From a phage: a stretch of DNA of 52,735 nucleotides. The translations under genes were made by a program, and so were the position numbers. Numbering within the stretch: the first letter of the stretch is position 1; every line of letters starts with the position of its first letter. The notes below the pieces were generated by a model that worked only from the letters and a program-made list of their open reading frames with translations, was not told where the DNA came from and did no database searches. Shown here one piece after another: positions 1 to 52,735 of the stretch. Location: the sequence record PZ662386.1. One strand, written 5' to 3'.

Positions 1-31
1 ATCTGGCCTCCTATCTTATTCGGAGTCGCTT

Positions 32-217
32 ATGCGCACAATACAATGTCCCAACTGCCATTATGAAATTGCAGAAGATGATTTCATAACGCAGCAATGT
101 CCTATCTGTGATTCATATATGCCGCTAAACCGCCTGTATTTAAAGGCCGATTCTGGTTTAGGCAGCATCATTCGCATCAATCCCGTGCAAACTCAGCCAT
201 TAGTGGATTGTGATTAA
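32..217 (+). CDS. small zinc-ribbon protein, function unknown
   Basis: 61-aa ORF with two CxxC pairs (CPNCH...CPICD). Confidence 0.35.
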   Translation: MRTIQCPNCHYEIAEDDFITQQCPICDSYMPLNRLYLKADSGLGSIIRINPVQTQPLVDCD

Positions 218-236
218 AAACAAAGAGAACGAATCA

Positions 237-2255
237 ATGTCAAAGACTGATGACCTCGGACCGGAGTTTAATGATACAGTAGCCTCGTATCTTGCCAAGC
301 ACTACGGTGACGTATTAAAAGTCTCAAGAGAAAGATTCTGTATTCTATCTTTGCCATTGCTCCGTCGATATATTTCAGAAAATACTGCAATAGTTGACAG
401 CTATGAAGAACAAATTCAAGCAGAGTTAGAAGGCCAGGGTCTTGAAAACGATGCTGTATTGCGTTCCGTTTTCAGAGCACAACTTGAGCGTCTTCGCTCT
501 GGCGACAAGAAAGACTCAACTGCCTATGCAGATGAGTTGAAGAAAGGTATTCAAGCAGGTGTTACTGACCGTGTTGCAGGTTCCACATTGGAGGAGCCAA
601 ACTCGGAGCATGATAACACCGATGAACTTGTAGACAAGATTCTGCATGACCCACATAACGTGGACCCAACTGTAATCCCTGCCAAGGTTGCAGAACGTGT
701 TCGCAAAATCTTGATGAAAAGTTTCGAAGCCTTTGGTAAATGGCAGTTCCATATTCAAATGGGATTTCCATTTCAAGCACAAGACTTTCACGATGTGATA
801 TTCAATGTTGGTCAGAAGGTTGTTGATGGTGAGATTGACCGCTTAATAGTGACCATTCCTCCACGACACTCTAAGACTCAGCTTATGAGTATTGCATTGC
901 CCTTGTATTCATTTTGCCACAATGAATCAAGCCATAACATTATCACCTCGTATGCAGAAGACGTTGTTCTTGAATCGAGCGGTTACATCCGTGCTGTAAT
1001 GATGGACCCACTATTTCAACGCATATTCCCGAAGGTGAGAATCGACCCTAACAAACGTTCTCTTGAACGCTGGGGTACAACCAAAGCTGGAGTTATGCAC
1101 GCAGTACCTACTGGTGGTAAGCTAACTGGTAAAGGTGCTGGACTTCTTGTTGCAAAATACTCCGGCTGTTTCGTGGTGGATGACGTTATCAAACCGAAAG
1201 ATGCCTACTCTGACACAGTTCGAGCAGAAATCAACGACCGATTCGATAACACCTTTATGTCACGTCTTGCCAACGATGGTTGCATAACTGATTCATACGG
1301 AAACCAAATTAAGTGTGCCCGTACACCAATGGTTATCATCATGCAGCGAGTTCATGACCAGGATTTAGTTGGTTACATACTCCGTGGTGGCTCTTCTGAC
1401 AAATACCATTATCTCAATATCCCAGCGATTATTGAGAAAGGAGTTGGAAGTGCTGAATGGTATGATAAGTTAATCAAGAAGCAGAACTACACTCACGCTA
1501 TTCCCATTCTGTACAATTTGAACAGGAAGGAAGAGAAGTCTGCATTATGGCCTTCACGTAAGAGTTTAGAATCTCTGGAGGCGATGAAAGAGTCTAACCC
1601 ATACACATACAATTCACAGTATGCTGGCGACCCATCTGCACAAGGCCACGGCCTTATCAAAGAAGATTGGTGGCAAGAGTATGAGCCAGACGTTTTCGAC
1701 AGAAGTCGCGTAGTCAGAAGTTTTATCACAGCGGATACGGCATCAACTGCCAAATCCTATTCTGATTATTCGGTCCTTAAGCATTGGGGCGTGACTAAAG
1801 AGCGTGATGTTTATTGTTTAGATATTATGCTCGGTAAGTTTGAAACTCCAGAACTCAAGACTGCTATTATCGACTTCTGGAACAAATGCAACAAGTTGGA
1901 CTTGAAATGTGTAGGTTGTATTCCTCGTGCATTGTACATGGAAGACAAGTCTGCTGGACAATTCTTGAACCAACAATTTATTAGAGATGGGAGTGTCCGA
2001 GTTTTACCGCTGCCTCGTGATGGCATTAATGGTAATGACAAGGTAACTCGATTCCTTAACGCAATCCCATATTTCTCGCAAAAGAGAATATTCTTCCCTG
2101 CTGGTCATGAACACATTGACCACGTTAGACGTGAAATACTTGGATTCACTTCTTTGGGTAGTGGTACTGGACACGACGATTGCGTCGATAACGTTTCAGA
2201 TATGGTTGCAATCGAATTCTCTGGCCCAAGTGCCAACTACTCCGCATGGATGTAA
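237..2255 (+). CDS. terL: terminase large subunit
   Basis: P-loop-like IPPRHSKTQ, Walker B-like FVVDDV, C-terminal nuclease-like ITADTA and GHDDCVDNVSD motifs; sits before portal; alternative GTG start at 210. Confidence 0.85.
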   Translation: MSKTDDLGPEFNDTVASYLAKHYGDVLKVSRERFCILSLPLLRRYISENTAIVDSYEEQIQAELEGQGLENDAVLRSVFRAQLERLRSGDKKDSTAYADELKKGIQAGVTDRVAGSTLEEPNSEHDNTDELVDKILHDPHNVDPTVIPAKVAERVRKILMKSFEAFGKWQFHIQMGFPFQAQDFHDVIFNVGQKVVDGEIDRLIVTIPPRHSKTQLMSIALPLYSFCHNESSHNIITSYAEDVVLESSGYIRAVMMDPLFQRIFPKVRIDPNKRSLERWGTTKAGVMHAVPTGGKLTGKGAGLLVAKYSGCFVVDDVIKPKDAYSDTVRAEINDRFDNTFMSRLANDGCITDSYGNQIKCARTPMVIIMQRVHDQDLVGYILRGGSSDKYHYLNIPAIIEKGVGSAEWYDKLIKKQNYTHAIPILYNLNRKEEKSALWPSRKSLESLEAMKESNPYTYNSQYAGDPSAQGHGLIKEDWWQEYEPDVFDRSRVVRSFITADTASTAKSYSDYSVLKHWGVTKERDVYCLDIMLGKFETPELKTAIIDFWNKCNKLDLKCVGCIPRALYMEDKSAGQFLNQQFIRDGSVRVLPLPRDGINGNDKVTRFLNAIPYFSQKRIFFPAGHEHIDHVRREILGFTSLGSGTGHDDCVDNVSDMVAIEFSGPSANYSAWM

Positions 2256-2257
2256 AT

Positions 2258-2470
2258 ATGGCGGTTATCACTCGATTAGATGCCCGCTCACGCAAGAACA
2301 ACTCCTTCCAGATTCAAGATTTGGAAGGAAACATTTTATGTGTGATTGAGGCAGTTTCTACCACAGAGAGCGACTGTGTTAAGTTAAAGCACGAGTCAAA
2401 TCTGCGACTCCACACCTCCGACAACATTCAAATTGTTAAGGGTAATGGAACTATTCTAAGGAAGAAATAA
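2258..2470 (+). CDS. small head-tail joining protein (lambda gpW-like position)
   Basis: 70-aa ORF between terminase and portal, start and stop coupled by overlap (TAATG with portal); call by position only. Confidence 0.35.
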   Translation: MAVITRLDARSRKNNSFQIQDLEGNILCVIEAVSTTESDCVKLKHESNLRLHTSDNIQIVKGNGTILRKK

Positions 2471-3786
2471 TGACTTCCAAGAAGAAAAACAATCTTTCTG
2501 TTAAAGTTGCAGATGGGTTAGAAAACCTTGTAACAGGGTTGGGCGGTCAGGCAGATAAGTCCACCTTTAACCAGTGGACTTTCTCAAACAAGAACGCGAA
2601 CTATCGCGAACTTATGAACCGCTTCCGTGAGGATTGGGTGGCACAGAAGGTGTGTACCGTTATTCCTCAAGATATGACGCGTAAGTGGCGACATATTGAT
2701 AGTGAAGAAGGACGCAAAGCGGATAAGAAACTTCGTATTCGTAAGCTGTTCCGTGAAGCATATCAATGGGCCAGATTATATGGGACTTCATTTGTTCTGC
2801 TCGACCTAAAAGGTACGGGCAAACTTGATACACCATTGCGACTGGATAACTTGAAGACTGGATGTATTAAATCCATGAGAGTTATTGACCGCTCACGCTT
2901 ATTTGCCGCAGGGACTATGGTTCTGGACCCTTTGAGTCCTCACTATGGTTTGCCAGAGTATTACACTTTGGCTGGGTATCCCGGCTATATCCATTACACT
3001 CGTTTCCTCCGGTTCGAGGGTACTGAACTGCCGCTGTTCGAATTCCAACGTAACATGTGGTATTCTGATTCGGTACTTATTCCACTGCTGAAAACGATTG
3101 ACCAATTCTATACAACTGCTGCTGCTGCTGCCAGCCTTGCCCAAGAAGCCACCATTGATGTGGTAACTGTTGAAGGTCTACAATCGCTGCTTACATCACC
3201 AGAAGGTGAAGCTGCTGTGATGAAGCGCTTCAAACTTATGAAGCTGGCAAAGAGTATTTATAACGTCTTAATTCTCGACAATACTGAGAAGTATGACACC
3301 AAGTCAATTGCACTATCTGGTGTGAAAGATTTGATTTGGGAATACTTGAAGATAGTTGCTGCCGCAGTTGGTATTCCGGCTACACGTTTCCTTTCTGCAT
3401 CTCCGGACGGTATGAACGCTACGGGCGAATCTGACCTCGTAAACTATATCGACTTGTTGACTGGCTTGCAGACTTCTGTGTTCGACCCTCGTTTAGATGT
3501 GGTAGACAAGATTGTCCAAGCGCACTTTGGCATTGAAGAATATAACTACGAATGGTTAGACATCTTCCCTGAATCCAATGTTGAGAAAGCGAAGCGAGCT
3601 AAAGATTTGGCATTTGCTGTTGACCTGCTGGTTAACAACGGTACTATTACTACCGAAGTTGCAAACGAAGTCATGTTCCATTCGGGCGTGTTCGGAACTT
3701 GTGACCTTGGCAAACCAAATCCTAATCCACCTAACATCCAAAAGGGTAACGCAAGTGAAGCAAAACCAAAACCTGGTTCAGCTTAA
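2470..3786 (+). CDS. portal protein
   Basis: 438-aa ORF directly after terminase, RBS GGAAG, size and position typical of portal. Confidence 0.7.
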   Translation: MTSKKKNNLSVKVADGLENLVTGLGGQADKSTFNQWTFSNKNANYRELMNRFREDWVAQKVCTVIPQDMTRKWRHIDSEEGRKADKKLRIRKLFREAYQWARLYGTSFVLLDLKGTGKLDTPLRLDNLKTGCIKSMRVIDRSRLFAAGTMVLDPLSPHYGLPEYYTLAGYPGYIHYTRFLRFEGTELPLFEFQRNMWYSDSVLIPLLKTIDQFYTTAAAAASLAQEATIDVVTVEGLQSLLTSPEGEAAVMKRFKLMKLAKSIYNVLILDNTEKYDTKSIALSGVKDLIWEYLKIVAAAVGIPATRFLSASPDGMNATGESDLVNYIDLLTGLQTSVFDPRLDVVDKIVQAHFGIEEYNYEWLDIFPESNVEKAKRAKDLAFAVDLLVNNGTITTEVANEVMFHSGVFGTCDLGKPNPNPPNIQKGNASEAKPKPGSA

Positions 3787-4819
3787 CGACGAAGATACCG
3801 TGAATGAAGTAGTTTTGTTGAACGACAAGGCTACTTTAACGACCCGTCGTTTACGTGACTCTGGCGAAATGATTGCAGAATGCACCATCGCTCGTACTGG
3901 CATTATGCTGTACAAGGCAAAAGAGCTTGGTGAAATTGCAAAACATCTGGACCCAGAATCTATTTGCCGTGTTCGTACCAAGCCGGAAGTATTATTTGAC
4001 GAAGCAACTATTGAAGGCTGTCGTTCAATTCCGGTTACTATCGGCCATCCGAAAAATGATGTTAACATCAAGAACAACAAAGAACTCCAGAAAGGGTTCA
4101 TCGAAGGGCGTCCGGTTGCAGACGGTTCTTTCTTGGCTGCATCAATCGTTTTGAATGACGAGCAAGCTATTCGATTAGTTGATTCTGGTGTTGACCAAAT
4201 CTCCTTGGGCCATAATGCTGAACTGGCTGTATCAGAAGATGATGAAGCTGACTTCGATAAAGTTCGCATTATCCCTAACCATGCTGCAATTGTTGTTCGT
4301 GGTCGTGCTCAAACTACCCGCATTGGTGACTCTGGTGAAGAGATTGCCATTGTTGATAAGGCAACCTTTGACGTTGTTGAAGCAGAGCGTGATGCAGCGC
4401 TTGACAAGATTAGCGCCCTTGAGCAGAAACTTGCTGATGCAGAAACTGCACGACTATCCGATGAAGCTATTCAGGCTGAGGTAGACAAACGTGTGGTTGC
4501 TCGTACAGCGCTGCTTGTTGATGTGGCACGTCTTGGCGACGAGTTCTCCAACCTCGATTTCTCCGGCAAAACCGATGCAGAAATTAAGTTGGCTGTAGTT
4601 AATAAATTGCATGACAAGGATTTCAGCGATAAGAGCGAAGACTATATCTCCGCCCGTTTCGATGCGGCTCTTGAAGATTGCGATTCCATTACTTTGGGAG
4701 ATGCCCTGAATCAGTCTATGCAATTCTCTGCTAAGAAAGATTCAGAAGCTCGCAAACCTAAAGTTTCTATTTCCGAAGAAGCTAACAAACGTCGTTTAGA
4801 ACGCTTCAACTCTTTATAA
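3755..4819 (+). CDS. prohead protease / scaffolding protein (putative)
   Basis: Position between portal and capsid genes; C-terminal coiled-coil (ERDAALDKISALEQKLADAE); likely GTG start at 3755 with AGGG RBS; the ORF-track start at 3578 lies inside portal. Confidence 0.5.
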   Translation: MKQNQNLVQLNDEDTVNEVVLLNDKATLTTRRLRDSGEMIAECTIARTGIMLYKAKELGEIAKHLDPESICRVRTKPEVLFDEATIEGCRSIPVTIGHPKNDVNIKNNKELQKGFIEGRPVADGSFLAASIVLNDEQAIRLVDSGVDQISLGHNAELAVSEDDEADFDKVRIIPNHAAIVVRGRAQTTRIGDSGEEIAIVDKATFDVVEAERDAALDKISALEQKLADAETARLSDEAIQAEVDKRVVARTALLVDVARLGDEFSNLDFSGKTDAEIKLAVVNKLHDKDFSDKSEDYISARFDAALEDCDSITLGDALNQSMQFSAKKDSEARKPKVSISEEANKRRLERFNSL

Positions 4820-4828
4820 GGTAAGACA

Positions 4829-5302
4829 ATGCCAAAGCAAGATTGGTCTATTAATACTGGTGAAGCATATGCAGGTGAACAATATGGCCTGGCTACCACC
4901 AACTCCCAGCGCCTGACTTACGTTGCCGAAGAAGAAATGGCAAACTTTGGTCTGGCTGTTGTTCAGGGCACGGCCTCTAATCAGGTTAAACCTGGTATTG
5001 AAGCAGACGGCACTGTTCTGGGCATCACCATGCGCCAGATTAACATCGAATCTGCTACCCGTCCTGGCGACGGCACTGTTGCTATCAAAGTTGGCTGGCC
5101 TCTGGGCGTTATGCTGTCTGGCCCAATCATGGTCAAACTGGTAACTGCAATCACCGATAAAGACATTGGCGTATCTGCCACTGGTCAATTCGGTGGCGTT
5201 GGTGCTGGCTATACTAAAGCAACCAACCTGACTGCCCTGCGTTATCCGGCTGCTGCTGGTGATGTTGTTCCAGTCATGATTAACGTAGTCCCAAAGCCGT
5301 AA
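4829..5302 (+). CDS. head decoration protein (putative, lambda gpD position)
   Basis: 157-aa ORF immediately upstream of major capsid gene, strong RBS AAGGTAAG, highly biased codon usage. Confidence 0.45.
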   Translation: MPKQDWSINTGEAYAGEQYGLATTNSQRLTYVAEEEMANFGLAVVQGTASNQVKPGIEADGTVLGITMRQINIESATRPGDGTVAIKVGWPLGVMLSGPIMVKLVTAITDKDIGVSATGQFGGVGAGYTKATNLTALRYPAAAGDVVPVMINVVPKP

Positions 5303-5595
5303 CGCCACCTCCAGCTCCTACGGTGTCTGCTGTAGCAGGGACTGTAACTGCGGACGCATCTGCCTCTGATGCCACTGTAACTGTGGACAAGCTATTTAAG
5401 TTTGAGAACTCCGCAGCAACAGATTACAACTTCGCCGTTACTCCTGCTGTAGCTGGTGTTTCTGTGGCGGCAAACGGCACTGTGACTGTACTCAATGCAA
5501 CGACTACAGCCACTTCTGCGACAATCAAGGCAACAAATAAAACAGCATCTGGCGTAACTGCAACCAAAGAAATTACCATTACGCCGAAGGCTTAA
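5284..5595 (+). CDS. Ig-like (Big_2-like) C-terminal extension reachable by -1 frameshift from decoration gene
   Basis: -1 frame opens right after a stop at 5281-5283; slippery heptamer C_CCA_AAG at 5290-5296; Pro-rich linker TPPPAPT then Thr/Val/Ala-rich Ig-like sequence. Confidence 0.45.
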   Translation, partial: RSPKAVTPPPAPTVSAVAGTVTADASASDATVTVDKLFKFENSAATDYNFAVTPAVAGVSVAANGTVTVLNATTTATSATIKATNKTASGVTATKEITITPKA

Positions 5596-5603
5596 GTTGC
5601 ACT

Positions 5604-5624
5604 GGCGCAATTAATAGTTGCGCC
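5604..5624 (+). other. perfect 7-bp stem-loop (GGCGCAA / TTGCGCC) between decoration and capsid genes
   Basis: Inverted repeat with 7-nt loop seen directly; no T-run follows, so possibly a processing or stability element. Confidence 0.3.
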
Positions 5625-5650
5625 TCACCAAACAATATGGATTAAATTAC

Positions 5651-6658
5651 ATGCCAAAGATGATTAAACTGGCGGACGGTTCTGAATTCGAACTGAACGA
5701 CGCTATCACCCGTATTCAGGATTCTGGCACTGTTGTCCTGAATGACGACGATGCAGTATTCTTTCAACGCCAGCTTGAGTACATTGAAGCTAAAACTTAT
5801 GACACCCTGTATCCAGAATTGGAAGCTCGTGCAGCTTTCGGTGTGGATACTACTGGTGGTGCTGGCGTAAACACTCTGACCTACCGTTCTTACAACCATG
5901 TTGGTAAAGCACAGGTAATTAACGCTCGTGCAACCGACCTGCCGAAGTCCAGCATTTCTGGTAAAGAATACAGTATCCCTGTTAAATCTGTTGGTACTGC
6001 ATTCGACTACGATATTGATGAAGTGGCATCCGCTGCTGTTACTGGCCTCCCGCTGGAAACTCGTAAAGCAAATGCTGCTATTCGTGGTTATGAGCAGTAT
6101 GTTAACTCTGCTGCATGGTACGGCGATAAAGCTAACGGATTTGTTGGCTTCTTCGAAAACCCAGACATCACCAAAGCAACTGTTGCTCAGGGTGCTGGCG
6201 GTTCTACCAAGTGGGCCGAGAAGACCCCGACCGAAGTTATTGCTGACCTGACTGCTGCTGTGTCTGCAATGTATGCTTCTACTCTGAAAATCATGCGCCC
6301 AGACGAAATCTGGATGCCTGTTGAGCATGAGCAGTACATCTTCAACACTGCACGTTCTGAGCAGTCTGATAAGACGATTGGTCAATTCTTCATTGACAAC
6401 AACCAGTTCATCAACTCCCGTGACAAAATCAAGGGTCTGAACGCAATCAAAGGCCACGGCGATGCTGGTTCCGATTGCTTCGTCGTTGTTTGCCGCAATG
6501 CAATGGGCAACCGTACTTTCCGTCTGCGTGAACCTCTGCCGCTGACCTGGCAACCAGTACAGCTTCATGGTCTGGTTTATGAAGTTCCTGGCCGTGGTCG
6601 TTTCGCTGGCTTCCAAGCGATGTATCCGGCAGCAATCTCCATCAACTCCGGCATCTGA
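5651..6658 (+). CDS. major capsid protein (lambda gpE-like)
   Basis: 335-aa ORF after scaffold and decoration genes, very biased high-expression codon usage; alternative upstream start at 5618. Confidence 0.75.
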   Translation: MPKMIKLADGSEFELNDAITRIQDSGTVVLNDDDAVFFQRQLEYIEAKTYDTLYPELEARAAFGVDTTGGAGVNTLTYRSYNHVGKAQVINARATDLPKSSISGKEYSIPVKSVGTAFDYDIDEVASAAVTGLPLETRKANAAIRGYEQYVNSAAWYGDKANGFVGFFENPDITKATVAQGAGGSTKWAEKTPTEVIADLTAAVSAMYASTLKIMRPDEIWMPVEHEQYIFNTARSEQSDKTIGQFFIDNNQFINSRDKIKGLNAIKGHGDAGSDCFVVVCRNAMGNRTFRLREPLPLTWQPVQLHGLVYEVPGRGRFAGFQAMYPAAISINSGI

Positions 6659-6664
6659 TAAATA

Positions 6665-6684
6665 GGGCGGGAATATTCTCGCCC
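6665..6684 (+). terminator. stem-loop after capsid gene (possible attenuator/terminator)
   Basis: GGGCGGG...CTCGCCC hairpin 7 nt after the capsid stop; weak T-run. Confidence 0.3.
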
Positions 6685-6704
6685 ATAACTTAAGAGAAAT
6701 AGTA

Positions 6705-7145
6705 ATGCAGATTAAGAACAACGAATCACGCAACCTTCAATTCTTCTTCTATAAGAAGGGAAAGTCTGGCAAATCTGAACTGGACTTTGTTCACATTCCT
6801 GGTGGCGCAACTGTAGAAATCGACGATGAAATCTACAAATCTCTTACGGCATCTCTGACGGAAGTTGAAGAACTGCGCGAAGAAGTGGTTCCGCTTGATG
6901 ACGAGAATATCGGTGCTTCTGTTAAGACCGGTAAAGAAGCTCTTGTCATTAAAGAGTATTACAGCACTGGCAAAACTCGCAAAGTCAACCTGGTTAAAGA
7001 AGCAATCAAAGCTGGTTCTCTTACCATTGTTGAACGTGTGAAAGTTGGTATGCCTGACATTGATGCTATTCTGACTAAGAATGGTATTGATATTAAGGGT
7101 ATGCCAGAAGACGTTAAACTGGCACTCTACGATAAGTTGGCGTAA
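6705..7145 (+). CDS. hypothetical head-associated protein
   Basis: 146-aa ORF with RBS AAGAGAAAT; position between capsid and connector genes. Confidence 0.5.
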   Translation: MQIKNNESRNLQFFFYKKGKSGKSELDFVHIPGGATVEIDDEIYKSLTASLTEVEELREEVVPLDDENIGASVKTGKEALVIKEYYSTGKTRKVNLVKEAIKAGSLTIVERVKVGMPDIDAILTKNGIDIKGMPEDVKLALYDKLA

Positions 7146-7535
7146 ATGATAACACTGACCGATTTGGTTAAACGTTATCCGGCAATGGCTGACATGACTC
7201 CTGAGCGTTTTGATATTTTAGTTGAAGATGCAAAACTTATCATGGGGACAATCGAATCGCGTTGGTGTGGGTTTTATAACCCAGCTATGGCATCACTTAT
7301 AGCGCATTGGTCTGCAACAATTGACGACTTAATGCCTGGTGATGCCGCAATGCCAGCTATGCCTGTTAGTCGTACCGATGTGGACGATGTTCAGGTAGAG
7401 TTTAGCGACCGAATCATTTCAACAATTCCTTATGTTGAAGCTGATTTCATGTCTACTGTGTACGGTCAACGTTACTTGCAATGGCGGCGAATGGCATTTG
7501 CTGGGCCGAGGGTTAGCCCTGGGTCGCAGTTTTGA
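7146..7535 (+). CDS. head-tail connector / adaptor (putative)
   Basis: 129-aa ORF in the head-tail joining block; call by position. Confidence 0.4.
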   Translation: MITLTDLVKRYPAMADMTPERFDILVEDAKLIMGTIESRWCGFYNPAMASLIAHWSATIDDLMPGDAAMPAMPVSRTDVDDVQVEFSDRIISTIPYVEADFMSTVYGQRYLQWRRMAFAGPRVSPGSQF

Positions 7536-7894
7536 TTAACCAACGTCGAGCATTTAACCGCTACACAACCACTCGTATGTATCTTGAGGTATATCAAGAA
7601 GGTTACTACGATGACAAAAATAATTGGGTTGGTGATTCATATGCTCCAAAGAAACCCATCCGATGTACTCCCATACCTTATGGTGACAGGGATTCTGGCG
7701 TAAGCGGCCAATCGCTTAAAGCTACAGAAGTCGGAGAGCGCCAACCTGCATTCATGCAAGTACATTCCCGAACTGAAATGCCGATGAAGTCTATCCTAAC
7801 TATCTACGGCCTTCGTTATAAAGTTATTTCTGTTTCAGACTACAAGGCAGCTGGATTCTTTGAAGTCATTGCTGCTAAGGAGCTAGAGAAATGA
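7532..7894 (+). CDS. hypothetical head-tail joining protein
   Basis: 120-aa ORF overlapping neighbours by 4 nt; TTG start. Confidence 0.4.
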   Translation: MINQRRAFNRYTTTRMYLEVYQEGYYDDKNNWVGDSYAPKKPIRCTPIPYGDRDSGVSGQSLKATEVGERQPAFMQVHSRTEMPMKSILTIYGLRYKVISVSDYKAAGFFEVIAAKELEK

Positions 7895-8403
7895 TTTATG
7901 ATGAAGATATTCAGGCGATGAAGGATATTGTGGACGTCTGTGTTGGCGTCCCACGCTTCTCTTATGAGATGCAGATAAACGCACCTCGACCATCTGATAA
8001 CTATGCCGCAATAAAATGTGTGTCGTCAGTTAATCCAGGCTTTGATGAAACTCGAATCGAAGTACGCGATGGTGAGGAGGTATTTGTTACGAGAGGGATT
8101 CGAATCTTAACTTTCTATATTCTCTTCTCACGTCGTGGGAGTGAATATGTTAAGTTTGATAATTCCTTCTTCCGTCCAGATGTTCAGGCCATGCTTAAGA
8201 GCAAAGGCTTTGCGACACTTGACAAAAATCCACTGAATCTTGCCTCGTTAACTCTTGAGACGAATTGGGAATTCCGAGAAGGAATCCAAATCAAATTCAA
8301 TGTTCTACGTGAAGACGTAATGAGCATTGGAACAATGTCTGACGCCAGTGTTGGCGGCAAATTCTACGACGGTGGTGAACCCATCCTAATTAAGGGAATC
8401 TAA
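7891..8403 (+). CDS. neck / tail completion protein (putative)
   Basis: 170-aa ORF with RBS AAGGAG, immediately before sheath gene. Confidence 0.4.
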   Translation: MIYDEDIQAMKDIVDVCVGVPRFSYEMQINAPRPSDNYAAIKCVSSVNPGFDETRIEVRDGEEVFVTRGIRILTFYILFSRRGSEYVKFDNSFFRPDVQAMLKSKGFATLDKNPLNLASLTLETNWEFREGIQIKFNVLREDVMSIGTMSDASVGGKFYDGGEPILIKGI

Positions 8404-9852
8404 ATGGCAATTCCAATTTCCGACATCATCCAGGTCAACATTGCGGTAAGTCCTAACGCTGTTGCCGTGGAAGGTTTTGGTCCTCTTCTGTTTCTGAGCA
8501 AGGAGTTTACTCCAGCCCCAGGCGAAGCTGTTCCTGTTCGTCAATATACCAGCATGGCTGCTGTATCTGCTGATTTCCCATCTGGTGAAATTTATCAAGC
8601 TGCTCTGGCATGGTATTCTCAGAAACCAACTCCAAAGTATTTCCTCGTAGGTGCTATCACCCATGAAGATGTTACTCTGGCAACTCCTGGTACTGTAACC
8701 GCATCTTCTGCTGCGACTCTGGAAACCATTACTGCGTTAACTAATGGTGTTCTGTCTATCAATATTAACGGCGTTGATAAGTCTACTGCACCAATCAACT
8801 TCTCGTCCGCAGACGATTTTGCTGCTGCTGCATCAATGCTTAATGCTGCATTTGTTGCTGCCGACATTCCTGCAACTGTTACGCAGACCACAGGCACTTT
8901 CAAAATCACTACCAACGAAACTGGCGTAAATTCCATCATTGGTAACGTGTACGGTTCTGCTGCTGCGGCATTTAAACTTGACTCTGCTTCAAGCCCTGTG
9001 CATGTTCAAGGTACTGATGAAGTATCTATCGGCACCGACTTGAATGCAATCTTGAACTCTACGTTCGACTTCTTCTTTGTTGCTATTGACCGCAAATACC
9101 GTGGCAGTGCTGAGGGTAATAACCAGATGACTGTTGCCAAGTGGGCAGAAGCAAACGGCAAAGTATTTGGTTGGGCTGATAGCGACCCGCAGATTCTGGT
9201 TCCTGGTGCTGAATCTAGCTTTAAGCGTGCCAAAGAGCAGAACCTCCAACGCACTCTGTTGGTGTATGATGCGTCTGATAATGGCGACGAGTATCCAGAA
9301 GTTTCTATCCTGGGTCGTGCATCGACCGTCAACTTCAACGTTGCAAACTCTTCGCTCGTTCTGGCATTTAAACAAGGTCCAGCTATCAAGACTGCTGACT
9401 TGTCCCCGAACCAGCTTGCTGCACTTGAGCGTGTGAACGGTAACGCATTCATCAACGTTGGCGGGAACACTATGTTCTACAACGGCAAGATGGCTGACGG
9501 CACTTGGTTCGATACCGTGCAGGGCGTTTCTTGGTTAACCTCCAAGATTCGTGCTAACGTGTTCAACCTGTTCTACACCTCCACTACCAAGATTCCTTGG
9601 ACGGACACTGGTGTTGCACTGGTGAACCAGCAAGTAACCCTGGCTCTGGAACTGGCAGTGACAAATGGTCTGATTGCCCCAGGTTACGACAATGAAGGCA
9701 ACTTCTATCCAGATGGCTACAAAGTCTTGTCTACCGACTTGGCTCTGATGCAATCTCAGAAAGGTGCTCGTATCTGGGAAGGCACTTCCTTCATTGCAAT
9801 TGGCTCTGGCGCATTGCAGGGTGCAGTTATCTCTGGCAACTTCGTTCAGTAA
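8404..9852 (+). CDS. tail sheath protein
   Basis: 482-aa ORF followed by 151-aa tube gene and frameshifted chaperone; size and order typical of contractile tails. Confidence 0.65.
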   Translation: MAIPISDIIQVNIAVSPNAVAVEGFGPLLFLSKEFTPAPGEAVPVRQYTSMAAVSADFPSGEIYQAALAWYSQKPTPKYFLVGAITHEDVTLATPGTVTASSAATLETITALTNGVLSININGVDKSTAPINFSSADDFAAAASMLNAAFVAADIPATVTQTTGTFKITTNETGVNSIIGNVYGSAAAAFKLDSASSPVHVQGTDEVSIGTDLNAILNSTFDFFFVAIDRKYRGSAEGNNQMTVAKWAEANGKVFGWADSDPQILVPGAESSFKRAKEQNLQRTLLVYDASDNGDEYPEVSILGRASTVNFNVANSSLVLAFKQGPAIKTADLSPNQLAALERVNGNAFINVGGNTMFYNGKMADGTWFDTVQGVSWLTSKIRANVFNLFYTSTTKIPWTDTGVALVNQQVTLALELAVTNGLIAPGYDNEGNFYPDGYKVLSTDLALMQSQKGARIWEGTSFIAIGSGALQGAVISGNFVQ

Positions 9853-9862
9853 GGTGCGATAA

Positions 9863-10318
9863 GTGAAACAATATTCTTTCTATAATACCGACCTCATTAT
9901 CGACGGTGCTCGTGTAGATGGTTTTACCTCTGGTAACTCTATCATCACTGCTCGTCGTAACGCACCTCAACACCTGCCTGTTATTGACGCGTATGGTAAG
10001 TTGGCTGTAGCTACTACGGCTGACTTATCTGGTACTATTACCTTCCCGCTTCTGCAAACCGCAGACTGGAACGAAATCCTGTACAGCCGTGCTCAGTTAT
10101 CTCAGGCAACTGGTCTGTCTGGCAACAAATCTCTGTGGCAACCGCTCCAGATTCAGATTGTTGACAAGATGGGTGATGTGCTGGTCAACGGTGTAAACGG
10201 CGCTATCTTGCAGCAACCTGCAATTCAGCGTGGTGTGTCCTTCACGTCTAACGTGTGGTCTATCTTTGTAGAGCGCCTCCAGATTAAGACTGGCTCTTAT
10301 CCGGAAATTGGCGTTTAA
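9863..10318 (+). CDS. tail tube protein
   Basis: 151-aa ORF after sheath, GTG start with AAGGTG RBS. Confidence 0.6.
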   Translation: MKQYSFYNTDLIIDGARVDGFTSGNSIITARRNAPQHLPVIDAYGKLAVATTADLSGTITFPLLQTADWNEILYSRAQLSQATGLSGNKSLWQPLQIQIVDKMGDVLVNGVNGAILQQPAIQRGVSFTSNVWSIFVERLQIKTGSYPEIGV

Positions 10319-10329
10319 TTGGAGTAAGT

Positions 10330-10788
10330 ATGGCTTGTGAATTGCTTCAACGTGAATTCACAAACTCCAAAGGCGAAACAGTGTTAGTCGTTGTTCGACA
10401 ATTGTCGGCTTCGGCTGCACTGTCTCTTCACGCGGAGTTGGTAAGCAAGTTAGGCTCACGAGTATTTCCATTCATCGAAGGTAAATATAACTTCGCTGAT
10501 ATTATATACTTGATGCAGCAAGTAGAGCATACCGTATTCACAGAGTTGTTTAAGCGTGTTATCAGCATGCACTCGTCCATAGATGGACAAGAAATCAAAC
10601 CTGCATTATATGATATGCAGTTTAATGGCGAATTGATGTTGTCTTGCCATGTCTTTGCTTTCGTGCTCGAAGCAAACTTCCTTGATTTTTTCAAGCAAGG
10701 GCTCGAAATCAACGAACAGAGACGATTGGAGGCGGAGGAAGCATCCAAGCTGGCAGAGCAGAAGAATTCGAGTCCGGAGACAGTTTAG
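10330..10788 (+). CDS. tail assembly chaperone (short form)
   Basis: 152-aa ORF between tube and tape measure; contains slippery TTTTTTC. Confidence 0.6.
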   Translation: MACELLQREFTNSKGETVLVVVRQLSASAALSLHAELVSKLGSRVFPFIEGKYNFADIIYLMQQVEHTVFTELFKRVISMHSSIDGQEIKPALYDMQFNGELMLSCHVFAFVLEANFLDFFKQGLEINEQRRLEAEEASKLAEQKNSSPETV

Positions 10789-10964
10789 TATCCCTGTTCC
10801 CCGACATAAAATATTTTCTGCATCGTCCTATAATCGAAGACAGTTCTCTCTGCAAGTTACGTGAATTGCAAGATGGAACCTATTCGATTATGGACTTATT
10901 GCTATTCCACGACATTCTCGATTTGCGTAAGAAACTCGAACCAGTAGATGAAGACAATGGCTAA
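10686..10964 (+). CDS. tail assembly chaperone -1 frameshift extension (long form)
   Basis: -1 frame is open from the slippery heptamer T_TTT_TTC (10686-10692), directly after a -1-frame stop (10683-10685), to 10964, overlapping the tape-measure start. Confidence 0.5.
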   Translation, partial: FFQARARNQRTETIGGGGSIQAGRAEEFESGDSLVSLFPDIKYFLHRPIIEDSSLCKLRELQDGTYSIMDLLLFHDILDLRKKLEPVDEDNG

Positions 10965-13900
10965 TCAAAAAGATTTAATGAAGTTGGGCGTTAATGAATT
11001 AATTGCATTAGGCTCTCAAAGCGGTCTGACTTTCCATGCTGGTATGAAGAAGTCGCACATGGTTCAACAACTTAGTGCGAGCGCTGCTTCGGGATGGCTG
11101 GATACAAATGCAGAATTAATGGGTGGGTCATTTGAAGATGACAGTTTAATTACTGAATCTTTGGGTGACTCTTCCATGATTTCAGACGCTGCCCACATTG
11201 CACAAGTGCTTTCAAGTGCTGGCTACACAGAAGCATTTCATGCAGCAATGAATGGCCCATCACACCATGTAGAAGCTGTTCACGCATACATGGAAAGGCT
11301 TGGCGTTAGCACAGATGATGTGTGGATGCACATGCCAAAGCCAAATCCGAACCTGCCGCAAGGTAGCTTCAACATGCTTAATGCCTATATGCGAGATACT
11401 TTGCAAGGGCATCAAGATATTATGCCAGAAATCCCAGGTCATTATGCTGGTGATATTATGGCTGAATACTCCACCAACCGTGGAAACATTGCTGACTCCT
11501 ACAACTACATGGCTCACATGTATGTTGACCGTGAGCAATACAGCAATCATGAACAATACGCAAGAGACATTAGTCGAGTTGCCAAACGTCTGGAACGAGA
11601 GTTACCCTCAGCCTTTAAGGAAGTTGGGTATACATCCGCATCTAATGTAGGAAATAAATCGGCCCCACATATTTCTTACATGGATACACTCCCTCAAATT
11701 GGTTCTCCTTCAATTGTTTCCGGCATTGCACATCCTCGTGCACCTCTTAACGCATCTGGACTTCCTCTTGGTTCTTATGGTTCTGGCATAAATCCAGAAT
11801 ACTCCCTCACTGCATCACTAACTGGTGGCACAGGTTGGAGCGAACCAAGCAAGGCTTTGTATTCTTCTATTAGTGAAGCTGTTAAATCTGCTGCCAAAGT
11901 CTATTCTGGCCCCAAAGGGATGCTGAATACTCGTCACGAAGTATCTGACCGTGACATGATTATGGATAGTGCAACACGCTACACGGATTTGGAAGAAGCC
12001 CGAAGCGGATACGAAAACCTTCGTTCTGAACTTGCAGATGAGCCAGCTTATTCTGCATCAAGTGTTCGAGCTATTCTCGAAAACACTTACGATAAAATGG
12101 ATGCCGAACCTATCAGCATTCCGAAGATGAAGGGAGCTTCACAGCGAGTCGATAAAGATTCGCGGTCAACATCTACAGATTTTACAGCACAACTTGGAGA
12201 GGCCACCAATTGGAACTCTGCAAGAATGCGTCGCGAGGAACTTGCGATTGCAAATATGGATAGTGCTGGATTCCGTGATGTATCAGACTATGGTACAGGA
12301 CGTTCCGAGTCCCCCGTCCGATTCCATGACTTAGAACAGGGTAGCCAAGAGTGGCTGGACTTCCGTAAAAATTATGACATAACTGGCTCAACTGTTGGAA
12401 CCTTCTTAGGAAACAACCCTTACACCCGACCTTGGGCTGGGATGATTGATAAGATTGGTCTATCTCGTAGTAAGGAGCACAGCGATTTCACCAAAAAGAT
12501 GTTCGCTGATGGTCACAGGACGGAAGAAGAAGCACGCGCTCGTGTTGGTAAGGAATTTGGATTCGATATCAAACAAACTGGCGCTATAACAAATGACAAC
12601 TATCCCGCCTTCATGTATTCTCCTGATGGTCTTATTGGGGATGATGCCATTTGGGAGCACAAGAATCCGCAAAGGGCTGGTAAGTTTGCTGACCTTCTTA
12701 AAGGCGACCATCCAGACTACATGGACCAAATTCAATTTGGTTTGCACGTTTCTGGTCGTTCTCGTGCTTTGTTCTCACAAACCATCAACGACGAAACACG
12801 TTCACAATGGATTGAGAAGGACGAAGGATGGTACGAAAGAAACCGAAATCGCCTTGATTCTGTGCTTGGCCGTCTTGATGCTGGGCGAGAGTTTGTTAGA
12901 AACAATGCTGGATTAGAACGAGAAGAGCTAATTGCTGGTGCAAGAAGTGCAATGACTGGTGATGGAATCTGGAAAGATATTCGTCAAAGGTCTACTCGTG
13001 GTTATTCTGCTGCTGCGGGTACTCCAGAAGACCCGTTTATTGGTTCACGTTCTTCGTACAATCCGACACCATCTTACTCCGACTACCAACCAAACTTTGT
13101 AATGCACGAGCAAAACTTTCCTGCAACCACTGGAAATGGTGACACCGGAAATGACTCGATGGCATTGTCTGTTAAGAAGGGTATTCTTGCTGCTCAGGAA
13201 GAAAACAGGCAGAAGGGTATTGGTGCAGATGCAGACTTTGATGGCAAAGCCGATTCAATGGGCTGGAACCGTGAAAGATTTGATGCTGCCAATGGCGGTG
13301 GATATTCTGGAGGTGGTGGTGGTGGTCGTGGCGGCAACTTCACAAGTGGTGGCAACTACTACGATGACTACGGTCGCATGGGTGGTTCGTTAGCTGCTGG
13401 CATTGCTGGTGGCAGTATTGGTTCAGCAACCAACGGAGTTATGCAAGCATTGATGGCAACTCCTGCTGGACGTATGGCTGCTGTAGGCATTGGTGCTATT
13501 CAGATTGGCAATGAAGCTGCTGAATACATGAATGACTTTATCGGCAACTCGCTTGATGCTGGTGTGATAAATCCTAATGAATACTCCTCTATGTCGCAAG
13601 GCTTGGAGATGTTGGGACTCAACTCACAACAAGCGGCACGTCTGAATCAAACCACACATAGTGCCTACAACACCATGCTTAACGGCGACCCCAGCGCCGC
13701 TGTGAACATCGTTCGCGGCAGTAGGGGATTGCTCACCATAGGTGATATTCGTGCGACAGGCGGCGACCCTGTGGCCCTGGCTCGCATCATGCAGGAAAGG
13801 GGCAAGGAGCGTGGCTGGAGTCAGGCCCGTATCGCAGGTGCTGCCGAAATGGCTGGCCTACAGGGTATGGCGAGAGCATACGACCGCACGGAATACAGCC

Positions 13901-14676
13901 ATGAGCAAGCTGGCTCGGTGGTAGAAGCGGGTAGAAACTCCGACTTTGCCGAAGGTATGGCCCAATCGGAAATGTTGCAGGGAAGCCGCGCACGGATGCT
14001 GCCGAGCTATAACGTGCCACAAAGTGTCTTATCTAATGGTGCTCCAATCTTCGAAGCTGGAAGTGCTGCACTTGACGGTGCTCGTACTGGATACAATCAG
14101 GCTCGTGAATTTGCTGGAAGTGTTTATGACTTTATCGCTCAGGAAGAATCCGGTGGTCGTGAATACAACAAGGATGGTTCTCGTGTAATAAGTCGCACTG
14201 GTGCTCGTGGGATAATGCAGATTCTACCTTCGACTGCCCGTGACCCAGGATTTGGAATCAGGCCGTCTGATGGAACTCCGGAAGATGATGCACGAGTTGG
14301 TCGTGAATACTATGACGCAATGTACAAGCGTTATGGCGACCACGAGAAGGCAATGGCTGCTTACACCGATGGTCCTGGCACTGTTGACAAAGCTGTTGAT
14401 AAGAATGGGTTGGATTGGCTTACTGCTGTTCCTGCACAGGCACAGAATCGCGTCAAAGCATTCCGTGAATGGTCCAAGTCTTCTAAATCTTTGGAAGAAG
14501 GTGCTACAGGGTTTACTCGCAATGGAATGTCATACGGTCAAACCCAAACTGTTGTTAATGTTAAGATTGATGCTAAGGTCAACAACCAGACTGCTTCTGC
14601 TACAGTTGCAATTCCTGGTGGTCAGACTGTGACTCAACAAATGAACATGAACAACGGTGCGCAACAAAGACGTTAA
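10948..14676 (+). CDS. tape-measure-position protein with lambda-exonuclease/YqaJ-like nuclease domain and C-terminal SLT lytic transglycosylase domain
   Basis: Follows the frameshifted chaperone; motifs QGSQEWLDFRKNYDITGS and SPDGLIGDDAIWEHKNP (lambda exo type), Gly-rich linker, SLT-like EESGG...GARGIMQI; Rho_N-like N-terminus. Confidence 0.7.
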   Translation: MKTMANQKDLMKLGVNELIALGSQSGLTFHAGMKKSHMVQQLSASAASGWLDTNAELMGGSFEDDSLITESLGDSSMISDAAHIAQVLSSAGYTEAFHAAMNGPSHHVEAVHAYMERLGVSTDDVWMHMPKPNPNLPQGSFNMLNAYMRDTLQGHQDIMPEIPGHYAGDIMAEYSTNRGNIADSYNYMAHMYVDREQYSNHEQYARDISRVAKRLERELPSAFKEVGYTSASNVGNKSAPHISYMDTLPQIGSPSIVSGIAHPRAPLNASGLPLGSYGSGINPEYSLTASLTGGTGWSEPSKALYSSISEAVKSAAKVYSGPKGMLNTRHEVSDRDMIMDSATRYTDLEEARSGYENLRSELADEPAYSASSVRAILENTYDKMDAEPISIPKMKGASQRVDKDSRSTSTDFTAQLGEATNWNSARMRREELAIANMDSAGFRDVSDYGTGRSESPVRFHDLEQGSQEWLDFRKNYDITGSTVGTFLGNNPYTRPWAGMIDKIGLSRSKEHSDFTKKMFADGHRTEEEARARVGKEFGFDIKQTGAITNDNYPAFMYSPDGLIGDDAIWEHKNPQRAGKFADLLKGDHPDYMDQIQFGLHVSGRSRALFSQTINDETRSQWIEKDEGWYERNRNRLDSVLGRLDAGREFVRNNAGLEREELIAGARSAMTGDGIWKDIRQRSTRGYSAAAGTPEDPFIGSRSSYNPTPSYSDYQPNFVMHEQNFPATTGNGDTGNDSMALSVKKGILAAQEENRQKGIGADADFDGKADSMGWNRERFDAANGGGYSGGGGGGRGGNFTSGGNYYDDYGRMGGSLAAGIAGGSIGSATNGVMQALMATPAGRMAAVGIGAIQIGNEAAEYMNDFIGNSLDAGVINPNEYSSMSQGLEMLGLNSQQAARLNQTTHSAYNTMLNGDPSAAVNIVRGSRGLLTIGDIRATGGDPVALARIMQERGKERGWSQARIAGAAEMAGLQGMARAYDRTEYSHEQAGSVVEAGRNSDFAEGMAQSEMLQGSRARMLPSYNVPQSVLSNGAPIFEAGSAALDGARTGYNQAREFAGSVYDFIAQEESGGREYNKDGSRVISRTGARGIMQILPSTARDPGFGIRPSDGTPEDDARVGREYYDAMYKRYGDHEKAMAAYTDGPGTVDKAVDKNGLDWLTAVPAQAQNRVKAFREWSKSSKSLEEGATGFTRNGMSYGQTQTVVNVKIDAKVNNQTASATVAIPGGQTVTQQMNMNNGAQQRR

Positions 14677-14681
14677 TGAGT

Positions 14682-14697
14682 TGGGGAGAAATCCCCA
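14682..14697 (+). other. stem-loop with GAAA tetraloop after tape-measure gene
   Basis: TGGGGA GAAA TCCCCA perfect hairpin. Confidence 0.3.
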
Positions 14698-14707
14698 GCT
14701 TACTTTA

Positions 14708-14725
14708 ACATTAGTTGAATATGTA
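14708..14725 (+). promoter_or_regulatory. degenerate copy of the conserved promoter-like motif
   Basis: ACATTAGTTGaATaTGtA matches the ACATTAGTTGGATGTGAA family in its 5' half; 24 nt upstream of the next gene. Confidence 0.25.
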
Positions 14726-14748
14726 TTAATTTCAATAGGTATATTGCA

Positions 14749-15858
14749 ATGCCGTGGCTACGCAGAGTTGAGGTAATAGTTTCACGTAAAGAAGACCCAA
14801 GCATTCGAACAATATTTAAATCACATCGTATTGATTTTGAAGTTCGTTCTACTGTTGGGTGGCCCGCCGATACAGCAAACATAACTCTGTTTAACTTGTC
14901 ATTAGAAGAAGTTAAGTTCCTCCAGGACAAGACCTACGGAGATATGTATATTGAAATTCGTGCAGGGTATGCAGAAGATGAGCGTTCGGACTCTGGTGGT
15001 GGAACCTCTAGTGGCGGTGTTAAGAAGTTTGGTCAAAAGGCCGAACAGAGCGACCGCGTAACAGTGTCTACATCACTACCAACCATCTTCTCTGGGATTA
15101 TTACAAACGCAGTTGGCTACAGAAAGCCTCCTGAACATGTAACACAATTGTTTTGTATTTCCAAGGCATATGGTGCATCCACTGATTTCAAACAGTTGAC
15201 TGCAATCAAGCCTGGAACCAAGCTCATTGATGCAATGCGCTCAATGTGTTCTGACTATGGATTCAATACCATCTCCACATTTGGTGTTGAAGATTCGGTC
15301 CTTGAAACAGTGATGCCTCGTGGGCGTGTGTTCCATGACACATTCTTAAACGAATTTCGTAACATGCTTGGCGAATACAATTTGTTGTACACTGTTACAA
15401 CTGGTGAAGTGCAAATCTTCCCAGATACCTTTGGTGATAAAGATGCTGTAAACAGAATGTCTAAAGACAGAGAGCCAGTCCAGCTGGATGAAGACTCTGT
15501 TATTGGCAACCCTGTTGCTGGAATCTGCACCTACACTTTAAATACATTCCTAAACCCATCTTTCCAACCAGGTATGATTCTTGATGTATCTCCTTTGCTC
15601 GGTAAGAAGTTGCTTGCTAACGGTGTAACTTCTGTCAATGGTGAAGGTATTGTTCTTAACACTGACCAGTCTGTATTCCGTTGGGCTGTGGAAGACAAAT
15701 ACTTCATCATGGAAGTTGTGCATAGAGGTTCAACTCACACAACCATTTATCAAACATCAATCACTGCAATCTTGGGTGGCAACACAATGATGGGTGGTAA
15801 GGAAGCTGCGTGGCAGGAAATGTATGCTAACAGTGGAATGGCAATGGAGTCATTTTAA
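14749..15858 (+). CDS. baseplate / tail protein (putative)
   Basis: 369-aa ORF directly after tape measure; Gly-rich segment; call by position. Confidence 0.45.
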   Translation: MPWLRRVEVIVSRKEDPSIRTIFKSHRIDFEVRSTVGWPADTANITLFNLSLEEVKFLQDKTYGDMYIEIRAGYAEDERSDSGGGTSSGGVKKFGQKAEQSDRVTVSTSLPTIFSGIITNAVGYRKPPEHVTQLFCISKAYGASTDFKQLTAIKPGTKLIDAMRSMCSDYGFNTISTFGVEDSVLETVMPRGRVFHDTFLNEFRNMLGEYNLLYTVTTGEVQIFPDTFGDKDAVNRMSKDREPVQLDEDSVIGNPVAGICTYTLNTFLNPSFQPGMILDVSPLLGKKLLANGVTSVNGEGIVLNTDQSVFRWAVEDKYFIMEVVHRGSTHTTIYQTSITAILGGNTMMGGKEAAWQEMYANSGMAMESF

Positions 15859-16745
15859 TGTCTATCTTTGATACCGACCTCATTGGTGGTGTGTCCTCTG
15901 GATTGAAGAATTTCAGCTACGGGCATCATCCATCTATTGTTATGTGGTCCAATGGACCTGCATCTCAGAAAGAAGAGGAGTCAGGACTGTTTGGTGGGTT
16001 TGCGAAATCTCTTGAGAGCTTGCCTATTGTTGGTGAATCTGCCGTCGAAAGTTTTAACTCCTTTAAATTCGATGCTATGGTTAGTGAAGAACACGCATCG
16101 GAAACAACTGTAACCAAGTTCCCCGTTAGTTCTGGGTTCCTGGTTAGCGACCATGTTATTAACCAGAACAGGGTACTTAAGTTAACCGCTGTTGCTGTCA
16201 ACATGCAGAACTCCTCCATGTGGACTGCATCTGTACAAGGTTTGTCTGTTGCTTCTGGTGCAATCTTCAATAGTCCGGTTATCCCAATTCTTGGTGGCAT
16301 TGCTGGTGGCGTTGCTTCTGCATTTGAAACAAGCAACCGAATCCAGTCTACCTACGATTTGTTTAACAGCTTCCGTGTTACGGGGCAGAAGTTATACATC
16401 TCCACCATTCTGGGGCCTTATTTGAATTGCGTAGTAACCTCAATCAAAACCAAACATGATAAAATGTCTTCTGCAATGTTGGCAGTTGAAATTATGTTTG
16501 AGGAATTGCAGACAGTTGATGAAGATGCTCTTGCCAGCGAAGCTCGTAAAGCAATGGAATCAATGTCTGACTACTCTGAATTTGCAAAGGTTGCTCAAAG
16601 TTTGGGGATGGGTGTTCTTGGAGGTGTTCCGCTTCCTGGACTTGGTGCTCTTGGCACCCTTCCGACCAAACAGTTATCCAACTTGAAAGGTAAGTTGAGT
16701 AAGCTGGCTTCTCCACTTTCTTCTATCAAGGGGCGTATCCTATGA
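15858..16745 (+). CDS. baseplate protein (putative)
   Basis: 295-aa ORF in baseplate block, start overlaps upstream stop. Confidence 0.4.
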   Translation: MSIFDTDLIGGVSSGLKNFSYGHHPSIVMWSNGPASQKEEESGLFGGFAKSLESLPIVGESAVESFNSFKFDAMVSEEHASETTVTKFPVSSGFLVSDHVINQNRVLKLTAVAVNMQNSSMWTASVQGLSVASGAIFNSPVIPILGGIAGGVASAFETSNRIQSTYDLFNSFRVTGQKLYISTILGPYLNCVVTSIKTKHDKMSSAMLAVEIMFEELQTVDEDALASEARKAMESMSDYSEFAKVAQSLGMGVLGGVPLPGLGALGTLPTKQLSNLKGKLSKLASPLSSIKGRIL

Positions 16746-17104
16746 TTGAGCAGGAACATCAAGCTCTAAAGCAAATTGCCGAACTTCTGCCAACCGGATA
16801 TGTGAAGAGTGTGCCTTACAGCATAAGGAAGGATGTATCGTTTGAGTTTAATGGTGTGACAGTTAAAATGTCTGCACTGTACTTAAACGAACCTCTAAAC
16901 TGCTACATGTTTGACTTGGCGTGGGGAGCTACGAATAAAATATTCGGAATCCCTATTCGATGCGGTATTGATATTCTTAAGCAATACAAGACTCCGCTTC
17001 CAAACATGTATGCAGCTAACACAGTATTCCCTGGTGAAGAAATAACAAGCTACCGACAACTCTACCTATTCATTATTGACGAGAGTGTACTCGAACGTGG
17101 CTAG
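16742..17104 (+). CDS. hypothetical tail protein
   Basis: 120-aa ORF, overlap-coupled. Confidence 0.4.
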   Translation: MIEQEHQALKQIAELLPTGYVKSVPYSIRKDVSFEFNGVTVKMSALYLNEPLNCYMFDLAWGATNKIFGIPIRCGIDILKQYKTPLPNMYAANTVFPGEEITSYRQLYLFIIDESVLERG

Positions 17105-17891
17105 TCATAACAATAACCAAAATGCCCCCGATATTAACACAAGTTATCCAGGGCACATTTACAACTTCGATGAAGCAACCCAAACTTGTGAGGTCCAGCT
17201 TGCAATCGAAAACCTGTTTGTGGGTTATGCCGAAGCCTACACCTTGCAGCCAAAACAAAGGTTGCAGGGTGTTCCTGTGCAGTTTATCCAGGGTGGCGGT
17301 TGGAGTTTAACTCATCCGGTTCCAGATGGTACTCCATGCTACGTCCATTTCTCCCAACGAGGAATAGACCATTGGCTGTCAGAGAACAAGAGCAGTGCTG
17401 GCTTAGTAAACGGGCGACCTGCCCCAGAGTTCAGCCAGCTGTTCTCCCATAATGCTGCCGTATGTACTATCGGGACTCAACCTTTGACCAAAGTTATTCC
17501 AGGATTTAATGGTGGAGTAACAGAACTGCGCAACGCAGATAGGAGCCAAAGACTAACACTGCACGGTGATGGCTTAATTGAAATCATCACTGGTGCTGCG
17601 AAGATTCAAATCACAAAAGATTCGGAGATTCTGGTTGAAGTTACGTCGCAAGCTACAGTTAAAGCGCCGCAGATTACATTGGATGGCGATACGACCGTTA
17701 CAAAATCCTTAACAGTGATGGGCGGCATGGCTGTATCTGGAACCAAAGATGGCTCCACTGCAACGTTCACTGGCGACTTTAAGATGGATGGTAACATGGT
17801 TCAAACTGGTTCCCTCACTCTTAATGGTATTAAGGTTGATGGTCACACTCACACTAACCCAGAAGGCGGCGATGTTGGGCCGATGAAATAA
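17076..17891 (+). CDS. baseplate central spike protein (gpV-like)
   Basis: C-terminal GIKVDGHTHTNPEGGD with HxH motif typical of spike tips; non-ATG start (TTG 17076, or GTG 17085/17097). Confidence 0.55.
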   Translation: MTRVYSNVASHNNNQNAPDINTSYPGHIYNFDEATQTCEVQLAIENLFVGYAEAYTLQPKQRLQGVPVQFIQGGGWSLTHPVPDGTPCYVHFSQRGIDHWLSENKSSAGLVNGRPAPEFSQLFSHNAAVCTIGTQPLTKVIPGFNGGVTELRNADRSQRLTLHGDGLIEIITGAAKIQITKDSEILVEVTSQATVKAPQITLDGDTTVTKSLTVMGGMAVSGTKDGSTATFTGDFKMDGNMVQTGSLTLNGIKVDGHTHTNPEGGDVGPMK

Positions 17892-18262
17892 TGGCTGGAA
17901 ATTTAGCTCTTGATTCAAACCACGACATTATTATCGGTCGTGGAACAACTCGTATTTCAGGTGCTGCTCAAGTCGCTCAATTGGTTAAGTGCAGGTTGCT
18001 GACAATCTTCGGAGAATGGAAGCTCGACAATTCGTTGGGCTTGCCGTGGTTCGAAGCAATCTTCACAAAGCAAGTACGTCCCTCGGATATTGAGGCAGCA
18101 ATAGCCAACATTATCCGTGGAACTGCTGGTGTCCAGCAACTTATATCCATAGATATTGATGCAGACTACCGAGCAAGAAGCCTTGGAATCTCCTTTACTG
18201 CATTGTCTGATTATGGCAACATCACGGAATTCTTAACATGGCAACAATCAAATACGGCGTAA
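17891..18262 (+). CDS. baseplate protein (gpW / gp25-like)
   Basis: 123-aa ORF immediately after the spike gene; size and position. Confidence 0.5.
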   Translation: MAGNLALDSNHDIIIGRGTTRISGAAQVAQLVKCRLLTIFGEWKLDNSLGLPWFEAIFTKQVRPSDIEAAIANIIRGTAGVQQLISIDIDADYRARSLGISFTALSDYGNITEFLTWQQSNTA

Positions 18263-19395
18263 CAGAGAACGGTTTTGTTCGCAAGCCTGTGGCCGACGTT
18301 GTATCAAGTCTTAATAACAAATTCATTGCTGCATTTGGTTCCAACTTTGATATAAGTCCGGAATCTCCTGACGGGCAATATATTGGAATTATGGCCGATG
18401 AAATCGCCTCGTGCTGGGAACAGGCTGAACAAGTATTTAACGCATTCCGTCCAGGTGCTGTATCAGGAATTGGGCTAGACAACGTTTGTGAATTAACAAA
18501 TACTGTTCGATATGTTGACAAGCCTTCTCAAGCAACAGTCTTGTGCGATGGTGATATGGGAACTACTGTTCCTGCTGGTTCTATCGTAACGGATGGCACC
18601 ATGCGCTTTATTCTCGACACAGATGTAACACTTCCAGGTGACGTAACTGTTATTGCAGAGGAGCCTGGTGAGTATTATGTCGCACCGAGAACCATCAACC
18701 AAATCGTAACTCCAGTTGCCGGATGGAATTCTGTAATTAACGAAACAGTTGGCGAGACTGGTATTAACTATGAATCAGACCCACAACTCCGAGCACGTCG
18801 AGAAAAGACTACGGCAGTCAGCAGCACAGCCACAGTCGAAGCCATCTATGCTTCACTCGCTGACCTCGATATTGATTACATTCGTGTTCGTGATAATGAT
18901 ACCGGCTCTCCTATTGGCAATCAGCCTTCGGGCACTGTATTTGTTGTAGTTGATGGCGGTACGAGCAATGATATTGCCCGTCGAATCTACAATGCCAAAA
19001 CTGGCGGAGTTCCGACATATGGCGATATCACAATTACTGTAGCAGACTCGAAAGGCTACCCACACGATATTCATTTCAGCCGACCAACTTACACCGACAT
19101 TTATGTCAAAGGTACATTCCGTCGTCGTGCAAATGCCAACATAAGTTCGAACGATGCTATTCGTCAGCTTACAGATGCAACCATTGAATATCTCAACTCC
19201 CTGCAACCAGGGCAGAGTGTGGTATGGTCCAACATGTTTGCCCCTATCATGGCTGCAACACAGTATCTTGAAATTGATTCGCTGTTTATTGGTATTGCAC
19301 CAAACCCAACTGGCATAGCAACGATAGAATTGGATATCGACAAACGTGCTCGCGGGGTTGCTGCTAACATAACTTACACTGATGTGACGGTATAA
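18238..19395 (+). CDS. baseplate J-like protein
   Basis: 385-aa ORF following gpW-like gene; size and order. Confidence 0.5.
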   Translation: MATIKYGVTENGFVRKPVADVVSSLNNKFIAAFGSNFDISPESPDGQYIGIMADEIASCWEQAEQVFNAFRPGAVSGIGLDNVCELTNTVRYVDKPSQATVLCDGDMGTTVPAGSIVTDGTMRFILDTDVTLPGDVTVIAEEPGEYYVAPRTINQIVTPVAGWNSVINETVGETGINYESDPQLRARREKTTAVSSTATVEAIYASLADLDIDYIRVRDNDTGSPIGNQPSGTVFVVVDGGTSNDIARRIYNAKTGGVPTYGDITITVADSKGYPHDIHFSRPTYTDIYVKGTFRRRANANISSNDAIRQLTDATIEYLNSLQPGQSVVWSNMFAPIMAATQYLEIDSLFIGIAPNPTGIATIELDIDKRARGVAANITYTDVTV

Positions 19396-19396
19396 T

Positions 19397-20038
19397 ATGG
19401 CTGGTAAACATGGCTTAGATATGCTGCTTTCACAGTATGCACTATCGCCAAACCTTCGTAAGTATATTTCAATCTTCTTAGAAGAGTTTGCAGAAGTTAA
19501 ACAGGCCATGACTGACTCAGTTAAGTACAGATACTTAGCAGATTCGTTCGGAGTCATGGTTGACGACCTTGCGTATATTGTGGGAGCTTCTCGTGTAATA
19601 CAAGGTGCTGCGGCACTTGGGTACTTTGGCTTCTACGCCAACCCAGGTGCATTTCCTGCTGGCGATGACAACGACCCAGGTATTGGTGGTATTCTGAAAT
19701 CAGATTACGACAAAGACTCTGGGGACTTTGTTCGAACAGACGGGCAGTTAAAGGATGCAATACGTGCCCGAATCATTAAGATAACTGGCAACTGCACCAT
19801 TGAACAGCTTATCATGTATATTGAGTTGGTCGTAGGAAGGGAACTGAAACTCCAAATCGTAGAAGGGTTTCAGACAATGGACTACATTATTCATGAAGAG
19901 TTGTCTGTGGCTGAGAAAGTTCTCATGGCCTACATGCTCCCGAACTTTAAGCCTGTTGGAGTTAAGATTACCCTAAGAGATACTAAAGGTAACATTGCTC
20001 TGGTTTATGGTTCCAAAGATTATCCTCCGGAGAAATAA
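19397..20038 (+). CDS. baseplate / tail-fibre-associated protein (putative)
   Basis: 213-aa ORF in baseplate block. Confidence 0.4.
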   Translation: MAGKHGLDMLLSQYALSPNLRKYISIFLEEFAEVKQAMTDSVKYRYLADSFGVMVDDLAYIVGASRVIQGAAALGYFGFYANPGAFPAGDDNDPGIGGILKSDYDKDSGDFVRTDGQLKDAIRARIIKITGNCTIEQLIMYIELVVGRELKLQIVEGFQTMDYIIHEELSVAEKVLMAYMLPNFKPVGVKITLRDTKGNIALVYGSKDYPPEK

Positions 20039-21183
20039 TGACTCAACGTCTTAAGTTTAATTTTCCCTGGGCGCAAGATGGCGAAGTTAAAGACCCGGAC
20101 TTGGATACCACTGCGCCAAGTTTTATCGAAAACAGGTACGCCAATCTGGGCTGGGAAGCTGAAAAGCCTCCCAATGAATGGCAGAACTTCTTATCTCAAA
20201 TTAGTGATTTGAAGATTATATCTCTGCTGTTCAGTGGCATTGCTGAGTTTGATTCAAGTGTGACTTATCAAGTTGGTGCAGTATCTTCCCTCAATGGTGT
20301 TGTTCGTGTATACACACCCACAGGTTGGGAAGAAGTGATGGACCTCAAGAGGGTTGACTACCTTAATGACGTCAGTAACTTGAAGTCCCTCTACGATAAT
20401 CACTTGGCTGCAACCAATCCACATAAAGAAACTGTGGATACCATCACAGATAAAACTTATAGCAAAACTGATATAGATGATGCCTTTGGAAGCCCCACAG
20501 ACCCAAGGACCATAGTGTATCATAAGCTACAAACTGGTCGCGTACACCAAGAAACTCCACAACAGCTTGGAACTCTTCCAACATCCGGTGGCAAGTTTTC
20601 CGGACCTGTGTCACTGTTGAGTGGTATGAAGTTTGGAACAAACATCACAATTCAAATGAACCCAGGAAATGGGAGAATTGAGATGCGAGCAGGTAATAGG
20701 ATTCTATCCATTGATGCACTTGGCAATGTTCTGTGGAGCATAGTTGGTGGTGCGGAATATCCAGTGATGACAGAACTGAATTACTCAGAATTTCAGATTC
20801 GCTGGGGAAACAGGTTTGCACTTCCTACACCATATTTGCAAATGGACTTTGCGAGAAGCATTAATGATGGTTCATCTGTTCGTGACTGGACAATAACAAC
20901 CACAGGAACACCAGTGTTTCACCCTAGCGGTGGGTTGAAGATAGATGACAACACTGTCACGTTTTCCGGATTTAATATCACTATTCCGACAACCATAGTT
21001 GCACTCACCAGAAACTCTGCTGGCGCACTTGGGAGGGGCAACTCAGATGCTCCATCTGGAGGATATACGAGCCTAAACACCCTGCTTACAAACTTGGGTG
21101 TATCAGATGCTGCATACATTGTCAGTATTACTTGTTACCCAACACTTACCGCTTATCAGAAATCAATGTTAGTGAGGCCATAA
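20038..21183 (+). CDS. tail fibre / baseplate protein (putative)
   Basis: 381-aa ORF, RBS GGAGAAA. Confidence 0.4.
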   Translation: MTQRLKFNFPWAQDGEVKDPDLDTTAPSFIENRYANLGWEAEKPPNEWQNFLSQISDLKIISLLFSGIAEFDSSVTYQVGAVSSLNGVVRVYTPTGWEEVMDLKRVDYLNDVSNLKSLYDNHLAATNPHKETVDTITDKTYSKTDIDDAFGSPTDPRTIVYHKLQTGRVHQETPQQLGTLPTSGGKFSGPVSLLSGMKFGTNITIQMNPGNGRIEMRAGNRILSIDALGNVLWSIVGGAEYPVMTELNYSEFQIRWGNRFALPTPYLQMDFARSINDGSSVRDWTITTTGTPVFHPSGGLKIDDNTVTFSGFNITIPTTIVALTRNSAGALGRGNSDAPSGGYTSLNTLLTNLGVSDAAYIVSITCYPTLTAYQKSMLVRP

Positions 21184-22568
21184 TGGCAATTCGTCCTAAA
21201 CTGAACCGAGTCTGGACTTCAAACAACTCTGTCGCAAGACGTGACCCAGGGGATGAAAAATATCTCAAGGGTTGGGTTGCAGAGATTCCGACCTATCAGG
21301 TTCTTAACTACCTGCAATACAAGATTGACACCACAATGCTTGCACAAGCAGAGCGTGGAATCTTTGAGTGGGGAAATGATGTAAGTTATGGCGTTGGTAG
21401 TTTGGCTTGGGACGAAACAGACAAGACTATTTATGTTTGTACTGTCACCAGCCCTAACAAAACACTACGCCCAAGTGCAAACTCTGCACAATGGAGTCCA
21501 AGCTCCATCCAAGTTTCTCGTGTAAATTATGACTCAATTGTGGCAGCAATCAATGCACACATTGCAGACATAACTTCAAACCCGCACAAAGTAACTGCTG
21601 CACAAATTGGTGCATACAACAAGTCCGAACTTGATTCGATTGTTGCCAACTATCGTGCAATGGTACAGGCACACGTAACGGACTACAACAACCCGCACCA
21701 ACTTACTGCAACTCAGGTTGGTGCTGTTCCTGTAACTGGTGGCGCATATACTGGTGAAGTTACTTTCACAACTGTGTACCTAAATGATTCCAAAACTGCA
21801 CAGATTGTAAATGACGGTGGATTGTATCTTCGTAATGGAAGCTACTACCTTGGAATCAATGGAACCACAGGAAATCCAGAGGCAGGCACTGCTGCAAGTA
21901 AGTCGCGTATTGTAACGGAACTAAACTTCCCAGATGTTAAGGCAGCACAAGAGCCTGGGTATGCTCACCTGGAACCAACATTCCAAATGAACTTTATAAA
22001 CTCACTTAACATAGTGAGGGGTTCTGGAACAGTGTCTTCTACAGAAGGCATGGATATTCGATACGACCAAGCTAATGGTGGTGTGTTCCTGTTTGACCAG
22101 GGTGGCATTGGACATTCGATAAGCGGTAGCGACGAACTTGTAGCAACTGGTGAAAACGTGCCATTTACGATTGCATTTGACTACTACCCAAACAATCCGA
22201 TAGATTCAACATCCTGGCAGTTTACTCTGGGATTACTTGGGTATAAGGTATTGTTCCGAGTAAACAACAACATGTACCTAGAGATTAGGAACTCTTCTGG
22301 CTCTAACGTGCAAAGATGTGCCAACTCTTATGTTGTAACGCCATATACTTGGAACAGGATTGTTGCAACACATGACGGGACCACATACCGCCTTTATGTA
22401 AATGGTGTGCAGATTGCCGAAGAAGCTGGCGGATTTGCAACGCACAACAACTCTGCCAGTCGTAAGTTCTTTATGAACCTTGCTGCAAATGTCCAGAAAG
22501 CTGTCAGGTTCCGCGGATTTAGGCTCTGGCCGTACTCGCTCAGTGCCAAGCAAGTTTCAACTTTATAG
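21183..22568 (+). CDS. tail fibre protein with NPH-type fibre repeats and lectin-like C-terminal domain
   Basis: Repeats NPHKVTAAQIGA and NPHQLTATQVGA; C-terminal jelly-roll-like segment; ATG at 21183 with GTGAGG RBS (ORF-track start 21132 overlaps upstream gene). Confidence 0.65.
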   Translation: MAIRPKLNRVWTSNNSVARRDPGDEKYLKGWVAEIPTYQVLNYLQYKIDTTMLAQAERGIFEWGNDVSYGVGSLAWDETDKTIYVCTVTSPNKTLRPSANSAQWSPSSIQVSRVNYDSIVAAINAHIADITSNPHKVTAAQIGAYNKSELDSIVANYRAMVQAHVTDYNNPHQLTATQVGAVPVTGGAYTGEVTFTTVYLNDSKTAQIVNDGGLYLRNGSYYLGINGTTGNPEAGTAASKSRIVTELNFPDVKAAQEPGYAHLEPTFQMNFINSLNIVRGSGTVSSTEGMDIRYDQANGGVFLFDQGGIGHSISGSDELVATGENVPFTIAFDYYPNNPIDSTSWQFTLGLLGYKVLFRVNNNMYLEIRNSSGSNVQRCANSYVVTPYTWNRIVATHDGTTYRLYVNGVQIAEEAGGFATHNNSASRKFFMNLAANVQKAVRFRGFRLWPYSLSAKQVSTL

Positions 22569-22576
22569 GATTCAAA

Positions 22577-23617
22577 ATGGCTAAAGGTTATTCTTTAGAT
22601 GCACTAGTCAATGAGCACTACATGAAGTCTCGTACCAGCCTGGAGACTACAAACTTGAACACCCTCACGGGAATGGATAGCGTTGGTGTGTATTACCAAA
22701 ACTTCGATGGCTACGCCTCGACTGCAAACAGTTATCCAGCAGGTGCTCAGGCAGGAACCCTTGAGGTGTTGCCACACAATGCCAACAAATATGGCAGGGT
22801 GTTACAACGGTATACAACATATGGCACACTACGTTGTTGGATTCGTAGCCAGGGCTATGCCACAGAGAATGATGCGTTTACTCCGTGGACAGAGCTAATT
22901 AATGCCAACAACATCTACAATGCCATCTACCCAATCGGTATTGTCGTCCTGTTTGATAATGCCACCAACCCAAACAATGCCTTCACTGGAACTGTGTGGG
23001 AACAAGTCGTCGATGGTCGTGTCGCTCGTGCTGCAACTGGTCCGGAAGCTGGCACGGCTGATGGTCAGATTGGTTCGGTAGCTGGGTCTGATACTTGCAC
23101 TATTTCTGTGGCTAACATGCCAGGCCATACGCACGGAATGCAAAACCACACCCACGGTATTGCAGCCCACTCGCACACGATGGCCCACACTCACACCATC
23201 AACCACGACCACGGTGCTGTAACAACAAGTTCCAGCGGTGCTCATACACACTCCGTGTCCGGCACTGCTGCGAGTAATGGCAAACACACGCACACAGCCG
23301 GAACTGGCTACACTGGTGCAGGTAACTACATTGGTGCAGGTACTGGTACTGGCTTAGGTACGATGACCACAAACTCCGCAGGTGCGCATACTCACTCAGT
23401 GAGTGGAACTGCTGAGTCTTCTGGCGCTCATACGCACTCTGTAGACTTGCCAAACTTCACTGGTACAAGTGGTGGTTCTAGTGCAGGTAACACTGGTGGC
23501 ACTGCCCTGACCACTGGTGGCCCTAACAGTAACGAAACAACCTCAACTGGCAGTGGGACCGCACTCAATGTGCGCAACTCTTCACACTATTACGCCTTCT
23601 GGAAACGGGTGGCTTAA
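22577..23617 (+). CDS. tail fibre / receptor-binding protein with His-x-His repeats
   Basis: Repeated GAHTHSVSGTA units and HTHGMQNHTHGIAAHSH tract; Gly/Thr-rich. Confidence 0.6.
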   Translation: MAKGYSLDALVNEHYMKSRTSLETTNLNTLTGMDSVGVYYQNFDGYASTANSYPAGAQAGTLEVLPHNANKYGRVLQRYTTYGTLRCWIRSQGYATENDAFTPWTELINANNIYNAIYPIGIVVLFDNATNPNNAFTGTVWEQVVDGRVARAATGPEAGTADGQIGSVAGSDTCTISVANMPGHTHGMQNHTHGIAAHSHTMAHTHTINHDHGAVTTSSSGAHTHSVSGTAASNGKHTHTAGTGYTGAGNYIGAGTGTGLGTMTTNSAGAHTHSVSGTAESSGAHTHSVDLPNFTGTSGGSSAGNTGGTALTTGGPNSNETTSTGSGTALNVRNSSHYYAFWKRVA

Positions 23618-23625
23618 GGAAAACA

Positions 23626-23967
23626 ATGGAACGATTATCCATTCAGATGTTTGTGGACCTAATGCACCAATATGGCGTATGGCATGGATTGCTGGCTGGC
23701 CTGACGGCTTTAATCCGTGGGGCATACGAGAGTGAGGGTTTAAGCAAAGCGTTGCTGGATGCGACGCTATGCAGCCTAATCGGCCTGTTTGCATTTCAGG
23801 TCGCTGGCACATTTGAGACTTTCACGACTAACGTCACTATGCAGCTAGTATTGGCTATCGTGATTGGTGTCATCGGTGCAAACCTCATTATCACAACTGT
23901 CAGGGAAAGTTTCTCTGGCGCAATCAAACAACTTAATCCTTTGACGTGGTTCAAGAAGGCACGATGA
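23626..23967 (+). CDS. holin (lambda S-like)
   Basis: 113 aa, 2-3 predicted TM helices; segment LIRGAYESEGLSKALLDATLCSLIGLF resembles lambda S; immediately before endolysin. Confidence 0.7.
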   Translation: MERLSIQMFVDLMHQYGVWHGLLAGLTALIRGAYESEGLSKALLDATLCSLIGLFAFQVAGTFETFTTNVTMQLVLAIVIGVIGANLIITTVRESFSGAIKQLNPLTWFKKAR

Positions 23968-23984
23968 AATGATAAGGAACTCGA

Positions 23985-24539
23985 ATGCTATCATTCAAAG
24001 TTCTTGCACTTCTGACAGCTTTAGTTCACATCAACGCCCCAGCTTCGGTTGGGGCAGTGAATTCTGCTATTACAGATTTTGCAAGTCATTCTTATTTAAA
24101 TGGAAGTCTGAAACTATCTTCTTCACAACGCAAAGAGCTAGAATGCTATACTAAAGTTATCTGGTATGAAGCTCGCGGAGAAGACAAACATGGAAAGATT
24201 CTGGTAGCTAATGTCGTCCGTAATAGAACAGAGTTCGGGAAGCCATTCGCTAACACCGTTTGTGATGTTGTCTATCAACGCAATCAATTTGCATGGACAC
24301 GAGAAGCAAAGAAGAAGAATGCTCAATGGAAGCATGTAGCAAAGATTAATTATGCCACAGAACAACAACAAGTTCTGGACACCATTAATGTTGCAATCTC
24401 TTTTGTATTATTTAATCAACCCTCTGTCACCAAAGCAACCCACTTTTGTACAGCATCGGAGAAGTGCAACTTCAAGAATGTTAAAGGTTTGGGACGTTAT
24501 GGTGGCCATAAATTCTATGAGTATCTAGGAAATCTGTAA
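23985..24539 (+). CDS. endolysin, SleB-like cell-wall hydrolase with N-terminal signal peptide
   Basis: N-terminal hydrophobic signal ([18 protein letters not shown]); SleB/Hydrolase_2-like [29 protein letters not shown]. Confidence 0.75.
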
Positions 24540-25639
24540 TGGCTTACACTACCTTTTCACAAACCAAGAATAACCAACTATTAGAACCAATGTTCTTTGG
24601 TCAGAACGTTAACGTTGCTCGATATGACCAACAGAAGTACAGCATCTTCGAGAAGTTAATCGAGAAGCAGTTATCTTTCTTTTGGCGACCTGAAGAGGTT
24701 GATGTTAGCCAGGACCGAATTGACTATGCTGGTCTGCCTGAATGCGAGAAGCACATCTTTACCAGCAATTTACGATACCAAATCCTGCTTGATTCCATTC
24801 AAGGACGTGGACCAACCACAGTTTTGCTGCCAATTGTGAGCATTCCTGAACTGGAAACTTGGATTGAAACTTGGTCATTCTCGGAGACAATTCACTCCCG
24901 TTCTTACACACATATTATTCGTAATATTGTTACAGACCCGAGTGTCATTTTCGACGAAATTGTGGAGAATGAGCATATTAAAATGCGTGCAATCGGCATA
25001 TCCCAATATTATGACGAACTTCAACACCTAACTTCCATGTGGCATCTGCATGAAGATGAAGTAGACCTTCGTGAGCTTAAGAAGAAGCTATATTTATGCC
25101 TCATGTCCATTAATGCACTGGAAGCAATCCGCTTTTATGTCAGCTTTGCTTGCTCATTTGCCTTCGCTGAACGCAAGTTAATGGAAGGAAATGCCAAGAT
25201 TATTCGCTTAATTGCTCGTGATGAAGCACTCCATTTGACTGGAACTCAACACATGTTGAATCTTCTTGCAAGCGGGGTTGATGACCCAGAAATGGCCGAA
25301 ATTGCCAAAGAATGCCGTCAAGAATGCCAAATAATGTTCGAAAATGTGGCCCAACAAGAGAAAGATTGGGCTGATTATTTGTTCAAAGATGGCTCAATGA
25401 TTGGCTTAAATAAGCAAATTCTGTGCGGATATGTCGAATATATCACAAATATTCGTATGCAAGCAGTTGGATTGGATGCTCCATTCAAAGGTGCCACTAA
25501 CCCGATTCCTTGGATTAACGCATGGTTGAATTCGGATGCTGTACAAGTTGCTCCACAGGAAACGGAGATTAGTTCGTACCTTGTCGGGCAGATTGACTCC
25601 GAAGTTGACACCAATGCTCTAGGCGGATTTGAACTATGA
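24539..25639 (+). CDS. nrdB: ribonucleotide reductase small subunit (class I beta)
   Basis: Iron-ligand motifs [16 protein letters not shown] and [13 protein letters not shown]; 366 aa. Confidence 0.9.
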
Positions 25640-25814
25640 TTGGATATGGTGAAGGCTGACGTTTGTCAGTTAATATGCGAGAAGAGATTCGATGCGTTAT
25701 CGTCGTTTCTCTTTGAGCTAGAATAAAACAAGTAAATTAAATATTTATTATTCCCAATATTGCTACAATATTGAGAGCAATATTAGGAATGCGTAAAGTT
25801 AAAACCAAATGGTA

Positions 25815-25871
25815 CATGGTCGGTCAACTGTACCTGGATAGAAATTCGTTCATGGTCGGTCAGCTGTATCT
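25815..25871 (+). repeat. two copies of a 21-bp direct repeat
   Basis: CATGGTCGGTCAACTGTACCT and CATGGTCGGTCAGCTGTATCT 36 bp apart. Confidence 0.6.
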
Positions 25872-25962
25872 CGCCGAAATTTGTTCGAACAGTTGTCTGA
25901 CTATGAAATAATTTTTTTTTTATAATTTTTTTTTTTATTTTCAATATTGCTACAGAATTAAT

Positions 25963-26040
25963 GAGACTAGAATTCGTAACAAAGCTACGAGACTCGAATT
26001 GTTACGATATTAACGAGACTCAATCTGTGACAATATTATA
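25963..26040 (+). repeat. three tandem 26-bp iteron-like repeats (GAGACT-NGAAT core)
   Basis: GAGACT at 25963, 25989, 26015 with 26-bp period; adjacent poly-T tracts at 25911-25943. Confidence 0.55.
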
Positions 26041-26218
26041 ATCTTATTTTTGGGCCAGCGGGGAGGGGAAGCCCAACGTCCTATCGGACTTAAAATACGG
26101 TCCCTACTCCAACTTTTTCCTACAGCCTATCGGCTTTCAAACAACACCAAGTTAGGCGCTTCGCTTATGGGTCAAGGTCAAAGTCTCCGTGCTGTTGTAA
26201 CAATGGCACAGGTTTGTG

Positions 26219-26236
26219 ATATTAGTTGGACGTGAA
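26219..26236 (+). promoter_or_regulatory. conserved promoter-like motif (candidate phage-RNAP promoter)
   Basis: ATATTAGTTGGACGTGAA, member of the ACATTAGTTGGATGTGAA family; 67 nt upstream of RNAP gene. Confidence 0.4.
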
Positions 26237-26302
26237 TTGTGTAATGGCTACGCTATTATAATCCGTTTCAGTTAAATCATACACAATCTTGGAGACTTAC
26301 AA

Positions 26303-28243
26303 ATGACTACTATCACCACTCAAACTATCAAATCCGTTGTTCCTGCTATCACTGCTCTGGTATACCGTGCCAAAGAGAAACAGAACTATATGCAGCCTCA
26401 GACTTGTGCTATTGCTGCCTTAGCCATCTTCAAGATGATGACGTCTTTCACTCGTGATGACGTTGTTCCTGCCATCGCGATGGTTGAACTGGCTTCTGCT
26501 TCTATTGCTGATGCCAACCGTTATAACAACGATTTGAAAGCAATGCACTATGTTGACCCAGCTATCAACCTCATTGGTCTGGCTAAGCACTTTGGCTTCA
26601 TCACCATGAACGAAGACAAGTCATTCCAACAGACTGACACATGGGTTGAACTGGTTACAACCAAAGACACCGCAGTGCCATTCACTGAGCGTGTTACATC
26701 TGAATCTCGTCGCAAGCCTTTCGTTAAAGGTGGCAAGGTTAAGCCATCTAAGACTCTGAAAGCTGCAATCGAATTCCTGCAAGATACTGAGTACCATGTG
26801 GAGACTGAGATGGTTCGCATCATCCAGTCCATGCTTGAGCAACGTACTTATGGTGGCTTGCAGATGCCAGAAGCAATCCAGACTGAACTCCATGTTTGGA
26901 ACAATGCTGTAGCAATGATGAATCAGGACACACTGTATTCTGACTACTTTGCTGATAACCGTGGTCGCCTGTATCATGTAGCATGTGCTGGTCCTAACCC
27001 ACAATCATCTGACTTTGCTCGTTGCTTGTATTCTCACAATGTTGAGAACATCGTTAAGAAGTTTAACGAAGATGGTTCTACTACCATTGCATACAATATG
27101 TTCATGGCAGAACTGGAAGACATTTCTGGTGGTGAATGGTGCACTGCTAAGCGTTTGACTTATGTTGCTCAGAATCCTGCTGGTTCACTTGCTCGCATGA
27201 TGAACATGCCTAAAGCTGAACGTCCTTCTAAGCCATTCACTTATGTTCGTCTGGCTCTGGATTGGTTCAAGTTTGAGACTACAGGTGAATGCGATTCTCG
27301 TGTAGGCTTTGGCTTAGATGCTAAATGCTCTGGTACTCAATATCTGGCATTCATTGCTGGCAATATGGAAATGGCTCGTGCAACAGGTCTGGTTGATTCT
27401 GAGACTAAAGCATCTGACCCATACCAGTTGAGTCTTCGTGAACTGTTGAAGCTGCTGGACAAGTCTTCAATGAAGCCATCTCCTGAAATCATGGAAGAGT
27501 TCTTGAATCCGAAAGCTGGTCGTAAGTTTATCAAAACTCCGTACATGGCTATTCAATACGGTGGTGGTAAAGCTGCATTAACTGGTTCTTCTGACTTCAT
27601 TAGCTACATGACAGAAGCTCTCCAGATTCCAGTTGAGAAAGCTGAGGCATTTGCTGAACTGTGTGTGGAAGCAATCCATAACGCATTGGGTGCCAAGATT
27701 AACATGTTCATCGAGAAAGCTGCTGATGCTGCATACAACCGTTGTGTTGAACTCAACAAAGAGTACATCACATACCGTCACACTGACGGTCAGGTTGTAA
27801 TGAAGCCTTGCTTCCCATCCCGTGAAATCTGTGAGGCATTCAGCATTCGTGTTGACTCTCAAACTCGTGTTATCTTTGGTCAGATTCAGGAGAATAAGCC
27901 TTGGACCATTCGTGAATCCAATCCAACTAAAGAAGAATTCAAGCGTACTTTCGTTGTTAACTACATTCAAGGTATTGACGCACTGGTTGCTCGTACTGTT
28001 GCAGTTAAAGCTAAAGAAGCTGGCCTTCGTGGTTTCACTTCAATCCATGATTGTTTCCGTTGCTGTTTGGCAGATGCTCCACGTATGATGGAAGTTATTC
28101 GTGCAGCATATGTTGAAATCTTTGTAACCAACAATCAATTCGAGAATCTGTCTAAGCAACTCGGTGGCATTCAGATGTATCATGAGAACATCGTAACCGA
28201 AGAGCTTCTGATGAGCGAACACGCTTACTACTTCTGTCAATAA
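26303..28243 (+). CDS. single-subunit RNA polymerase (T7-like, compact)
   Basis: T7 RNAP-like motifs DNRGRLY...NPQ, DAKCSGTQY, KTPYMAIQYGGG, SIHDCF; only 646 aa. Confidence 0.8.
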   Translation: MTTITTQTIKSVVPAITALVYRAKEKQNYMQPQTCAIAALAIFKMMTSFTRDDVVPAIAMVELASASIADANRYNNDLKAMHYVDPAINLIGLAKHFGFITMNEDKSFQQTDTWVELVTTKDTAVPFTERVTSESRRKPFVKGGKVKPSKTLKAAIEFLQDTEYHVETEMVRIIQSMLEQRTYGGLQMPEAIQTELHVWNNAVAMMNQDTLYSDYFADNRGRLYHVACAGPNPQSSDFARCLYSHNVENIVKKFNEDGSTTIAYNMFMAELEDISGGEWCTAKRLTYVAQNPAGSLARMMNMPKAERPSKPFTYVRLALDWFKFETTGECDSRVGFGLDAKCSGTQYLAFIAGNMEMARATGLVDSETKASDPYQLSLRELLKLLDKSSMKPSPEIMEEFLNPKAGRKFIKTPYMAIQYGGGKAALTGSSDFISYMTEALQIPVEKAEAFAELCVEAIHNALGAKINMFIEKAADAAYNRCVELNKEYITYRHTDGQVVMKPCFPSREICEAFSIRVDSQTRVIFGQIQENKPWTIRESNPTKEEFKRTFVVNYIQGIDALVARTVAVKAKEAGLRGFTSIHDCFRCCLADAPRMMEVIRAAYVEIFVTNNQFENLSKQLGGIQMYHENIVTEELLMSEHAYYFCQ

Positions 28244-28250
28244 GAGAAAC

Positions 28251-28294
28251 AGGGCTGTCATCGAAAGGTGATGGCCCTTTCTTTATTCTTTATT
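28251..28294 (+). terminator. rho-independent terminator after RNAP gene
   Basis: Imperfect GC stem (AGGGC...GATGGCCC) followed by TTTCTTTATTCTTTATT. Confidence 0.55.
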
Positions 28295-28334
28295 AAATAA
28301 ATCCTTTAATTCCCAATATTCGGACAATATTGTT

Positions 28335-29235
28335 GCATGTAATATTGTCCCGATATTCGACATTAGTTGGATGTGAAGTAAAAGAATACGGAGAAATATT
28401 CCGCATGTCATGTTGAATCATTCTAGAAACATTCAGCATGTCAGCTTTGAGTTACAGTGTTGTAATGATGTGGCAATCATTGAACTCCCTGGGAAGGCCA
28501 CCTACAGTTCCAGCAACCATGACACAGAGTAGGAATATCTATCCGAAACTTTGACTTCATCTGTAGCATGTTCAATTGCTCCAATATTGTTCCTTCTCCT
28601 ATTATCAAGGCCCACCCACAAGCCGGGAGATAACTTTAGCAAGACTGGAACTTTTGGACATGCTTCTTTCTTTCAATCAGAATTCGAAAGAAGAGAAGAA
28701 GTCGGACTAAGCCTCTCGTTTGCACGCAGAAGCCGCCCCGATTTTGAGCAACAAATATTGTGACAATTGCGTCGCAGTATGGCATGTAAATATTGCTACA
28801 AATTGGCATGTTGGAATGTGGCAGAATTGTTAGAGGACTAATCACCTCGAAGATACAATCGTCTACCAATCTGGCATGTTAATTTTGTAACAGTATTTGT
28901 GCCAATTTCGCATGTAATAGCTGTATCAGTAGTGACCCAATATTCTTGCAACCCGCATGAATACTGGCTTCCAGCCAAGCGAAGGCTTTATCATCGCATG
29001 TAATATTGTGACAATATTGGGATAAAACCCTTTATTTAAATCATTTAGTTTATTAATTAAATGGTCGGTTTTCTGTACATAGGTATTTAGCTGTTTGTGC
29101 CAAATACAAACAAGTTGGCTGCTTCTACAGAACTCCAGTGCTATAAATGTTCGTGCCAATCTGCTGCGATTTATCTCATTTGGCGGGGTAATATTGTATT
29201 AGATTGGCATGTCATTCTTTCGATTAGTTGCATGT
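28335..29235 (+). repeat. array of about 12 degenerate GCATGT(A)A(T)ATTG-type repeats
   Basis: GCATGT at 28335, 28403, 28436, 28566, 28782, 28806, 28874, 28910, 28996, 29207, 29230 plus a GCATGA variant at 28955; interspersed CAATATTG palindromes. Confidence 0.6.
28360..28377 (+). promoter_or_regulatory. conserved promoter-like motif
   Basis: ACATTAGTTGGATGTGAA exact consensus copy. Confidence 0.4.
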
Positions 29236-29238
29236 GAA
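29221..29238 (+). promoter_or_regulatory. conserved promoter-like motif (variant)
   Basis: CGATTAGTTGCATGTGAA; about 180 nt upstream of the first early ORF. Confidence 0.35.
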
Positions 29239-29419
29239 TAAGACCAAATCTCTGTAAATTCTGTGACAGATTTTAGAGAGATTATGTCTCCAAGCTAATC
29301 ATTGTAGTTCTTCGGCACTTAATGTGTCACATACTCCCTACAACTTTAAGGTGGATTGAGGTAAGACAAGACCTCCACAATCGTTCTGTAGGGAGTTTTC
29401 TTTAACTTGGGAGAATAAA

Positions 29420-29668
29420 ATGGATACTGTGACTAAAGCTGCTTACTTTAAAGACTTGTCAGATGGTCAAATATTTTCTATTCGCTCTGTAAAGTGGATT
29501 AAAGTAAATGAATCAGACAAGTACAATGCTGTAAAGTTCTTTGATTCAAGCAAGGCATGTACTTTTAGTGACAATATTGTTGTAAATATTGAAGTCGAAT
29601 TAGAGCCAGATGATTCAAATGATGAAATCATTCTGCGTAAAACTGTTGGATACACTAAAGGATTCTGA
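29420..29668 (+). CDS. hypothetical early protein
   Basis: 82-aa ORF with RBS; first of a tightly packed, overlap-coupled early gene block. Confidence 0.5.
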   Translation: MDTVTKAAYFKDLSDGQIFSIRSVKWIKVNESDKYNAVKFFDSSKACTFSDNIVVNIEVELEPDDSNDEIILRKTVGYTKGF

Positions 29669-29669
29669 A

Positions 29670-29900
29670 ATGGATTATGCACTGTATCACTATATAAGCA
29701 GGACTGGGCTTGTTCGTCACGCTTTGGTTAACATTAAAACCAAAGACATACTGTTGGCTGGCTTGTCAATTTACGAAAACAATTTAGTATGGAAACGTGT
29801 TGTACATCCTGGACATGTTTGGGATGTAATTCAGTCTGACAAATACCACAAAATTGTTGCAATGGCTAACCGACCAGAGCACATCAAGCCGAGGAAATAA
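29670..29900 (+). CDS. hypothetical early protein
   Basis: ATG at 29670 with AAAGGA RBS; the ORF-track start 29610 overlaps the upstream gene. Confidence 0.45.
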   Translation: MDYALYHYISRTGLVRHALVNIKTKDILLAGLSIYENNLVWKRVVHPGHVWDVIQSDKYHKIVAMANRPEHIKPRK

Positions 29901-29902
29901 TC

Positions 29903-30091
29903 ATGGACTTCATCGTCTACTTTAAGTTAAATGGTGTAGAGCAAAGATTGTACTTCAATTCCTTACTTCGTTTGCAACAGTGGGCGGAGAAGTTTATTGG
30001 TTACGACTTTGAATACATCAACGCATGTACACCTGACGAACATGAGGAAATCGTGTTCAGTTCATTAAGCCAAATTCTGGAGGCCAAGTGA
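29903..30091 (+). CDS. hypothetical early protein
   Basis: 62-aa ORF with GAGGAAA RBS. Confidence 0.45.
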   Translation: MDFIVYFKLNGVEQRLYFNSLLRLQQWAEKFIGYDFEYINACTPDEHEEIVFSSLSQILEAK

Positions 30092-30354
30092 CACAGTTTA
30101 AATTGAAGCCTGACTTAATCGAGCTGGCCTCCTATGAAGAAAAGATTGAATTCATCCAAGAACGTTTGGTTGTCAACTACGGTGGTTGGATTGATGTTTC
30201 TACAAATGAGTTAGTGATTCGTATCAAGAAAGAGTTTGGTATTGAAATCACTAACAAACAGTTTTATGAAGATGTTCTCACAGATAAAGTTATCCGAGGC
30301 ATTACAAACAATTTCATGTCTAGTTTTATGGAAGGTGGGCCACGTTTAAAATGA
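30088..30354 (+). CDS. hypothetical early protein
   Basis: 88-aa ORF, GTG start with GGAGG RBS. Confidence 0.45.
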   Translation: MTQFKLKPDLIELASYEEKIEFIQERLVVNYGGWIDVSTNELVIRIKKEFGIEITNKQFYEDVLTDKVIRGITNNFMSSFMEGGPRLK

Positions 30355-30515
30355 AATTATCTCATTTCAAATCTTTTAAATCTTGCGTCTACGCTGCCGC
30401 CTATGGCAGCTCAAACAAACGCTTGAAGAAAATGGCTAAAGAGGCCAATCCACGTATGCCTGCTCGTGAAGTGGCAAGACGTATTAAATCAATTTACGAA
30501 TATTTGGAGTATTAA
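30351..30515 (+). CDS. small basic protein (54 aa)
   Basis: ATGA overlap with upstream stop; below the 60-aa ORF-track cutoff. Confidence 0.35.
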   Translation: MKLSHFKSFKSCVYAAAYGSSNKRLKKMAKEANPRMPAREVARRIKSIYEYLEY

Positions 30516-30698
30516 GTGAATTATGAGAATCTGCTATTAAGAACTAGTGGTGGGATGCTCATACTGACCACACCCGAGTTTCATTTCACAAGGGTATACT
30601 CCGAAGAATTTAAATCCTGGTTCCCAGCAAATCTAAAAACACGATGGCTTAAAGATTGTGTGCTTGTTGGGAAGAATGTAAAGCTAAGGAGTAAATAA
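30516..30698 (+). CDS. hypothetical early protein
   Basis: 60-aa ORF, GTG start with GGAG RBS. Confidence 0.4.
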   Translation: MNYENLLLRTSGGMLILTTPEFHFTRVYSEEFKSWFPANLKTRWLKDCVLVGKNVKLRSK

Positions 30699-30871
30699 TG
30701 AACGACCAGCAATTCAACACATTCATGCAGCAAATTAATCATCAAGAACTGATGGATGCCATTAAAGGCAAGAAGCCAGTCGAACGTCAATATCGTAAAA
30801 TTGATAATTATATGCCAACAATCATTGCATGTGTTGGTGTTGCTATTGTTCTCTACTTCCTGGTGAAATAA
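30698..30871 (+). CDS. small membrane protein (57 aa, C-terminal TM helix)
   Basis: Strong RBS AAGGAG; hydrophobic C-terminus IIACVGVAIVLYFLV; TAATG coupling. Confidence 0.4.
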   Translation: MNDQQFNTFMQQINHQELMDAIKGKKPVERQYRKIDNYMPTIIACVGVAIVLYFLVK

Positions 30872-30957
30872 TGTCGATTGCTAAGAAACTGTTATTCTGT
30901 ATCGTAATGTTCCCTATGGTGCTGCTCGTTGTGGGCAGCTTCATGTACTTAAACTAA
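30871..30957 (+). CDS. hydrophobic micro-peptide (28 aa)
   Basis: TAATG-coupled; almost entirely hydrophobic (LLFCIVMFPMVLLVVGSF). Confidence 0.3.
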   Translation: MSIAKKLLFCIVMFPMVLLVVGSFMYLN

Positions 30958-30966
30958 GGTAATTAA

Positions 30967-31275
30967 ATGGCTTCTTTACTCGAATTCTCAAATATTGCAA
31001 ATGTTGCTAAGAATTCTATTCCGGAAAATCCGGACGTAATTGCGTACATGCGTGTTGATGTAAGTTTGTTAGCTTTTGTAATGGACCACATCAACCTTGT
31101 TGAAGCGCAGTTATCTCAGTCTTACGAAACAGTTGACACTCTTCGTGGACTTCGTACAGCAGAGCAACAGGCTTATGCTGACCTCATGGAGCAAAAGAAC
31201 AAGCTCCAGGAACAACTGGCAGATGCGCTTCAACAAATTGAAGACATGAAGCCACCAGCAGAGTCAACCGAATAA
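30967..31275 (+). CDS. hypothetical coiled-coil protein
   Basis: 102-aa ORF with RBS; C-terminal heptad-like Gln/Leu-rich segment. Confidence 0.45.
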   Translation: MASLLEFSNIANVAKNSIPENPDVIAYMRVDVSLLAFVMDHINLVEAQLSQSYETVDTLRGLRTAEQQAYADLMEQKNKLQEQLADALQQIEDMKPPAESTE

Positions 31276-31293
31276 TCAAACTTAGGAGTTATT

Positions 31294-31554
31294 ATGGCTA
31301 CCAAAACAGGCATGATGATTGTCCCAAGCCGTAATAACTCTTTAAGCGGCTTTACACCATATAAAATCTACGAAGTTATTTCTGGCACTGGTGAAGCAAA
31401 CCTGTCAGAAGTTGCTTTGAAGTTGGGCCGTATGGTCCACTCCGAAATCTCCTGTAACGTAGTTGATGATGAAGGTAAAATCCGTTTTGTAACAATGGAT
31501 TTCTTTCGTGAATTTAACCTAAAATCTGAATTAGGAGTTCTGTACCATGAATGA
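31294..31554 (+). CDS. hypothetical early protein
   Basis: 86-aa ORF, RBS AGGAG. Confidence 0.45.
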   Translation: MATKTGMMIVPSRNNSLSGFTPYKIYEVISGTGEANLSEVALKLGRMVHSEISCNVVDDEGKIRFVTMDFFREFNLKSELGVLYHE

Positions 31555-31729
31555 GGACGATGTTGTTTGCCCGAAGTGTGGCAGCAATAACATAGACCAT
31601 GTAGCACACGAAGCAGTGGGAATGTACGGTCCCGTAGTTCTGGACAGTGCATTCTGTATAGATTGTGGTTTAAACATTTATCGTGGAAAACTTATAGACA
31701 ATAGTGGGAATATCCCGCCAAAAGGATAA
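31547..31729 (+). CDS. small zinc-ribbon protein
   Basis: CPKCG...CIDCG in 60 aa. Confidence 0.4.
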   Translation: MNEDDVVCPKCGSNNIDHVAHEAVGMYGPVVLDSAFCIDCGLNIYRGKLIDNSGNIPPKG

Positions 31730-31731
31730 TC

Positions 31732-31959
31732 ATGAAATTTAAATGTGTTGCTTCAACCAAAGATTATGTTCCAGTTGGCTTCATCGTTGAAGGTGAAGCT
31801 ATCTCACCTTTGGAATTTAAAGTGACCAAATCGGCTGAGAATGTTTCTCCAGCATTTCGTAAAGGCGCTGTAGTGCCTATGAATGGTGCATTCTGGACAT
31901 GGCAGCGTGACCATGAAGCAGAATTTGCAGATATTTGTGAACAAGGTTTATTGCAATGA
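31732..31959 (+). CDS. small protein, paralog family member 1 (KFKCV family)
   Basis: N-terminal MKFKCV and C-terminal W-x-W motif shared with the next two genes. Confidence 0.5.
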   Translation: MKFKCVASTKDYVPVGFIVEGEAISPLEFKVTKSAENVSPAFRKGAVVPMNGAFWTWQRDHEAEFADICEQGLLQ

Positions 31960-32186
31960 CAAAGTTTAAATGCGTGAAATCAACATCTTCATCTGAACAC
32001 TCTCCGAAAGTTGGTGACGTGATTGAGGGAAGGATTATGCACGTAGAGCGAAGAGGCAAAATTGAGCCTCGCATAATCATCTCAAAAGACAGTGACCGTA
32101 AAGATGCCAATGGCATTCCATACTTCGATGAAGGAGAAAATATTCCTTTAGAGGGTGGAATCTGGTCCTGGGAAGAAGTTAAGTAA
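31956..32186 (+). CDS. small protein, paralog family member 2
   Basis: MTKFKCVKS...GIWSWEEVK; ATGA-coupled. Confidence 0.5.
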   Translation: MTKFKCVKSTSSSEHSPKVGDVIEGRIMHVERRGKIEPRIIISKDSDRKDANGIPYFDEGENIPLEGGIWSWEEVK

Positions 32187-32249
32187 TTTCCTCAACCACT
32201 TTTGTAATGAGAGTGGTTGCTGAATATTAATCAACTTGGAGTGCATGAA

Positions 32250-32450
32250 ATGGCCAAATTCAAATGTGTAAAAGGTTTTGAATACGTTCCAGAAGGAACA
32301 ATTCTCGAGGGTATCCAAATAAAGGACAGACTCATACTGACCAAGCCATCTGAACTTCTTGGGATTGACGGAAATCCGAGGTTCCGTGAAGGTGACGACT
32401 TACCAATGGTAGGTAATTTATGGGTTTGGGAGGAGTTAAAGAGCAAATGA
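32250..32450 (+). CDS. small protein, paralog family member 3
   Basis: MAKFKCVKG...NLWVWEELK; ATG at 32250 with GGAG RBS. Confidence 0.5.
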   Translation: MAKFKCVKGFEYVPEGTILEGIQIKDRLILTKPSELLGIDGNPRFREGDDLPMVGNLWVWEELKSK

Positions 32451-32737
32451 AACAGCGTACTCGTTTACAACGTGACCCAGCCACAGGTCGCATGTTGCCA
32501 GCATATTTGAAAGTTGGTGACTTAGTTTATACTAAAGATTATGCATTTGATATTTGTCCAAACAAAGTTTATGTTGTTCTTGCCACCAGCTTGTCAAAAC
32601 CTAAAGTGCTATTTGGCGCACTTGAGCCAATTCAGTTAACCGGAACTCAGTTTGTCATTAAAGATGACTCTGGCCTTACGCGCATCTTCAGTCTTGAAGG
32701 TGGATTATCCAAGTGGGAGAAGGTGAAACGTGGGTAA
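32447..32737 (+). CDS. hypothetical early protein
   Basis: ATG at 32447 with GGAGGAG RBS; ATGA coupling. Confidence 0.45.
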   Translation: MKQRTRLQRDPATGRMLPAYLKVGDLVYTKDYAFDICPNKVYVVLATSLSKPKVLFGALEPIQLTGTQFVIKDDSGLTRIFSLEGGLSKWEKVKRG

Positions 32738-32963
32738 GAATTATATCGAAATGTTTAAGCGATTGTCTATAAATGGGCAGGAGTTCTTGTTAAACGATGT
32801 AAGACAAGATATTGAATTGTCTGACAAGTATTCTTATTTTGCCCAAAAGACAATTGTGAAGTGGACATTCTCTTACGTGTCCGCCAGTATTCCAGTAGAA
32901 ACGCTTGTAATTAGCGGTTCTGGTGATTCAGTTTTAGCAGCTTTGGAGAAACTAAAGCAATGA
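32730..32963 (+). CDS. hypothetical early protein
   Basis: 77-aa ORF, GTG start. Confidence 0.4.
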   Translation: MGKNYIEMFKRLSINGQEFLLNDVRQDIELSDKYSYFAQKTIVKWTFSYVSASIPVETLVISGSGDSVLAALEKLKQ

Positions 32964-33247
32964 ACAAGAATTCAATCTTACGTTATGTTGGTAAAACAAA
33001 TTACAGCTTTACCTACGGTAAGAAGTACAAAATCGTCGCAGGTCGTGGTGACGGGGTTCCTCGCAACAACGGTACACTCGGTGCGTATATTCAATCTCCT
33101 TTGGGTTTTGTCGTTAATGACGATAACCGCAATTTATGTTATCGTACATTCTCCGATAATTGGGAACTTGTGAAAGATTCTGGTGAAGTTAGTTGGTATA
33201 AACCTGAATCAAACGTGGACCCAATTCCAATTTCAAAGGTGATGTGA
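32960..33247 (+). CDS. hypothetical early protein
   Basis: 95-aa ORF, overlap-coupled. Confidence 0.4.
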   Translation: MNKNSILRYVGKTNYSFTYGKKYKIVAGRGDGVPRNNGTLGAYIQSPLGFVVNDDNRNLCYRTFSDNWELVKDSGEVSWYKPESNVDPIPISKVM

Positions 33248-33477
33248 TGAACTGGGTTATGAAAGATATTGTAGTACCTTTCGTACTAATGTTGCTGTCT
33301 GTTCTGGTTGTCATTGGACTGCCTACATATTTTGTATACAAATATGAATGCAAAACCTTTGCAGAATTGCAGCAAGCAGAGTTCAAATACACAATCAATG
33401 GTAGTTGCTACATTAAATCACCAAGCGGTGAGTGGATTACCAAAGATATGTGGTACTTTGACAAACTGACTCGTTAA
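33244..33477 (+). CDS. small membrane protein
   Basis: N-terminal TM helix (IVVPFVLMLLSVLVVIGL). Confidence 0.4.
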   Translation: MMNWVMKDIVVPFVLMLLSVLVVIGLPTYFVYKYECKTFAELQQAEFKYTINGSCYIKSPSGEWITKDMWYFDKLTR

Positions 33478-33519
33478 ATTAACAATGGGCATCTCTTGTA
33501 GGTGTCCATGATTAATCTA

Positions 33520-33537
33520 ACATTAGTTGGATGTGAG
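33520..33537 (+). promoter_or_regulatory. conserved promoter-like motif
   Basis: ACATTAGTTGGATGTGAG; 71 nt upstream of the SSB-tail gene. Confidence 0.4.
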
Positions 33538-33608
33538 GGACAAAGCTATTCCGTGGTTAGCAATGTCACTGAAACTTAAACTGTAATTAACTTAAGAGAA
33601 TCTTAATC

Positions 33609-33965
33609 ATGGCACAATATTCAGATGTAAACACTGGCATCATCGGTCCTAACGGCTTCAAGAAAGACCCAAAACATCCTGACATTCGTGGACGTATTAA
33701 CGTTGACGGAATCTGGTATTGGGTGTCTGGTTGGAACAAGCAAGCAAATGGCAATGAATTTACCTCGCTGGCACTCACCATTATGACCCAAGAGCAGGTT
33801 GATGAAATGATGCGTAAGCGTGAAGAGAAAGCTAAAGCCAAAGCTCAACCTCAAGCCGCTGCACAACAGCAACAGCAACGTCAGCAACCTTCTGCTGCAC
33901 AGCAACAGCAGGGTAATTACAATCCGAACGAGCCGAAAGACTTCGACGACGACATTCCATTCTAA
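33609..33965 (+). CDS. small protein with bacterial SSB-type C-terminal tail (DFDDDIPF)
   Basis: Last 8 residues DFDDDIPF preceded by a Gln/Ala/Pro-rich linker; N-terminal ~75 aa possibly a small OB-like domain. Confidence 0.6.
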   Translation: MAQYSDVNTGIIGPNGFKKDPKHPDIRGRINVDGIWYWVSGWNKQANGNEFTSLALTIMTQEQVDEMMRKREEKAKAKAQPQAAAQQQQQRQQPSAAQQQQGNYNPNEPKDFDDDIPF

Positions 33966-34087
33966 TTGGGGATGCCCTATGAAAATTCTATGTTTTATAG
34001 GGCTACATAATTGGGAAATTTCACATGAAAACGATTATGTAACCTTTTGGGTTTGTAGGCATTGTTCAGCAATGCGTGAGGAATATC

Positions 34088-34984
34088 ATGGCAACTAACG
34101 TTATTGAAATACCTGCCAACTTAGTCAAAACTGGCGACGTTGTAATTCATGAAGGTAAAGAGTATCTGATTGGGTATGTCTTCAGAATGGGTGTAGTTCA
34201 ACTGCAATATTCTGGTGGATGTTTCAATTTTGAGTGGGACCAGGCAGTCAAAATCTTGGATAAACGTCCTACTACAGACTCCTTTGCAAAACCGGGAGCA
34301 ACAACACGCGCAGTATTGGCAAGTCAAGTTCGACCCGGCAACACCTTATCTTATGGAATCAGGCTCTTTAAGATAAAGGAAGTTAAAGACCTGGGGGAAA
34401 GTGAGGTTCGCTTAATCCACGAAATAGGATACTTTGACTTTTTACACAACCGCGTAGTCCATATTGTTAACGAGCAACCAGCTTTGGAAACTCCAACAAT
34501 GGCATTCAACACTGAGATAAAGCCAGTGTTCCTTCCTTACGAGGGAGCAGTGAAACCATTCTCAGATGAAGAAGATGTTAAAGGTGCTGATGTTGAAGTT
34601 GGCGATGTTATCCGGTACAAGGGTAATTGGGCAACTGTTACAAACACGTACAAGCATCCAAACTCGCCATACAATAAAGTCAATATTGACTACGATGGTG
34701 TAAAAGGTTTGCAAGTGCGCCTGACACTAACTGGAACTTATTCGAGAAAGGTAAGAGCAGTAATGGAAACATTAAATATTCAAAATGCAATCGAAGCACA
34801 ACGTATTCTTCTGCAAAAGCTGGAGCAAATGCTTGATTTAACCCAGCTTCCCCCAACAGAAGATGGCAAGATGGCAATTGGCAATGCATCAATTCGTGTG
34901 GACAAGGCAACAGTTGTTAAGGCCGCACGCGATGAAATGAAAGCTGCCGCAAACAAATCAGCAGAGCTTATCAAGAAGCTGTAA
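34088..34984 (+). CDS. hypothetical protein (298 aa)
   Basis: ATG at 34088 with GAGGAA RBS; no motif recognised. Confidence 0.5.
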   Translation: MATNVIEIPANLVKTGDVVIHEGKEYLIGYVFRMGVVQLQYSGGCFNFEWDQAVKILDKRPTTDSFAKPGATTRAVLASQVRPGNTLSYGIRLFKIKEVKDLGESEVRLIHEIGYFDFLHNRVVHIVNEQPALETPTMAFNTEIKPVFLPYEGAVKPFSDEEDVKGADVEVGDVIRYKGNWATVTNTYKHPNSPYNKVNIDYDGVKGLQVRLTLTGTYSRKVRAVMETLNIQNAIEAQRILLQKLEQMLDLTQLPPTEDGKMAIGNASIRVDKATVVKAARDEMKAAANKSAELIKKL

Positions 34985-35031
34985 TTAACAGAGGTCATTC
35001 CACTTCGAGTGGCCTCGATTAATTATCAGAG

Positions 35032-35301
35032 GTGCCTATGGAAGTATGGTTTGAAAGATACATTTACAAACATGGTGTGCGAGGTAAATCAAGATACTCA
35101 GTAACATTCCTTACGGTGAGGGTGACAAAGGCTGTTCGCTCAAGCAAGGCCTACTATGTCAGAGAGAGGCTGCGTAAAGCTACCATAACAGTTGTCCCGA
35201 AATACATGAAGAATGGCAGGAAATATGAAAACTCTGGGGTTTTAGCACGCTCAGAGAACTATGCACTTAATCTGTTTAAGGAAGTATATAATGAAGTTTA
35301 A
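35032..35301 (+). CDS. hypothetical basic protein
   Basis: 89-aa Lys/Arg-rich ORF with RBS. Confidence 0.4.
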   Translation: MPMEVWFERYIYKHGVRGKSRYSVTFLTVRVTKAVRSSKAYYVRERLRKATITVVPKYMKNGRKYENSGVLARSENYALNLFKEVYNEV

Positions 35302-35644
35302 GTATATTGTAACCTACGTCATAGCACTAATTGTTTTCGGCGTCTTAACCTTTAAATCTGAAGCCAAACAGGTTAAATTTGGTTGCGACGGCTTTGATGT
35401 AACTTTGGACCAGTTTGAAAACAGACCTATTGTAGCATCAATCACATTTGAGCCAGGTACTTGGGTCGAAGTTCCGGAAAGTGGGGATTCAAACACCATT
35501 CACCTATTCAATATAGTCAATAGTAAACTTGCAGTTATGGGTATGGACCATCATGGCTCACTATTTCTGCAAATTTATCGCGATTATGACTTCTATCAGG
35601 CCCACCAGCCTCAACACAGTTTAAGATGTTTGGAGAGAAAATGA
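35291..35644 (+). CDS. hypothetical secreted/membrane protein
   Basis: N-terminal signal/TM segment (IVTYVIALIVFGVLTF); RBS AAGGAAG. Confidence 0.45.
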   Translation: MKFKYIVTYVIALIVFGVLTFKSEAKQVKFGCDGFDVTLDQFENRPIVASITFEPGTWVEVPESGDSNTIHLFNIVNSKLAVMGMDHHGSLFLQIYRDYDFYQAHQPQHSLRCLERK

Positions 35645-35874
35645 CGTCATCCGAATTTACCATTGATGGAGTACCGTACTTACTTGAATCCAGTTGCGAA
35701 TATCGTCACTGGTCAGTAATTCGCGACCGAGTAGTCAAATTCTTGGAGCGAGTAGGGAAAGATGCAGCTATTCTGACTACAGCCACAGTAGAAGGGACAA
35801 CCGAAATCAATCGGGAGCTTGTATCTTTTAAATTAACCATCAACCCAACAGGAAATCCATTCCGTGAAAGTTGA
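35641..35874 (+). CDS. hypothetical protein
   Basis: ATGA-coupled 77-aa ORF. Confidence 0.4.
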   Translation: MTSSEFTIDGVPYLLESSCEYRHWSVIRDRVVKFLERVGKDAAILTTATVEGTTEINRELVSFKLTINPTGNPFRES

Positions 35875-36133
35875 AGAACTGGCTGACCAACTTAAGGCAG
35901 CAAAACGAGAGTCTGCAAATCAATCAGAACGCGTTGCAAAACTGAAAGGGCAAGGCTCAACGTCTGAAGAAATCCAGTTATTTACAGATAATGTCTGGTT
36001 TTCAATGAATCGTGCACAATTTATCGAGATTCAGGAAGAACGTCTTACTGAACTGGAGAAGCGTGTAGAAACACTTGAGAGCTTGCTTGTAACACTGCAA
36101 GAAACTCTGGACCAGGAACTGAAAAATGTCTAA
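35864..36133 (+). CDS. hypothetical coiled-coil protein
   Basis: 89-aa ORF, GTG start. Confidence 0.4.
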   Translation: MKVEELADQLKAAKRESANQSERVAKLKGQGSTSEEIQLFTDNVWFSMNRAQFIEIQEERLTELEKRVETLESLLVTLQETLDQELKNV

Positions 36134-36542
36134 CGTTAAGCTGGGCCAACGCTCCCTTGACCGACTCAAAGGTGTAAATCCTTCATTGGTGGCAGTTTTC
36201 AAGCGTGCATGTGAAACAATGCCGTTTGATGTAACTGTTCTTGAAGGATTGCGTACTTATGAGCGTCAACAAGAGCTTTTAAAGCAAGGTGCAACCAAAG
36301 TTTCAGTTAGCCGACACATGTCAGGCAATGCTTTAGACATTGCACCATATCCGATTGACTGGAATGACCTCGAACGATTCAAAGTTTTAGCTCATCATAT
36401 ATTCAAAGCTGCAAAAGAGCTTGGAATTACCATTCGTTGGGGTGGGAACTGGAGCCGTATTGATGAAAATCAGCCGTATCCACCACTTGCACCAGGTAAG
36501 AAGAAGCTGATTGATATGCCGCACTTTGAACTTCCAGCATAA
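36126..36542 (+). CDS. peptidase M15 family peptidoglycan hydrolase (VanY / L-Ala-D-Glu peptidase-like)
   Basis: Zinc-ligand pattern SRHMSGNALD ... DMPHFE. Confidence 0.65.
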   Translation: MSNVKLGQRSLDRLKGVNPSLVAVFKRACETMPFDVTVLEGLRTYERQQELLKQGATKVSVSRHMSGNALDIAPYPIDWNDLERFKVLAHHIFKAAKELGITIRWGGNWSRIDENQPYPPLAPGKKKLIDMPHFELPA

Positions 36543-36550
36543 ATTCATCA

Positions 36551-36841
36551 ATGGAGCATCCGATGGAATATCAGGAGATACCGAAAGAGTTAGAGCGTAT
36601 GCAATCTCGCACATCTCGTGCAGAGGCAGAACTCCACCAGCATTTGTCAAACTATGTGCACGATTCCCGAAAACTTAGGTCCGAAATTGCGGTTGATGGT
36701 TGTTGCTATCTAGTAACATACGACGAGAAGACCGCCATCTTAGACGTATTAGTAAAGAGTGGAAAAGAGCGAATCGAACAGCTCAAAATCCTTAATGCGG
36801 AACTTCAAGGTATGTGGGAGAAACTCAATGCAAAACGATAA
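36551..36841 (+). CDS. hypothetical protein
   Basis: 96-aa ORF. Confidence 0.4.
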   Translation: MEHPMEYQEIPKELERMQSRTSRAEAELHQHLSNYVHDSRKLRSEIAVDGCCYLVTYDEKTAILDVLVKSGKERIEQLKILNAELQGMWEKLNAKR

Positions 36842-37388
36842 CATTACTCAAGCAGTAGAACAGCTTAAGTCCTGGCGTAGAGATGAAACCTTATTGGTTC
36901 GTTTCTACACAGACGTCTACAAAGGCGAAAGCAGTTCTGAATTTGTAGATGCGTGGATTGATGGCCTGTCTTGGCGTCACTATGATTTCGACATGCGGGA
37001 TTATTTGCATGAAGAATACGGCATTGAATATCCTGAAACTGGTACATACGACATTCTGGAATCAAGCGAAGAAGACGTTACAGAAGTTTGCTTTGCTAAC
37101 GGCCTGTTCAGCATTCGTAAGTACGATAAGTTCAATGAACTGCTCGTTGACACCGACTTGGATGTAATTCTTGCTGCATTCCGTAGTGGTGATATCGATA
37201 TTTTCACTGTAGACGATTTGAATGACAAGGTTGTTTGCCGATGTGATTCAATTGCGGATTATTTCCAGCAATATGATGGCATAGAAGTTCCAGACCATCT
37301 TCGTCCATATATTGATTGGGATGCAGTTGCAAGAGATTACGGAAGCGATTACACTTTCTCCGAAGGGATACTATTCTCAAATGCGTGA
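36828..37388 (+). CDS. hypothetical strongly acidic protein
   Basis: ATG at 36828 with GGGAGA RBS; Asp/Glu-rich throughout. Confidence 0.45.
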   Translation: MQNDNITQAVEQLKSWRRDETLLVRFYTDVYKGESSSEFVDAWIDGLSWRHYDFDMRDYLHEEYGIEYPETGTYDILESSEEDVTEVCFANGLFSIRKYDKFNELLVDTDLDVILAAFRSGDIDIFTVDDLNDKVVCRCDSIADYFQQYDGIEVPDHLRPYIDWDAVARDYGSDYTFSEGILFSNA

Positions 37389-37620
37389 TTTAAATATTGC
37401 TGAACTTGAGGCGGGATTGATTGTTCACCACCAGCCTCGAAACACTTTCTATCGTATTCTTGGGCCTACAAAGATTAAAACTCACTGCGGAAGTTGGGTG
37501 GATGGGTTTGCTTACCAAGAGGTGAAGAAGTACGGGGACCATACTTTCTTAAGTATTGATTCCTCTACTATCTACACACGACCGAAAGAGCTATTCGACT
37601 CAGACTGGAAAACACTATAG
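37381..37620 (+). CDS. hypothetical protein
   Basis: 79-aa ORF from ATG 37381 overlapping upstream stop. Confidence 0.35.
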   Translation: MRDLNIAELEAGLIVHHQPRNTFYRILGPTKIKTHCGSWVDGFAYQEVKKYGDHTFLSIDSSTIYTRPKELFDSDWKTL

Positions 37621-37689
37621 TTCCAGGCGGGTTTCTTCGAAGTGCCAAGCGGGTTTTGTACTCGCATTGGCCTTCGGCTTTAGTCTGAA

Positions 37690-37707
37690 ACATTAGTGGG
37701 ATTTGAT
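37690..37707 (+). promoter_or_regulatory. conserved promoter-like motif (variant)
   Basis: ACATTAGTGGGATTTGAT preceded by TCTGAAAC, as in other copies. Confidence 0.35.
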
Positions 37708-37830
37708 TCTGACCACTTAGGGAAGAAAGGCATTATACACTTGTCGCCAAACGGGTGTCAAGCACTTTCTTCATTTATTTTAATTTATTCTTATTATTCT
37801 TTTTGTTTGGAATATTGGAATAATTCTGAA

Positions 37831-37848
37831 ACATTAATTGGAATTGAA
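37831..37848 (+). promoter_or_regulatory. conserved promoter-like motif (variant)
   Basis: ACATTAATTGGAATTGAA preceded by TTCTGAAAC. Confidence 0.35.
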
Positions 37849-38002
37849 TTAGTGTAATTCTGTCTGTACTCTTTTCCACTAGCAATTGTAGAGGGAGTCC
37901 ACTGCAATAAGCGCAGCCTCAAACAACCAAGTCTGGACAACTTGGGAAGAGAGTACAGCACAAAATTACATTAGTTTGAATTGAAACAACATCAGATAAG
38001 AG

Positions 38003-38067
38003 CTTTGTAACTAGGTAGTCCGTCTGGTACCAAGACGTGTGAGAACGTTCGATTCGTTCTACAAAGC
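38003..38067 (+). ncRNA. tRNA-like element lacking a canonical D-arm
   Basis: Perfect 7-bp acceptor-like stem CTTTGTA/TACAAAG, 5-bp hairpin with 7-nt loop (CGTCT GGTACCA AGACG), and T-arm GAACG TTCGATT CGTTC. Confidence 0.3.
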
Positions 38068-38618
38068 TCTTTTCGATGGAATGTTTCCATCATATACATT
38101 TAACTTTTAACATAGGCCAAAGGGCCGGAATACTTATCCACAGAAAGCTATTCACTTGTTATAGGCGATGTATTGGGATGAATTGGAACTAAATAAGCAA
38201 GCTGTTAGGGCTGAATAATTAGAGGGTTATGCCTCATGCTTATGTTAGTCATTCGAAAATAGGTTTGTGCCACAAGCTGCTGGTGCTCTGAGGAAGTCGG
38301 ACAAACAGGGCTTAGAGTGGCATAATCCGCACAAAACCGCGCCACCAGCTATGCCAAAGCAGGTGGATTGGGTGAATGTATTGGGAAGGGTTGCAAAGCC
38401 TCTGTGACACGCCTGAGCCGCAAGGCGACGACACTCATGTGATTAGCGTATCGCACCCTAACGGGAGTAACCCTTCGCCAATGCAGTTATCCAGAATTGA
38501 CACAAACGGTAGGCAGTGGCCCGATTTTCGGCCTTCCTGCGCTACCCTGTGGCCTGTTCCTGGGCCAAAAGATGAGAAGAGAAGTCACAAACACTGAATC
38601 GAAAATTGGAGAGTTCCT

Positions 38619-38939
38619 ATGATTCGCAAGCATTCTGCTAAAGTTTTGACGTTGAGAAATGTACTAATGTTCCCTTCAAGTGGGGAAGGAGAGGAAGAAA
38701 CAATCCACTTCGTTCTCGTTGGTGGGCGTTGGTACTATAACGGCACCAATTCTTTCCACGTAAGTCTGTCGGAGAAAGATGGATTCTGGAAGCACACCTT
38801 TAAGGAGTTGCTTGAAAGCAGTGCCAACTACACCCTTGCCGAAGTTAAGAAATATTTCTACTGCGGCCCAAACAAGTCCATGCAAATCGCAACTCGCAAT
38901 TGGACAACAAACCAACCGATTTACGGAGTTCCATTTTGA
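38619..38939 (+). CDS. hypothetical protein
   Basis: 106-aa ORF with GGAGAG RBS. Confidence 0.45.
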   Translation: MIRKHSAKVLTLRNVLMFPSSGEGEEETIHFVLVGGRWYYNGTNSFHVSLSEKDGFWKHTFKELLESSANYTLAEVKKYFYCGPNKSMQIATRNWTTNQPIYGVPF

Positions 38940-39226
38940 ACTTACAAGACAAATCTAAAGAAGAGTTGATTGAGATTATTCAGAAAGAGCACGAACTCGC
39001 TGGCATCACAATTAACTTTGAACTCCAGGCAATGCAAGCTGTTGCTTTGGGTCACGGTCTAATGGCTACACTCATTCATGCCAAGAATGTGTTGGGCGTT
39101 AACGACGAAAAATACCAAATTCTGGAGAAAGCTGCGCAAGGGCGGATTTCGCAGTGCTTGGTGACATTAGTTGATTTGGGAATCGACGCAGAAACTGCGA
39201 ACAAACGTATCCTACAAGGCCACTAA
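38900..39226 (+). CDS. hypothetical protein
   Basis: 108-aa ORF; start uncertain (ATG 38900 or TTG 38933 with GGAG RBS). Confidence 0.4.
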   Translation: MDNKPTDLRSSILNLQDKSKEELIEIIQKEHELAGITINFELQAMQAVALGHGLMATLIHAKNVLGVNDEKYQILEKAAQGRISQCLVTLVDLGIDAETANKRILQGH

Positions 39227-39227
39227 A

Positions 39228-39902
39228 ATGTCTTATCATGATGATGACAAAGAGATTGCACTATCAACGTGTAAGCAATGGCTCAATGATAATGATGCCG
39301 TCTATCTTGCCAAGGAAGATGTTATCATTATGTGGGTCCATTTTAATCCAGAATCGAAGCGCGGTGAGTGGCAACGCTACAAGATGAAAGAGGCTTGCCG
39401 CATAATTAAAGCCACACGCGCTGGCTTCTCTGCTATGAAGTACATCAAGCCAGAGATGCTAATGCTTGCTGCACAGGAAGAAGAACGTGCATATAAGCAA
39501 GCTGTTAAATCTCGTTCAACTGTTCCTCCAGAGTTCTTTAATTTGGAGCGCGCTGGACACTTCAACAATTTAGAAATGTTGACACTGTGCCTGTTGCAAG
39601 AATTAGTTGGAAGAGGACAAAACATTGAAGCTGTTTGTCTTGGAGAACTCATGAAAGAGTTGTTCTCGGCAAAGGGCTTTGCTGTGCCAAACCGAACTTT
39701 ACGCTGGAAATTGTTGCGAGCAGTCGCGCAAGAAGCTGGTGTAGTTGTTCGTGACAGAACAAACCGACTCACTGTAACTGGAGTTGGGCGTTTTGTAGCA
39801 ATCCAGATTGAGGGTTATGACGAATCAATCATCACTGAACTCACTGTCGCTGAGACAAAGGATTTAGTAAATAAAACACTAGAACGATTCAATAGATATT
39901 GA
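39228..39902 (+). CDS. hypothetical protein (224 aa)
   Basis: ATG at 39228 just after upstream stop; no motif recognised. Confidence 0.45.
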   Translation: MSYHDDDKEIALSTCKQWLNDNDAVYLAKEDVIIMWVHFNPESKRGEWQRYKMKEACRIIKATRAGFSAMKYIKPEMLMLAAQEEERAYKQAVKSRSTVPPEFFNLERAGHFNNLEMLTLCLLQELVGRGQNIEAVCLGELMKELFSAKGFAVPNRTLRWKLLRAVAQEAGVVVRDRTNRLTVTGVGRFVAIQIEGYDESIITELTVAETKDLVNKTLERFNRY

Positions 39903-39931
39903 GTCGTTTGACGAATCAGAGCAGTTCTGAA

Positions 39932-39949
39932 ACATTAGTTGGATGTGGA
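39932..39949 (+). promoter_or_regulatory. conserved promoter-like motif
   Basis: ACATTAGTTGGATGTGGA preceded by TTCTGAAAC; 77 nt upstream of the acidic-protein gene. Confidence 0.4.
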
Positions 39950-40025
39950 AAGAGAAAGGCTCTTTAATTTTATCTAAGTCACGTCACCGTGGCGTGCAAA
40001 ACTATTCAATATAAGGTATATACAA

Positions 40026-40364
40026 ATGGCTAAGATTGTAACCGTAACTCAGTACGAAGCTAACGATGGTTCACTGTTCCTGACCGAAGCAGAGTGTAAT
40101 GCACATGACTTCAAACTGGAAAACGGTGCTAAAATTGAGAAAGCTGCCGAAGCGTACCTGAACACCGTTGGCGCTATCGACCGTTCTCGCTCCATGCAGA
40201 AGAACACCATCGAGCAGTTCCTGGCATTCTACCTGCCGTGGGTTGAAGCTGGTGAGCCGGAAGTTGAGCGTACTAAGTTTGATACTCCGAAAGAAGCTAA
40301 AGTTGCTGACGCAGGTGTTGCCGAAGCTGCCGAAGCTGCTGTTGAAGAAGCTCCGGTATTCTAA
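40026..40364 (+). CDS. small acidic protein with high-expression codon usage
   Basis: 112 aa, Glu/Asp/Ala-rich C-terminus; first gene after a promoter-like motif. Confidence 0.5.
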   Translation: MAKIVTVTQYEANDGSLFLTEAECNAHDFKLENGAKIEKAAEAYLNTVGAIDRSRSMQKNTIEQFLAFYLPWVEAGEPEVERTKFDTPKEAKVADAGVAEAAEAAVEEAPVF

Positions 40365-41268
40365 GGTGCCAATGGCAAACTTGAGAGACTAAGCTAAATC
40401 GATCTGGCATGCACTGGAATATTTCCGGTGCTGCCTTGAACCCACTCCAGAGTGAGTGAGTGGGCTTCAATGAGCATTCTTGTGATTAGAGTTGGGAGGT
40501 AGGCCGATGCCCAAGCTCATGGCCCAGGCAAGAGTGTTCATTGAAGTAGTTTTCTGAGTCTTACGACGGGCCTAAACTGCCTGAAGTTATTGCGACTGTT
40601 TTATTCATTTAAAATAAATGCAAATGATTCTGAAATGCGAGTTGCGGCTTAATTAAATTTAAGTCCTCTCCGTGGTCTTCCAATCCCACGTAACCAAATT
40701 TGGCGCATTGTGGCTTCGAGATGTGATTAATAAATCGGAGCAATAATTAATTTGTATTCTGCGATGCAATGCAGGCTTAAGTCCCCAGTGCGCGTGGGGA
40801 TGTGACAGAGTACAAACTTAATTATGCAGTTGGATATTTCTAGAGGACGGACGAGCACACTGGAATGTCTTCAATTGGTTTAGTGTGAGAAGCTGTGCCA
40901 ATATGAAACGTAACTCCTTGGGGAAGTGCTCCTCTGGATTTCCCTCCACACAGGAATCTCAAGCCTGTGGCAGCGACTTCGAAGCTGCACTGCGTAACCT
41001 AAATTCACCCTAAAGTGAGTTGCCCTGAGTATGGAAATAAACTGCTCATAACCGATGGTATCTACAAAGGTAGATTAAATCAGGTTGCCTGTTGGTACTT
41101 GGGTTCAACACCTGCTTGCACTCGCAAAGTAGTGCCTCGTACCTGAGATGAAGTGAGTCGGGACCATCAATCCCACGTTATGTCAAAACACAGTAGGCGA
41201 CTCACGGATTCTACAAGCCTCGCAGTTCGGGAAAACCTGCGTTATCAAAACCCCCCCCACTCATATTT

Positions 41269-41361
41269 GGACGAGTAGCTCAGAAGGTCTGCTCCAGAGC
41301 TTAGTCAGGTAGAGCAATCTGTTCGACAGATGTGTCGTTGGTTCGAATCCAACCTCGTCCA
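41269..41361 (+). tRNA. tRNA-like gene, non-canonical (93 nt; possible UCG anticodon)
   Basis: Perfect 7-bp acceptor stem GGACGAG/CTCGTCC, TAGCTCAG...AGGTAGAGC D-arm interrupted by ~23 nt, canonical T-arm GTTGG TTCGAAT CCAAC; anticodon arm ambiguous. Confidence 0.4.
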
Positions 41362-41394
41362 CCTACTTTAATAATCCGCAACACTGGAGTCCTT

Positions 41395-41535
41395 ATGGAT
41401 TTTGATGCACTTGATAACTTAGACTTCGGTGCTGCCGAAGAAGCAATTGAAGAACTTAAGAAGAAGCAGGACGAAGAAGCAATCGTTCCTGGTGAGGGCG
41501 ATAACGACTGCTCAAGCGGTGCTTGCGCCATCTAA
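41395..41535 (+). CDS. small acidic protein
   Basis: 46-aa ORF with GGAG RBS immediately after the tRNA-like element. Confidence 0.3.
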   Translation: MDFDALDNLDFGAAEEAIEELKKKQDEEAIVPGEGDNDCSSGACAI

Positions 41536-41543
41536 GGTGATTT

Positions 41544-41780
41544 ATGCAACAGCTTAAATCAATAGTTCTTGGCGTCCTGACTGCATTTGGTATTCTAATT
41601 GCAGTGTTCCTCAAAGGCAAAAGCTCAGGCAAAGCCGAGGAGCGTCAGGAAGCCACAGAGAAGCAACTAGATTCATTAAAAGAATCTATCGAGATTAAAT
41701 CGCATGTTCAGAAAGAAGTGTCTAGCAGTTCTGATAGCAATGTCGATAGTGAGTTGCTCTCAAAGTGGGTTCGTAAGTGA
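41544..41780 (+). CDS. i-spanin-like protein (Rz-like)
   Basis: N-terminal TM helix then charged coiled-coil region; the lipoprotein ORF is embedded in its 3' end. Confidence 0.45.
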   Translation: MQQLKSIVLGVLTAFGILIAVFLKGKSSGKAEERQEATEKQLDSLKESIEIKSHVQKEVSSSSDSNVDSELLSKWVRK

Positions 41781-41913
41781 TTATTGCTTAATTGCACAAC
41801 CAATCTATTTGGATATTGCAGAAGTGAAAATCTTATCACGCGAAACCAAAACACAGATTTTAGTCCACAATGAAACGTGGGCACAAAAGTGTTCTCAACT
41901 TACCCGACAGTGA
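41704..41913 (+). CDS. o-spanin-like lipoprotein (Rz1-like)
   Basis: Signal peptide with lipobox-like IVSC; overlaps the 3' end of the upstream gene in another frame. Confidence 0.45.
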   Translation: MFRKKCLAVLIAMSIVSCSQSGFVSDYCLIAQPIYLDIAEVKILSRETKTQILVHNETWAQKCSQLTRQ

Positions 41914-42290
41914 GTGAACAAATGCTCGCCAACGCATTTCATTTGGCAGTCCGGTACGGGACTTTAAACACACGTATATCATAGTCGAGGGAGTGTGCGA
42001 CTTTAAATAACGAGACTCTAGCAACTTGTTGCGATGGTGGTGTAAGCCCACGCGTTTGGAAGCAGGACTCCAACTCAAACAAACCTGCAAATTGCTCTGG
42101 GCATAACAATTGAAATTGCTGCCTCGCATTGAACGCGAGAAAGTTCAGGTAGTCACTTCCTAGAACAGTGGCCGGGAACAGACCTAGACAAAGTGCTTGA
42201 GAACGTTAGCTCTGTCTTGCCAGCATTAATGGCACGTTGGCCGCGTAAAGGCCACAGCGTCTGACCAACGTATCGGTCAACTAATTCAAT

Positions 42291-42358
42291 GGGATTTTCG
42301 TATGTACGGGCTTGACCGTGGTGAAACGACCTGACTGGTTCGATTCCAGTAAATCCCC
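42291..42358 (+). ncRNA. tRNA-like element (68 nt, truncated cloverleaf)
   Basis: Perfect 7-bp acceptor-like stem GGGATTT/AAATCCC, T-arm ACTGG TTCGATT CCAGT, one internal hairpin. Confidence 0.3.
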
Positions 42359-42474
42359 CGAACAATGGATTCGTAGAGTTAATGAAACCTGCACAACGGG
42401 CTAGGTGAAACATCTGAGGCCGACCGTGTAATTGTGAACGTGGAGTTCACCGAATCCACCAAATCAATGGGCTA

Positions 42475-42541
42475 GTGCAAATGTCAGTCACTAGAAGATG
42501 TGTTGCAAAACGTCTTCCATGATGTGCAAAGTGTCAGTCAC
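42475..42541 (+). repeat. direct repeat GTGCAAA(T/GT)GTCAGTCAC x2
   Basis: Copies at 42475-42491 and 42524-42541; flanked by repeated CCACCAAAT. Confidence 0.5.
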
Positions 42542-42967
42542 GTGCCCACCAAATACGGAGACGCTCGAACTTCCAACCACCGCTGGGGAAGTAGAAGTTT
42601 GTAGAACTCCGCCATTTTCCTAACAGTTATGCCTCTGTTCAAAAGGCTCATGTAAGCGTCTGGCATACCGTAGCGATACGGCTTAGTTGCGCTGATTGTG
42701 ATGTGTCGAAAGAAAGTTCAGGCTTTCGTTTGAGTTCCTCCTCATCTCGAAGTTAGCTGTATTCAAAATACAGACTATGTTCCTATTCACATGAAATATG
42801 CAAGTCAGGGTTCTTAATGTTCAAACATGATGCGAGCATTAAGCGGGTTTATACTTTCCCCGATGGTCCCCATAAACAAGGTTGATTCACTTGGGCGGTT
42901 CGAATCAAATTTAATAAGTGTTTTGTAATAGTCAGGGCACTTACTTAAATTTTAACTGGAGAGAAAC

Positions 42968-43198
42968 ATGAAAACTGCTGAAATTGCCGAAGAGATTTAC
43001 AAGGCCGTAATAGCCAGCCAAATTACAAGTGAAGTTCTGCACATGAATATTGAAGAAGTTCGCAATGCCTTTGGTGGTTTTGCAATCTTGTCAATAGAAG
43101 CTGCGGAAGCACTGACAAGCACGTACAATCAACGCGAATATGAAAAGCGTTCTGTACTAAATGCGTCGATGAAAGAAATTCAGGCGTCATTAAAATAA
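42968..43198 (+). CDS. hypothetical protein
   Basis: 76-aa ORF with GGAGAG RBS, first gene of replication block. Confidence 0.45.
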   Translation: MKTAEIAEEIYKAVIASQITSEVLHMNIEEVRNAFGGFAILSIEAAEALTSTYNQREYEKRSVLNASMKEIQASLK

Positions 43199-43253
43199 TA
43201 CCATTATCATGGTGCGGAGCTAATTATCTCCCACCATATGAACCGGAGAGCAA

Positions 43254-43904
43254 ATGATTACTGCAACACTCGTTGACCACATGGGCAGCGACCTTACAAC
43301 TGTTAATGCTGCACGAGCTTCTTATGGTGCAGAGTCCCACGAGATGACATTGCGCGACGAAAAGCTCATTGAATTTCTCGCAAGGCATAAGCACAATACA
43401 CCTTTTGCCCATGCGTATGTAACATTACGCTGCACTGCACCAATCTTTGTTGCACGCCAACTTGGTAAGCACCAGGTGGGCTTTCGTTGGAACGAAGTTA
43501 GCCGTCGTTACAAAGATGGCGAAGCAATCGAAATTGAATGCTTTGTACCTGATGTGGTGTTTGGTCGTCCTGAAAAGTTGATGACTCAGACTGCACAACC
43601 ATTGCCACAGGATTTTGCTGACGATATTCACTATCGCATGGAAAGCCACAACAAGGCTTGCATTGCAGAATATGAAACGTTAATTGGTTTGGGGATTGCT
43701 CCAGAGCAAGCCCGAATGGTGTTGCCACAATCCATGATGACTACATGGATTTGGACTGGCTCTTTACTGGGCTGGGCCAACATGTACAAGCAACGCTCTA
43801 CAGAGCACGCCCAATATGAGGCACGTTTGTTTGCAAAAGAAGTCAATAAAATTATGTCAGAGTTGTTTCCTGTTTGCTGGGAGGCACTCATTAAACAGGA
43901 ATAA
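43254..43904 (+). CDS. ThyX-like flavin-dependent thymidylate synthase homolog (divergent motif)
   Basis: ThyX-like core FVARQLGKHQVGFRWNEVSRRY, with the canonical RHR apparently replaced by KHQ. Confidence 0.55.
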   Translation: MITATLVDHMGSDLTTVNAARASYGAESHEMTLRDEKLIEFLARHKHNTPFAHAYVTLRCTAPIFVARQLGKHQVGFRWNEVSRRYKDGEAIEIECFVPDVVFGRPEKLMTQTAQPLPQDFADDIHYRMESHNKACIAEYETLIGLGIAPEQARMVLPQSMMTTWIWTGSLLGWANMYKQRSTEHAQYEARLFAKEVNKIMSELFPVCWEALIKQE

Positions 43905-45671
43905 ATGATGAACGTTAAGCAATGTGTGGCTAAGATTAAGCACGATGTACCAGACTGTAAATCCACATCTGGCAAGTCTTTACAGGTTTGGTTGAATGTC
44001 GATGAAGCTGGTAATAAGAATTTTTCTGGTTACTGTTTTGCATGTGGCGTTCTAGTACCAAATCCTTATGGCAATAATCCGGAGAACATTCCAGAGATTA
44101 AAGTCAAAACTCCTGAAGAAATTCAGGAAGAAGTTGATGAAATCACTGCTTGTCCTCCGTTTGATTTAACCCATCGCAGCATTGAGCCAGAATTTTGGAA
44201 AGCTGCTGGTGTTCGACTTCTGTATTCAGAGTATGATGGAAAGACTCCAAATGCTCTGGCACATGGCTACACCAAAAATGGTAAACTTGTTCGTTGGAAG
44301 ATTAAACTTCTGAACAAGAAGGTTATGTGGTCAGTTGGCGACACCCAGGGTAACGACCCTTACAACTGGATGGCTGCAAAAGCAATTGGCGGTAAGACAC
44401 TGTTCATCACAGAAGGTGAAGAAGACTGTATCGCATTGCGCCAAATCCTCAAAACTATGAACCGTGGTGGTGCATACGAAGATTTGGATTTTGCTGTAAT
44501 TAGTTTGAGTGACGGAAGTGATTCCGTACACAAATGTTTGTCACCAGTTGCAGAAGAAATTAAGCAACGTTGGGAACAGGTTGTTATCGTATTTGATGAT
44601 GATGAACCTGGACGTAAAGCTGCAAAAGAAGCGTGTCGATTGTTGCCTGGCGCAATGATTGCAACACTTCCAGCTAACGATGCCAACGATTGTTTGAAGC
44701 GTGGCTTGCTCAAAGCTACTCAATCTGCTGTTGTGTTTCGTGCTGCTCGACCTTTGCCAACTGCCCTTGTCGATAAAAAGCTTCTTATGGAAGAACTGGA
44801 CGATGAAGTTGAGCAAGGTGTTGACTACCCTTGGACGCGAATGACTGAGCTAATGTTTGGTCAACGTCGTGCTGAGGTAATCACAATTGGTGGTGCAGAA
44901 GGTGGCGGTAAGACTACTATGTCTCGCCAGATTGTACACCACAACATTGTCCAGCATGATTGGGGAGTGTTCACAGCGTACATGGAAGAGCCTCCATCCG
45001 AAACATTACGCCGTATGGCTGGCCTTAATGACAACTTGCCATATTGGGAGCCTGCGTTCACTCGCGAAGACCCTCGATATGATGAAGCGAAGTTCCGTCA
45101 AACTGCTGCGAAGATGCTTCGTAACATGGAGATTTGGGACCGCAAGCAAGCTGGAGAAGACCCTTATGAAACCTGGGATGGGTTAAAGACGATTCTTCGT
45201 CAGATTGGACCAGACATTGATATGTTTGTCCTTGATAACTTAACCTACTTATCGGAAGGGATTTCTGCCTCAGAGAAGAACGACTTCTTAGGTAAGCTGT
45301 ATGCAGATATTACTAAGCTGGCAGACCAATATCAGTTCCATGTAAATATCTTGTCGCACCTTAACCCTGTGGCAAAAGGTCAACGACCTCATGAGGATGG
45401 TGGACGTATTAAGAAGTCAGACTTTACTGGCTCCCGTGCTGCTGCTAAATATTCTCATGGCATGTTCGGCTTTGAGCGTAATAGCCAGGCAGTTGACCCA
45501 AACTGTTCTATCATTCGTTCCATTAAGGCTCGTAAGAGTGGTAAAACAGAAGGCTTCAAGACATACTACGACACCGAATCCGGTCGAATCATCCAACGTT
45601 CTTGGGATGACTCACTGTTCGAAACCAAAGAGATTGTTCAACTCACTAAGAAGAACGGTCCACACCAATAA
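43905..45671 (+). CDS. primase-helicase (T7 gp4-like)
   Basis: N-terminal Cys zinc motif, TOPRIM (ITEGEEDCIAL, VFDDDEPGRKA), Walker A GGAEGGGKTT, Walker B MFVLDNLT. Confidence 0.85.
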   Translation: MMNVKQCVAKIKHDVPDCKSTSGKSLQVWLNVDEAGNKNFSGYCFACGVLVPNPYGNNPENIPEIKVKTPEEIQEEVDEITACPPFDLTHRSIEPEFWKAAGVRLLYSEYDGKTPNALAHGYTKNGKLVRWKIKLLNKKVMWSVGDTQGNDPYNWMAAKAIGGKTLFITEGEEDCIALRQILKTMNRGGAYEDLDFAVISLSDGSDSVHKCLSPVAEEIKQRWEQVVIVFDDDEPGRKAAKEACRLLPGAMIATLPANDANDCLKRGLLKATQSAVVFRAARPLPTALVDKKLLMEELDDEVEQGVDYPWTRMTELMFGQRRAEVITIGGAEGGGKTTMSRQIVHHNIVQHDWGVFTAYMEEPPSETLRRMAGLNDNLPYWEPAFTREDPRYDEAKFRQTAAKMLRNMEIWDRKQAGEDPYETWDGLKTILRQIGPDIDMFVLDNLTYLSEGISASEKNDFLGKLYADITKLADQYQFHVNILSHLNPVAKGQRPHEDGGRIKKSDFTGSRAAAKYSHGMFGFERNSQAVDPNCSIIRSIKARKSGKTEGFKTYYDTESGRIIQRSWDDSLFETKEIVQLTKKNGPHQ

Positions 45672-45736
45672 CAGAGCTGCTACGCTGCATGGTTCGCCCA
45701 CCAGCGTAGCCCTCACCAATCCATTGGAGCCATACT

Positions 45737-47671
45737 GTGTTGTATCCTTGGGAAAATATGTACGCCAGTGACATTGAAACAACTGGCCTGTTGGAGCAAA
45801 TGCGCAAGCAAGCTGCACCACGTCTTCACAACATCGGGCATATTGATGTTCTAACTCGTGAAGAAACTGTAATAGAGTGGACCGACAGAAAGTCTATCCA
45901 GGCATTTCTGGATACAGGCCCGACACTAATCATGCACAACGGCGCAACCTTTGACTTCGAAGCACTGAGGTTCCTGGGCTACGACGTTTCAAAATGTACC
46001 TTAATTGATACTTTGTTTATCAGTTGGTATCTGCAACCTCGTCGTGTTAAGCACGGCTTAGAAGGTTACGGCGAAGAGTTTGGTGTGCCAAAACCGGTCA
46101 TTGAAGATTGGGAAAATCAAACTCAAGAAGAGTACAACCATCGTGTGATGGAAGACTGCAAGATTCAGTTGAAGCTGTGGGAACAGCAATACATTCAACT
46201 CTTGAAGATTTATAAATCTCCTGGCGAAGTTAAACGCTTCGTTGAGTACCTGATGACAAAAGCTCGTCAGCAAGTTATTCAACAACGTACTCGCTGGAAG
46301 TTGAACATTGAGAAGGCATTGGCATTTAAGGCCAAGCTGGAGCCAATGATTAAAGAGAAGACGGACGCATTGGAAGCATCAATGCCGCGTGTTCCAGAGT
46401 ATGTTATCAAAACCCGTCCAGCTAAATGCCACAAGATGAATGGGCAACTGTCTGCCACTGGAATTAAGTGGAAGGCTATTTGTGATGCGAACGGCTTGGA
46501 CTGGAAAGACCCAGACCTGGCTATAAAAGTTCTTAAAGGTTACAAGAAGCCTAATGCTGGTTCACATGTTCAAATCAAAGATTGGTTGTTCAGCCTAGGT
46601 TGGGAACCAGAAACCTTTAAGTTTGACCGCAACAAGGAAACAGGTGAAACTCGCCAGATTCCACAAATCACTGTGAAGGATGAAGATGGCAATCCTGAAA
46701 TATGTCCGAGCTTGCATAAGCTGGCGGAAAGAAACCCCGACTCTGGTATTCAACATCTTATTGGGATGGGCGTGTATAAACACCGTCTGTCTGTTGTTAA
46801 TGGCTTCCTTCGCGACGTCGATGAAGATGGGTTCCTTACTGCACGATGTGGTGGCCTTACCAATACTTTACGCCTTAAACATCGCGAACTTGTTAACCTC
46901 CCTTCTATTCGTGTATTTGGCGGTGAAGAACTGCGTTCAATGTTGGAAGCGTGGCGTGAAGACTACGAACAGTTAGGCTCTGACTTATGCTCTCTGGAAG
47001 ACCGCTGTAAGCACCACTTCCAGTGGATGTATGACCCTGAATACGTTAAGAAGCAGCTGGCACCAGACTACGATGCTCACCTTGCAATCGGCGTAATTGG
47101 TGGATTTATTACAGAACAGGAATCTCAGGACCACAAGGACGGGATTAAGAAGTGTAAACAACGTCCAATGTTTAAGACCACAAACTATGCTTGTCAGTAT
47201 GGTGCTGGTGTACCAACTGTAGCTCGTTCTGCTGGCTGTGACCAGACTACTGCTGCACGACTGCATAAAGCATATTGGGACTTGAACTGGTCTATTAAAG
47301 AGATTGCTGCAAACACCAAAGTTATCACAGTTGATGGTCAGATGTGGCAACAGAATCCAGTAAACAAATTCTGGTATTCATTGCGTACAGAGAAAGACCG
47401 CTTCTCCACATTGTGTCAGGGTACTGGTGCATATGTGTTTGATGTTTGGTGTAACAACATCATTGCAATTTGTAATGAACGTTGGGGCTGTGACCCACTT
47501 CTGTCCGGACAATTCCACGATGAATTGATTCTCCAAGTTAAGAAAGGTTTCCGTGATTTGTGGACGGACTTGCTTAATGAGGCAATGGACCGAACCAACA
47601 AAGAACTTAAACTTAACCGTGATTGTGCATGTGATGTGCAGTTCGGTGATAACTACGCGGAGATTCACTAA
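45737..47671 (+). CDS. DNA polymerase, family A, with 3'-5' exonuclease domain
   Basis: Exo motifs DIETTGL and HNGATFDFEAL; Pol motif B KTTNYACQYG; motif C QFHDELIL; GTG start. Confidence 0.85.
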   Translation: MLYPWENMYASDIETTGLLEQMRKQAAPRLHNIGHIDVLTREETVIEWTDRKSIQAFLDTGPTLIMHNGATFDFEALRFLGYDVSKCTLIDTLFISWYLQPRRVKHGLEGYGEEFGVPKPVIEDWENQTQEEYNHRVMEDCKIQLKLWEQQYIQLLKIYKSPGEVKRFVEYLMTKARQQVIQQRTRWKLNIEKALAFKAKLEPMIKEKTDALEASMPRVPEYVIKTRPAKCHKMNGQLSATGIKWKAICDANGLDWKDPDLAIKVLKGYKKPNAGSHVQIKDWLFSLGWEPETFKFDRNKETGETRQIPQITVKDEDGNPEICPSLHKLAERNPDSGIQHLIGMGVYKHRLSVVNGFLRDVDEDGFLTARCGGLTNTLRLKHRELVNLPSIRVFGGEELRSMLEAWREDYEQLGSDLCSLEDRCKHHFQWMYDPEYVKKQLAPDYDAHLAIGVIGGFITEQESQDHKDGIKKCKQRPMFKTTNYACQYGAGVPTVARSAGCDQTTAARLHKAYWDLNWSIKEIAANTKVITVDGQMWQQNPVNKFWYSLRTEKDRFSTLCQGTGAYVFDVWCNNIIAICNERWGCDPLLSGQFHDELILQVKKGFRDLWTDLLNEAMDRTNKELKLNRDCACDVQFGDNYAEIH

Positions 47672-47916
47672 TGCGTGTTTTGGCTCTATACGACCGACAT
47701 GAACAGAAGATTCACCAAGCTGCTGGCGATGTGCCAGCTACACAACTGGCGCTGTCTGCAATTGAGATGAACGCCTTGGCATTATTTGGAAGTGGTTTTG
47801 ATGACAACGAAGTCTACAAAACTGCAATCACTGCTCTGAAAGAATCGAAAGATTTCTCAGATACACAATCTATCCTGTCCGACCTGGACATTGACTCTCA
47901 CATTATTGAAATTTAA
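47671..47916 (+). CDS. hypothetical protein
   Basis: 81-aa ORF coupled to the polymerase stop. Confidence 0.4.
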   Translation: MRVLALYDRHEQKIHQAAGDVPATQLALSAIEMNALALFGSGFDDNEVYKTAITALKESKDFSDTQSILSDLDIDSHIIEI

Positions 47917-47927
47917 AGGTACTCAAA

Positions 47928-48794
47928 ATGGCATTTGCTGCTCCTACACTGGCCTCGAACAAGACTCCTTCTGCTGCACCATTACTGGAAGCGGGTGGTT
48001 ATCCTGCTCGTGTTTGCCGTATTATCGACCTGGGCTTACAGCCTGGTTCTGCTAAATATCCTACTCCGTCCCTGAAACTTCTGGTTACTTTCGAACTGCT
48101 CGACGAGTACATGAAAGAGGTTGACAGTGAAGGTAAAATGGTCATGGTTCAAGACCCAGACGAAGATGACGGCATCATGATGGCGAAGAATCTTGAAGAC
48201 AAGCCGCGTTGGTTTGACTTTGAGTTTACCTATAATGCTGATGGCTTCATGGGTGAGAACTCCCACATCTACAAATTCGCTAAGGCGATTGATGCACTGG
48301 AAGTTAAACCTAATCTGGAACAAGGCATTCAGGGCCATCCTGCCAAGAACCTGCCGGATTGGTTGGGCGAACCTCTGATTGTTGGTATTGTTCAGTATAC
48401 CAAGCAGTCCGGTAAGAATGCTGGCCAGGTTGCGAACAAAGTTGCTACCTTCTCTCCGATGAAATCCAAAGAGAAGAAGGAAGCTAAAGCACTGGTTAAC
48501 CCTACTGTCTTCTTCGACATGTCTGAGCCGGACCTGGAAGTATTCAACAAACTGCCAGGTGGCGAATCTCCTTATGCAATCAAGAACCGTATTACTTCCG
48601 GTGTTGATTTCTACAAGACTAAGCTGTCTGCACTGTTAGGCGGTAAACCTGCCGATGAAGGCGCTGTGCCGAATCAGGCTTCTGATGAAGAAGTTGATGC
48701 AGCTATGAAAGCTGAACTGGAAGCACAGGCTGCTGCAAAAGCACAGCGTGAAGCAGAAGGTGGTGCTGCTGGCGGTACGGGTATGCCGTTCTAA
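47928..48794 (+). CDS. putative ssDNA-binding protein (T7 gp2.5-like role)
   Basis: Strongly biased codon usage, acidic C-terminal region ending in Phe (GTGMPF); position inside replication module. Confidence 0.35.
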   Translation: MAFAAPTLASNKTPSAAPLLEAGGYPARVCRIIDLGLQPGSAKYPTPSLKLLVTFELLDEYMKEVDSEGKMVMVQDPDEDDGIMMAKNLEDKPRWFDFEFTYNADGFMGENSHIYKFAKAIDALEVKPNLEQGIQGHPAKNLPDWLGEPLIVGIVQYTKQSGKNAGQVANKVATFSPMKSKEKKEAKALVNPTVFFDMSEPDLEVFNKLPGGESPYAIKNRITSGVDFYKTKLSALLGGKPADEGAVPNQASDEEVDAAMKAELEAQAAAKAQREAEGGAAGGTGMPF

Positions 48795-48802
48795 TTATAA
48801 AT

Positions 48803-49864
48803 ATGGCTCCTTCGGGAGCCTTTAATTTGGAGCTTACCAAAGTGAGTAAGAAACGAGTTTTGTTGCTGGTAGACGGCGACATGGTTGCATTCAGTCACTG
48901 TGCTGCTGAGGAATACGGCAAAGATTCAGAAGATATTAACTTTGCTAAGATTCAAATGTCAATGGATTCCAAGATGGAATTCCTTGCGAAACGTGTAGGA
49001 GCTACAGAAGTAGTTACCTGCATTTCACCATCCAAAACATTCCGTAACGTTCTTGCCGAGAATTACAAAGGCAATCGTGATGATGTTTGGCGACCAGAAA
49101 ACTTGAAGAATGCGAAAGCACATCTTATGGTTGCCTGGAATGGCGTATGGATGAAAGGTCTGGAAGCAGATGACCTCCTTGCTGTATTTGCACGTCATGA
49201 ATATGAAATGACAATGGGTAAACGTAATGAGATTAAGAGCCTCAAGCGCATTGGTCCTTGCACATATGATGAAGTATGGATTGCGTCGTTGGACAAAGAC
49301 TTGCGACAAATCGGTCAGAACGGTAGTGTTGGCCCAGTAATTAAACATTACCAATGGGAACGAGAAACCCAGGGTATTGGTGAGAAGGTTGTAACTCCGA
49401 AGGATTACGGCGAACTCAGATTAATCATCAAGGACAATGGCAAGTCGAAGAAGAAAGAAGTTAAAGGCAATGGCCCTAAATTCTTCTTGCATCAGTTGCT
49501 TATTGGCGACTCAACGGATAACGTCATGGGTTGCGGAGTTCTTGAAGAAAGAATTTACAAAACTGGTGCCAAAGCTGGAGAAACTTATTTCCGTCGTGAT
49601 GGCATTGGTGCAGTTGCTTCATTCGAAATGCTGGATGGCACAACATCCTATGCAGAAGGTTTGAAGAAAGTTATTGGTGCATATATTGTGCGCTTCGGAG
49701 ATGGTTGGGAACAAGAGCTGCTCAAAGTGGGCCGTCTTGTTTACATGCACCATCAAATTGAAAAGGGTAATTGTGTTCGCTTGTGGCATTACAAGAACAT
49801 TAACGAATACTTTGACCTTAAAGAGAATCGTATCCTCACTCAAGAAGAGTACCTCCAGAAATAA
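48803..49864 (+). CDS. 5'-3' exonuclease / flap endonuclease (T7 gp6-like)
   Basis: LLLVDGDMVAFSHCAAEE resembles T7 gp6 VMDGDWLVFQAMSAAE; true start may be GTG 48842 with GGAG RBS. Confidence 0.65.
   Translation: MAPSGAFNLELTKVSKKRVLLLVDGDMVAFSHCAAEEYGKDSEDINFAKIQMSMDSKMEFLAKRVGATEVVTCISPSKTFRNVLAENYKGNRDDVWRPENLKNAKAHLMVAWNGVWMKGLEADDLLAVFARHEYEMTMGKRNEIKSLKRIGPCTYDEVWIASLDKDLRQIGQNGSVGPVIKHYQWERETQGIGEKVVTPKDYGELRLIIKDNGKSKKKEVKGNGPKFFLHQLLIGDSTDNVMGCGVLEERIYKTGAKAGETYFRRDGIGAVASFEMLDGTTSYAEGLKKVIGAYIVRFGDGWEQELLKVGRLVYMHHQIEKGNCVRLWHYKNINEYFDLKENRILTQEEYLQK
48805..48828 (+). terminator. UUCG-tetraloop hairpin plus T-rich run
   Basis: GGCTCC TTCG GGAGCC followed by TTTAATTT; overlaps the first codons of the next ORF. 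Confidence 0.4.
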
Positions 49865-49875
49865 TTGGAGTTGGA

Positions 49876-50400
49876 ATGGCTTACGGTTATTGTGGAACGG
49901 AAGCCAAGTTTGTATCTTGGCTCCAATCTGCTATTCGAAGTGTTTGGTCTAAACACCCAAGCAAACTCGCGCTGATACAATCTCGACGCATTGCATTGAA
50001 GGTCGGCGACTCAAAGAAACCAATCTTCCACATTCAGTGCTACCATTGCAAGAAGTTGTATAAGCTCAAAGAGATTGAAGTAAACCACAAAGTTCAAGTT
50101 GGTGGCCTCCTCAAATTGGAAGACCTGCACCGCTTTGTGGACAACCTTCTACTGGTTCAGCCAGAAGATTTGGAATTGCTGTGTAAAGATTGTCACGGCA
50201 TTATTACATACATGGAACGATATGGCGTATCACGACGTGATGCAGTCATTGAGAAGAAGTGTATTGCATTTGCCAAATTATCTGACGAAGAGCAAATTGC
50301 CAAGTGCAATCTTGCTAAAATAGAGCCAGTTCCTAAAACCAAAATCGGACGCAAGAACGCTGTTCGAGAATACCTGAGAAAGAATCTTAATGTCTATTAA
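49876..50400 (+). CDS. HNH-family endonuclease (possible endonuclease VII-like resolvase)
   Basis: CYHCKK ... EVNHK ... CKDCHG zinc/HNH pattern. Confidence 0.45.
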   Translation: MAYGYCGTEAKFVSWLQSAIRSVWSKHPSKLALIQSRRIALKVGDSKKPIFHIQCYHCKKLYKLKEIEVNHKVQVGGLLKLEDLHRFVDNLLLVQPEDLELLCKDCHGIITYMERYGVSRRDAVIEKKCIAFAKLSDEEQIAKCNLAKIEPVPKTKIGRKNAVREYLRKNLNVY

Positions 50401-51145
50401 GCTCCTCGATGATGGTACAAGATATACAAAGGCTCACGCACATGATTATGAAGACCCAGAATGTCAAATCAAAGGACGCTGTGAACTCTTCATCAAGATT
50501 GACGGAATTCGAGCTATCCGTAATAAATCAGGTGGTGTCTGGAGTCGTAATTCCAAACCCTTACCTCATTTGGACCACTTACAGTTTAGAGATGCTGAAA
50601 TATTCCGTAATAGTTGGAATGAGACTTCTAGCATCCTCGGACGTATTGACCCGCCAAGCATCCCACTAACCCAAGACAATGTGTATGAGTTGAGTGATGG
50701 TGCTGTTGACCCACGACTGTACATCGGCTGGTGCAAAGACCCAAGCAATGAAAACCTTAAGGCATTGATGGATAAATATCTGGCGCTTGGTCATGAAGGT
50801 ATCATTGTCCGTGATGCAAAAGGTAAATGGTGGAAGATTGTACCATATAAATATGCCGATGTGAAGATTACTGGTATGAAAGAAGGTACTGGTGCTCTTA
50901 AAGGTATGTGTGGTTCTATCTCTTCGAACTACGGCAGTGCTGGTTCAATGGTGAAAGATTGCCTGGCAGACCACGGTATTCCAGAATCTAACACATTGAT
51001 TCGTAAGTGGTTGTGGGAACATCGCCACGAACTAATTGGTTCGATTATGCAAGTTCGATATCGTGAGAAGACAGAAGCTGGTAAGTTCCGGTTCCCGTCA
51101 CTCGTTCGTTTACGTGCAGACAAAAGTGAGGAAAGTTTTGATTAA
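50390..51145 (+). CDS. ATP-dependent DNA ligase (compact)
   Basis: Motif I KIDGIR, motif IV-like EGIIVRD, motif V-like WWKIVPYK. Confidence 0.6.
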   Translation: MSIKLLDDGTRYTKAHAHDYEDPECQIKGRCELFIKIDGIRAIRNKSGGVWSRNSKPLPHLDHLQFRDAEIFRNSWNETSSILGRIDPPSIPLTQDNVYELSDGAVDPRLYIGWCKDPSNENLKALMDKYLALGHEGIIVRDAKGKWWKIVPYKYADVKITGMKEGTGALKGMCGSISSNYGSAGSMVKDCLADHGIPESNTLIRKWLWEHRHELIGSIMQVRYREKTEAGKFRFPSLVRLRADKSEESFD

Positions 51146-51764
51146 GCGATTAGCTGTTATTCTTAATGGACCTCCTGGCTGCGGTAAAGACACCATTGCA
51201 AATAAGATTGTTGCTGCCGAGGAACCATACTTTCTCGGTAAGCGCAAGTTCATTAAACACCAGTTTAAGGATGCACTGTATGAGCATACTGCCAAACACT
51301 TTCAAGTTGATGTGGACAAGTTTATCCACTACGCTTCGGACCGTGACCTCAAAGACTCTATCTCCCTTGCAGGTCTTGGTGGCAGAACACCTCGTCAGGC
51401 TCTTATTCACGTTAGTGAAGACGTGTATAAGCCTCGCCACGGACAAGACTACTTCGGTAAGGTTGAAGCTGCTCGTGTTAAAGAACTCGCGGGGCGTATG
51501 GGTGGCATTATTAATGTCATTTATCCCGATGGCGGTTTTGGTGATGAAGTCGTTGCCATTGAGTCTGCTTATGATTTTGTCCTCGTTGTGCGTTTGCATC
51601 GTGATGGTTTTGATTTCACGGGCGATTCTCGCAGATACATCAACCTCCCAGACACACCTACCCGCGTAACAGTGGACGAACATTTAGTTGATGGTAAAGT
51701 GGGTGATTCTGTATTCAAAGTGTTCAACTGGATTGAACGCGTAACTTATCAAGTAGAGAAATAA
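51138..51764 (+). CDS. P-loop nucleotide kinase (dNMP kinase-like)
   Basis: Walker A NGPPGCGKDT; TTG start with GAGGAAAG RBS (ORF-track start 51036 lies inside ligase). Confidence 0.5.
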   Translation: MIKRLAVILNGPPGCGKDTIANKIVAAEEPYFLGKRKFIKHQFKDALYEHTAKHFQVDVDKFIHYASDRDLKDSISLAGLGGRTPRQALIHVSEDVYKPRHGQDYFGKVEAARVKELAGRMGGIINVIYPDGGFGDEVVAIESAYDFVLVVRLHRDGFDFTGDSRRYINLPDTPTRVTVDEHLVDGKVGDSVFKVFNWIERVTYQVEK

Positions 51765-51766
51765 TC

Positions 51767-52363
51767 ATGTCTTGTATGACCCAAGTTGTTGCAGTTAAAC
51801 GAGTGCATCCTAATGCGAAATTACCTGTGTACGCTACTGTTGGCGCTGCTGCTGCTGACGTTTGCACTATCTCCGATAGCACTGTTGTTATCAATCCCGG
51901 CTGCTCTGTTGTTTTCGATACTGGCCTCCAATTCGAGATTCCAACTGGATACGAACTCAAAGTACATAGCCGTTCTGGTCATGGCTTTAAGTCTGGCATT
52001 CGCCTGGCAAACTGCACAGGAATTCTGGACTCCGATTATCGTGGCAATCTTATGGTTAAGTTGCACAACGATTCGGACACAGCCTTTGTGGTTCAGCCAG
52101 GTGAACGTATTTGTCAAGTGCAAGTTAGTAAAGCTACTCAACACCATTTCGTCGAAGTTGACCGCTTGAATGCAACTGGTCGTGGCGAAGGTGGGTTTGG
52201 CTCAACTGGTCGTGTAGAACTTGGTCAGTACGAAAGACCACATATTCCTGACGGTTCACACTCACACAGCATCTCTGTTGCTGGCGATGGTGGTGTGAAA
52301 GTGTCTTTGCCAGGAACTGTTGAAATCGGTGCCCACACTCACGGGGCCGAACGTTACAAATAA
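51767..52363 (+). CDS. dut: dUTPase with C-terminal extension
   Basis: All five dUTPase motifs (RSG, GILDSDYRGNL, ERICQ, RGEGGFGSTGR) plus ~45 extra C-terminal residues containing SHSHS and AHTHG. Confidence 0.85.
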   Translation: MSCMTQVVAVKRVHPNAKLPVYATVGAAAADVCTISDSTVVINPGCSVVFDTGLQFEIPTGYELKVHSRSGHGFKSGIRLANCTGILDSDYRGNLMVKLHNDSDTAFVVQPGERICQVQVSKATQHHFVEVDRLNATGRGEGGFGSTGRVELGQYERPHIPDGSHSHSISVAGDGGVKVSLPGTVEIGAHTHGAERYK

Positions 52364-52381
52364 ATCTGGAACCTATCTGAA

Positions 52382-52711
52382 ATGAAACTGTCCTCACCTG
52401 TTGTAGTAAATAACCGCAAAGTTAAATTTGCATATCTCAAGTCTAATGTCACCTCTACTGGTGGCGGGACTTATCTCACCCGTGCACTTGCAGTTCGCAA
52501 CGAAACAGGTGCGGATGTTATCGTTTTCATGCTTCCTCATGGTGAAAACACAATCAAGAACGTCGAACGTATCAAGCGTGGGCGCGAAGATTTAATGTCG
52601 GCTGTCAAGCCGCTGATACTGCCATTTAAGATTGTGGTGGTTGTTGGTTCTACCCAAGCATATCTTGAAGATTTCTATAAAGATATGGCCTGGAGCGATA
52701 TTAAATATTAA
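52382..52711 (+). CDS. hypothetical protein
   Basis: 109-aa ORF after dUTPase; followed by AGGGAGG RBS for a gene beyond the window. Confidence 0.45.
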   Translation: MKLSSPVVVNNRKVKFAYLKSNVTSTGGGTYLTRALAVRNETGADVIVFMLPHGENTIKNVERIKRGREDLMSAVKPLILPFKIVVVVGSTQAYLEDFYKDMAWSDIKY

Positions 52712-52735
52712 GCGACACGCATAATTAGGGAGGCT

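Follow-up and report, generated by a model that had tools for sequence, protein, structure and literature searches.

An 18-bp motif occurs nine times, always intergenic and always on the + strand, in the window, by which we mean the whole 52,735-nucleotide phage sequence PZ662386.1, and it is probably (at roughly 80%) the promoter of the single-subunit, T7-fold RNA polymerase encoded by this phage. The assignment is based on comparative evidence, namely the fold of the polymerase, the layout of the copies, their synteny and their co-divergence in relatives, from which we infer the binding of the polymerase to the motif, its start point and the timing of expression. The window belongs to a phiEcoM-GJ1-like myovirus (Chaseviridae, Carltongylesvirus) and shows 96.8% identity to vB_EcoM_DE15 over the 4 kb compared. 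Reading the motif as a promoter is a rediscovery and not new, because the GenBank record of phiEcoM-GJ1 (EF460875 / NC_010106; Jamalludeen et al. 2008, Appl Environ Microbiol 74:516) already annotates the same motif, as a prediction only, under the label "putative phage promoter 1-9". According to a 2021 review, promoters of similar sequence serve the chasevirus polymerase genome-wide (PMC8472413), the ICTV profile of 2022 describes chasevirus promoters as "not yet identified", and no start-site (5'-end) mapping or in vitro transcription for the motif was found in the literature searched.

Distribution of the motif in the window

The nine copies and two weaker sites are as follows:

14708..14725, + strand: late-region variant ACATTAGTTGAATATGTA, 21.9 bits, 23 nt before the ATG at 14749
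26219..26236, + strand: ATATTAGTTGGACGTGAA, 24.6 bits, 66 nt upstream of the RNA polymerase start codon
28360..28377, + strand: perfect consensus ACATTAGTTGGATGTGAA, 29.5 bits, first copy after the polymerase gene and terminator
29221..29238, + strand: CGATTAGTTGCATGTGAA, 22.0 bits, 181 nt upstream of the first small early gene (29420)
33520..33537, + strand: ACATTAGTTGGATGTGAG, 27.2 bits, 71 nt upstream of the ssb gene (33609)
37690..37707, + strand: ACATTAGTGGGATTTGAT, 23.6 bits, first of three tandem copies
37831..37848, + strand: ACATTAATTGGAATTGAA, 24.0 bits, second tandem copy
37968..37985, + strand: ACATTAGTTTGAATTGAA, 24.1 bits, third tandem copy
39932..39949, + strand: ACATTAGTTGGATGTGGA, 27.2 bits, 76 nt upstream of the gene at 40026
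39600..39617, + strand: weak copy within a coding sequence, GAATTAGTTGGAAGAGGA, 10.6 bits, alone not significant
47779..47796, + strand: weak site GCATTATTTGGAAGTGGT, 13.2 bits, within shuffle range

Scanning the whole window for ACATTAGTTGGATGTGAA with at most three mismatches gave these nine matches against 0.12 expected, all on the + strand, and none of 100 shuffled sequences reached nine. The original prediction had listed eight copies at coordinates that are all correct, and had missed the ninth at 37968, which completes a tandem trio with a spacing of about 140 nt. In a position-weight scan the nine score 21.9-29.5 bits, while the next tier (14.4 bits or less) falls inside the range of shuffled sequences. 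When the whole window is searched for repeats without bias, the motif family comes out on top, and that search found no other repeat family that could be a promoter candidate in this genome. Information content drops to about 0.1-0.5 bits beyond motif position 18, and the TTCTGAA prefix is present only at 37690 (as GTCTGAA), 37831 and 39932.

The motif is asymmetric and keeps a single orientation, that of the genes, as had been claimed. In a + strand gene model with 86% coding sequence, every one of the nine lies between genes, an outcome that random placement would give with a chance of about 0.14^9 = 2e-8. The distance to the start codon, predicted to be mostly 65-180 nt, agrees with this figure at 26219 (66 nt), 33520 (71), 39932 (76) and 29221 (181), but not at 14708 (23 nt), located between a 1242-aa tail gene and a baseplate gene, nor at 28360 and the tandem trio, which are followed by ORF-poor stretches (173 nt from 28360 to the first ORF of at least 60 aa, and about 390 nt from 37968 to the next). 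The view that these are not sigma70 promoters is supported: no sigma70-like site overlaps any of the nine copies, and such sites are not enriched in the window (29 found, 37.7 expected).

The phage-encoded RNA polymerase

26303..28243, + strand: single-subunit RNA polymerase gene, 646 aa, presumed reader of the motif (Pfam RNA_pol, E 1.5e-18)

As originally proposed, the 646-aa protein is a T7-fold RNA polymerase with all catalytic motifs. Motifs A, B and C are invariant (D339, R407/K411/Y419 and H582-D583), and the AlphaFold model (pLDDT 91.7) has T7 RNA polymerase as its top structural match (E 8e-19), followed by mitochondrial enzymes. In the model a beta-hairpin at about residues 505-537 occupies the position of the T7 specificity loop, a feature shared with the T7 enzyme. 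Across the 19 nearest homologues in the alignment, which are 55-83% identical and include the Y2, SSEM1 and Myduc enzymes, conservation reaches 81% in the core of this hairpin, FSIRVDSQTRVIFGQ, and 68% over the protein as a whole; in distant polymerase clades the segment takes other forms. The protein differs from T7 RNA polymerase in its low identity (14-16%) and in being about 240 aa shorter, with some 150 residues replacing the 315-residue N-terminal promoter-binding domain, and therefore unaided promoter recognition and DNA melting are not assured.

The copy ahead of the polymerase gene (26219) recurs in every genus examined, with equivalents at GJ1 571, DE15 568, Mangalitsa 131, 4HA13 122, PP101 355 and Myduc 173 and also in L017 and L016; self-reinforced expression of the polymerase, the autoregulation suggested by the original prediction, is therefore a reasonable idea.

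Promoters of T7, T3 and SP6 are about 18-23 bp long, asymmetric, highly conserved, intergenic and co-oriented with the genes. In this class an early terminator lies behind the polymerase region and promoter use begins beyond it, tandem promoters occur, and the motif changes with the polymerase lineage; T7 also has a promoter, phiOL, near its left genome end and upstream of the polymerase gene. The window motif resembles this class in its length and strong conservation, in being asymmetric, intergenic and co-oriented, in its position after a terminator, in its left-end and tandem copies and in its lineage-linked change. It has no sequence similarity to the T7 (TAATACGACTCACTATAG), T3 or SP6 consensus, and, unlike the T7 class, the window virus is a myovirus with very few copies in its late region. 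N4 RNA polymerase II, the mitochondrial enzymes and the window polymerase are all divergent T7-fold polymerases. N4 RNA polymerase II is a small enzyme that needs a helper protein, mitochondrial RNA polymerases need helper factors, and N4 middle and yeast mitochondrial promoter elements are short and AT-rich, whereas the window motif is much longer and more conserved.

Conservation in relatives

Searched for across the genome and its relatives, as had been recommended, the motif proved to be kept at syntenic sites in five genera. In 4HA13, Y2, PP101 and Myduc there are 5-6 copies per 22 kb, against about 0.05 expected, at syntenic sites, and footprint alignments show an invariant motif with divergent flanks. 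These four phages also keep the copy that follows the polymerase gene, equivalent to 28360, and PP101 and 4HA13 have the variant type of 14708 (a central GAA and an end in GTGTA or ATGTA) at the same location as the window. In a relative with a 52%-identical polymerase the repeat becomes GCATTAGTAGGNTTTGAA, in one with a 43%-identical polymerase CATTANTTGRNNATGGAGAA, and where the polymerase is about 34% identical the motif is replaced by GCTCTTCGAGCCACAAG or CTCGCCCACTAG. Across these genomes the motif drifts stepwise as the polymerase lineage diverges, a co-divergence that is inseparable from that of the whole phage lineage.

The putative promoters of phiEcoM-GJ1 consist of the same motif and share syntenic positions with the window. 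GJ1 promoter 1 (CGACATTAGTTGGATGTGAA) corresponds to 28360, promoter 2 to 29221, 3 to 33520, 4 to 37690, 5 to 37968 (whose downstream flank matches that of promoter 5), 7 to 39932 and 9 to 14708. The window has one copy more than GJ1 in the 37.7-38.0 kb cluster (37831), and GJ1 carries a copy upstream of its polymerase gene (571, 25.4 bits) that is unannotated in its record. The counterpart of promoter 6 is the in-gene site 39600, possibly an internal promoter; in alignment A4 no invariant run shared by the five genera is longer than its ATTAGTTGGA core, which takes in three synonymous codon positions. Site 47779 is an uncertain counterpart of promoter 8, proposed only from its matching position, the end of the gene that follows the one for DNA polymerase.

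Terminator, hairpins and a proposed transcription scheme

28251..28288, + strand: intrinsic terminator, 12-bp stem followed by TTTCTTTATTC, directly after the polymerase gene
14677..14702, + strand: stable hairpin just upstream of 14708 (-18.2 kcal/mol, z -4.6)
28315..28357, + strand: stable hairpin just upstream of 28360 (-14.5 kcal/mol, z -4.4)
33478..33516, + strand: stable hairpin just upstream of 33520 (-14.8 kcal/mol, z -4.4)
39882..39909, + strand: stable hairpin upstream of 39932 (-16.7 kcal/mol, z -3.6)

The perfect copy at 28360 lies about 80 nt past the terminator of the polymerase gene. In PYps23T and Mangalitsa, too, a comparable hairpin followed by a T-run separates the polymerase gene from the motif copy that comes next. 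Stable hairpins precede four to six of the nine copies. The one at 14677..14702, which looks like a terminator or a structure protecting a 3' end, shows compensatory stem changes in PP101 and 4HA13, and that at 33478..33516 shows compensatory substitutions across genera next to a conserved motif (footprint alignment A2).

We propose that host RNA polymerase, probably starting from sigma70-like sites around 25.77-26.04 kb, would transcribe 26303-28243 and would halt at the terminator at 28251-28288. The phage polymerase would then initiate at 28360, 29221, 33520, 37690/37831/37968, 39932 and the variant 14708, and from 26219 it could transcribe its own gene in a positive feedback. Since all genes are co-directional, such starts could drive the early and middle genes and reach the late genes by read-through; with only one strong copy within the structural module of about 25 kb, late transcription would need long read-through or unrecognised weaker sites. 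The upstream hairpins may terminate the preceding transcripts or make them more stable, each such hairpin forming a unit with the promoter behind it. The leaders between motif and start codon at window 14708, PP101 355 and Myduc 173 measure 23-25 nt and hold only a ribosome-binding site, which places any start point within or just past the motif, presumably at the invariant T-G (motif positions 15-16) or immediately behind it.

Alternative readings of the motif

Because the divergence of polymerase and phage lineage cannot be separated, another phage protein could read the motif, either an activator of the host polymerase, in the manner of the T4 MotA box, or a helper of the phage polymerase. 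Lineage co-divergence would suit any phage-encoded reader equally, the polymerase is without about half of T7's promoter-binding domain, and the phage has many small early proteins without known function. We nevertheless consider this unlikely: the copies have no conserved -10-like element at a fixed distance downstream and no overlapping sigma70-like site, a T7-fold polymerase must have promoters for which the genome offers no other repeat family, and the specificity-loop segment is unusually conserved in the closest homologues. Less probable still is that the motif works at the RNA level instead of as a DNA promoter, perhaps as a signal for processing or stability that operates together with the upstream hairpins. 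Its strand specificity, its place downstream of stable hairpins and the compensatory changes in some of these, which imply an RNA-level function, fit such a role, but the hairpins are easily accounted for as terminators of the transcription unit before them. Moreover, copy 28360 stands downstream of a strong intrinsic terminator, 26219 is so near the inferred left end (about 130 bp) that little or no upstream transcript is expected there, and an 18-nt unstructured, sequence-specific motif drifting with the polymerase lineage is atypical of RNase sites.

26090..28707, no strand: inferred direct terminal repeat of about 2.6 kb, from homology to the termini of Mangalitsa, 4HA13 and Myduc and to the Y2 record, which carries both terminal repeats

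This repeat holds the polymerase gene and copies 26219 (about 130 bp inside the left end) and 28360. It is conceivable, if very improbable, that the motif, or at least these two copies, defines the genome ends or has a role in packaging or replication, a cut at ATTAGTTGGA^YGTGAA making the terminal repeat. T7 has polymerase promoters close to its two genome ends, and these participate in replication and concatemer processing. The experimentally reported 2,339-bp terminal repeat of PYps23T starts and ends at the same position inside both copies (PMC8762354), but these copies share a 10-nt identity, so that a ligation-PCR junction cannot place the break, and template switching is possible. Other positions are given by the PhageTerm-annotated termini of Mangalitsa, 4HA13 and Myduc and by the ends of the Y2 record. 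In Mangalitsa and 4HA13 about 120-130 bp separate the left end from the motif copy downstream of it; all three records with this sequence start inside the word CGGACTTAA(A/T)A(A)TACGGTCCC, and PYps23T carries the same sequence at the position where the others begin. The seven other strong copies are far from any terminus.

One further observation concerns this region: in the window an array of the word GCATGT lies downstream of copy 28360.

Distribution of the motif in the window

A search of the whole window for the 18-bp motif ACATTAGTTGGATGTGAA, allowing up to three mismatches, returned nine matches, all on the + strand, against a mean of 0.12 matches in shuffled sequence. In a gene model with 86% coding content, every one of the nine is intergenic. 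The original prediction had read eight intergenic + strand copies as phage RNA polymerase promoters; all eight coordinates were right, the strand and placement hold for all nine, and the copy at 37968 had been overlooked. The copies and neighboring features are:

14708, + strand, motif copy (late copy)
25771, 25897 and 26010, sigma70-like sites upstream of the polymerase gene
26219, + strand, motif copy before the polymerase gene
26303-28243, + strand, gene of the 646-aa T7-fold RNA polymerase
28251-28288, strong intrinsic terminator 3' of the polymerase stop codon
28360, + strand, perfect motif copy, about 80 nt beyond that terminator
29221, + strand, motif copy
33520, + strand, motif copy before ssb
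37690, 37831 and 37968, + strand, trio of motif copies
39932, + strand, motif copy

The motif was also the top family in an unbiased repeat search of the whole window. A position-weight matrix derived from the nine window sites themselves scored these copies at 21.9-29.5 bits, and the next-best window sites reached at most 14.4 bits, which is within the shuffled range. Information content was 0.5-1.6 bits per position over the 18 positions (nominally up to about 2 bits, but with nine sites the pseudocount limits it to about 1.6) and falls away on either side; the prefix TTCTGAA is found in three copies only. The motif has the attributes expected of promoters for phage single-subunit RNA polymerases: long (about 17-23 bp), asymmetric, conserved, in one orientation and intergenic upstream of genes. 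For five copies the next start codon follows at 23, 66, 71, 76 and 181 nt. A spacing of mostly 65-180 nt had been proposed, which holds only in part, since copy 28360 and the trio precede ORF-poor stretches (the first ORF of at least 60 aa begins 173 nt past 28360 and about 390 nt past 37968).

No sigma70-like site overlaps a motif copy, and 25-44 kb shows no enrichment of such sites (29 versus 37.7 expected). Downstream of the motif there is no conserved -10-like element. With overlap and -10 element both missing, a sigma70 reading was rejected, in line with the view that the motif is not of that type. Significantly stable hairpins (z ≤ -3.6) lie within 50 nt upstream of four copies and moderately stable ones upstream of two more, with compensatory stem changes between genera in the hairpins upstream of the ssb copy (33520) and the late copy (14708). 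Hairpin and copy together fit a unit in which a terminator or 3'-end hairpin is followed by a promoter. Rfam and tRNA scans of the whole window gave no matches, so the motif and the ORF-poor stretches fit no known RNA family. That the motif itself is an RNA-level signal appears very improbable.

Earlier annotation and conservation in relatives

Over 4 kb (26000-30000) the window shares 96.8% identity with Escherichia phage vB_EcoM_DE15 and 89.8% with phiEcoM-GJ1 (GJ1), both members of the genus Carltongylesvirus (Chaseviridae, subfamily Cleopatravirinae). The GenBank record of GJ1 (EF460875) contains nine "putative phage promoter" features, 20-mers such as P1, CGACATTAGTTGGATGTGAA, which are the window motif at equal syntenic positions. 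P1-P5, P7 and P9 match window copies directly, P6 is a weaker site, and P8 is weaker and corresponds by position only. Given this annotation, the motif as a promoter is a rediscovery of a prediction issued with the GJ1 genome in 2008 and already known for the phage group, and for the window genome the result is an ordinary one: a phiEcoM-GJ1-type phage with the promoter motif predicted for its group. The ICTV profile gives chasevirus promoters as unidentified, and no start-site mapping or biochemistry was found in the literature searched, up to 2026.

Phages 4HA13, Y2, PP101 and Myduc, from four other Cleopatravirinae genera, have polymerases 66-77% identical to that of the window. Each carries five to six copies of the 18-mer (up to three mismatches) in its first 22 kb, all on the + strand, where about 0.05 are expected. 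Several are syntenic, lying downstream of the polymerase gene and upstream of both ssb and the counterpart of window 40026, and in alignments of two syntenic copies with 60-nt flanks the motif block is kept and the flanks have diverged. A motif search over the genome and its relatives had been named as a check on the original prediction, and its outcome, nine window copies and retention in these four genera, upholds it. The motif is unchanged across relatives with 66-99% polymerase identity. PP101 and 4HA13 also have the late copy, which belongs to a separate subtype with a central GAA; it ends in ...GTGTA in these two and in ...ATGTA in the window. At the weak site 39600 (GJ1 P6), located within a coding sequence, the core ATTAGTTGGA is invariant in all six genomes compared, including three synonymous positions, while the neighboring codons drift among the same six.

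More distant relatives were examined by pattern and repeat searches. A metagenomic contig with a polymerase 52% identical to the window enzyme (L017) has six or more copies of GCATTAGTAGGNTTTGAA flanking the polymerase gene on either side, and another, at 43% (L016), has about six copies of CATTANTTGRNNATGGAGAA. The 18-bp motif is absent from the Nefertitivirinae (polymerase about 34% identical), where repeats beginning directly after the polymerase gene consist of GCTCTTCGAGCCACAAG in Aeromonas and Shewanella phages; a Vibrio phage has the T3-like repeat CTCGCCCACTAG after this gene. In the clade at 40% identity (L015) no repeated motif stood out clearly, and the polymerase gene was preceded only by CTATACAGG-like words. 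A motif changing along with the polymerase is what would be expected of polymerase-specific promoters, and it would equally fit divergence of the whole lineage. Equating CATTAG in the motif with CACTAG of the Nefertitivirinae repeats, or with T7/T3 CACTA(T/A)AG starting at the G, was tentatively rejected as a register because conservation runs downstream of CATTAG here and upstream there. An exact 16-mer scan of IMG/VR was uninformative, with 28 matches, about half on chasevirus-sized contigs and the rest close to chance by a rough estimate.

A compact polymerase with a T7-like fold

The Pfam RNA_pol match of the 646-aa product (E 1.5e-18) is confined to residues 322-621, and a single-sequence search of PDB sequences with the polymerase gave no detectable match. 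The T7-type catalytic motifs are invariant across an alignment of 50 homologues: motif A with D339 in DAKCSGTQ, motif B with R407/K411/Y419 and motif C with H582-D583. The best Foldseek matches of the AlphaFold model (pLDDT 91.7) are T7 RNA polymerase (E 8e-19, 14-16% identity) and then mitochondrial RNA polymerases. From sequence and model, a catalytically competent single-subunit RNA polymerase is predicted in the same genome as the motif.

The window enzyme is approximately 27% smaller than T7 RNA polymerase. In a profile search, residues ~152-388 aligned to T7 316-592 and 555-612 to T7 793-850, so that only about 150 residues stand for the 315-residue N-terminal promoter-binding domain of T7. 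These gave no significant alignment with T7 1-315, and for neither the AT-rich loop nor the intercalating hairpin was a counterpart recognized. A beta-hairpin (residues ~505-537) occupies the position of the T7 specificity loop in the model and the profile alignment. Among the 19 homologues closest in the alignment (55-83% identical; Y2, SSEM1 and Myduc are represented), the core of this hairpin, FSIRVDSQTRVIFGQ, is 81% conserved, compared with 68% for the full-length protein. In distant clades the core reads differently, for example FSIFLGSGEQMYFGK and FSIRYTQNTIISFGS, and the segment at the loop position is clade-specific. The start codon of the gene is annotated variously, giving 617 aa in DE15, 648 aa in GJ1 and 704 aa in Mangalitsa and the cluster representative P0001.

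The copy before the polymerase gene and the transcription start

The claim that one copy precedes the polymerase gene stands, and this copy recurs in GJ1 (position 571, unannotated there), DE15, Mangalitsa, 4HA13, PP101, Myduc and both metagenomic relatives; in Y2 it is degenerate. T7 phiOL, which sits upstream of the early region, resembles copy 26219 upstream of the polymerase gene. Self-reinforced expression of the polymerase through 26219, suggested in the original prediction, is a reasonable proposal.

In PP101 and Myduc this copy is 23-25 nt from the ATG, and the intervening sequence holds a ribosome-binding site only; the late copy 14708 has the same short-leader layout. If the motif is a promoter, leaders this short place the start point within the motif or at most about 12 nt after it, and we infer a start at the invariant TG (positions 15-16) or the purines that follow. 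A block at 26243-26275, GGCTACGC...TAATCCGTTTCA, downstream of copy 26219, is kept in Mangalitsa, 4HA13, Y2, PP101 and Myduc despite differing surroundings, and may serve as a leader element in the polymerase mRNA.

Terminal repeat and genome ends

A long direct terminal repeat encloses the polymerase gene in Mangalitsa, 4HA13 and Myduc (PhageTerm-annotated termini 1-3234, 1-3120 and 1-3202, respectively) and in Y2 (repeat 1-2608 in its record). In three of these phages the word CGGACTTAA(A/T)A(A)TACGGTCCC contains the left end of the repeat, which comes after CGGAC in Mangalitsa and 4HA13 and three bases earlier in Y2. By sequence comparison, the window would have a direct terminal repeat at ~26090-28707 (~2.6 kb), holding the whole polymerase gene and copies 26219 and 28360, and a TCGGAC word precedes each of its boundaries. 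As given, the window would be circularly permuted relative to the virion DNA, whose physical ends would lie in mid-window. A polymerase gene and two motif copies within the repeat raise the question of early expression and self-amplification in a myovirus with the gene at both ends.

The cluster of sigma70-like sites at 25.77-26.04 kb lies just outside this repeat, so in linear virion DNA the right-hand polymerase gene copy alone would be preceded by it. The surrounding region (25740-26050) is AT-rich, with TTCCCAATATTGCTACAATATT twice (and once at 28303), CATGGTCGGTCA(A/G)CTGTA twice and GAGACTnGAATT several times, and its three sites are probably host promoters of the polymerase gene. In Myduc, a near-consensus sigma70 promoter (TTGACA, 17 nt, TAGTAT; L007:60-105) precedes the polymerase gene within the terminal repeat; the matching place in the window (26257) has only TATAAT with a poor -35.

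A terminal repeat of 2,339 bp has been reported experimentally for Yersinia phage PYps23T (PMC8762354). Its start and its end fall at one identical position, ATTAGTTGGA|YGTGAA, in two copies of the motif that correspond to 26219 and 28360 in the window; it begins with CGTGAATTG and ends in ...ACATTAGTTGGA (L011:1-20, 2328-2345; L012:1018-1037, 3356-3370). This is the one lead toward a genome-terminus or packaging role of the motif, and boundaries located in the motif are contradicted by Mangalitsa, 4HA13, Myduc and Y2, whose virion ends do not coincide with it; such a role therefore has very little probability. PYps23T also has the left-end sequence common to Mangalitsa, 4HA13 and Y2, and its two copies at the repeat ends share a 10-nt identity, within which the junction was more likely placed than that the phage really differs. 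That the two terminal-repeat copies also help to form the genome ends, as PYps23T hints, would be a less likely further layer.

The ORF-poor stretch between copies 28360 and 29221 (28335-29235) holds 11 of the window's 23 + strand GCATGT words (P ~6e-14), often as GGCATGT(A/C)A and intermixed with AATATTG words. This array spans the inferred right boundary of the repeat and could be iteron-like (a replication origin or protein-binding array), transcribed from copy 28360. Comparable repeats, TGCATGTCA and GGCATGT, occur downstream of the polymerase gene in the 43%-identity relative (L016:4770-6100).

Function of the motif

We give a probability of roughly 0.8 to the motif being a promoter for the phage's compact T7-fold polymerase. 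All the indirect tests point to this reading, as originally predicted: the T7-fold enzyme, the layout of the copies, their conservation, and the drift of the motif with the polymerase. A site for another phage protein is unlikely. Kept at matching positions in five genera, shifting stepwise as the polymerase diverges and replaced in the Nefertitivirinae, the motif is a concrete candidate chasevirus promoter.

More tentatively, the 646-aa polymerase, with about half of the canonical N-terminal domain absent, might recognize an 18-bp promoter unaided, in a non-T7 mode, and the series ACATTAGTTGGATGTGAA, GCATTAGTAGGNTTTGAA, CATTANTTGRNNATGGAGAA and CTCGCCCACTAG might represent mutually orthogonal compact polymerase-promoter pairs; we consider this possible and rather doubtful. 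Should the enzyme need no partner on an 18-bp promoter, compact orthogonal transcription tools could be derived from it and its relatives.

Additional observations

Two stretches of about 1 kb (40365-41331 and 41781-42967) are without convincing ORFs. GJ1 and ST32 have a tRNA-Arg in this region; ARAGORN found no tRNA anywhere in the window, and Rfam gave nothing.

In the Aeromonas and Shewanella chaseviruses (L009:21819-23210, L010:9113-9190) the post-polymerase repeats themselves form small hairpins (GGCTC-TTC-GAGCC), arranged in tandem with a spacing of about 30 nt; CACAAG comes next and, about three bases further, (C/G)CTAGC. They may be promoters, hairpin-type promoters or terminators.

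Polymerase homologues (35-53% identical) are found on bacterial contigs of 0.14-6.3 Mb: those of Hafnia alvei and Pseudomonas brenneri are the size of a chromosome, and those of Lelliottia wanjuensis and Pseudomonas laurylsulfatiphila measure 137-240 kb. In one metagenomic relative, a gene for a phage integrase adjoins the lysis and polymerase genes. On these observations (P0074, P0079, P0107, P0116; L016:151-1035; L017:666-1616), some relatives of the "strictly lytic" chaseviruses may be integrated elements.

What the first reader, a model, noticed from the sequence alone, without database searches (positions are those of the whole stretch)
26303..28243. Unusually compact T7-like RNA polymerase (646 aa) with a shortened N-terminal domain
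Catalytic motifs align with T7 RNAP (DNRGRLY, DAKCSGTQY, YMAIQYGGG, IHDCF), but the protein is ~240 residues shorter than T7 RNAP. From my recollection of the T7 sequence, most of the deficit is N-terminal to the DxRGRxY motif, in the promoter-binding region. That implies altered promoter recognition, consistent with the distinct motif family above.
Basis: partly seen in the sequence, partly recalled or inferred. Interest (0 to 1): 0.55.

Follow-up and report, generated by a model that had tools for sequence, protein, structure and literature searches.

The report
Naturally compact phage RNA polymerase gene
This is the intact, already annotated single-subunit RNA polymerase gene of an ST32/phiEcoM-GJ1-type (Chaseviridae) coliphage. 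It really is about 240 residues shorter than T7 RNA polymerase, because several promoter-binding, thumb and finger elements are trimmed away, and this is a conserved family trait, not an error.

Summary
ORF 26303-28243 (+) encodes 646 aa with all T7-type catalytic motifs. It is 99.4% identical to ST32 gp1, annotated 'RNA polymerase'.

It is neither truncated nor frameshifted. The 663 bp upstream is full of stops in every frame. More than 100 relatives, down to 35% identity, are mostly 604-670 aa long.

A profile alignment to the T7 family (E 1e-41) puts 203 of the 237 missing residues before the DxxGR motif:
- T7 residues 1-65 are absent.
- The AT-rich recognition loop is absent.
- Subdomain H falls from 55 to 13 residues.
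- The intercalating hairpin falls from 16 to 7 residues.
- The thumb falls from 86 to 47 residues.
- A further 37 residues are missing from the fingers.

A 17-nt motif, ACATTAGTTGGATGTGA, occurs 9 times, always on the + strand and between genes. It is the likely cognate promoter.

The gene is known. Its minimal architecture is not discussed in the papers searched, and no biochemistry was found there. Interest is moderate.

The parts
26303..28243 (+). RNA polymerase CDS (646 aa plus stop), orthologue of ST32 gp1 / phiEcoM-GJ1 gp01
26291..26294 (+). Shine-Dalgarno GGAG, 8 nt before the ATG
   Evidence: Read from the sequence. The same SD is listed for ST32 ORF1 in PMC6266442 Table 2.
26303..26677 (+). 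Reduced N-terminal domain, aa 1-125. It stands in for T7 residues 66-~285; T7 residues 1-65 have no counterpart. Helices 6-27, 32-46, 57-73, 76-81 and 87-96, a beta-hairpin at 100-110, and helix 112-118.
26384..26395 (+). Four-residue turn (aa 28-31) where T7 has the AT-rich recognition loop (T7 93-101). The loop is absent.
   Evidence: None of the 9 T7 loop residues is aligned. The model goes from helix 6-27 straight into helix 32-46.
26594..26635 (+). Short beta-hairpin (aa 98-111), positional homologue of the T7 intercalating hairpin (T7 230-245). It is 9 residues shorter and has a polar tip (NEDK).
   Evidence: Local hhalign of aa 93-193 to T7 220-365, E 1e-4, probability 57%. Strands 100-102 and 107-110 in both models.
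26708..26752 (+). Conserved basic block RRKPFVKGGKVKPSK (aa 136-150), aligned with T7 ~291-303 (GRRPLALVRTHSKK). R136 is invariant.
   Evidence: Alignments A1 and A2; hhalign.
26786..26926 (+). Truncated thumb (aa 162-208; 47 residues against 86 in T7 326-411)
   Evidence: Segment table from hhalign. Only short helices 168-183, 190-193 and 196-205 in the model.
26954..26974 (+). DxxGR motif DNRGRLY (aa 218-224) = T7 D421-Y427
   Evidence: D218, R220, R222 and Y224 are invariant in A1.
27308..27340 (+). Motif A, FGLDAKCSGTQ (aa 336-346). Catalytic D339 = T7 D537.
   Evidence: invariant in A1.
27521..27565 (+). Motif B, RKFIKTPYMAIQYGG (aa 407-421). R407, K411 and Y419 = T7 R627, K631 and Y639.
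   Evidence: invariant in A1.
27812..27913 (+). Specificity-loop region (aa 504-537; four beta strands), retained at full length (31 against 32 residues in T7 739-770). Its residues differ at the T7 base-reading positions: T7 R746/N748/Q758 correspond to A512/S514/I524, and only R756 (R522) is kept.
   Evidence: hhalign mapping; strands 506-510, 513-516, 522-525 and 534-537.
28040..28060 (+). Motif C, SIHDCFR (aa 580-586). H582 and D583 = T7 H811 and D812.
   Evidence: invariant in A1.
28223..28240 (+). C-terminal AYYFCQ. F644 = T7 F882 of the C-terminal FAFA.
   Evidence: F644 and C645 are nearly invariant.
28251..28288 (+). Intrinsic-terminator-like hairpin (12 bp stem, 6 G-C pairs, 4-nt loop) plus a T-rich tail, 8 nt after the RNAP stop codon
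25640..26302 (+). Non-coding leader between the last gene (ribonucleotide reductase beta, 24539-25639) and the RNAP. It corresponds to the first 672 nt of the ST32 record, so it includes the left genome end. It is the presumed site of host-type early promoters.
   Evidence: Stops in all frames. ST32 places the RNAP at 673-2613 as ORF1. The sigma-70-like matches here are not above chance in the simple scan, so the early promoters are inferred only.
26219..26235 (+). Candidate phage-RNAP promoter motif ATATTAGTTGGACGTGA, 67 nt upstream of the RNAP start codon
28360..28376 (+). Candidate phage promoter ACATTAGTTGGATGTGA (consensus copy), just after the RNAP terminator
29221..29237 (+). Candidate phage promoter CGATTAGTTGCATGTGA, ahead of the early small-gene block
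33520..33536 (+). Candidate phage promoter ACATTAGTTGGATGTGA (intergenic)
37690..37706 (+). Candidate phage promoter ACATTAGTGGGATTTGA, first of three in the 37620-38376 ORF-poor stretch
37831..37847 (+). Candidate phage promoter ACATTAATTGGAATTGA
37968..37984 (+). Candidate phage promoter ACATTAGTTTGAATTGA
39932..39948 (+). Candidate phage promoter ACATTAGTTGGATGTGG (intergenic)
14708..14724 (+). Candidate phage promoter ACATTAGTTGAATATGT, between the 1242-aa ORF and the next structural ORF

Best explanation
The ORF is the complete, functional single-subunit (T7-type) RNA polymerase of a Carltongylesvirus (family Chaseviridae; ST32/phiEcoM-GJ1 group). It is a naturally minimised member of the T7 RNAP family.

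Shown:
- It has a full palm and fingers catalytic core with every catalytic residue conserved.
- It has a full-length specificity loop and the C-terminal aromatic 'foot'.
- It lacks T7 residues 1-65, the AT-rich recognition loop, nearly all of subdomain H, about half of the thumb and a finger surface insertion.
- It keeps only a shortened hairpin at the position of the intercalating hairpin.
- The small size is ancestral to the whole clade. It is not due to a truncated or split gene.

Inferred:
- The gene is the first one behind the left genome end. Host RNA polymerase probably transcribes it early, and transcription probably stops at the strong hairpin terminator just after the gene.
- The enzyme then initiates at about 9 copies of a 17-bp promoter, ACATTAGTTGGATGTGA. 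All copies lie on the coding strand and between genes, including one upstream of its own gene.
- It probably reads this promoter mainly through its divergent specificity loop, with help from the residual helical/hairpin N-terminal domain and without the upstream minor-groove contact that T7 makes through its AT-rich loop.
- I consider it somewhat more likely than not (about 0.55) that the enzyme is promoter-specific on its own. The missing subdomain H and short thumb predict a different, possibly less processive, initiation-to-elongation transition.
For: Identity and context:
- 99.4% identity to ST32 gp1, annotated RNA polymerase, with the same position as ORF1.
- PF00940 at 67 bits and phrog_414 at 1e-97, covering profile positions 154-816 only.

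Intactness:
- Stops in all upstream frames.
- 119 homologues, mostly 604-670 aa, down to 35% identity.
- The same gene order in six distant contigs: lysis genes, gap, RNAP, gap.

Architecture:
- Global profile-profile alignment to 10 T7-family enzymes, E 1e-41, with a segment-by-segment length table and catalytic residue matches.
- The A1 profile hits T7 RNAP in PDB at 1.7e-17 over T7 317-850.
- Local alignment of aa 93-193 to T7 220-365, E 1e-4 and probability 57%, places the hairpin at the intercalating-hairpin position.

No separate module:
- HMMs of the T7-family N-terminal domain, residues 1-70, thumb and subdomain H find nothing significant among 616 window ORFs.
- No N4 gp1 or gp2 homologues.

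Promoter:
- 9 matches against 0.19 expected, all on the + strand.
- The PWM scan gives 9 sites at 21.8 bits or more, then drops to 14.2, which is within the range of the shuffled controls (maxima 7.1-17.0).
- The same motif occurs 6 times in the first 8.6 kb of ST32.
- In a Hafnia prophage whose RNAP is 53% identical, about five to seven copies fit CATTAGTTGrrAGTGAA, including one upstream of its RNAP.
- Related variants lie in intergenic positions of more distant relatives.
- A terminator-like hairpin lies at 28251-28278.
Against: - No experiment exists for any member of this clade in the literature searched. The ICTV profile states that Chaseviridae promoters have not been identified (PMC12842549). 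Activity, start sites and self-sufficiency are therefore all inferred.
- The alignment of aa 1-92 to T7 66-~210 is not significant on its own (E 0.36-0.49). 'AT-rich loop deleted' therefore rests on a forced global alignment plus the model's helix-turn-helix at that place.
- The hairpin tip is polar and not conserved in the family, so its intercalating role is doubtful.
- The closest known minimal enzyme, N4 RNAPII, also has a truncated N-terminal domain and thumb. It is not promoter-specific alone and needs gp1 and gp2 (PMC4496689).
- Only one strong motif copy lies in the roughly 27 kb of late structural genes. The motif cannot explain all late transcription unless transcripts are very long or weaker sites exist.
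- Sigma-70-like matches upstream of the gene are not above chance in the simple scan.
Confidence: 0.75

Rival explanations
1. Cofactor-dependent minimal polymerase. Like N4 RNAPII or the mitochondrial enzymes, the trimmed enzyme cannot find or melt promoters alone. One of the many small early phage proteins, or a host factor, would supply promoter binding or melting, and the 17-nt motif would be read wholly or partly by that factor.
For: - N4 RNAPII (269 + 404 aa) has the same kind of truncated N-terminal domain and thumb and needs gp1 and gp2 (PMC4496689).
- The AT-rich loop is absent and the hairpin is short with a non-conserved polar tip.
- More than 20 small ORFs of unknown function follow the RNAP gene.
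Against: - The specificity loop is retained at full length, so the main base-reading element of T7-type enzymes is there.
- No homologues of N4 gp1 or gp2 were found.
- By profile the enzyme is much closer to T7 RNAP (1.7e-17) than to N4 RNAPII gp16 (3.3e-5).
- A long, well-defined 17-nt motif resembles T7-type promoters more than the minimal AT-rich -7..+2 promoter of N4 RNAPII.
- No conserved partner gene lies next to the RNAP in distant relatives.
Confidence: 0.3
2. Domain replacement. The first ~120 residues are not a trimmed T7-type promoter-binding domain. They are an unrelated winged-helix DNA-binding domain that replaced it, and promoter recognition upstream of the specificity-loop contacts is done by a winged-helix recognition helix.
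For: - The same winged-helix hits appear with the whole model.
- aa 1-92 have no significant sequence match to the T7-family N-terminal domain.
- The domain profile finds nothing outside this clade.
Against: - All the winged-helix scores are modest. Foldseek finds nothing below E 0.1, with TM about 0.3.
- The 'wing' hairpin and the helix before it fall inside the segment that does align to T7 220-365 (E 1e-4).
- Independent local and global alignments both put aa 4-69 on T7 69-146 in the same register.
- The two readings may not be exclusive: a stripped promoter-binding domain core may simply look winged-helix-like.
Confidence: 0.2
3. Split enzyme. The missing N-terminal or thumb modules are encoded by a separate gene elsewhere in the genome and assemble with this chain, as in the heterodimeric N4 RNAPII.
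For: There is precedent in N4 gp15 and gp16. Many window ORFs have no assigned function.
Against: - This single chain already covers the regions equivalent to both gp15 and gp16 (T7 66-883).
- Most missing pieces are internal deletions, not a detachable block.
- HMMs of T7-family residues 1-70, 1-325, the thumb and subdomain H find no window ORF. The best hit is a 32-residue match at E 0.014, 10 bits, below inclusion.
- tblastn with T7 RNAP finds only the RNAP gene itself.
- The upstream DNA is non-coding.
Confidence: 0.04
4. Annotation artefact. The true protein is full length (~880 aa), and the short ORF results from a mis-called start, a sequencing frameshift or a pseudogene.
For: Only the raw size difference from T7. 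One database cluster representative (P0001) is 704 aa.
Against: - There are stops in all three frames throughout the 663 bp upstream.
- More than 100 independent homologues from isolates and metagenomes have the same length.
- The AF2 model is compact and confident from residue 6 onwards.
- The 58-aa extension of P0001 has no counterpart in this window and no RNAP similarity.
- The longer variants (757-901 aa) carry low-complexity or unrelated N-terminal additions, not a T7-type N-terminal domain.
Confidence: 0.01

Closest known systems
Chaseviridae RNA polymerase (Escherichia phage ST32 gp1, phiEcoM-GJ1 gp01; also Erwinia phage vB_EamM-Y2 and Pectobacterium phage PP101)
   Same: It is the same gene. 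Identity is 99.4% to ST32 gp1 and 91.5% to GJ1, with the same 646-aa length. It is the first gene after the genome end, with ribonucleotide reductase beta as the last gene.
   Different: Nothing substantive. The papers searched call it a 'large' or 'podovirus-like' single-subunit RNAP and do not comment on its reduced architecture.
T7 RNA polymerase (883 aa; Autographiviridae type enzyme)
   Different: 237 residues shorter. It has no residues 1-65, no AT-rich recognition loop and almost no subdomain H, a half-length thumb, a shorter hairpin and a 37-residue shorter fingers domain. Identity is about 17-20%. Three of the four positions aligned to the T7 base-reading residues R746, N748, R756 and Q758 differ. 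The phage is a myovirus of 53 kb.
N4 RNAPII (gp15 269 aa + gp16 404 aa = 673 aa)
   Different: N4 RNAPII is a heterodimer, binds only single-stranded DNA and needs gp1 and gp2. Its promoter is a short AT-rich -7..+2 element. The enzyme here is a single chain and even smaller. It is closer in sequence to T7 (1.7e-17 against 3.3e-5). It has no gp1 or gp2 homologues nearby and is associated with a 17-nt motif.
Mitochondrial RNA polymerases (yeast Rpo41, human POLRMT)
   Different: The mitochondrial enzymes are much larger (about 1200-1350 aa), with PPR and N-terminal extensions, and depend on Mtf1 or TFB2M/TFAM. Sequence similarity is marginal (E about 0.01-0.05).
Xp10-type (Xipdecavirus) phage RNAP, e.g. 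Xanthomonas phage NP1 gp34 (746 aa)
   Same: The shortest non-Chaseviridae single-chain phage RNAP among those fetched, and one of the nearest outside relatives (22% identity over aa 132-621).
   Different: It is still 100 aa longer. Similarity does not extend into the first ~130 residues.

Membership tests
T7-like single-subunit DNA-dependent RNA polymerase (Pfam PF00940) | Significant match to the family profile above the curated threshold | tested here: met
   PF00940 at 67.3 bits against a cut-off of 22, E 1.5e-18. The A1 profile hits T7 RNAP chains at 1.7e-17. hhalign to the T7 family gives E 1e-41.
T7-like single-subunit DNA-dependent RNA polymerase (Pfam PF00940) | Catalytic motifs DxxGR, A (Asp), B (R/K/Y) and C (HD) with conserved residues | tested here: met
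   D218/R220/R222/Y224, D339, R407/K411/Y419 and H582/D583 align to T7 D421/R423/R425/Y427, D537, R627/K631/Y639 and H811/D812. All are invariant in 61 homologues.
T7-like single-subunit DNA-dependent RNA polymerase (Pfam PF00940) | Right-hand pol I-like fold shared with T7 and mitochondrial RNAPs | tested here: met
T7-like single-subunit DNA-dependent RNA polymerase (Pfam PF00940) | Specificity loop (beta-hairpin inserted in the fingers, T7 739-770) | tested here: met
   aa 504-534 align to T7 739-770 (31 against 32 residues). The model has four strands at 506-537. The base-reading residues differ from T7.
T7-like single-subunit DNA-dependent RNA polymerase (Pfam PF00940) | AT-rich recognition loop in the N-terminal domain (T7 93-101) | tested here: not met
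   None of the 9 residues is aligned. The model has only a 4-residue turn between helices 6-27 and 32-46. Caveat: this part of the alignment is not significant on its own. This feature defines the T7 subgroup's mode of promoter binding, not family membership.
T7-like single-subunit DNA-dependent RNA polymerase (Pfam PF00940) | Intercalating beta-hairpin (T7 230-245) | tested here: inconclusive
   A hairpin at aa 100-110 lies at the homologous position (local hhalign E 1e-4). It is 9 residues shorter, has a polar NEDK tip and varies within the family.
T7-like single-subunit DNA-dependent RNA polymerase (Pfam PF00940) | Full-length thumb (T7 326-411) and refolding subdomain H (T7 152-205) | tested here: not met
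   The thumb has 47 residues against 86, and subdomain H has 13 against 55. These are features of T7 itself. N4 RNAPII, an accepted family member, also has a truncated thumb.
T7-like single-subunit DNA-dependent RNA polymerase (Pfam PF00940) | Promoter-specific, rifampicin-resistant RNA synthesis | not testable with these tools
   No biochemical or transcript-mapping data for any Chaseviridae RNAP were found in the papers searched.
Chaseviridae (Carltongylesvirus) RNAP orthologue group | High identity to ST32 gp1 / GJ1 gp01 and the same genomic position (first gene, all genes on one strand, ~53 kb genome) | tested here: met
   99.4% identity to ST32 and 91.5% to GJ1. ST32 annotation. All long ORFs are on the + strand in a 52.7-kb window.
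N4 RNAPII-type minimal heterodimeric RNAP | Two separately encoded subunits splitting the polymerase between the DxxGR motif and motif A | tested here: not met
   One uninterrupted 646-aa ORF spans T7 66-883.
N4 RNAPII-type minimal heterodimeric RNAP | Truncated N-terminal domain and thumb | tested here: met
   compared with the description in PMC4496689. This is a resemblance in architecture, not evidence of membership.
N4 RNAPII-type minimal heterodimeric RNAP | Presence of the cofactors gp1 and gp2 (ssDNA-binding recruiter) | tested here: not met
   tblastn of N4 gp1 and gp2 against the window gives nothing better than E 2.1. Highly diverged analogues cannot be excluded.
Winged-helix DNA-binding domain (for aa ~30-118) | H1-H2-H3 plus a beta-hairpin wing, with significant structural similarity to known winged-helix domains | tested here: inconclusive

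The most novel reading that the evidence does not exclude
The Chaseviridae enzyme is a self-sufficient, single-chain, 73-kDa promoter-specific RNA polymerase. That would make it the smallest of its kind, smaller than the N4 RNAPII heterodimer. It would recognise a 17-bp promoter with no AT-rich recognition loop. It would also complete the initiation-to-elongation transition with no subdomain H and only half a thumb. Its residual N-terminal domain would be a winged-helix-like module whose 'wing' is the intercalating hairpin, hinting at how the T7 promoter-binding domain is built or arose. The motif ACATTAGTTGGATGTGA would then be the so far unidentified Chaseviridae promoter.
Probability: 0.35. 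Interest if true: 0.6.

Novelty: already known. Interest (0 to 1): 0.35.

Why it matters
The gene itself is textbook content for this phage family. Finding it in the window adds nothing new.

What is not in the papers searched is how far this family's polymerase is reduced. It is a single 646-aa chain that keeps the catalytic core and the specificity loop. It drops the AT-rich loop, subdomain H, half of the thumb and the first 65 residues of T7 RNAP. In T7, those elements are held to be needed for upstream promoter binding, for building the RNA exit path during promoter escape, and for processivity.

If the enzyme is active and specific on its own, it sets a new lower bound for a promoter-specific single-subunit RNAP. 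It would also be a compact orthogonal transcription tool.

Tried and rejected
- **Upstream extension or frameshift.** I translated all three frames of 25640-26302 and found only stops. Rejected.
- **Hidden N-terminal module elsewhere.** HMMs of T7-family residues 1-70, 1-325, the thumb and subdomain H were run against 616 stop-to-stop ORFs. The only hit was a 32-residue match at E 0.014 in the 86-aa ORF 31294-31554, below the inclusion threshold. I treat it as chance.
- **N4-type cofactors.** tblastn with N4 gp1, gp2, gp15 and gp16 gave nothing.
- **Conserved neighbour gene as cofactor.** Six distant contigs share no annotated partner next to the RNAP, only a gene-free gap.
- **The 704-aa cluster representative P0001 as evidence of a longer form.** Its 58-aa extension is absent from this window and unrelated to RNAPs.
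- **Rfam scan of 25500-29600** for a structured RNA around the gene: nothing.
- **Sigma-70 promoter scan upstream of the gene:** not above the shuffled expectation, so host-promoter use stays an inference.
- **Foldseek of the N-terminal model against PDB:** no significant match. The winged-helix reading is therefore kept only as a weak rival.
- **Literature searches** for biochemical work, or for any remark on the small size of this enzyme: none found. The original 2008 phiEcoM-GJ1 paper is not in the library.
Full report
**1. What is at the coordinates**

The window has a single long ORF at 26303..28243 on the + strand, with an ATG start and 646 codons. A GGAG ribosome-binding site precedes it by 8 nt. 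Pfam PF00940 (DNA-dependent RNA polymerase) matches at 67.3 bits against a cut-off of 22. PHROG 414 ('RNA polymerase') matches at 1e-97, but residues 16-645 cover only profile positions 154-816 of 816. T7 RNAP is 883 aa, so the deficit is 237 residues. The DxxGR aspartate is residue 218 here and 421 in T7, so 203 of the 237 missing residues lie N-terminal to that motif.

**2. Where the window comes from**

tblastn against annotated phage genomes gives 99.4% identity over the full length to gp1 of Escherichia phage ST32. It gives 91.5% to gp01 of phiEcoM-GJ1, 66-77% to phages of Erwinia, Pantoea, Pectobacterium and Proteus, and 33-37% to phages of Aeromonas, Shewanella and Vibrio. Nearly all of these genes are annotated 'RNA polymerase'. 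The window is therefore a circularly permuted copy of a Carltongylesvirus genome (family Chaseviridae).

In ST32 the gene is ORF1 at 673-2613, right behind the left genome end. Table 2 of the ST32 paper already lists it as 646 aa (PMC6266442). [quoted passage not shown] None of the papers I could read comments on the small size or reports any biochemistry. The 2008 phiEcoM-GJ1 paper is not held in the library.

**3. Is the short length an artefact?**

No.
- The 663 bp between the preceding gene (ribonucleotide reductase beta, ending at 25639) and the ATG have many stops in all three + frames.
- A search of 5.8 billion proteins returned 119 homologues down to 35% identity. Nearly all are 604-670 aa.
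- The few longer ones (704, 757, 811 and 901 aa) carry Asn/Thr-rich, low-complexity or unrelated N-terminal additions, not a T7-type N-terminal domain.
- The 58-aa extension of the 704-aa representative has no counterpart in this window.
- Six contigs carrying distant family members show the same arrangement: late and lysis genes, a gap of about 0.5 kb, the RNAP, then a gene-free gap (0.9-1.6 kb in five of the six contigs, about 0.2 kb in the sixth) and small early genes. No upstream ORF could supply a missing module.

**4. What exactly is missing**

I built a 10-member alignment of T7-family enzymes of 746-886 aa: T7, Ralstonia WM2, Roseobacter CRP-114, Pseudomonas Njord, a phiKMV-type phage, Acinetobacter Pipo, KP34, Xanthomonas NP1, Pelagibacter Ran and Alteromonas H4/4. 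I compared it with a 61-member alignment of the compact family (A1). The global profile-profile alignment has E 1e-41 and maps residues 1-645 onto T7 66-883. T7 domain limits below are from the published T7 structures and are my own knowledge.

| T7 segment | T7 residues | Residues here |
|---|---|---|
| 1-65 | 65 | 0 |
| 66-92 | 27 | 27 |
| AT-rich recognition loop, 93-101 | 9 | 0 |
| 102-150 | 49 | 42 |
| 151-205 (subdomain H) | 55 | 13 |
| 206-229 | 24 | 20 |
| Intercalating hairpin, 230-245 | 16 | 7 |
| 246-325 | 80 | 52 |
| Thumb, 326-411 | 86 | 47 |
| N-terminal palm | 142 | 147 |
| Fingers, 554-738 | 185 | 148 |
| Specificity loop, 739-770 | 32 | 31 |
| C-terminal palm | 99 | 89 |

The catalytic residues all match: D537=D339, R627=R407, K631=K411, Y639=Y419, H811/D812=H582/D583 and F882=F644. 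They are invariant in the family.

So the deficit is not one missing block. It consists of a missing N-terminal extension plus a series of internal deletions that remove the peripheral elements of the N-terminal domain, the thumb and the fingers.

**5. How reliable is the N-terminal part of that map?**

- When the catalytic region is excluded, residues 93-193 still align locally to T7 220-365 with E 1e-4, though at only 57% probability. This segment contains the helix before the hairpin, the hairpin itself, the RRxP...VK block and the 'QxTxWxIN' block. The hairpin at residues 100-110 is therefore the positional homologue of the intercalating hairpin.
- Residues 4-69 align to T7 69-146 in the same register in two independent local runs and in the global run. 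That alignment is not significant on its own (E 0.36-0.49).
- The statement 'the AT-rich loop is absent' thus rests on this register plus the structure model, which has only a four-residue turn between helices 6-27 and 32-46.

**6. Structure**

- family-A DNA polymerases below that.

A profile of this domain, searched against 1.84 billion representative proteins, found only 27 matches. Their lengths (roughly 600-900 aa, or short pieces) are consistent with polymerases of this clade or fragments of them, though I did not annotate them individually.

My reading is that the N-terminal domain is a stripped core of the T7-type promoter-binding domain. With the large insertions gone, it has a helix-helix-helix-hairpin topology that resembles a winged helix, and the 'wing' is the intercalating-hairpin homologue. 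A true replacement by a foreign winged-helix domain cannot be excluded (about 0.2).

**7. Is the missing material supplied in trans?**

- HMMs built from T7-family residues 1-70, 1-325, the thumb and subdomain H were run with all filters off against all 616 stop-to-stop ORFs of 40 aa or more in the window. The only hit was a 32-residue, 10-bit match at E 0.014, below inclusion, in an 86-aa early ORF.
- tblastn with T7 RNAP hits only the RNAP gene. N4 gp1, gp2, gp15 and gp16 hit nothing.
- The chain already spans the regions equivalent to both subunits of N4 RNAPII.
- A split enzyme is therefore very unlikely. A non-homologous cofactor remains possible.

**8. Cognate promoter candidate**

- The motif ACATTAGTTGGATGTGA occurs 9 times with 3 mismatches or fewer, against 0.19 expected by chance. 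All copies are on the + strand and lie between ORFs.
- A weight-matrix scan separates these nine sites (21.8-29.4 bits) from the next best (14.2 bits). That next score is within the range reached by shuffled sequence, whose maxima are 7.1-17.0.
- Conservation spans about 17-18 nt, with no conserved AT-rich part upstream.
- One copy lies 67 nt before the RNAP start codon, one just after its terminator, and most of the others within the first 15 kb of the genome map. Only one strong copy lies among the late structural genes.
- The same motif occurs six times in the first 8.6 kb of ST32.
- In an integrated relative in Hafnia alvei, whose RNAP is 53% identical, about five to seven copies fit CATTAGTTGrrAGTGAA, again with one copy before the RNAP gene.
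- More distant relatives have related variants in intergenic positions: ATTAGCTGAGkTGrA, and TA(G/C)TTGGkTTGGAArTG.
- This is the behaviour expected of a polymerase-specific promoter that drifts together with its enzyme. The PP101 authors predicted eight consensus promoters in that phage on similar grounds (PMC6989608).
- Three of the four residues aligned to T7's base-reading specificity-loop positions differ: R746/N748/Q758 correspond to A/S/I, and only R756 is kept.

**9. Proposed mechanism**

Shown:
- The polymerase is intact and catalytically complete.
- It keeps the specificity loop.
- It lacks the AT-rich loop, subdomain H, half of the thumb and T7 residues 1-65.
- A conserved 17-nt motif lies on one strand in intergenic positions.
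- A 12-bp hairpin terminator lies 8 nt after the stop codon.

Inferred:
- Host RNAP transcribes the gene from the leader at the left genome end. The simple sigma-70 scan there is not above chance.
- The phage enzyme then initiates at the motif copies, reading them mainly through the specificity loop with help from the residual N-terminal domain.
- Lacking the AT-rich loop, it makes no T7-style minor-groove contact at about -17 to -13. That fits the shorter conserved stretch.
- Lacking subdomain H and much of the thumb, its promoter escape and the stability of its elongation complex must be organised differently from T7.

I put about 0.55 on the enzyme being self-sufficient and about 0.3 on it needing a factor. 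N4 RNAPII has a similarly truncated N-terminal domain and thumb and needs gp1 and gp2 (PMC4496689).

**10. Comparison and novelty**

[quoted passage not shown] Within it, it belongs to the Chaseviridae orthologue group by identity and synteny. It resembles N4 RNAPII in being minimal, but it fails that group's defining feature of two subunits, and by profile it is much closer to T7 (1.7e-17 against 3.3e-5). At 646 aa in one chain it is smaller than N4 RNAPII (673 aa in two chains). It is 100 aa shorter than the shortest other phage enzyme I fetched, the Xp10-type at 746 aa.

Because the gene has been published and annotated for this very phage group since 2008, I classify the finding as already known. 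The architectural dissection and the promoter candidate are refinements that make an open question testable, so interest is moderate (0.35).

Noticed in passing
window 28244-29420 (equivalents: L001 2847-3958; L013 6891-7779; L015 7275-8465; L017 9948-11504; L018 9900-10791): A gene-free stretch of about 0.9-1.6 kb follows the RNAP gene in this phage and in four of the five distant relatives examined; in the fifth (L014) the gap is only about 0.2 kb. In this window it holds 12 of the window's 35 GCATGT hexamers, 11 of them on the + strand, where about 0.7 would be expected. It also holds 11 AATATT, mostly as ~20-nt units such as TGGCATGTAATATTGTGAC. ST32 has the same array. The Nefertitivirinae-like relatives instead repeat TTGAATC 9-12 times, and the Hafnia element repeats TTAGTTG. 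Two candidate phage promoters lie inside the region. It looks like an iteron or origin-type array, or a regulator-binding array. From my own knowledge, T7's primary replication origin also lies just after gene 1, with two phage promoters.
   Followed up: partly
window 14708, 26219, 28360, 29221, 33520, 37690, 37831, 37968, 39932 (17 nt each, + strand); a weaker variant at 196: This is the 17-nt motif family ACATTAGTTGGATGTGA: 9 copies against 0.19 expected, all between ORFs. It is conserved in ST32 and in a Hafnia prophage, and occurs in variant form in more distant relatives. It is a strong candidate for the Chaseviridae phage promoter, which the ICTV profile says has not been identified. Only one strong copy lies in the ~27 kb of late genes.
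   Followed up: partly
L017 (Hafnia alvei chromosome NJFP02000002.1, 2780075-2798021) and L018 (Logan SRR28603075 contig, 76.6 kb): Compact RNAPs of this family (648 and 632 aa) occur in elements that look integrated. In Hafnia the order is host genes, integrase, holin, hydrolase, RNAP, gap, small genes and ArdA, inside a 4.8-Mb contig. In L018 a phage integrase and a host AhpC gene lie next to the early region. The ICTV profile describes Chaseviridae as lytic, so these may be temperate relatives that carry a single-subunit RNAP.
   Followed up: no
window 25807-25835 and 25843-25871 (a related copy near 29056-29080; ST32 L001 168, 204, 3589): There are two tandem 29-nt repeats, AAATGGTACATGGTCGGTCAaCTGTACCT, 36 nt apart in the leader upstream of the RNAP. 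Each has a palindromic GTACA...TGTAC frame. A third, more diverged copy lies in the non-coding region after the RNAP. They may be a protein-binding site at the genome end.
   Followed up: no
window 25744-25772, 25931-25959, 28303-28331 and further AATATTGTGACAATATT-type palindromes (28989-29018): Elements of the type TTCCCAATATTGCTACAATATT recur in both non-coding regions that flank the RNAP gene. By eye several resemble -35/-10 pairs, for example TTGCTA-N17-TAGAAT at about 25946-25974. The simple sigma-70 scan is not above chance there.
   Followed up: partly
window 28251-28288: A strong intrinsic-terminator-like hairpin (12 bp stem, AGGGCTGTCATC/GATGGCCCT arms) with a T-rich tail lies 8 nt after the RNAP stop codon. 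This suggests that early transcription of the RNAP gene is insulated from downstream genes.
   Followed up: no
proteins P0092 (901 aa), P0115 (811 aa), P0113/P0121 (757 aa); locus L015 5001-7274: A few family members have 110-215 extra N-terminal residues: an Asn/Thr-rich low-complexity start followed by a segment that P0113 and P0115 appear to share. It is not a T7-type N-terminal domain. I could not tell whether it is a real fused accessory domain or an over-extended gene call.
   Followed up: no
window 25903-25942: Two long T runs (11 T each), separated by ATAA, lie in the leader between the direct repeats and the next AATATTGCTACA element.
   Followed up: no
window 31294-31554 (+), 86-aa early ORF: This ORF has a marginal 32-residue similarity (E 0.014, 10 bits, below inclusion) to the T7-family N-terminal domain profile around T7 ~130-160. 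It is most likely chance. I record it because it is the only hit in the search for a trans-encoded N-terminal module.
   Followed up: partly

What the first reader, a model, noticed from the sequence alone, without database searches (positions are those of the whole stretch)
28300..29240. Dense array of GCATGT-core repeats in the 1.2-kb gap after the RNAP gene
About twelve GCATGT-core copies lie within 900 bp, far above chance, often as TNGCATGTAATATTG and interleaved with the 8-bp palindrome CAATATTG. The core resembles the 3' half of the promoter-like motif (TTGGATGTGAA versus TTGCATGTAAT). They may be weak promoters, RNAP-sequestering sites or operator sites for a dimeric regulator.
Basis: seen in the sequence. 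Interest (0 to 1): 0.5.

Follow-up and report, generated by a model that had tools for sequence, protein, structure and literature searches.

The report
Oriented hexamer array spanning terminal-repeat boundary
The dense GCATGT repeats are real and conserved across a whole phage family (Chaseviridae); they sit on both sides of the point where the phage's 2.6-kb terminal repeat ends, so they most likely mark a protein-assembly site for forming or packaging genome ends rather than a set of weak promoters.

Summary
Observation confirmed. The 1,176-nt non-coding gap after the RNA polymerase (RNAP) gene holds 11 GCATGT on the + strand, 1 on the - strand and 1 GCATGA. About 0.46 are expected, and only 12 + strand copies lie in the other 51.5 kb.

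The window is a permuted genome of a phiEcoM-GJ1-like myovirus (Chaseviridae). The array is family-wide:
- GCATGT is the first or second commonest hexamer of this gap in all eight close lineages examined, all + strand.
- Hexamer columns are 82% conserved against 61% for the rest of the gap.
- Distant relatives have the same gap with a different oriented hexamer (GTATGA, GTGTGA).

New point: in six relatives with recorded ends, the right boundary of the long direct terminal repeat (DTR) falls inside the array. It maps to about window 28698-28708.

The units lack the conserved half of the phage promoter motif (ACATTAGTTG). They are not sigma-70 promoters, coding sequence or a known RNA.

Best reading (confidence 0.4): phased, one-directional binding sites for a co-evolving phage protein, forming the end-formation/packaging complex. 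The closest analogue is T7's CCTAAAG arrays beside its terminal repeat. Rivals are a replication origin and RNAP-related control sites. The function is untested.

The parts
28251..28278 (+). Intrinsic terminator after the RNAP gene (ORF 26303-28243)
   Evidence: 12-bp stem followed by a T-run. Annotated as a terminator in the relative SA91KD.
28293..28331 (+). Left arm of a ~39-nt imperfect inverted repeat (TTAAATAAA..TCCCAATATTCGGACAATATT) holding two CAATATTG-type palindromes 11 nt apart
   Evidence: Inverted repeats I5 and I14. The same element occurs on the + strand at 25744-25772 and 25931-25959 (D2). Conserved in relatives.
28335..28571 (+). Array part A: GCATGT at 28335, 28403, 28436 and 28566, inside the terminal repeat
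   Evidence: Sites 28403 and 28436 have orthologous hexamers in all 7 aligned lineages, one or two of them differing at a single base. The first site sits in the loop of a 25-nt palindrome (I2; DNA fold z = -2.3).
28360..28377 (+). Phage promoter-like site P1 (ACATTAGTTGGATGTGAA)
   Evidence: Top repeated 18-mer family of the genome. Annotated as a putative phage promoter in EF460875 and OL960574. Conserved across genera.
28482..28652 (+). Conserved core block without + strand GCATGT except the site at 28566: GAACTCCCTG, a small hairpin, AGTTCCAG (28506) ... TCCTATTAT.AAGGCCC....CACAAGCCGGGA (28597-28628) ... CTGGAACT (28645)
   Evidence: Many invariant columns. The alignment fold predicts a long-range helix AGTTCC/GGAAC and a hairpin with compensatory changes, but the covariation term is weak at -1.16 kcal/mol.
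28658..28663 (-). The only reverse-oriented GCATGT
28698..28708 (.). Inferred right boundary of the direct terminal repeat (..GAAGAAGTCG|GACTAAGCC; TCGGAC at 28702-28707), at the 3' foot of an imperfect hairpin (28662-28701)
   Evidence: Mapped by homology from the exact terminal duplications in Y2 (2608 bp) and PM1 (2665 bp) and from the PhageTerm repeats of 4HA13 (3120 bp) and Mangalitsa (3234 bp). The Faunus record starts at the same place. Hairpin z = -2.4. Not measured on this phage.
28782..29001 (+). Array part B: GCATGT at 28782, 28806, 28874, 28910 and 28996, GCATGA at 28955; outside the terminal repeat. Many units read GCATGT-N6-GTNACA-ATATT
   Evidence: Sites 28782, 28806 and 28874 are invariant in 7 lineages. 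The companion GT[GAT][AG]C[AC] starts 12-13 nt after the hexamer start in 28 of 77 sites.
28830..28856 (+). Nearly invariant block TTAGAGGACTAATCACCTCGAAGATAC between hexamers
29002..29039 (-). Right arm of the inverted repeat (AATATTGTGACAATATTGGGATAAAACCCTTTATTTAA)
   Evidence: I5 and I14. TTGTGAC..TTG.G is invariant across genera.
29024..29063 (.). AT-rich tract (85% A+T)
   Evidence: AT/T-rich in all relatives.
29061..29077 (+). ATGGTCGGTTTTCTGTA, third copy of a motif also present at 25816 and 25852
   Evidence: 3 exact pattern matches against 0.15 expected. Conserved.
29207..29238 (+). Array part C: GCATGT at 29207 and 29230. The second lies inside promoter-like site P2 (CGATTAGTTGCATGTGAA, 29221-29238), about 190 nt before the first early ORF (29420)
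25963..26040 (+). Sister array before the left terminal-repeat boundary: GAGACT at 25963, 25989 and 26015, each followed 12-13 nt later by GTAACA, GTTACG or GTGACA plus ATATT, the same companion as in the GCATGT units
   Evidence: The hexamer is genus-specific here: CGGCTC in PM1, GATTCG in Y2.
26084..26090 (.). Inferred left end of the genome and left boundary of the terminal repeat (CCTATCG|GAC|TTAAAATACGGTCCC; TCGGAC at 26084-26089)
   Evidence: The first bases of the PM1, Y2, 4HA13 and Mangalitsa records map here.

Best explanation
The GCATGT repeats are one-directional, helically phased binding sites on DNA for a phage-encoded sequence-specific protein that co-evolves with them. The protein is unidentified; candidates are the small terminase subunit, an early protein or the RNAP itself.

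Together with the companion GTNACA-ATATT elements and the two CAATATTG-bearing inverted-repeat arms (28293-28331 and 29002-29039), they would organise about 700 bp of DNA into a nucleoprotein complex. That complex is centred on the site-specific right boundary of the ~2.6-kb direct terminal repeat (about 28704).

In replicated concatemers this complex, possibly with transcription entering from the promoter-like site P1 at 28360, would position the cut or nick that makes the genome's right end. It would therefore act as the packaging/end-formation signal.

Shown: the array, its orientation, its conservation, the clade-specific core, and its fixed position relative to the repeat boundary in relatives. 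Inferred: that a protein binds it, which protein, and that the complex serves end formation.
For: 1. The array is real and strand-biased.
2. Selection acts on the hexamers themselves. Hexamer columns are 82% conserved against 61% for the rest of the gap, P = 0.0005, and three sites are invariant in 7 lineages. GCATGT is the first or second commonest hexamer of the gap in PM1, phiA050, PA_03, Myduc, SSEM1 and SNUABM27.
3. The core changes with the clade, so the binder is probably phage-encoded. ZPAH14 has GTATGA, 7 in the gap against 11 in the other 49 kb. Spp001 has GTGTGA, 8 against 7. VPs20 has GTATGA x7.
4. In every relative with a recorded repeat, the right boundary lies inside the array at nearly fixed offsets. 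The first site to the right is at +67 to +102 in the six GCATGT lineages (the window's own boundary is inferred), and the boundary also lies inside the GTATGA array of ZPAH14.
5. The repeat length changes (2608-3234 bp) when ORFs are inserted between the RNAP gene and the array, yet the boundary stays at the same place in the array. The boundary is therefore set by sequence, not by length.
6. Site spacings cluster at 22-25, 33-38, 41-45, 55-60 and 67-69 nt. A Fourier peak at 11.5 nt has P of about 0.005. This suggests binding along one face of the DNA.
7. The left boundary has a sister array with the same unit design but another hexamer.
8. T7 shows the same design. Eleven oriented (C/A)TAAAG copies abut its 160-bp terminal repeat, three lie inside it and three lie left of the right-end copy. 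All are on the + strand, and they are bracketed by the phage promoters phiOR and phiOL.
9. In T7, paused RNAP at the concatemer junction recruits the packaging proteins (PMC3276506).
Against: - No binding protein was identified. Pfam scans of 16 early ORFs of this phage and 4 of relatives found no DNA-binding candidate.
- The function of T7's analogous repeats is, to my knowledge, also unproven, so the analogy is architectural only.
- The array extends about 500 nt beyond the boundary, which is longer than classical pac sites.
- The boundary in this phage is inferred by homology, not measured.
- One experimental study (PYps23T, PMC8762354) places the repeat ends inside the promoter-like motif instead: window equivalents 26231 and about 28372, giving 2339 bp. 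The right-hand one still falls between two hexamers.
- The boundary has to lie in non-coding DNA, and this is the largest non-coding stretch near the left end, so co-location could be incidental.
- Phasing is significant only in the window and in PM1.
Confidence: 0.4

Rival explanations
1. Replication origin. The hexamer units are iteron-like sites for an initiator or for loading the helicase-primase. They would work with transcription from P1/P2 and the AT-rich tract, as at T7's primary origin just downstream of its RNAP gene. The terminal-repeat boundary would merely share the same non-coding region.
For: - Same position relative to the RNAP gene as the T7 primary origin (established knowledge of T7, from memory). 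T7 phagemids need both an origin and a packaging signal (PMC13236587).
- Two promoter-like sites flank the array.
- An 85% A+T tract lies at 29024-29063. AT-rich tracts also sit between the hexamer clusters in ZPAH14 and Spp001.
- Phasing of about 11.5 nt is typical of iterons.
- GC skew is near zero for 20-28 kb and rises to +0.05 to +0.12 from about 28.5 kb rightwards.
Against: - No initiator gene was found next to the array.
- The conserved core is only 6 nt, against 17-22 nt for classical iterons.
- An origin does not explain why the repeat boundary keeps a fixed offset within the array in both subfamilies, nor why the left boundary has a sister array.
- The skew change coincides with the late-to-early gene transition and is not a V-shaped minimum.
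Confidence: 0.25
2. RNAP-related control sites. The units would be degenerate promoter derivatives that the phage RNAP binds, starts at weakly, or pauses at. They would buffer free RNAP or time the early-to-middle switch.
For: - The core matches TTG[G/C]ATGT[G]A in four of the promoter-like sites, and P2 itself contains GCATGT.
- All units point in the direction of transcription and lie between P1 and P2.
- The core co-varies with the clade, as RNAP specificity would.
- In ZPAH14 the array context (CTATG..GTATGA) loosely resembles the hairpin-plus-TCTATGGTA motif found in its intergenic regions.
- The ICTV profile states that promoters of this family are still unidentified (PMC12842549).
Against: - The units lack the invariant ACATTAGTTG half, and the half they resemble is the variable one.
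- They are absent from the other intergenic regions that carry promoter-like sites.
- Helical phasing and the companion GTNACA-ATATT element are not expected for promoters or pause sites.
- Known T7-type polymerases bind through the upstream half of the promoter (established knowledge).
Confidence: 0.2
3. RNA-level element. The gap is transcribed from P1 into a ~0.9-kb non-coding leader whose GCAUGU repeats and conserved hairpins bind an RNA-binding protein or act as processing sites.
For: - P1 is followed by about 1 kb without a conserved ORF.
- The block 28482-28652 has a predicted conserved long-range helix and a hairpin with compensatory changes.
- The strand bias fits an RNA signal.
Against: - No Rfam family matches.
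- The covariation term is weak at -1.16 kcal/mol.
- The hexamers are not consistently placed in predicted loops.
- DNA-type features are not expected of an RNA element: 8-bp palindromes spaced 11 nt apart, 39-nt inverted arms 670 nt apart, and helical phasing.
Confidence: 0.07
4. Cluster of host sigma-70 early promoters, with TG of GCATGT as an extended -10 followed by nAnnnT.
For: After GCATGT, A at the second position (10 of 13 sites) and T at the sixth position (9 of 13) mimic -11A and -7T. The early genes start just downstream.
Against: - The information lies in GCATGT (1.1-2.1 bits per position), not in the putative -10 (0.6-0.7 bits).
- The sigma-70 scan found 9 sites against 10.3 expected, and none at a + strand hexamer.
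- The core changes between phage clades whose hosts share sigma-70 specificity.
Confidence: 0.03

Closest known systems
T7 short-repeat arrays flanking the terminal repeat (SRL/SRR of Dunn and Studier 1983; name and reference from memory, sequence checked here)
   Same: Oriented 6-7-bp repeats at high density abut the terminal-repeat boundary. All copies lie on one strand, spacing is quantised (13 nt and multiples in T7), and the array is bracketed by two phage-RNAP promoters with no obvious gene to serve (phiOR at 39229, phiOL at 405). T7 has 11 copies at 176-356, 3 inside the repeat and 3 to its left. The phage also has a single-subunit RNAP.
   Different: The motif differs (CCTAAAG against GCATGT). 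T7's repeat is 160 bp and non-coding, so one array spans both boundaries. Here the repeat is about 2.6 kb and carries the RNAP gene, and the two boundaries have different hexamers. Units here are about 24 nt, with a second element (GTNACA-ATATT) and flanking palindromes. There is no sequence homology. The function of the T7 arrays is itself unsettled.
P1 pac site (hexamer TGATCA/G elements on both sides of the cleavage site; from memory)
   Same: Several copies of a hexamer are distributed on both sides of a site-specific terminase cut.
   Different: P1 pac is about 160 bp, depends on methylation, and starts headful packaging of permuted genomes. Here the array spans about 900 bp and the ends are fixed terminal repeats. 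Binding by terminase is untested.
Iteron-type replication origins and the T7 primary origin (phi1.1A/B promoters plus an AT-rich region downstream of gene 1; from memory)
   Same: Phased direct repeats next to an AT-rich tract. Position immediately downstream of the RNAP gene, with phage promoters.
   Different: The conserved core is 6 nt rather than 17-22 nt. No initiator gene was found. The T7 origin has no comparable hexamer array.
Putative phage promoters of phiEcoM-GJ1 (Jamalludeen et al. 2008, as annotated in EF460875 and OL960574)
   Same: Two of these sites (28360, 29221) lie in the gap. Part of their 3' half reads TTG(G/C)ATGTGA.
   Different: The array units lack ACATTAGTTG and are not found upstream of other gene blocks.

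Membership tests
T7-type single-subunit RNAP promoter of this genome | Shares the ~18-22-nt consensus found at the genome's other promoter-like sites | tested here: not met
   The consensus is (a)ACATTAGTTGGAtgTGAa, about 10 copies. The GCATGT units carry no ACATTAGTT; only P1 and P2 do.
T7-type single-subunit RNAP promoter of this genome | Distributed upstream of gene blocks along the genome | tested here: not met
   + strand GCATGT outside the gap is at background level, 12 in 51.5 kb and mostly inside ORFs.
T7-type single-subunit RNAP promoter of this genome | Specific initiation by the phage RNAP | not testable with these tools
   Needs transcription-start mapping or in-vitro transcription.
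Sigma-70 promoter cluster | -35 and -10 hexamers 16-18 nt apart, in excess over chance | tested here: not met
   9 sites found against 10.3 +/- 3.1 expected in 25600-29500. None coincides with a + strand unit.
Terminal-repeat-flanking short-repeat arrays (T7 SRL/SRR type) | Dense short repeats, all in one orientation | tested here: met
   11 + strand against 1 - strand in 901 nt. T7 control: 14 + strand and 1 - strand in 800 nt of the left end.
Terminal-repeat-flanking short-repeat arrays (T7 SRL/SRR type) | The array abuts or straddles a terminal-repeat boundary | tested here: met
   Met in relatives: Y2, PM1, 4HA13, Mangalitsa, Myduc and ZPAH14. By homology only for the window itself.
Terminal-repeat-flanking short-repeat arrays (T7 SRL/SRR type) | Bracketed by phage-RNAP promoters | tested here: inconclusive
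   Promoter-like sites lie at 28360 and 29221, but promoters of this family have not been verified experimentally (PMC12842549).
pac / terminase recognition site | A site-specific cut flanked by repeated recognition elements | tested here: inconclusive
   Sites lie at -369 to -138 and +78 to +526 from the inferred cut. The cut was not measured in this phage.
pac / terminase recognition site | Bound by the small terminase subunit | not testable with these tools
   Needs EMSA or footprinting.
Iteron replication origin | Direct repeats phased with the DNA helix next to an AT-rich unwinding tract | tested here: inconclusive
   Spacings are near multiples of about 11.5 nt. The Fourier peak has P of about 0.005 in the window and 0.025 in PM1, and is not significant in four other lineages. 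An AT-rich tract lies at 29024-29063.
Iteron replication origin | A cognate initiator gene nearby | tested here: not met
   No Rep-like or DNA-binding domain in 16 early ORFs of the window or in 4 ORFs of relatives, apart from an HNH nuclease in VPs20 and a methyltransferase in ZPAH14.
Known structured RNA (Rfam), tRNA | Match to a curated covariance model | tested here: not met
   Only one chance-level hit, E = 0.92. Nothing reached a gathering score in the whole window. No tRNA.
Protein-coding sequence | An ORF conserved in relatives | tested here: not met
   All five ORFs of 42-77 aa in the gap are broken by stops or frameshifts in most relatives. None matches a PHROG family.

The most novel reading that the evidence does not exclude
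The hexamer array, with its sister array at the left boundary, is the sequence-defined device that fixes where a multi-kilobase direct terminal repeat begins and ends. A clade-specific phage protein, or the minimal 646-aa RNAP paused on these sites, would assemble on the phased units and direct the nicks or cuts that duplicate the repeat. If so, Chaseviridae would give the first tractable cis-element for how long terminal repeats are generated. This is unresolved for T5- and SPO1-type phages, and the analogous T7 repeats remain unexplained.
Probability: 0.3. Interest if true: 0.75.

Novelty: new variant of a known kind. Interest (0 to 1): 0.55.

Why it matters
No paper I could search or open describes this array. 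The original phiEcoM-GJ1 paper and the Y2 paper were not available, so an earlier mention cannot be excluded.

The array is conserved across the family, its core co-varies with the phage clade, and it keeps a fixed position relative to the terminal-repeat boundary. That gives a concrete, mutable cis-element for asking how fixed long terminal repeats are made and recognised.

It also bears on a related question: the role of the similar, long-known but unexplained repeats next to T7's terminal repeat.

Practically, it tells annotators where the true genome ends of these therapeutic-candidate phages lie. Many deposited records are permuted.

Tried and rejected
- Coding. The small ORFs in the gap are not conserved and match no PHROG family.
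- Sigma-70 promoters. No excess, and none at the units.
- Rfam families and tRNAs. None.
- Complete phage promoters. The units lack ACATTAGTTG.
- Host-factor sites. I compared the units from memory with consensus sites for sigma-54, Tus/Ter, DnaA, IHF, Fis, CsrA, ArcA, PhoB, OmpR and matS. None fits all units, and a host factor would not explain the clade-specific cores.
- Primase-site and single-strand-nick ideas. Considered; no supporting evidence.
- Candidate binding protein. Pfam scans of 20 early ORFs gave nothing useful. The gene annotated 'AP2' in VPs20 is an HNH endonuclease.
- Promoter discovery in the distant phages, to test co-variation between promoter and array. My 18-mer repeat search recovered the promoter motif in the window. 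It found none in ZPAH14 or Spp001. By eye, ZPAH14 has a hairpin-plus-TCTATGGTA motif in intergenic regions. The test stayed inconclusive.
- A cut-site motif common to all lineages. TCGGAC lies at both boundaries in the window lineage, but the boundaries of Y2, PM1 and ZPAH14 share only a loose TC|G.
- Literature. The phiEcoM-GJ1 and Y2 genome papers are not held. The ST32, 4HA13, PP101 and ICTV texts do not mention the repeats. A full-text search for CCTAAAG gave nothing relevant on T7.
Full report
**1. Observation**

GCATGT occurs on the + strand at 28335, 28403, 28436, 28566, 28782, 28806, 28874, 28910, 28996, 29207 and 29230, and once on the - strand at 28658. A GCATGA lies at 28955.

The window as a whole is not enriched: 35 matches against 41 expected. 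The signal is a local cluster.
- 11 + strand copies lie in the 1,176-nt gap (28244-29419) against 12 in the remaining 51.5 kb, a 38.6-fold difference.
- The gap's own dinucleotide content predicts 0.46 copies.
- None of 20,000 random placements put more than 8 of the 23 + strand sites into a 901-nt window.

AATATTGT is also concentrated here, 6 copies inside against 2 outside. The exact palindrome CAATATTG is nearly confined to this gap and to the non-coding region at 25640-26302.

**2. What the window is**

The gap matches 68 phage records, with the best at 94-96% identity: phiEcoM-GJ1, ST32, SKA49, DE15 and relatives. These are Chaseviridae, genus Carltongylesvirus.

The ORF at 26303-28243 is a 646-aa T7-type RNAP. 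Upstream lie a ribonucleotide reductase small chain and a cell-wall hydrolase, which are the last genes in relatives' maps. The window is therefore a permuted whole genome whose conventional start lies near 26.1 kb.

The ICTV profile states that these phages have ~3-kb direct terminal repeats and that their promoters 'have not yet been identified' (PMC12842549).

**3. Anatomy of the gap**

In order along the + strand:
- Terminator, 28251-28278.
- Left arm of a ~39-nt inverted repeat, 28293-28331, with two CAATATTG-type palindromes 11 nt apart. Its partner is at 29002-29039.
- Array part A, four hexamers.
- Promoter-like site P1, 28360-28377.
- A strongly conserved block, 28482-28652.
- An imperfect hairpin ending in TCGGAC (28702-28707).
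- Array part B, six hexamers. Many of these units read GCATGT-N6-GTNACA-ATATT.
- An 85% A+T tract, 29024-29063.
- ATGGTCGGTTTTCTGTA at 29061. Two more copies lie at 25816 and 25852.
- Two more hexamers, the second inside promoter-like site P2 (29221-29238).
- The first early ORF at 29420.

**4. Conservation**

GCATGT is the first or second commonest hexamer of the post-RNAP gap in each of these lineages, always on the + strand:

| Phage | Host genus | GCATGT in gap |
|---|---|---|
| PM1 | Pectobacterium | 10 |
| phiA050 | Aeromonas | 10 |
| PA_03 | Proteus | 15 |
| Myduc | Proteus | 13 |
| SSEM1 | Pantoea | 9 |
| SNUABM27 | Erwinia | 8 |

4HA13 and Faunus show the same dense + strand array of GCATG(T/A) copies in this gap.

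In a seven-lineage alignment, hexamer columns are 82.4% identical to the window against 61.2% for the other gap columns (P = 0.0005 by resampling). Sites 28782, 28806 and 28874 are invariant.

Distant family members, whose RNAP is about 34% identical, keep a 1.0-1.3-kb non-coding gap after the RNAP gene but carry a different oriented hexamer:

| Phage | Hexamer | In gap | Elsewhere |
|---|---|---|---|
| ZPAH14 | GTATGA | 7 | 11 in 49 kb (28.6-fold) |
| VPs20 | GTATGA | 7 | 4 in the rest of the 6.2-kb locus |
| Spp001 | GTGTGA | 8 | 7 in 48.7 kb (39.8-fold) |

A core that changes with the phage clade, while the design stays the same, points to a phage-encoded reader rather than a host factor.

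**5. The terminal-repeat boundary**

Six relatives have recorded ends:
- The PM1 and Y2 records carry exact terminal duplications of 2,665 and 2,608 bp.
- The ZPAH14 record carries an exact duplication of 3,373 bp.
- 4HA13, Mangalitsa and Myduc carry PhageTerm repeats of 3,120, 3,234 and 3,202 bp.

All left ends in the GCATGT lineages map to window 26087-26090 (CCTATCG|GAC|TTAAAATACGG). All right boundaries map to 28698-28708 (GAAGTCG|GAC|TAAGCC). The Faunus record starts at the same place.

In every case the right boundary lies inside the hexamer array at similar offsets. In the six GCATGT lineages tabulated (the window's own boundary is inferred), the first sites to the right are at +67 to +102, then +102 to +136, then +170 to +204. 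The ZPAH14 boundary sits between its GTATGA sites at -80 and +45.

Repeat length varies because some phages carry extra ORFs between the RNAP gene and the array. The boundary nevertheless keeps its place in the array, so it is set by sequence.

The study of PYps23T reports a 2,339-bp repeat (PMC8762354). Its two ends both fall in ATTAGTTGGA|YGTGAA, the promoter-like motif. This disagrees with the six other determinations. It may reflect the shared 13-nt motif in the ligation-PCR assay, which is my inference. Even so, that right end lies between two hexamers.

**6. The left boundary has a sister array**

GAGACT occurs at 25963, 25989 and 26015. Each copy is followed 12-13 nt later by GTAACA, GTTACG or GTGACA plus ATATT, the same companion and offset as in the GCATGT units. 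The array lies 50-125 nt before the left end.

The hexamer here is genus-specific: CGGCTC in PM1 and GATTCG in Y2.

**7. What the array is not**

- Not coding. The five small ORFs are disrupted in relatives and match no PHROG family.
- Not sigma-70 promoters. There is no excess, and none lies at a unit.
- Not a known RNA or tRNA.
- Not full phage promoters. An unbiased 18-mer repeat search returns ACATTAGTTGGATGTGAA as the top family, 12 hits. The convincing ones are at 14708, 26219, 28360, 29221, 33520, 37690, 37831, 37968 and 39932. All are on the + strand and most are intergenic. Its invariant part, ACATTAGTTG, is absent from the array units, and the part they resemble varies among the promoters themselves.

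**8. Mechanism**

Spacings between neighbouring hexamers across lineages cluster at 22-25, 33-38, 41-45, 55-60 and 67-69 nt. A Fourier peak at 11.5 nt is significant in the window (P about 0.005) and in PM1, but not in four other lineages. This is suggestive, not proven, evidence for binding along one face of duplex DNA.

Four features favour a DNA-level nucleoprotein complex centred on the repeat boundary:
- the single orientation of the units;
- the flanking inverted arms with dimer-type palindromes;
- the sister array at the left boundary;
- the fixed boundary offset.

I therefore rank an end-formation/packaging role first (0.4).

A replication origin (0.25) fits the synteny with T7's primary origin, the AT-rich tract and a change in GC skew at about 28.5 kb. 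It does not explain the boundary relation, and no initiator gene was found.

RNAP decoy or pause sites (0.2) remain possible, because the core co-varies with the clade and partly resembles the promoter's 3' half. RNA-level (0.07) and host-promoter (0.03) readings are weak.

The functions need not be exclusive. T7 phagemids need an origin, a packaging signal and the terminal repeat together (PMC13236587). In T7, RNAP paused at the concatemer junction recruits the packaging proteins (PMC3276506).

**9. Closest known system**

I checked the T7 sequence directly.
- The 160-bp terminal repeat holds three (C/A)TAAAG copies.
- Eleven more follow it at 176-356, with spacing of 13 nt and multiples.
- Three precede the right-end copy.
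- All are on the + strand.
- The set is bracketed by phiOR (39229) and phiOL (405).

This is the same design with another motif and a much shorter, non-coding repeat. The names SRL/SRR, and the statement that their role is unsettled, come from memory.

**10. Verdict**

The finding is real, conserved and functional-looking. The location at the terminal-repeat boundary and the family-wide, clade-specific nature of the core are the new facts.

The function is untested. Every mechanistic step beyond 'conserved oriented sites at the boundary' is inference.

Noticed in passing
window 26084-26090 and 28698-28708: Inferred physical ends of the genome. TCGGAC sits at both terminal-repeat boundaries (26084 and 28702), which implies a repeat of about 2,618 bp carrying the whole RNAP gene. 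The deposited assembly is permuted relative to these ends.
   Followed up: yes
window 25963-26040: Three GAGACT units 26 nt apart, each with a GTNACA-ATATT companion, just before the left end. The hexamer is replaced by CGGCTC in PM1 and by GATTCG in Y2.
   Followed up: partly
window 25816-25832, 25852-25868, 29061-29077: ATGGTCGGT-N3-CTGTA occurs three times, only in the two boundary regions (0.15 expected). It is conserved in relatives. Function unknown.
   Followed up: no
window 25910-25941: Two long T-runs (T10 and T11) around TATAAT, in the non-coding region left of the genome end. A consensus -10 with CTGACT as -35 lies here, but it would sit only at the right end of virion DNA.
   Followed up: no
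window 28482-28652: Very conserved non-coding block just inside the terminal repeat (GAACTCCCTG..AGTTCCAG..TCCTATTAT.AAGGCCC....CACAAGCCGGGA..CTGGAACT). It has a predicted long-range helix and one small hairpin with compensatory changes. It could be a structured RNA or a protein site. It is absent from the Proteus phages.
   Followed up: partly
window 28830-28856, 29096-29107, 29314-29338: Further nearly invariant non-coding blocks across genera: TTAGAGGACTAATCACCTCGAAGATAC, TGTGCCAAATAC and GGCAC..TGTGTCACA..CTCCC. Unexplained.
   Followed up: no
window 14708, 26219, 28360, 29221, 33520, 37690, 37831, 37968, 39932: About 10 + strand copies of (a)ACATTAGTTGGAtgTGAa, most of them intergenic. 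This is the best candidate for the phage RNAP promoter. One copy precedes the RNAP gene itself, which would allow positive feedback.
   Followed up: partly
L005/L006 (Yersinia phage PYps23T, MW147598): The published 2,339-bp terminal repeat begins and ends inside the promoter-like motif (ATTAGTTGGA|YGTGAA). This disagrees with Y2, PM1, 4HA13, Mangalitsa, Myduc and Faunus. It may be an artefact of the shared motif in the ligation-PCR assay.
   Followed up: partly
window 40365-42967: A second gene-poor stretch of about 2.6 kb. It has only one + strand ORF of at least 70 aa, and relatives annotate a few small hypothetical proteins there (plus a tRNA-Arg in GJ1). No tRNA, Rfam hit or notable repeat was found in the window.
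   Followed up: partly
L016/L020 (ZPAH14) 2620-2665, 5255-5300, 8865-8910, 10980-11030; L018 (Spp001) just after the RNAP stop codon: In the distant subfamily, a hairpin followed by T(C/T)TATGGTAAC recurs after the RNAP gene and in intergenic regions. GGCTCTTCGAGCC hairpins also recur in the gap. These are possibly that clade's promoters or processing sites.
   Followed up: no
window 26303-28243: The RNAP is only 646 aa, against 718-845 aa in the distant family members as annotated and 883 aa in T7 (from memory). Pfam RNA_pol matches only residues 322-621. A reduced N-terminal region might change how promoters are recognised.
   Followed up: no

What the first reader, a model, noticed from the sequence alone, without database searches (positions are those of the whole stretch)
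31732..32450. Tandem triplication of a small early gene family (KFKCV...W-x-W-E-E)
Three consecutive 66-76-aa ORFs share an N-terminal (M)KFKCV motif and a C-terminal W-x-W-(Q/E)-E motif but are otherwise diverged. Tandem diversified paralogs in an early region often mark host-interaction or counter-defence genes under diversifying selection.
Basis: seen in the sequence. Interest (0 to 1): 0.4.

Follow-up and report, generated by a model that had tools for sequence, protein, structure and literature searches.

The report
Three SH3-like early phage paralogs
Three neighbouring small genes of this coliphage belong to one uncharacterised family of tiny beta-barrel proteins: one copy is conserved, one is a hotspot of variation between related phages and the third is a rare extra insertion, which marks them as candidate host-interaction genes with no demonstrated function.

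Summary
ORFs 31732-31959, 31956-32186 and 32250-32450 are homologous (40-43% identity, alignment z 13-23). All three match PHROG 18786/24403, whose function is unknown. The window is a Carltongylesvirus genome (phiEcoM-GJ1/ST32-like). The genes lie between the T7-like RNA polymerase gene and the SSB gene, downstream of phage-specific promoters.

"Tandem triplication" is misleading. The copies share no nucleotide similarity and form three deep clades. Thirteen relatives carry copies 1 and 2. Copy 3 is a ~205-nt cassette between the ribosome-binding site and start codon of the next gene, seen in only one other contig.

With a 41-sequence alignment, AlphaFold2 gives a confident five-strand SH3-like barrel (pLDDT 94). 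It has no significant PDB, Pfam or NCBIfam match.

Copy 1 is under purifying selection (94% identity, dN/dS 0.11). Copy 2 is hypervariable (68% identity, nucleotide diversity 0.27-0.37 against 0.03-0.15 in most flanking sequence). Its dS is saturated and pN/pS is 0.48, so this looks like old alleles exchanged by recombination, not proven positive selection. The N4-like homologue is equally variable (60% versus 98% for its neighbour).

Fusions to itself and to four unrelated modules suggest a binding domain. A host-interaction or counter-defence role is plausible but untested.

The parts
31732..31959 (+). c1: the conserved family member (75 aa), ortholog of phiEcoM-GJ1 gp10. It consists of the SH3-like core plus a ~15-residue C-terminal tail.
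   Evidence: PHROG 18786 E 1.4e-32. Present in all 13 relatives, mean aa identity 0.94, dN/dS 0.11. Its stop codon overlaps the c2 start codon (ATGA).
31956..32186 (+). c2: the hypervariable family member (76 aa), ortholog of phiEcoM-GJ1 gp11.
   Evidence: PHROG 18786 E 1.2e-23. Mean aa identity 0.68 among 14 genomes, alleles of 68 or 76 aa, dN 0.22, dS 1.1. The same slot holds a fused double domain in L017 and an extra c2-type copy in FXie-2024a.
32014..32149 (+). Hypervariable core of c2. By alignment to the c3 model it covers the beta2-beta3 hairpin, including an 8-residue indel, and the long beta3-beta4 loop.
   Evidence: Nucleotide diversity 0.27-0.37 here, against 0.03-0.15 in most 45-nt windows of the flanking sequence (up to 0.21 in other mosaic patches). 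pN/pS is 0.48 in alignment columns 26-62, against 0.17 and 0.21 at the two ends. Strand positions come from the c3 model.
32193..32219 (+). Conserved 11-bp RNA hairpin directly after c2. It is annotated as a rho-independent terminator in phage SA91KD but has no U-tract. It travels with the gene when the unit is duplicated.
   Evidence: The 86-nt stretch 32175-32260 that contains it folds at -19.7 kcal/mol, z -2.1. Diversity is 0.03-0.07. It is duplicated together with the extra copy in FXie-2024a. Annotation.
32242..32446 (+). c3 cassette, about 205 nt, inserted between the ribosome-binding site (GGAG, 32238-32241) and the ATG of the next gene. It is absent from all 46 related phage records.
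   Evidence: Alignment with SA91KD, FXie-2024a and L005. The megablast coverage gap is seen in all 46 records.
32250..32450 (+). c3: the extra family member (66 aa, core domain only).
   Evidence: PHROG 18786 E 4.6e-16 and PHROG 24403 E 4.2e-14. AF2 model pLDDT 94.4, pTM 0.79, five strands. Only one close homologue, P0001 (91%), among 5.8e9 clusters. No phage record matches above 60%.
32447..32737 (+). Downstream gene (96 aa, ortholog of phiEcoM-GJ1 gp12). Its true start is ATG 32447, overlapping the c3 stop codon (ATGA), not the longer ORF start at 32420.
   Evidence: Orthologs start MKQRTRLQRDP. PHROG 21002.
28358..28377 (+). Phage-specific (T7-like RNA polymerase) promoter P1, CGACATTAGTTGGATGTGAA. 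A second copy lies at 29219-29238, and the next unit starts at 33518-33537.
   Evidence: Exact or near matches to the promoters annotated in phiEcoM-GJ1 and SA91KD.
26303..28243 (+). Single-subunit RNA polymerase gene, which marks the start of the early block.
   Evidence: Pfam RNA_pol PF00940, E 1.5e-18. Ortholog of phiEcoM-GJ1 gp01.

Best explanation
SHOWN:
- The three ORFs are real genes of one uncharacterised phage protein family (PHROG 18786/24403).
- The ~65-residue core is confidently predicted as a five-stranded SH3-like beta-barrel.
- The genes lie in the block of small genes between the T7-like RNA polymerase gene and the SSB gene, downstream of the phage-specific promoters.
- c1->c2 and c3->next gene have overlapping stop and start codons (ATGA), which suggests translational coupling.
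- The trio is not a recent triplication. c1 and c2 are an old pair, fixed in Carltongylesvirus, and c3 is a third, deeply diverged family member that arrived as a ~205-nt cassette.
- c1 is conserved. The c2 slot is a hotspot where divergent alleles, indels, extra copies and fused double domains replace one another between conserved flanks (the c1/c2 junction and the hairpin).

INFERRED:
- The barrel is a stable scaffold. Its beta2-beta3 hairpin and long loop form a variable binding surface for a partner protein that itself varies between hosts.
- The most likely partner is a host factor or defence component met early in infection.
- Extra copies (c3, the FXie-2024a copy, the fused doubles) widen the range of partners covered.
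- The recurrent adjacency or fusion of a c1-type domain with another family member suggests that they act together, possibly as a hetero-oligomer.
For: - Homology and coding reality. ORFs are intact in all genomes, with dN/dS 0.11-0.20.
- Fold: pLDDT 94.4, pTM 0.79.
- Early transcription unit: inferred from the promoter and RNA polymerase gene positions.
- c3 as an insertion. Its rarity.
- Deep paralogy.
- c2 hotspot: identity 0.68 against 0.94 for c1 and its immediate neighbours. For window versus ST32, pS is 0.08 in c1 but 0.57 in c2. Diversity peaks at 0.37.
- Copy-number and fusion variation at the same slot.
- Independent replication in Schitoviridae: the family member has 0.60 identity against 0.98 for the adjacent gp1.
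- Accessory distribution: only 49 representatives among 1.84e9 proteins. All members whose source was traced (about a dozen) lie in enterobacterial phages or phage-like contigs of three lineages: Carltongylesvirus, N4-like phages between gp1 and gp2, and ~44-kb siphoviruses upstream of the terminase gene.
- Modularity: the domain is fused to PHROG 7411, PHROG 19863, DUF7279, a helical tail and itself.
- Against nucleic-acid binding: family pI spans 4-10, and c2 alleles span 4.6-9.9, so there is no conserved charge.
Against: - No family member has any experimental or annotated function.
- The structure search gives only generic SH3, KOW and Rpp29 resemblances at E > 1, so no partner can be named.
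- pN/pS never exceeds 1, and dS in c2 is saturated, so relaxed constraint or neutral mosaicism is not excluded.
- Another small gene in the block (30967-31275) is similarly variable, so variability is not unique to this family.
- Oligomerisation was not modelled.
Confidence: 0.45

Rival explanations
1. One reading: a recent in-situ tandem triplication of one gene, followed by rapid diversification under positive selection.
For: The three homologous genes are adjacent, on the same strand, with conserved termini. In FXie-2024a a gene-plus-hairpin unit does look locally duplicated or recombined in.
Against: There is no nucleotide similarity between the copies. The three copies form three deep clades with relatives elsewhere, and in 89% of bootstrap resamplings the nearest relative of c3 is neither c1- nor c2-type. 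The c1+c2 pair is already present in all 13 relatives, and c3 is a clean insertion. c1 has dN/dS 0.11, and no segment has pN/pS > 1.
Confidence: 0.07
2. Trigger escape rather than inhibition. The proteins have a conserved phage-internal or host-takeover job, and c2 varies because host abortive-infection or defence sensors recognise it, which selects for escape alleles.
For: The evidence is the same variability pattern: conserved scaffold residues with variable hairpin and loop, seen in two phage families. The ORF is always intact.
Against: Gain of extra copies (c3, FXie-2024a, fused doubles) is hard to reconcile with a protein that is a liability. No defence system is known to sense this family.
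Confidence: 0.15
3. Small SH3/LSm/KOW-like nucleic-acid-binding regulators of phage gene expression, analogous to what has been proposed for the T4 early proteins GoF, MotB.1 and Frd.2.
For: The fold class (small five-strand barrel) is shared with Sm, KOW and Rpp29 proteins, which appear among the weak Foldseek hits. T4 also has a family of small early paralogs with an LSm-like fold (PMC12152347). A conserved RNA hairpin follows c2.
Against: All Foldseek matches have E > 1 and TM about 0.4-0.5. The model has no N-terminal helix. Net charge and pI are not conserved (4-10). tblastn with c3 finds no T4-like phage.
Confidence: 0.13
4. Dispensable, near-neutral mosaic filler. The genes persist because they sit between recombination-prone conserved sequences, and c2 variability reflects relaxed constraint only.
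For: pN/pS is 0.48 in the c2 core and dS is saturated. The whole block is mosaic, and 30967-31275 is also variable.
Against: The reading frames are intact, and the scaffold residues (C6, G16, G48, P52, G55, W58, W60) are conserved across three phage lineages and metagenomes. c1 is under strong purifying selection. The family has been acquired repeatedly.
Confidence: 0.15

Closest known systems
PHROG 18786 / PHROG 24403 (phage protein families of unknown function), e.g. phiEcoM-GJ1 gp10 and gp11, ST32_0012/0013, PhAPEC7 gene 2
   Same: Direct sequence membership for all three ORFs. c1 and c2 are orthologs of GJ1 gp10 and gp11.
   Different: c3 is a divergent member, at most 52% identical to anything except one metagenomic contig. 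It sits in a slot that is empty in all 46 related phage records.
T4 GoF / MotB.1 / Frd.2 LSm-like early protein family (PMC12152347)
   Same: Several small paralogous early phage proteins whose only common feature is a predicted SH3/LSm-type barrel, with function largely unknown.
   Different: There is no detectable sequence relationship. No N-terminal helix is predicted. The family here is hypervariable and modular, and nothing links it to RNA.
SH3 / SH3-like small barrels (spectrin SH3, KOW, Rpp29; Pfam YorP PF09629)
   Same: Five-strand all-beta barrel of about 60 residues. These are the top structural neighbours, and c2 has a weak YorP hit.
   Different: Foldseek E > 1, TM 0.4-0.5, rmsd 4-6 A. 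YorP scores 13.7 bits against a cut-off of 25. This is a resemblance of fold class only.
Phage accessory-gene hotspots that hold counter-defence genes (e.g. Silas et al., bioRxiv 10.1101/2023.04.06.535777)
   Same: Variable small genes at a fixed position between conserved flanks in related phages, in early regions.
   Different: No member of this family is mentioned there, and no counter-defence activity has been shown.

Membership tests
PHROG 18786 / 24403 | Significant match to the family profile over its full length | tested here: met
   E 1.4e-32, 1.2e-23 and 4.6e-16, covering profile positions 1-68. A family HMM built here gives E 1e-23 to 1e-26.
Pfam YorP (PF09629) | Score at or above the gathering threshold (25 bits) | tested here: not met
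   Only c2 hits, at 13.7 bits and E 0.07. One of 41 family members hits at all.
SH3-like barrel fold | Five antiparallel strands forming a small barrel, with significant structural similarity to solved SH3-like domains | tested here: inconclusive
   The confident model has five strands. The best PDB matches are SH3 domains, but with E 1.1-5 and TM 0.35-0.5.
LSm-like early phage proteins (T4 GoF family) | Sequence or structural homology to GoF, MotB.1 or Frd.2; an N-terminal helix followed by a bent five-strand sheet | tested here: not met
   tblastn with c3 against 50,697 phage records hits no T4-like phage. The model has no helix. No direct structure-to-structure comparison was run.
Anti-defence / host-takeover proteins | Demonstrated binding to or inhibition of a host defence or host factor | not testable with these tools
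   Only the context (early block, accessory distribution, hypervariability) is available.
Gene under positive diversifying selection | dN/dS > 1 for the gene, a segment or individual sites | tested here: not met
   Whole-gene ratio is 0.20. The variable core has pN/pS 0.48, and the highest single pair is about 0.66. dS is saturated. Site models were not run.
Diversity-generating retroelement target | A template repeat near-identical to the variable region, plus a reverse transcriptase | tested here: not met
   blastn of c1, c2 and c3 against the whole window finds no second copy longer than 26 nt. No explicit search for a reverse transcriptase was run.
Recent tandem duplication | Nucleotide similarity between copies, with the copies as each other's closest relatives | tested here: not met
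   No nucleotide similarity. The copies form three deep clades, and c3 is nearest to outside members in 443 of 500 resamplings.

The most novel reading that the evidence does not exclude
The family is a phage-borne 'binder scaffold': a rigid SH3-like barrel whose hairpin and loop are swapped between alleles. Each allele would neutralise a different variant of a polymorphic host defence or host target. Phages of three unrelated lineages would extend their host range by collecting extra copies or by fusing the domain to effector modules. c1 would act as a constant partner subunit.
Probability: 0.2. Interest if true: 0.6.

Novelty: new member of a known kind. Interest (0 to 1): 0.35.

Why it matters
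If the inference holds, this family would be a compact, confidently foldable candidate for counter-defence or host-takeover screens in coliphages that are used for biocontrol and therapy (Carltongylesvirus, N4-like and ~44-kb siphoviruses).

The c2 slot would give a natural allele series for mapping specificity. The c3 cassette shows how such genes are added without disturbing operon translation.

As it stands, this is a well-delimited family of unknown function with an unusual variability pattern. It is useful as a lead, not a discovery.

Tried and rejected
- **Family and sequence libraries.** Pfam, NCBIfam and PDB sequence searches on single proteins and on the 41-sequence profile gave nothing significant. 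The best were YorP at E 0.07, ribosomal L14 at E 1.7 and Gp15 at E 0.37.
- **First structure model.** AF2 with only the three paralogs was poor (pLDDT 59) and was discarded.
- **Structure search.** Foldseek against the PDB gave only generic SH3-like hits at E > 1. Against BFVD it gave only uncharacterised family members.
- **Homologue retrieval.** The word-indexed protein search with c3 found one homologue. The viral-contig scan returned only three near-identical loci.
- **Neighbouring genes as extra family members.** Tested for 31294-31554, 32447-32737 and 32960-33247. Only the gp12 homolog shows a hint (pairwise BLASTP E 3e-4 on the C-terminal 43 residues; HMM E 0.38), so none was accepted.
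- **Other mechanisms.** A DGR-type mechanism was rejected. An HNH homing endonuclease in L005 was considered as the cause of local divergence and rejected, because the adjacent c1 is conserved.
- **Literature.** Searches for phiEcoM-GJ1 and Carltongylesvirus early genes, Gamaleyavirus early genes, the PHROG identifiers and accessory-gene screens gave no functional data.
- **Co-variation.** c2 allele type against the variable gene 30967-31275 was only inspected by eye and shows no obvious linkage.

Full report
**What the window is.**
- Region 31200-33300 matches 46 phage records at 84-92% nucleotide identity. Nearly all are Carltongylesvirus (Chaseviridae): phiEcoM-GJ1, ST32, SA91KD, DE15, flopper and the Yersinia PYps phages.
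- The window (52,735 bp) is about one genome length of these phages.
- A single-subunit RNA polymerase gene lies at 26303-28243 (Pfam RNA_pol).
- Copies of the phage-specific promoter annotated in phiEcoM-GJ1 and SA91KD (CGACATTAGTTGGATGTGAA) lie at 28358, 29219, 33518 and 39930.
- An SSB gene with a DDDIPF tail lies at 33609-33965.
- The finding therefore sits in the block of about 20 small ORFs between the polymerase gene and the SSB gene, downstream of phage promoters P1 and P2. By position this is an early, phage-polymerase-driven unit. Timing was not measured.

**Checking the observation.**
- The three ORFs exist as described: c1 31732-31959 (75 aa), c2 31956-32186 (76 aa) and c3 32250-32450 (66 aa).
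- The start of c3 is ATG 32250, preceded by GGAG, not the TTG at 32217 of the mechanical ORF.
- The copies are 40-43% identical, with 19 invariant columns.
- Pairwise local alignment scores lie 13-23 standard deviations above shuffled controls.
- All three match PHROG 18786 (E 1e-32 to 5e-16) and PHROG 24403.
- A family HMM finds exactly these three ORFs in the six-frame translation of the window.
- c1 deviates at the C-terminus (WTWQR plus a 15-residue tail).
- c1 and c2 overlap by ATGA, and so do c3 and the next gene.

**Not a recent triplication.**
- blastn of each copy against the window finds only itself.
- All 13 relatives examined carry c1 and c2, the orthologs of phiEcoM-GJ1 gp10 and gp11. 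These are followed by a hairpin and the gp12 ortholog.
- Alignment with SA91KD shows that c3 is a cassette of about 205 nt placed between the GGAG ribosome-binding site and the ATG of the gp12 ortholog. The true start of that gene is therefore 32447, now overlapping the c3 stop codon.
- None of the 46 related records has this cassette (coverage gap). No phage record encodes anything more than 60% identical to c3.
- The only close homologue among 5.8e9 protein clusters is P0001 (91%). It comes from a ~52.5-kb contig labelled E. coli and from a Logan contig with the same c1-c2-c3 layout.
- In a neighbour-joining tree of 54 core domains, c1-type, c2-type and c3-type sequences form three deep groups.
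- In 443 of 500 column resamplings the closest relative of c3 is neither c1- nor c2-type. It is a metagenomic or N4-like member instead.
- The most economical reading is horizontal acquisition of an old paralog. The donor is unknown.

**Size and spread of the family.**
- An exhaustive HMMER search of 1.84e9 representative proteins with the three-paralog profile found only 49 proteins at E <= 1e-3, and 19 at E <= 1e-10.
- Their sequences share M-x-K-F-x-C ... V-P-V-G ... G ... D-S ... P-x-F/W-x-x-G ... P-x-x-G-x-W-x-W-E-E-V-K, and many end exactly at EEVK.
- All members whose source was traced (about a dozen) lie in three lineages of enterobacterial phages or phage-like contigs:
  - Carltongylesvirus-like genomes.
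  - N4-like Schitoviridae (Gamaleyavirus and Klebsiella KP8-like phages), at the extreme left end between gp1 and the gp2-like gene.
  - ~44-kb siphoviruses such as vB_EcoS-2004III and BEK1-1, in a small-gene block upstream of the small terminase gene.
- tblastn found no hit in phages named for Pectobacterium, Erwinia or Aeromonas, hosts that I recall for other Chaseviridae genera. This fits an accessory gene rather than a core gene.
- No source gives any member a functional name.

**Structure.**
- With three sequences AF2 was unreliable (pLDDT 59).
- With the 41-sequence alignment the c3 model is confident: pLDDT 94.4, pTM 0.79, and all five models at or above 92.
- It has five strands (residues 2-9, 18-24, 27-30, 50-52 and 58-62) and a long irregular 31-49 segment.
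- Foldseek against the PDB gives nothing below E = 1. The top of the list is SH3 domains, KOW/RfaH-CTD, Rpp29 and ribosomal barrels at TM 0.35-0.5.
- Against BFVD only uncharacterised family members match.
- Profile searches of PDB sequences, Pfam and NCBIfam are negative. The YorP hit (13.7 bits against a cut-off of 25) fails.
- The fold class is a small SH3-like barrel. Nothing more specific can be claimed.

**Evolutionary pattern in 14 Carltongylesvirus genomes or contigs (window plus 13).**
- c1: mean aa identity 0.94, dN/dS 0.11. This is similar to its immediate neighbours, the 86-aa upstream gene (0.95, 0.08) and the gp12 ortholog (0.94, 0.09).
- c2: mean identity 0.68 (minimum 0.57), alleles of 68 or 76 aa, dN 0.22, dS about 1.1 (saturated), ratio 0.20.
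- Variation is concentrated in alignment columns 26-62: pN 0.30 and pN/pS 0.48, against 0.17 and 0.21 at the two ends.
- Sliding-window nucleotide diversity peaks at 0.27-0.37 over 32014-32149. Most flanking windows are 0.03-0.15, with other mosaic patches reaching about 0.2, and the hairpin is only 0.03-0.07.
- Window versus ST32 is telling. c1 is identical in protein (pS 0.08), while c2 has pN 0.20 and pS 0.57. So c2 has a different, much older history than its neighbour, which indicates allele replacement by recombination.
- pN/pS never exceeds 1 (highest pairs about 0.66), so positive selection is not demonstrated.
- Aligned to the c3 model, the variable stretch covers the beta2-beta3 hairpin (with the 8-residue indel) and the long loop. 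The Gly, Pro and Trp scaffold positions stay fixed.
- There is no DGR-like template repeat.

**The c2 slot also varies in copy number.**
- FXie-2024a carries an additional c2-type gene together with a second copy of the hairpin.
- Metagenomic Carltongylesvirus-like contigs carry a fused two-domain protein, P0011, at this slot.
- The window and L005 carry c3.
- A more distant contig, L016, has a fusion of another family member with a c1-type domain (P0006). L031 has the two as adjacent genes in the order X-c1.
- In every such genome examined that is complete across the locus, a c1-type domain is paired with at least one other family member. This is the basis for suggesting that they act together.

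**Independent replication.** In seven Gamaleyaviruses the family member (gene 2) averages 0.60 identity (minimum 0.39). The adjacent gp1 averages 0.98.

**Modularity.**
- The core is fused C-terminally to a helical tail ending EYESAKAELLKRLS (N4-like phages, PHROG 24403).
- It is also fused to PHROG 7411, which occurs on its own in other ~43-47-kb coliphages.
- Further partners are PHROG 19863 (Cys-rich), DUF7279 and the domain itself.
- All partners are of unknown function.
- Family pI ranges from 4 to 10 (median 6.2), and c2 alleles alone span 4.6-9.9. This argues against a conserved nucleic-acid-binding surface.

**Interpretation.**
- *Shown:* homology; coding reality; position in the early phage-polymerase-promoter block; fold class; conserved c1 against hypervariable c2; the cassette nature of c3; recurrence of variability in a second phage family; fusions.
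- *Inferred:* the barrel is a scaffold that presents a variable hairpin and loop to a variable partner, most likely a host protein or defence component. Extra copies would broaden coverage, and c1 would be a constant partner.
- I put about 0.85 on the structural and evolutionary description. I put about 0.4 on the host-interaction or counter-defence role, with 0.45 entered overall.

**Novelty and score.**
- c1 and c2 are already in databases as hypothetical proteins.
- c3 is a new, rare member of a catalogued family of unknown function, so I file the finding as a new member of a known kind.
- As far as the searched literature shows, the hypervariability of the c2 slot, its parallel in N4-like phages and the confident orphan-like fold have not been described.
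- They make the family a reasonable candidate for functional screens, but nothing here would surprise a specialist.
- Interest 0.35.

Noticed in passing
window 32193-32219 (context 32187-32249): An 11-bp hairpin follows c2 and is the most conserved non-coding stretch of the region (diversity 0.03-0.07). It is annotated as a rho-independent terminator in SA91KD but is followed by CUGAAUAUUA rather than a U-tract. In FXie-2024a it is duplicated together with the extra gene, and one variant keeps pairing through one-sided changes. It could be a phage-polymerase terminator or pause site, an RNase III site, or a recombination anchor.
   Followed up: partly
L005 2204-2485 (Logan SRR29657913): In the only other c3-carrying contig the c2 stop codon is TAA->GAA. 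c2 therefore reads through the hairpin for 17 extra residues (93 aa), and the gp12 ortholog starts with GTG overlapping the c3 stop codon.
   Followed up: no
window 31547-31729; L005 1540-1968: The slot between the 86-aa gene and c1 is itself variable. The window has a 60-aa zinc-ribbon ORF (CPKCG...CIDCG), present in 9 of the 14 genomes. The slot is empty in phiEcoM-GJ1, YSF and PYps16N. In L005 it holds a 142-aa ORF with an HNH-like motif (HHDDYNFVLNVRWLCNKHHAEWH), possibly a homing endonuclease.
   Followed up: partly
window 32447-32737: The C-terminus of the gp12 ortholog (LEGGLSKWEKVK) resembles the family's LEGGIWSWEEVK. Pairwise BLASTP gives E 3e-4 over 43 residues, and it is the best sub-threshold HMM hit (E 0.38). 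It may be a very distant fourth relative, or this may be a short convergent motif. The longest ORF (from 32420) overstates the gene; the true start is 32447.
   Followed up: partly
window 30967-31275: A 102-aa coiled-coil-like protein upstream is also highly variable among relatives (mean aa identity 0.69, minimum 0.42, two clear allele classes). Mosaic allele exchange is therefore not confined to c2.
   Followed up: partly
window 33609-33965: The SSB homologue (PHROG 7364) has a Gln-rich linker and an E. coli SSB-like acidic tip (DDDIPF). It is 118 aa here, against 123-126 aa in relatives.
   Followed up: no
window 36759-37388: A 209-aa ORF has a sub-threshold ArdA match (21 bits against a cut-off of 27). 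It may correspond to the 'anti-restriction protein' gp22 annotated in phiEcoM-GJ1, which would place a possible counter-defence gene in the next transcription unit.
   Followed up: no
phage record PP952070.1 (H17): A record named 'Staphylococcus phage Pel53' (host given as S. hyicus) is 84% identical to this Carltongylesvirus region over 76% of the query. This is probably a host mislabel or a contaminant.
   Followed up: no
window 26217-26236: A fifth, weaker copy of the phage promoter motif (3 mismatches) lies just upstream of the RNA polymerase gene itself.
   Followed up: no
L030 2240-2680 (Logan SRR15882462): P0019, among the nearest relatives of c3 (52% identity), lies in a small-gene block two genes downstream of a 146-aa ORF with a weak Macro-domain hit.
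   Followed up: no
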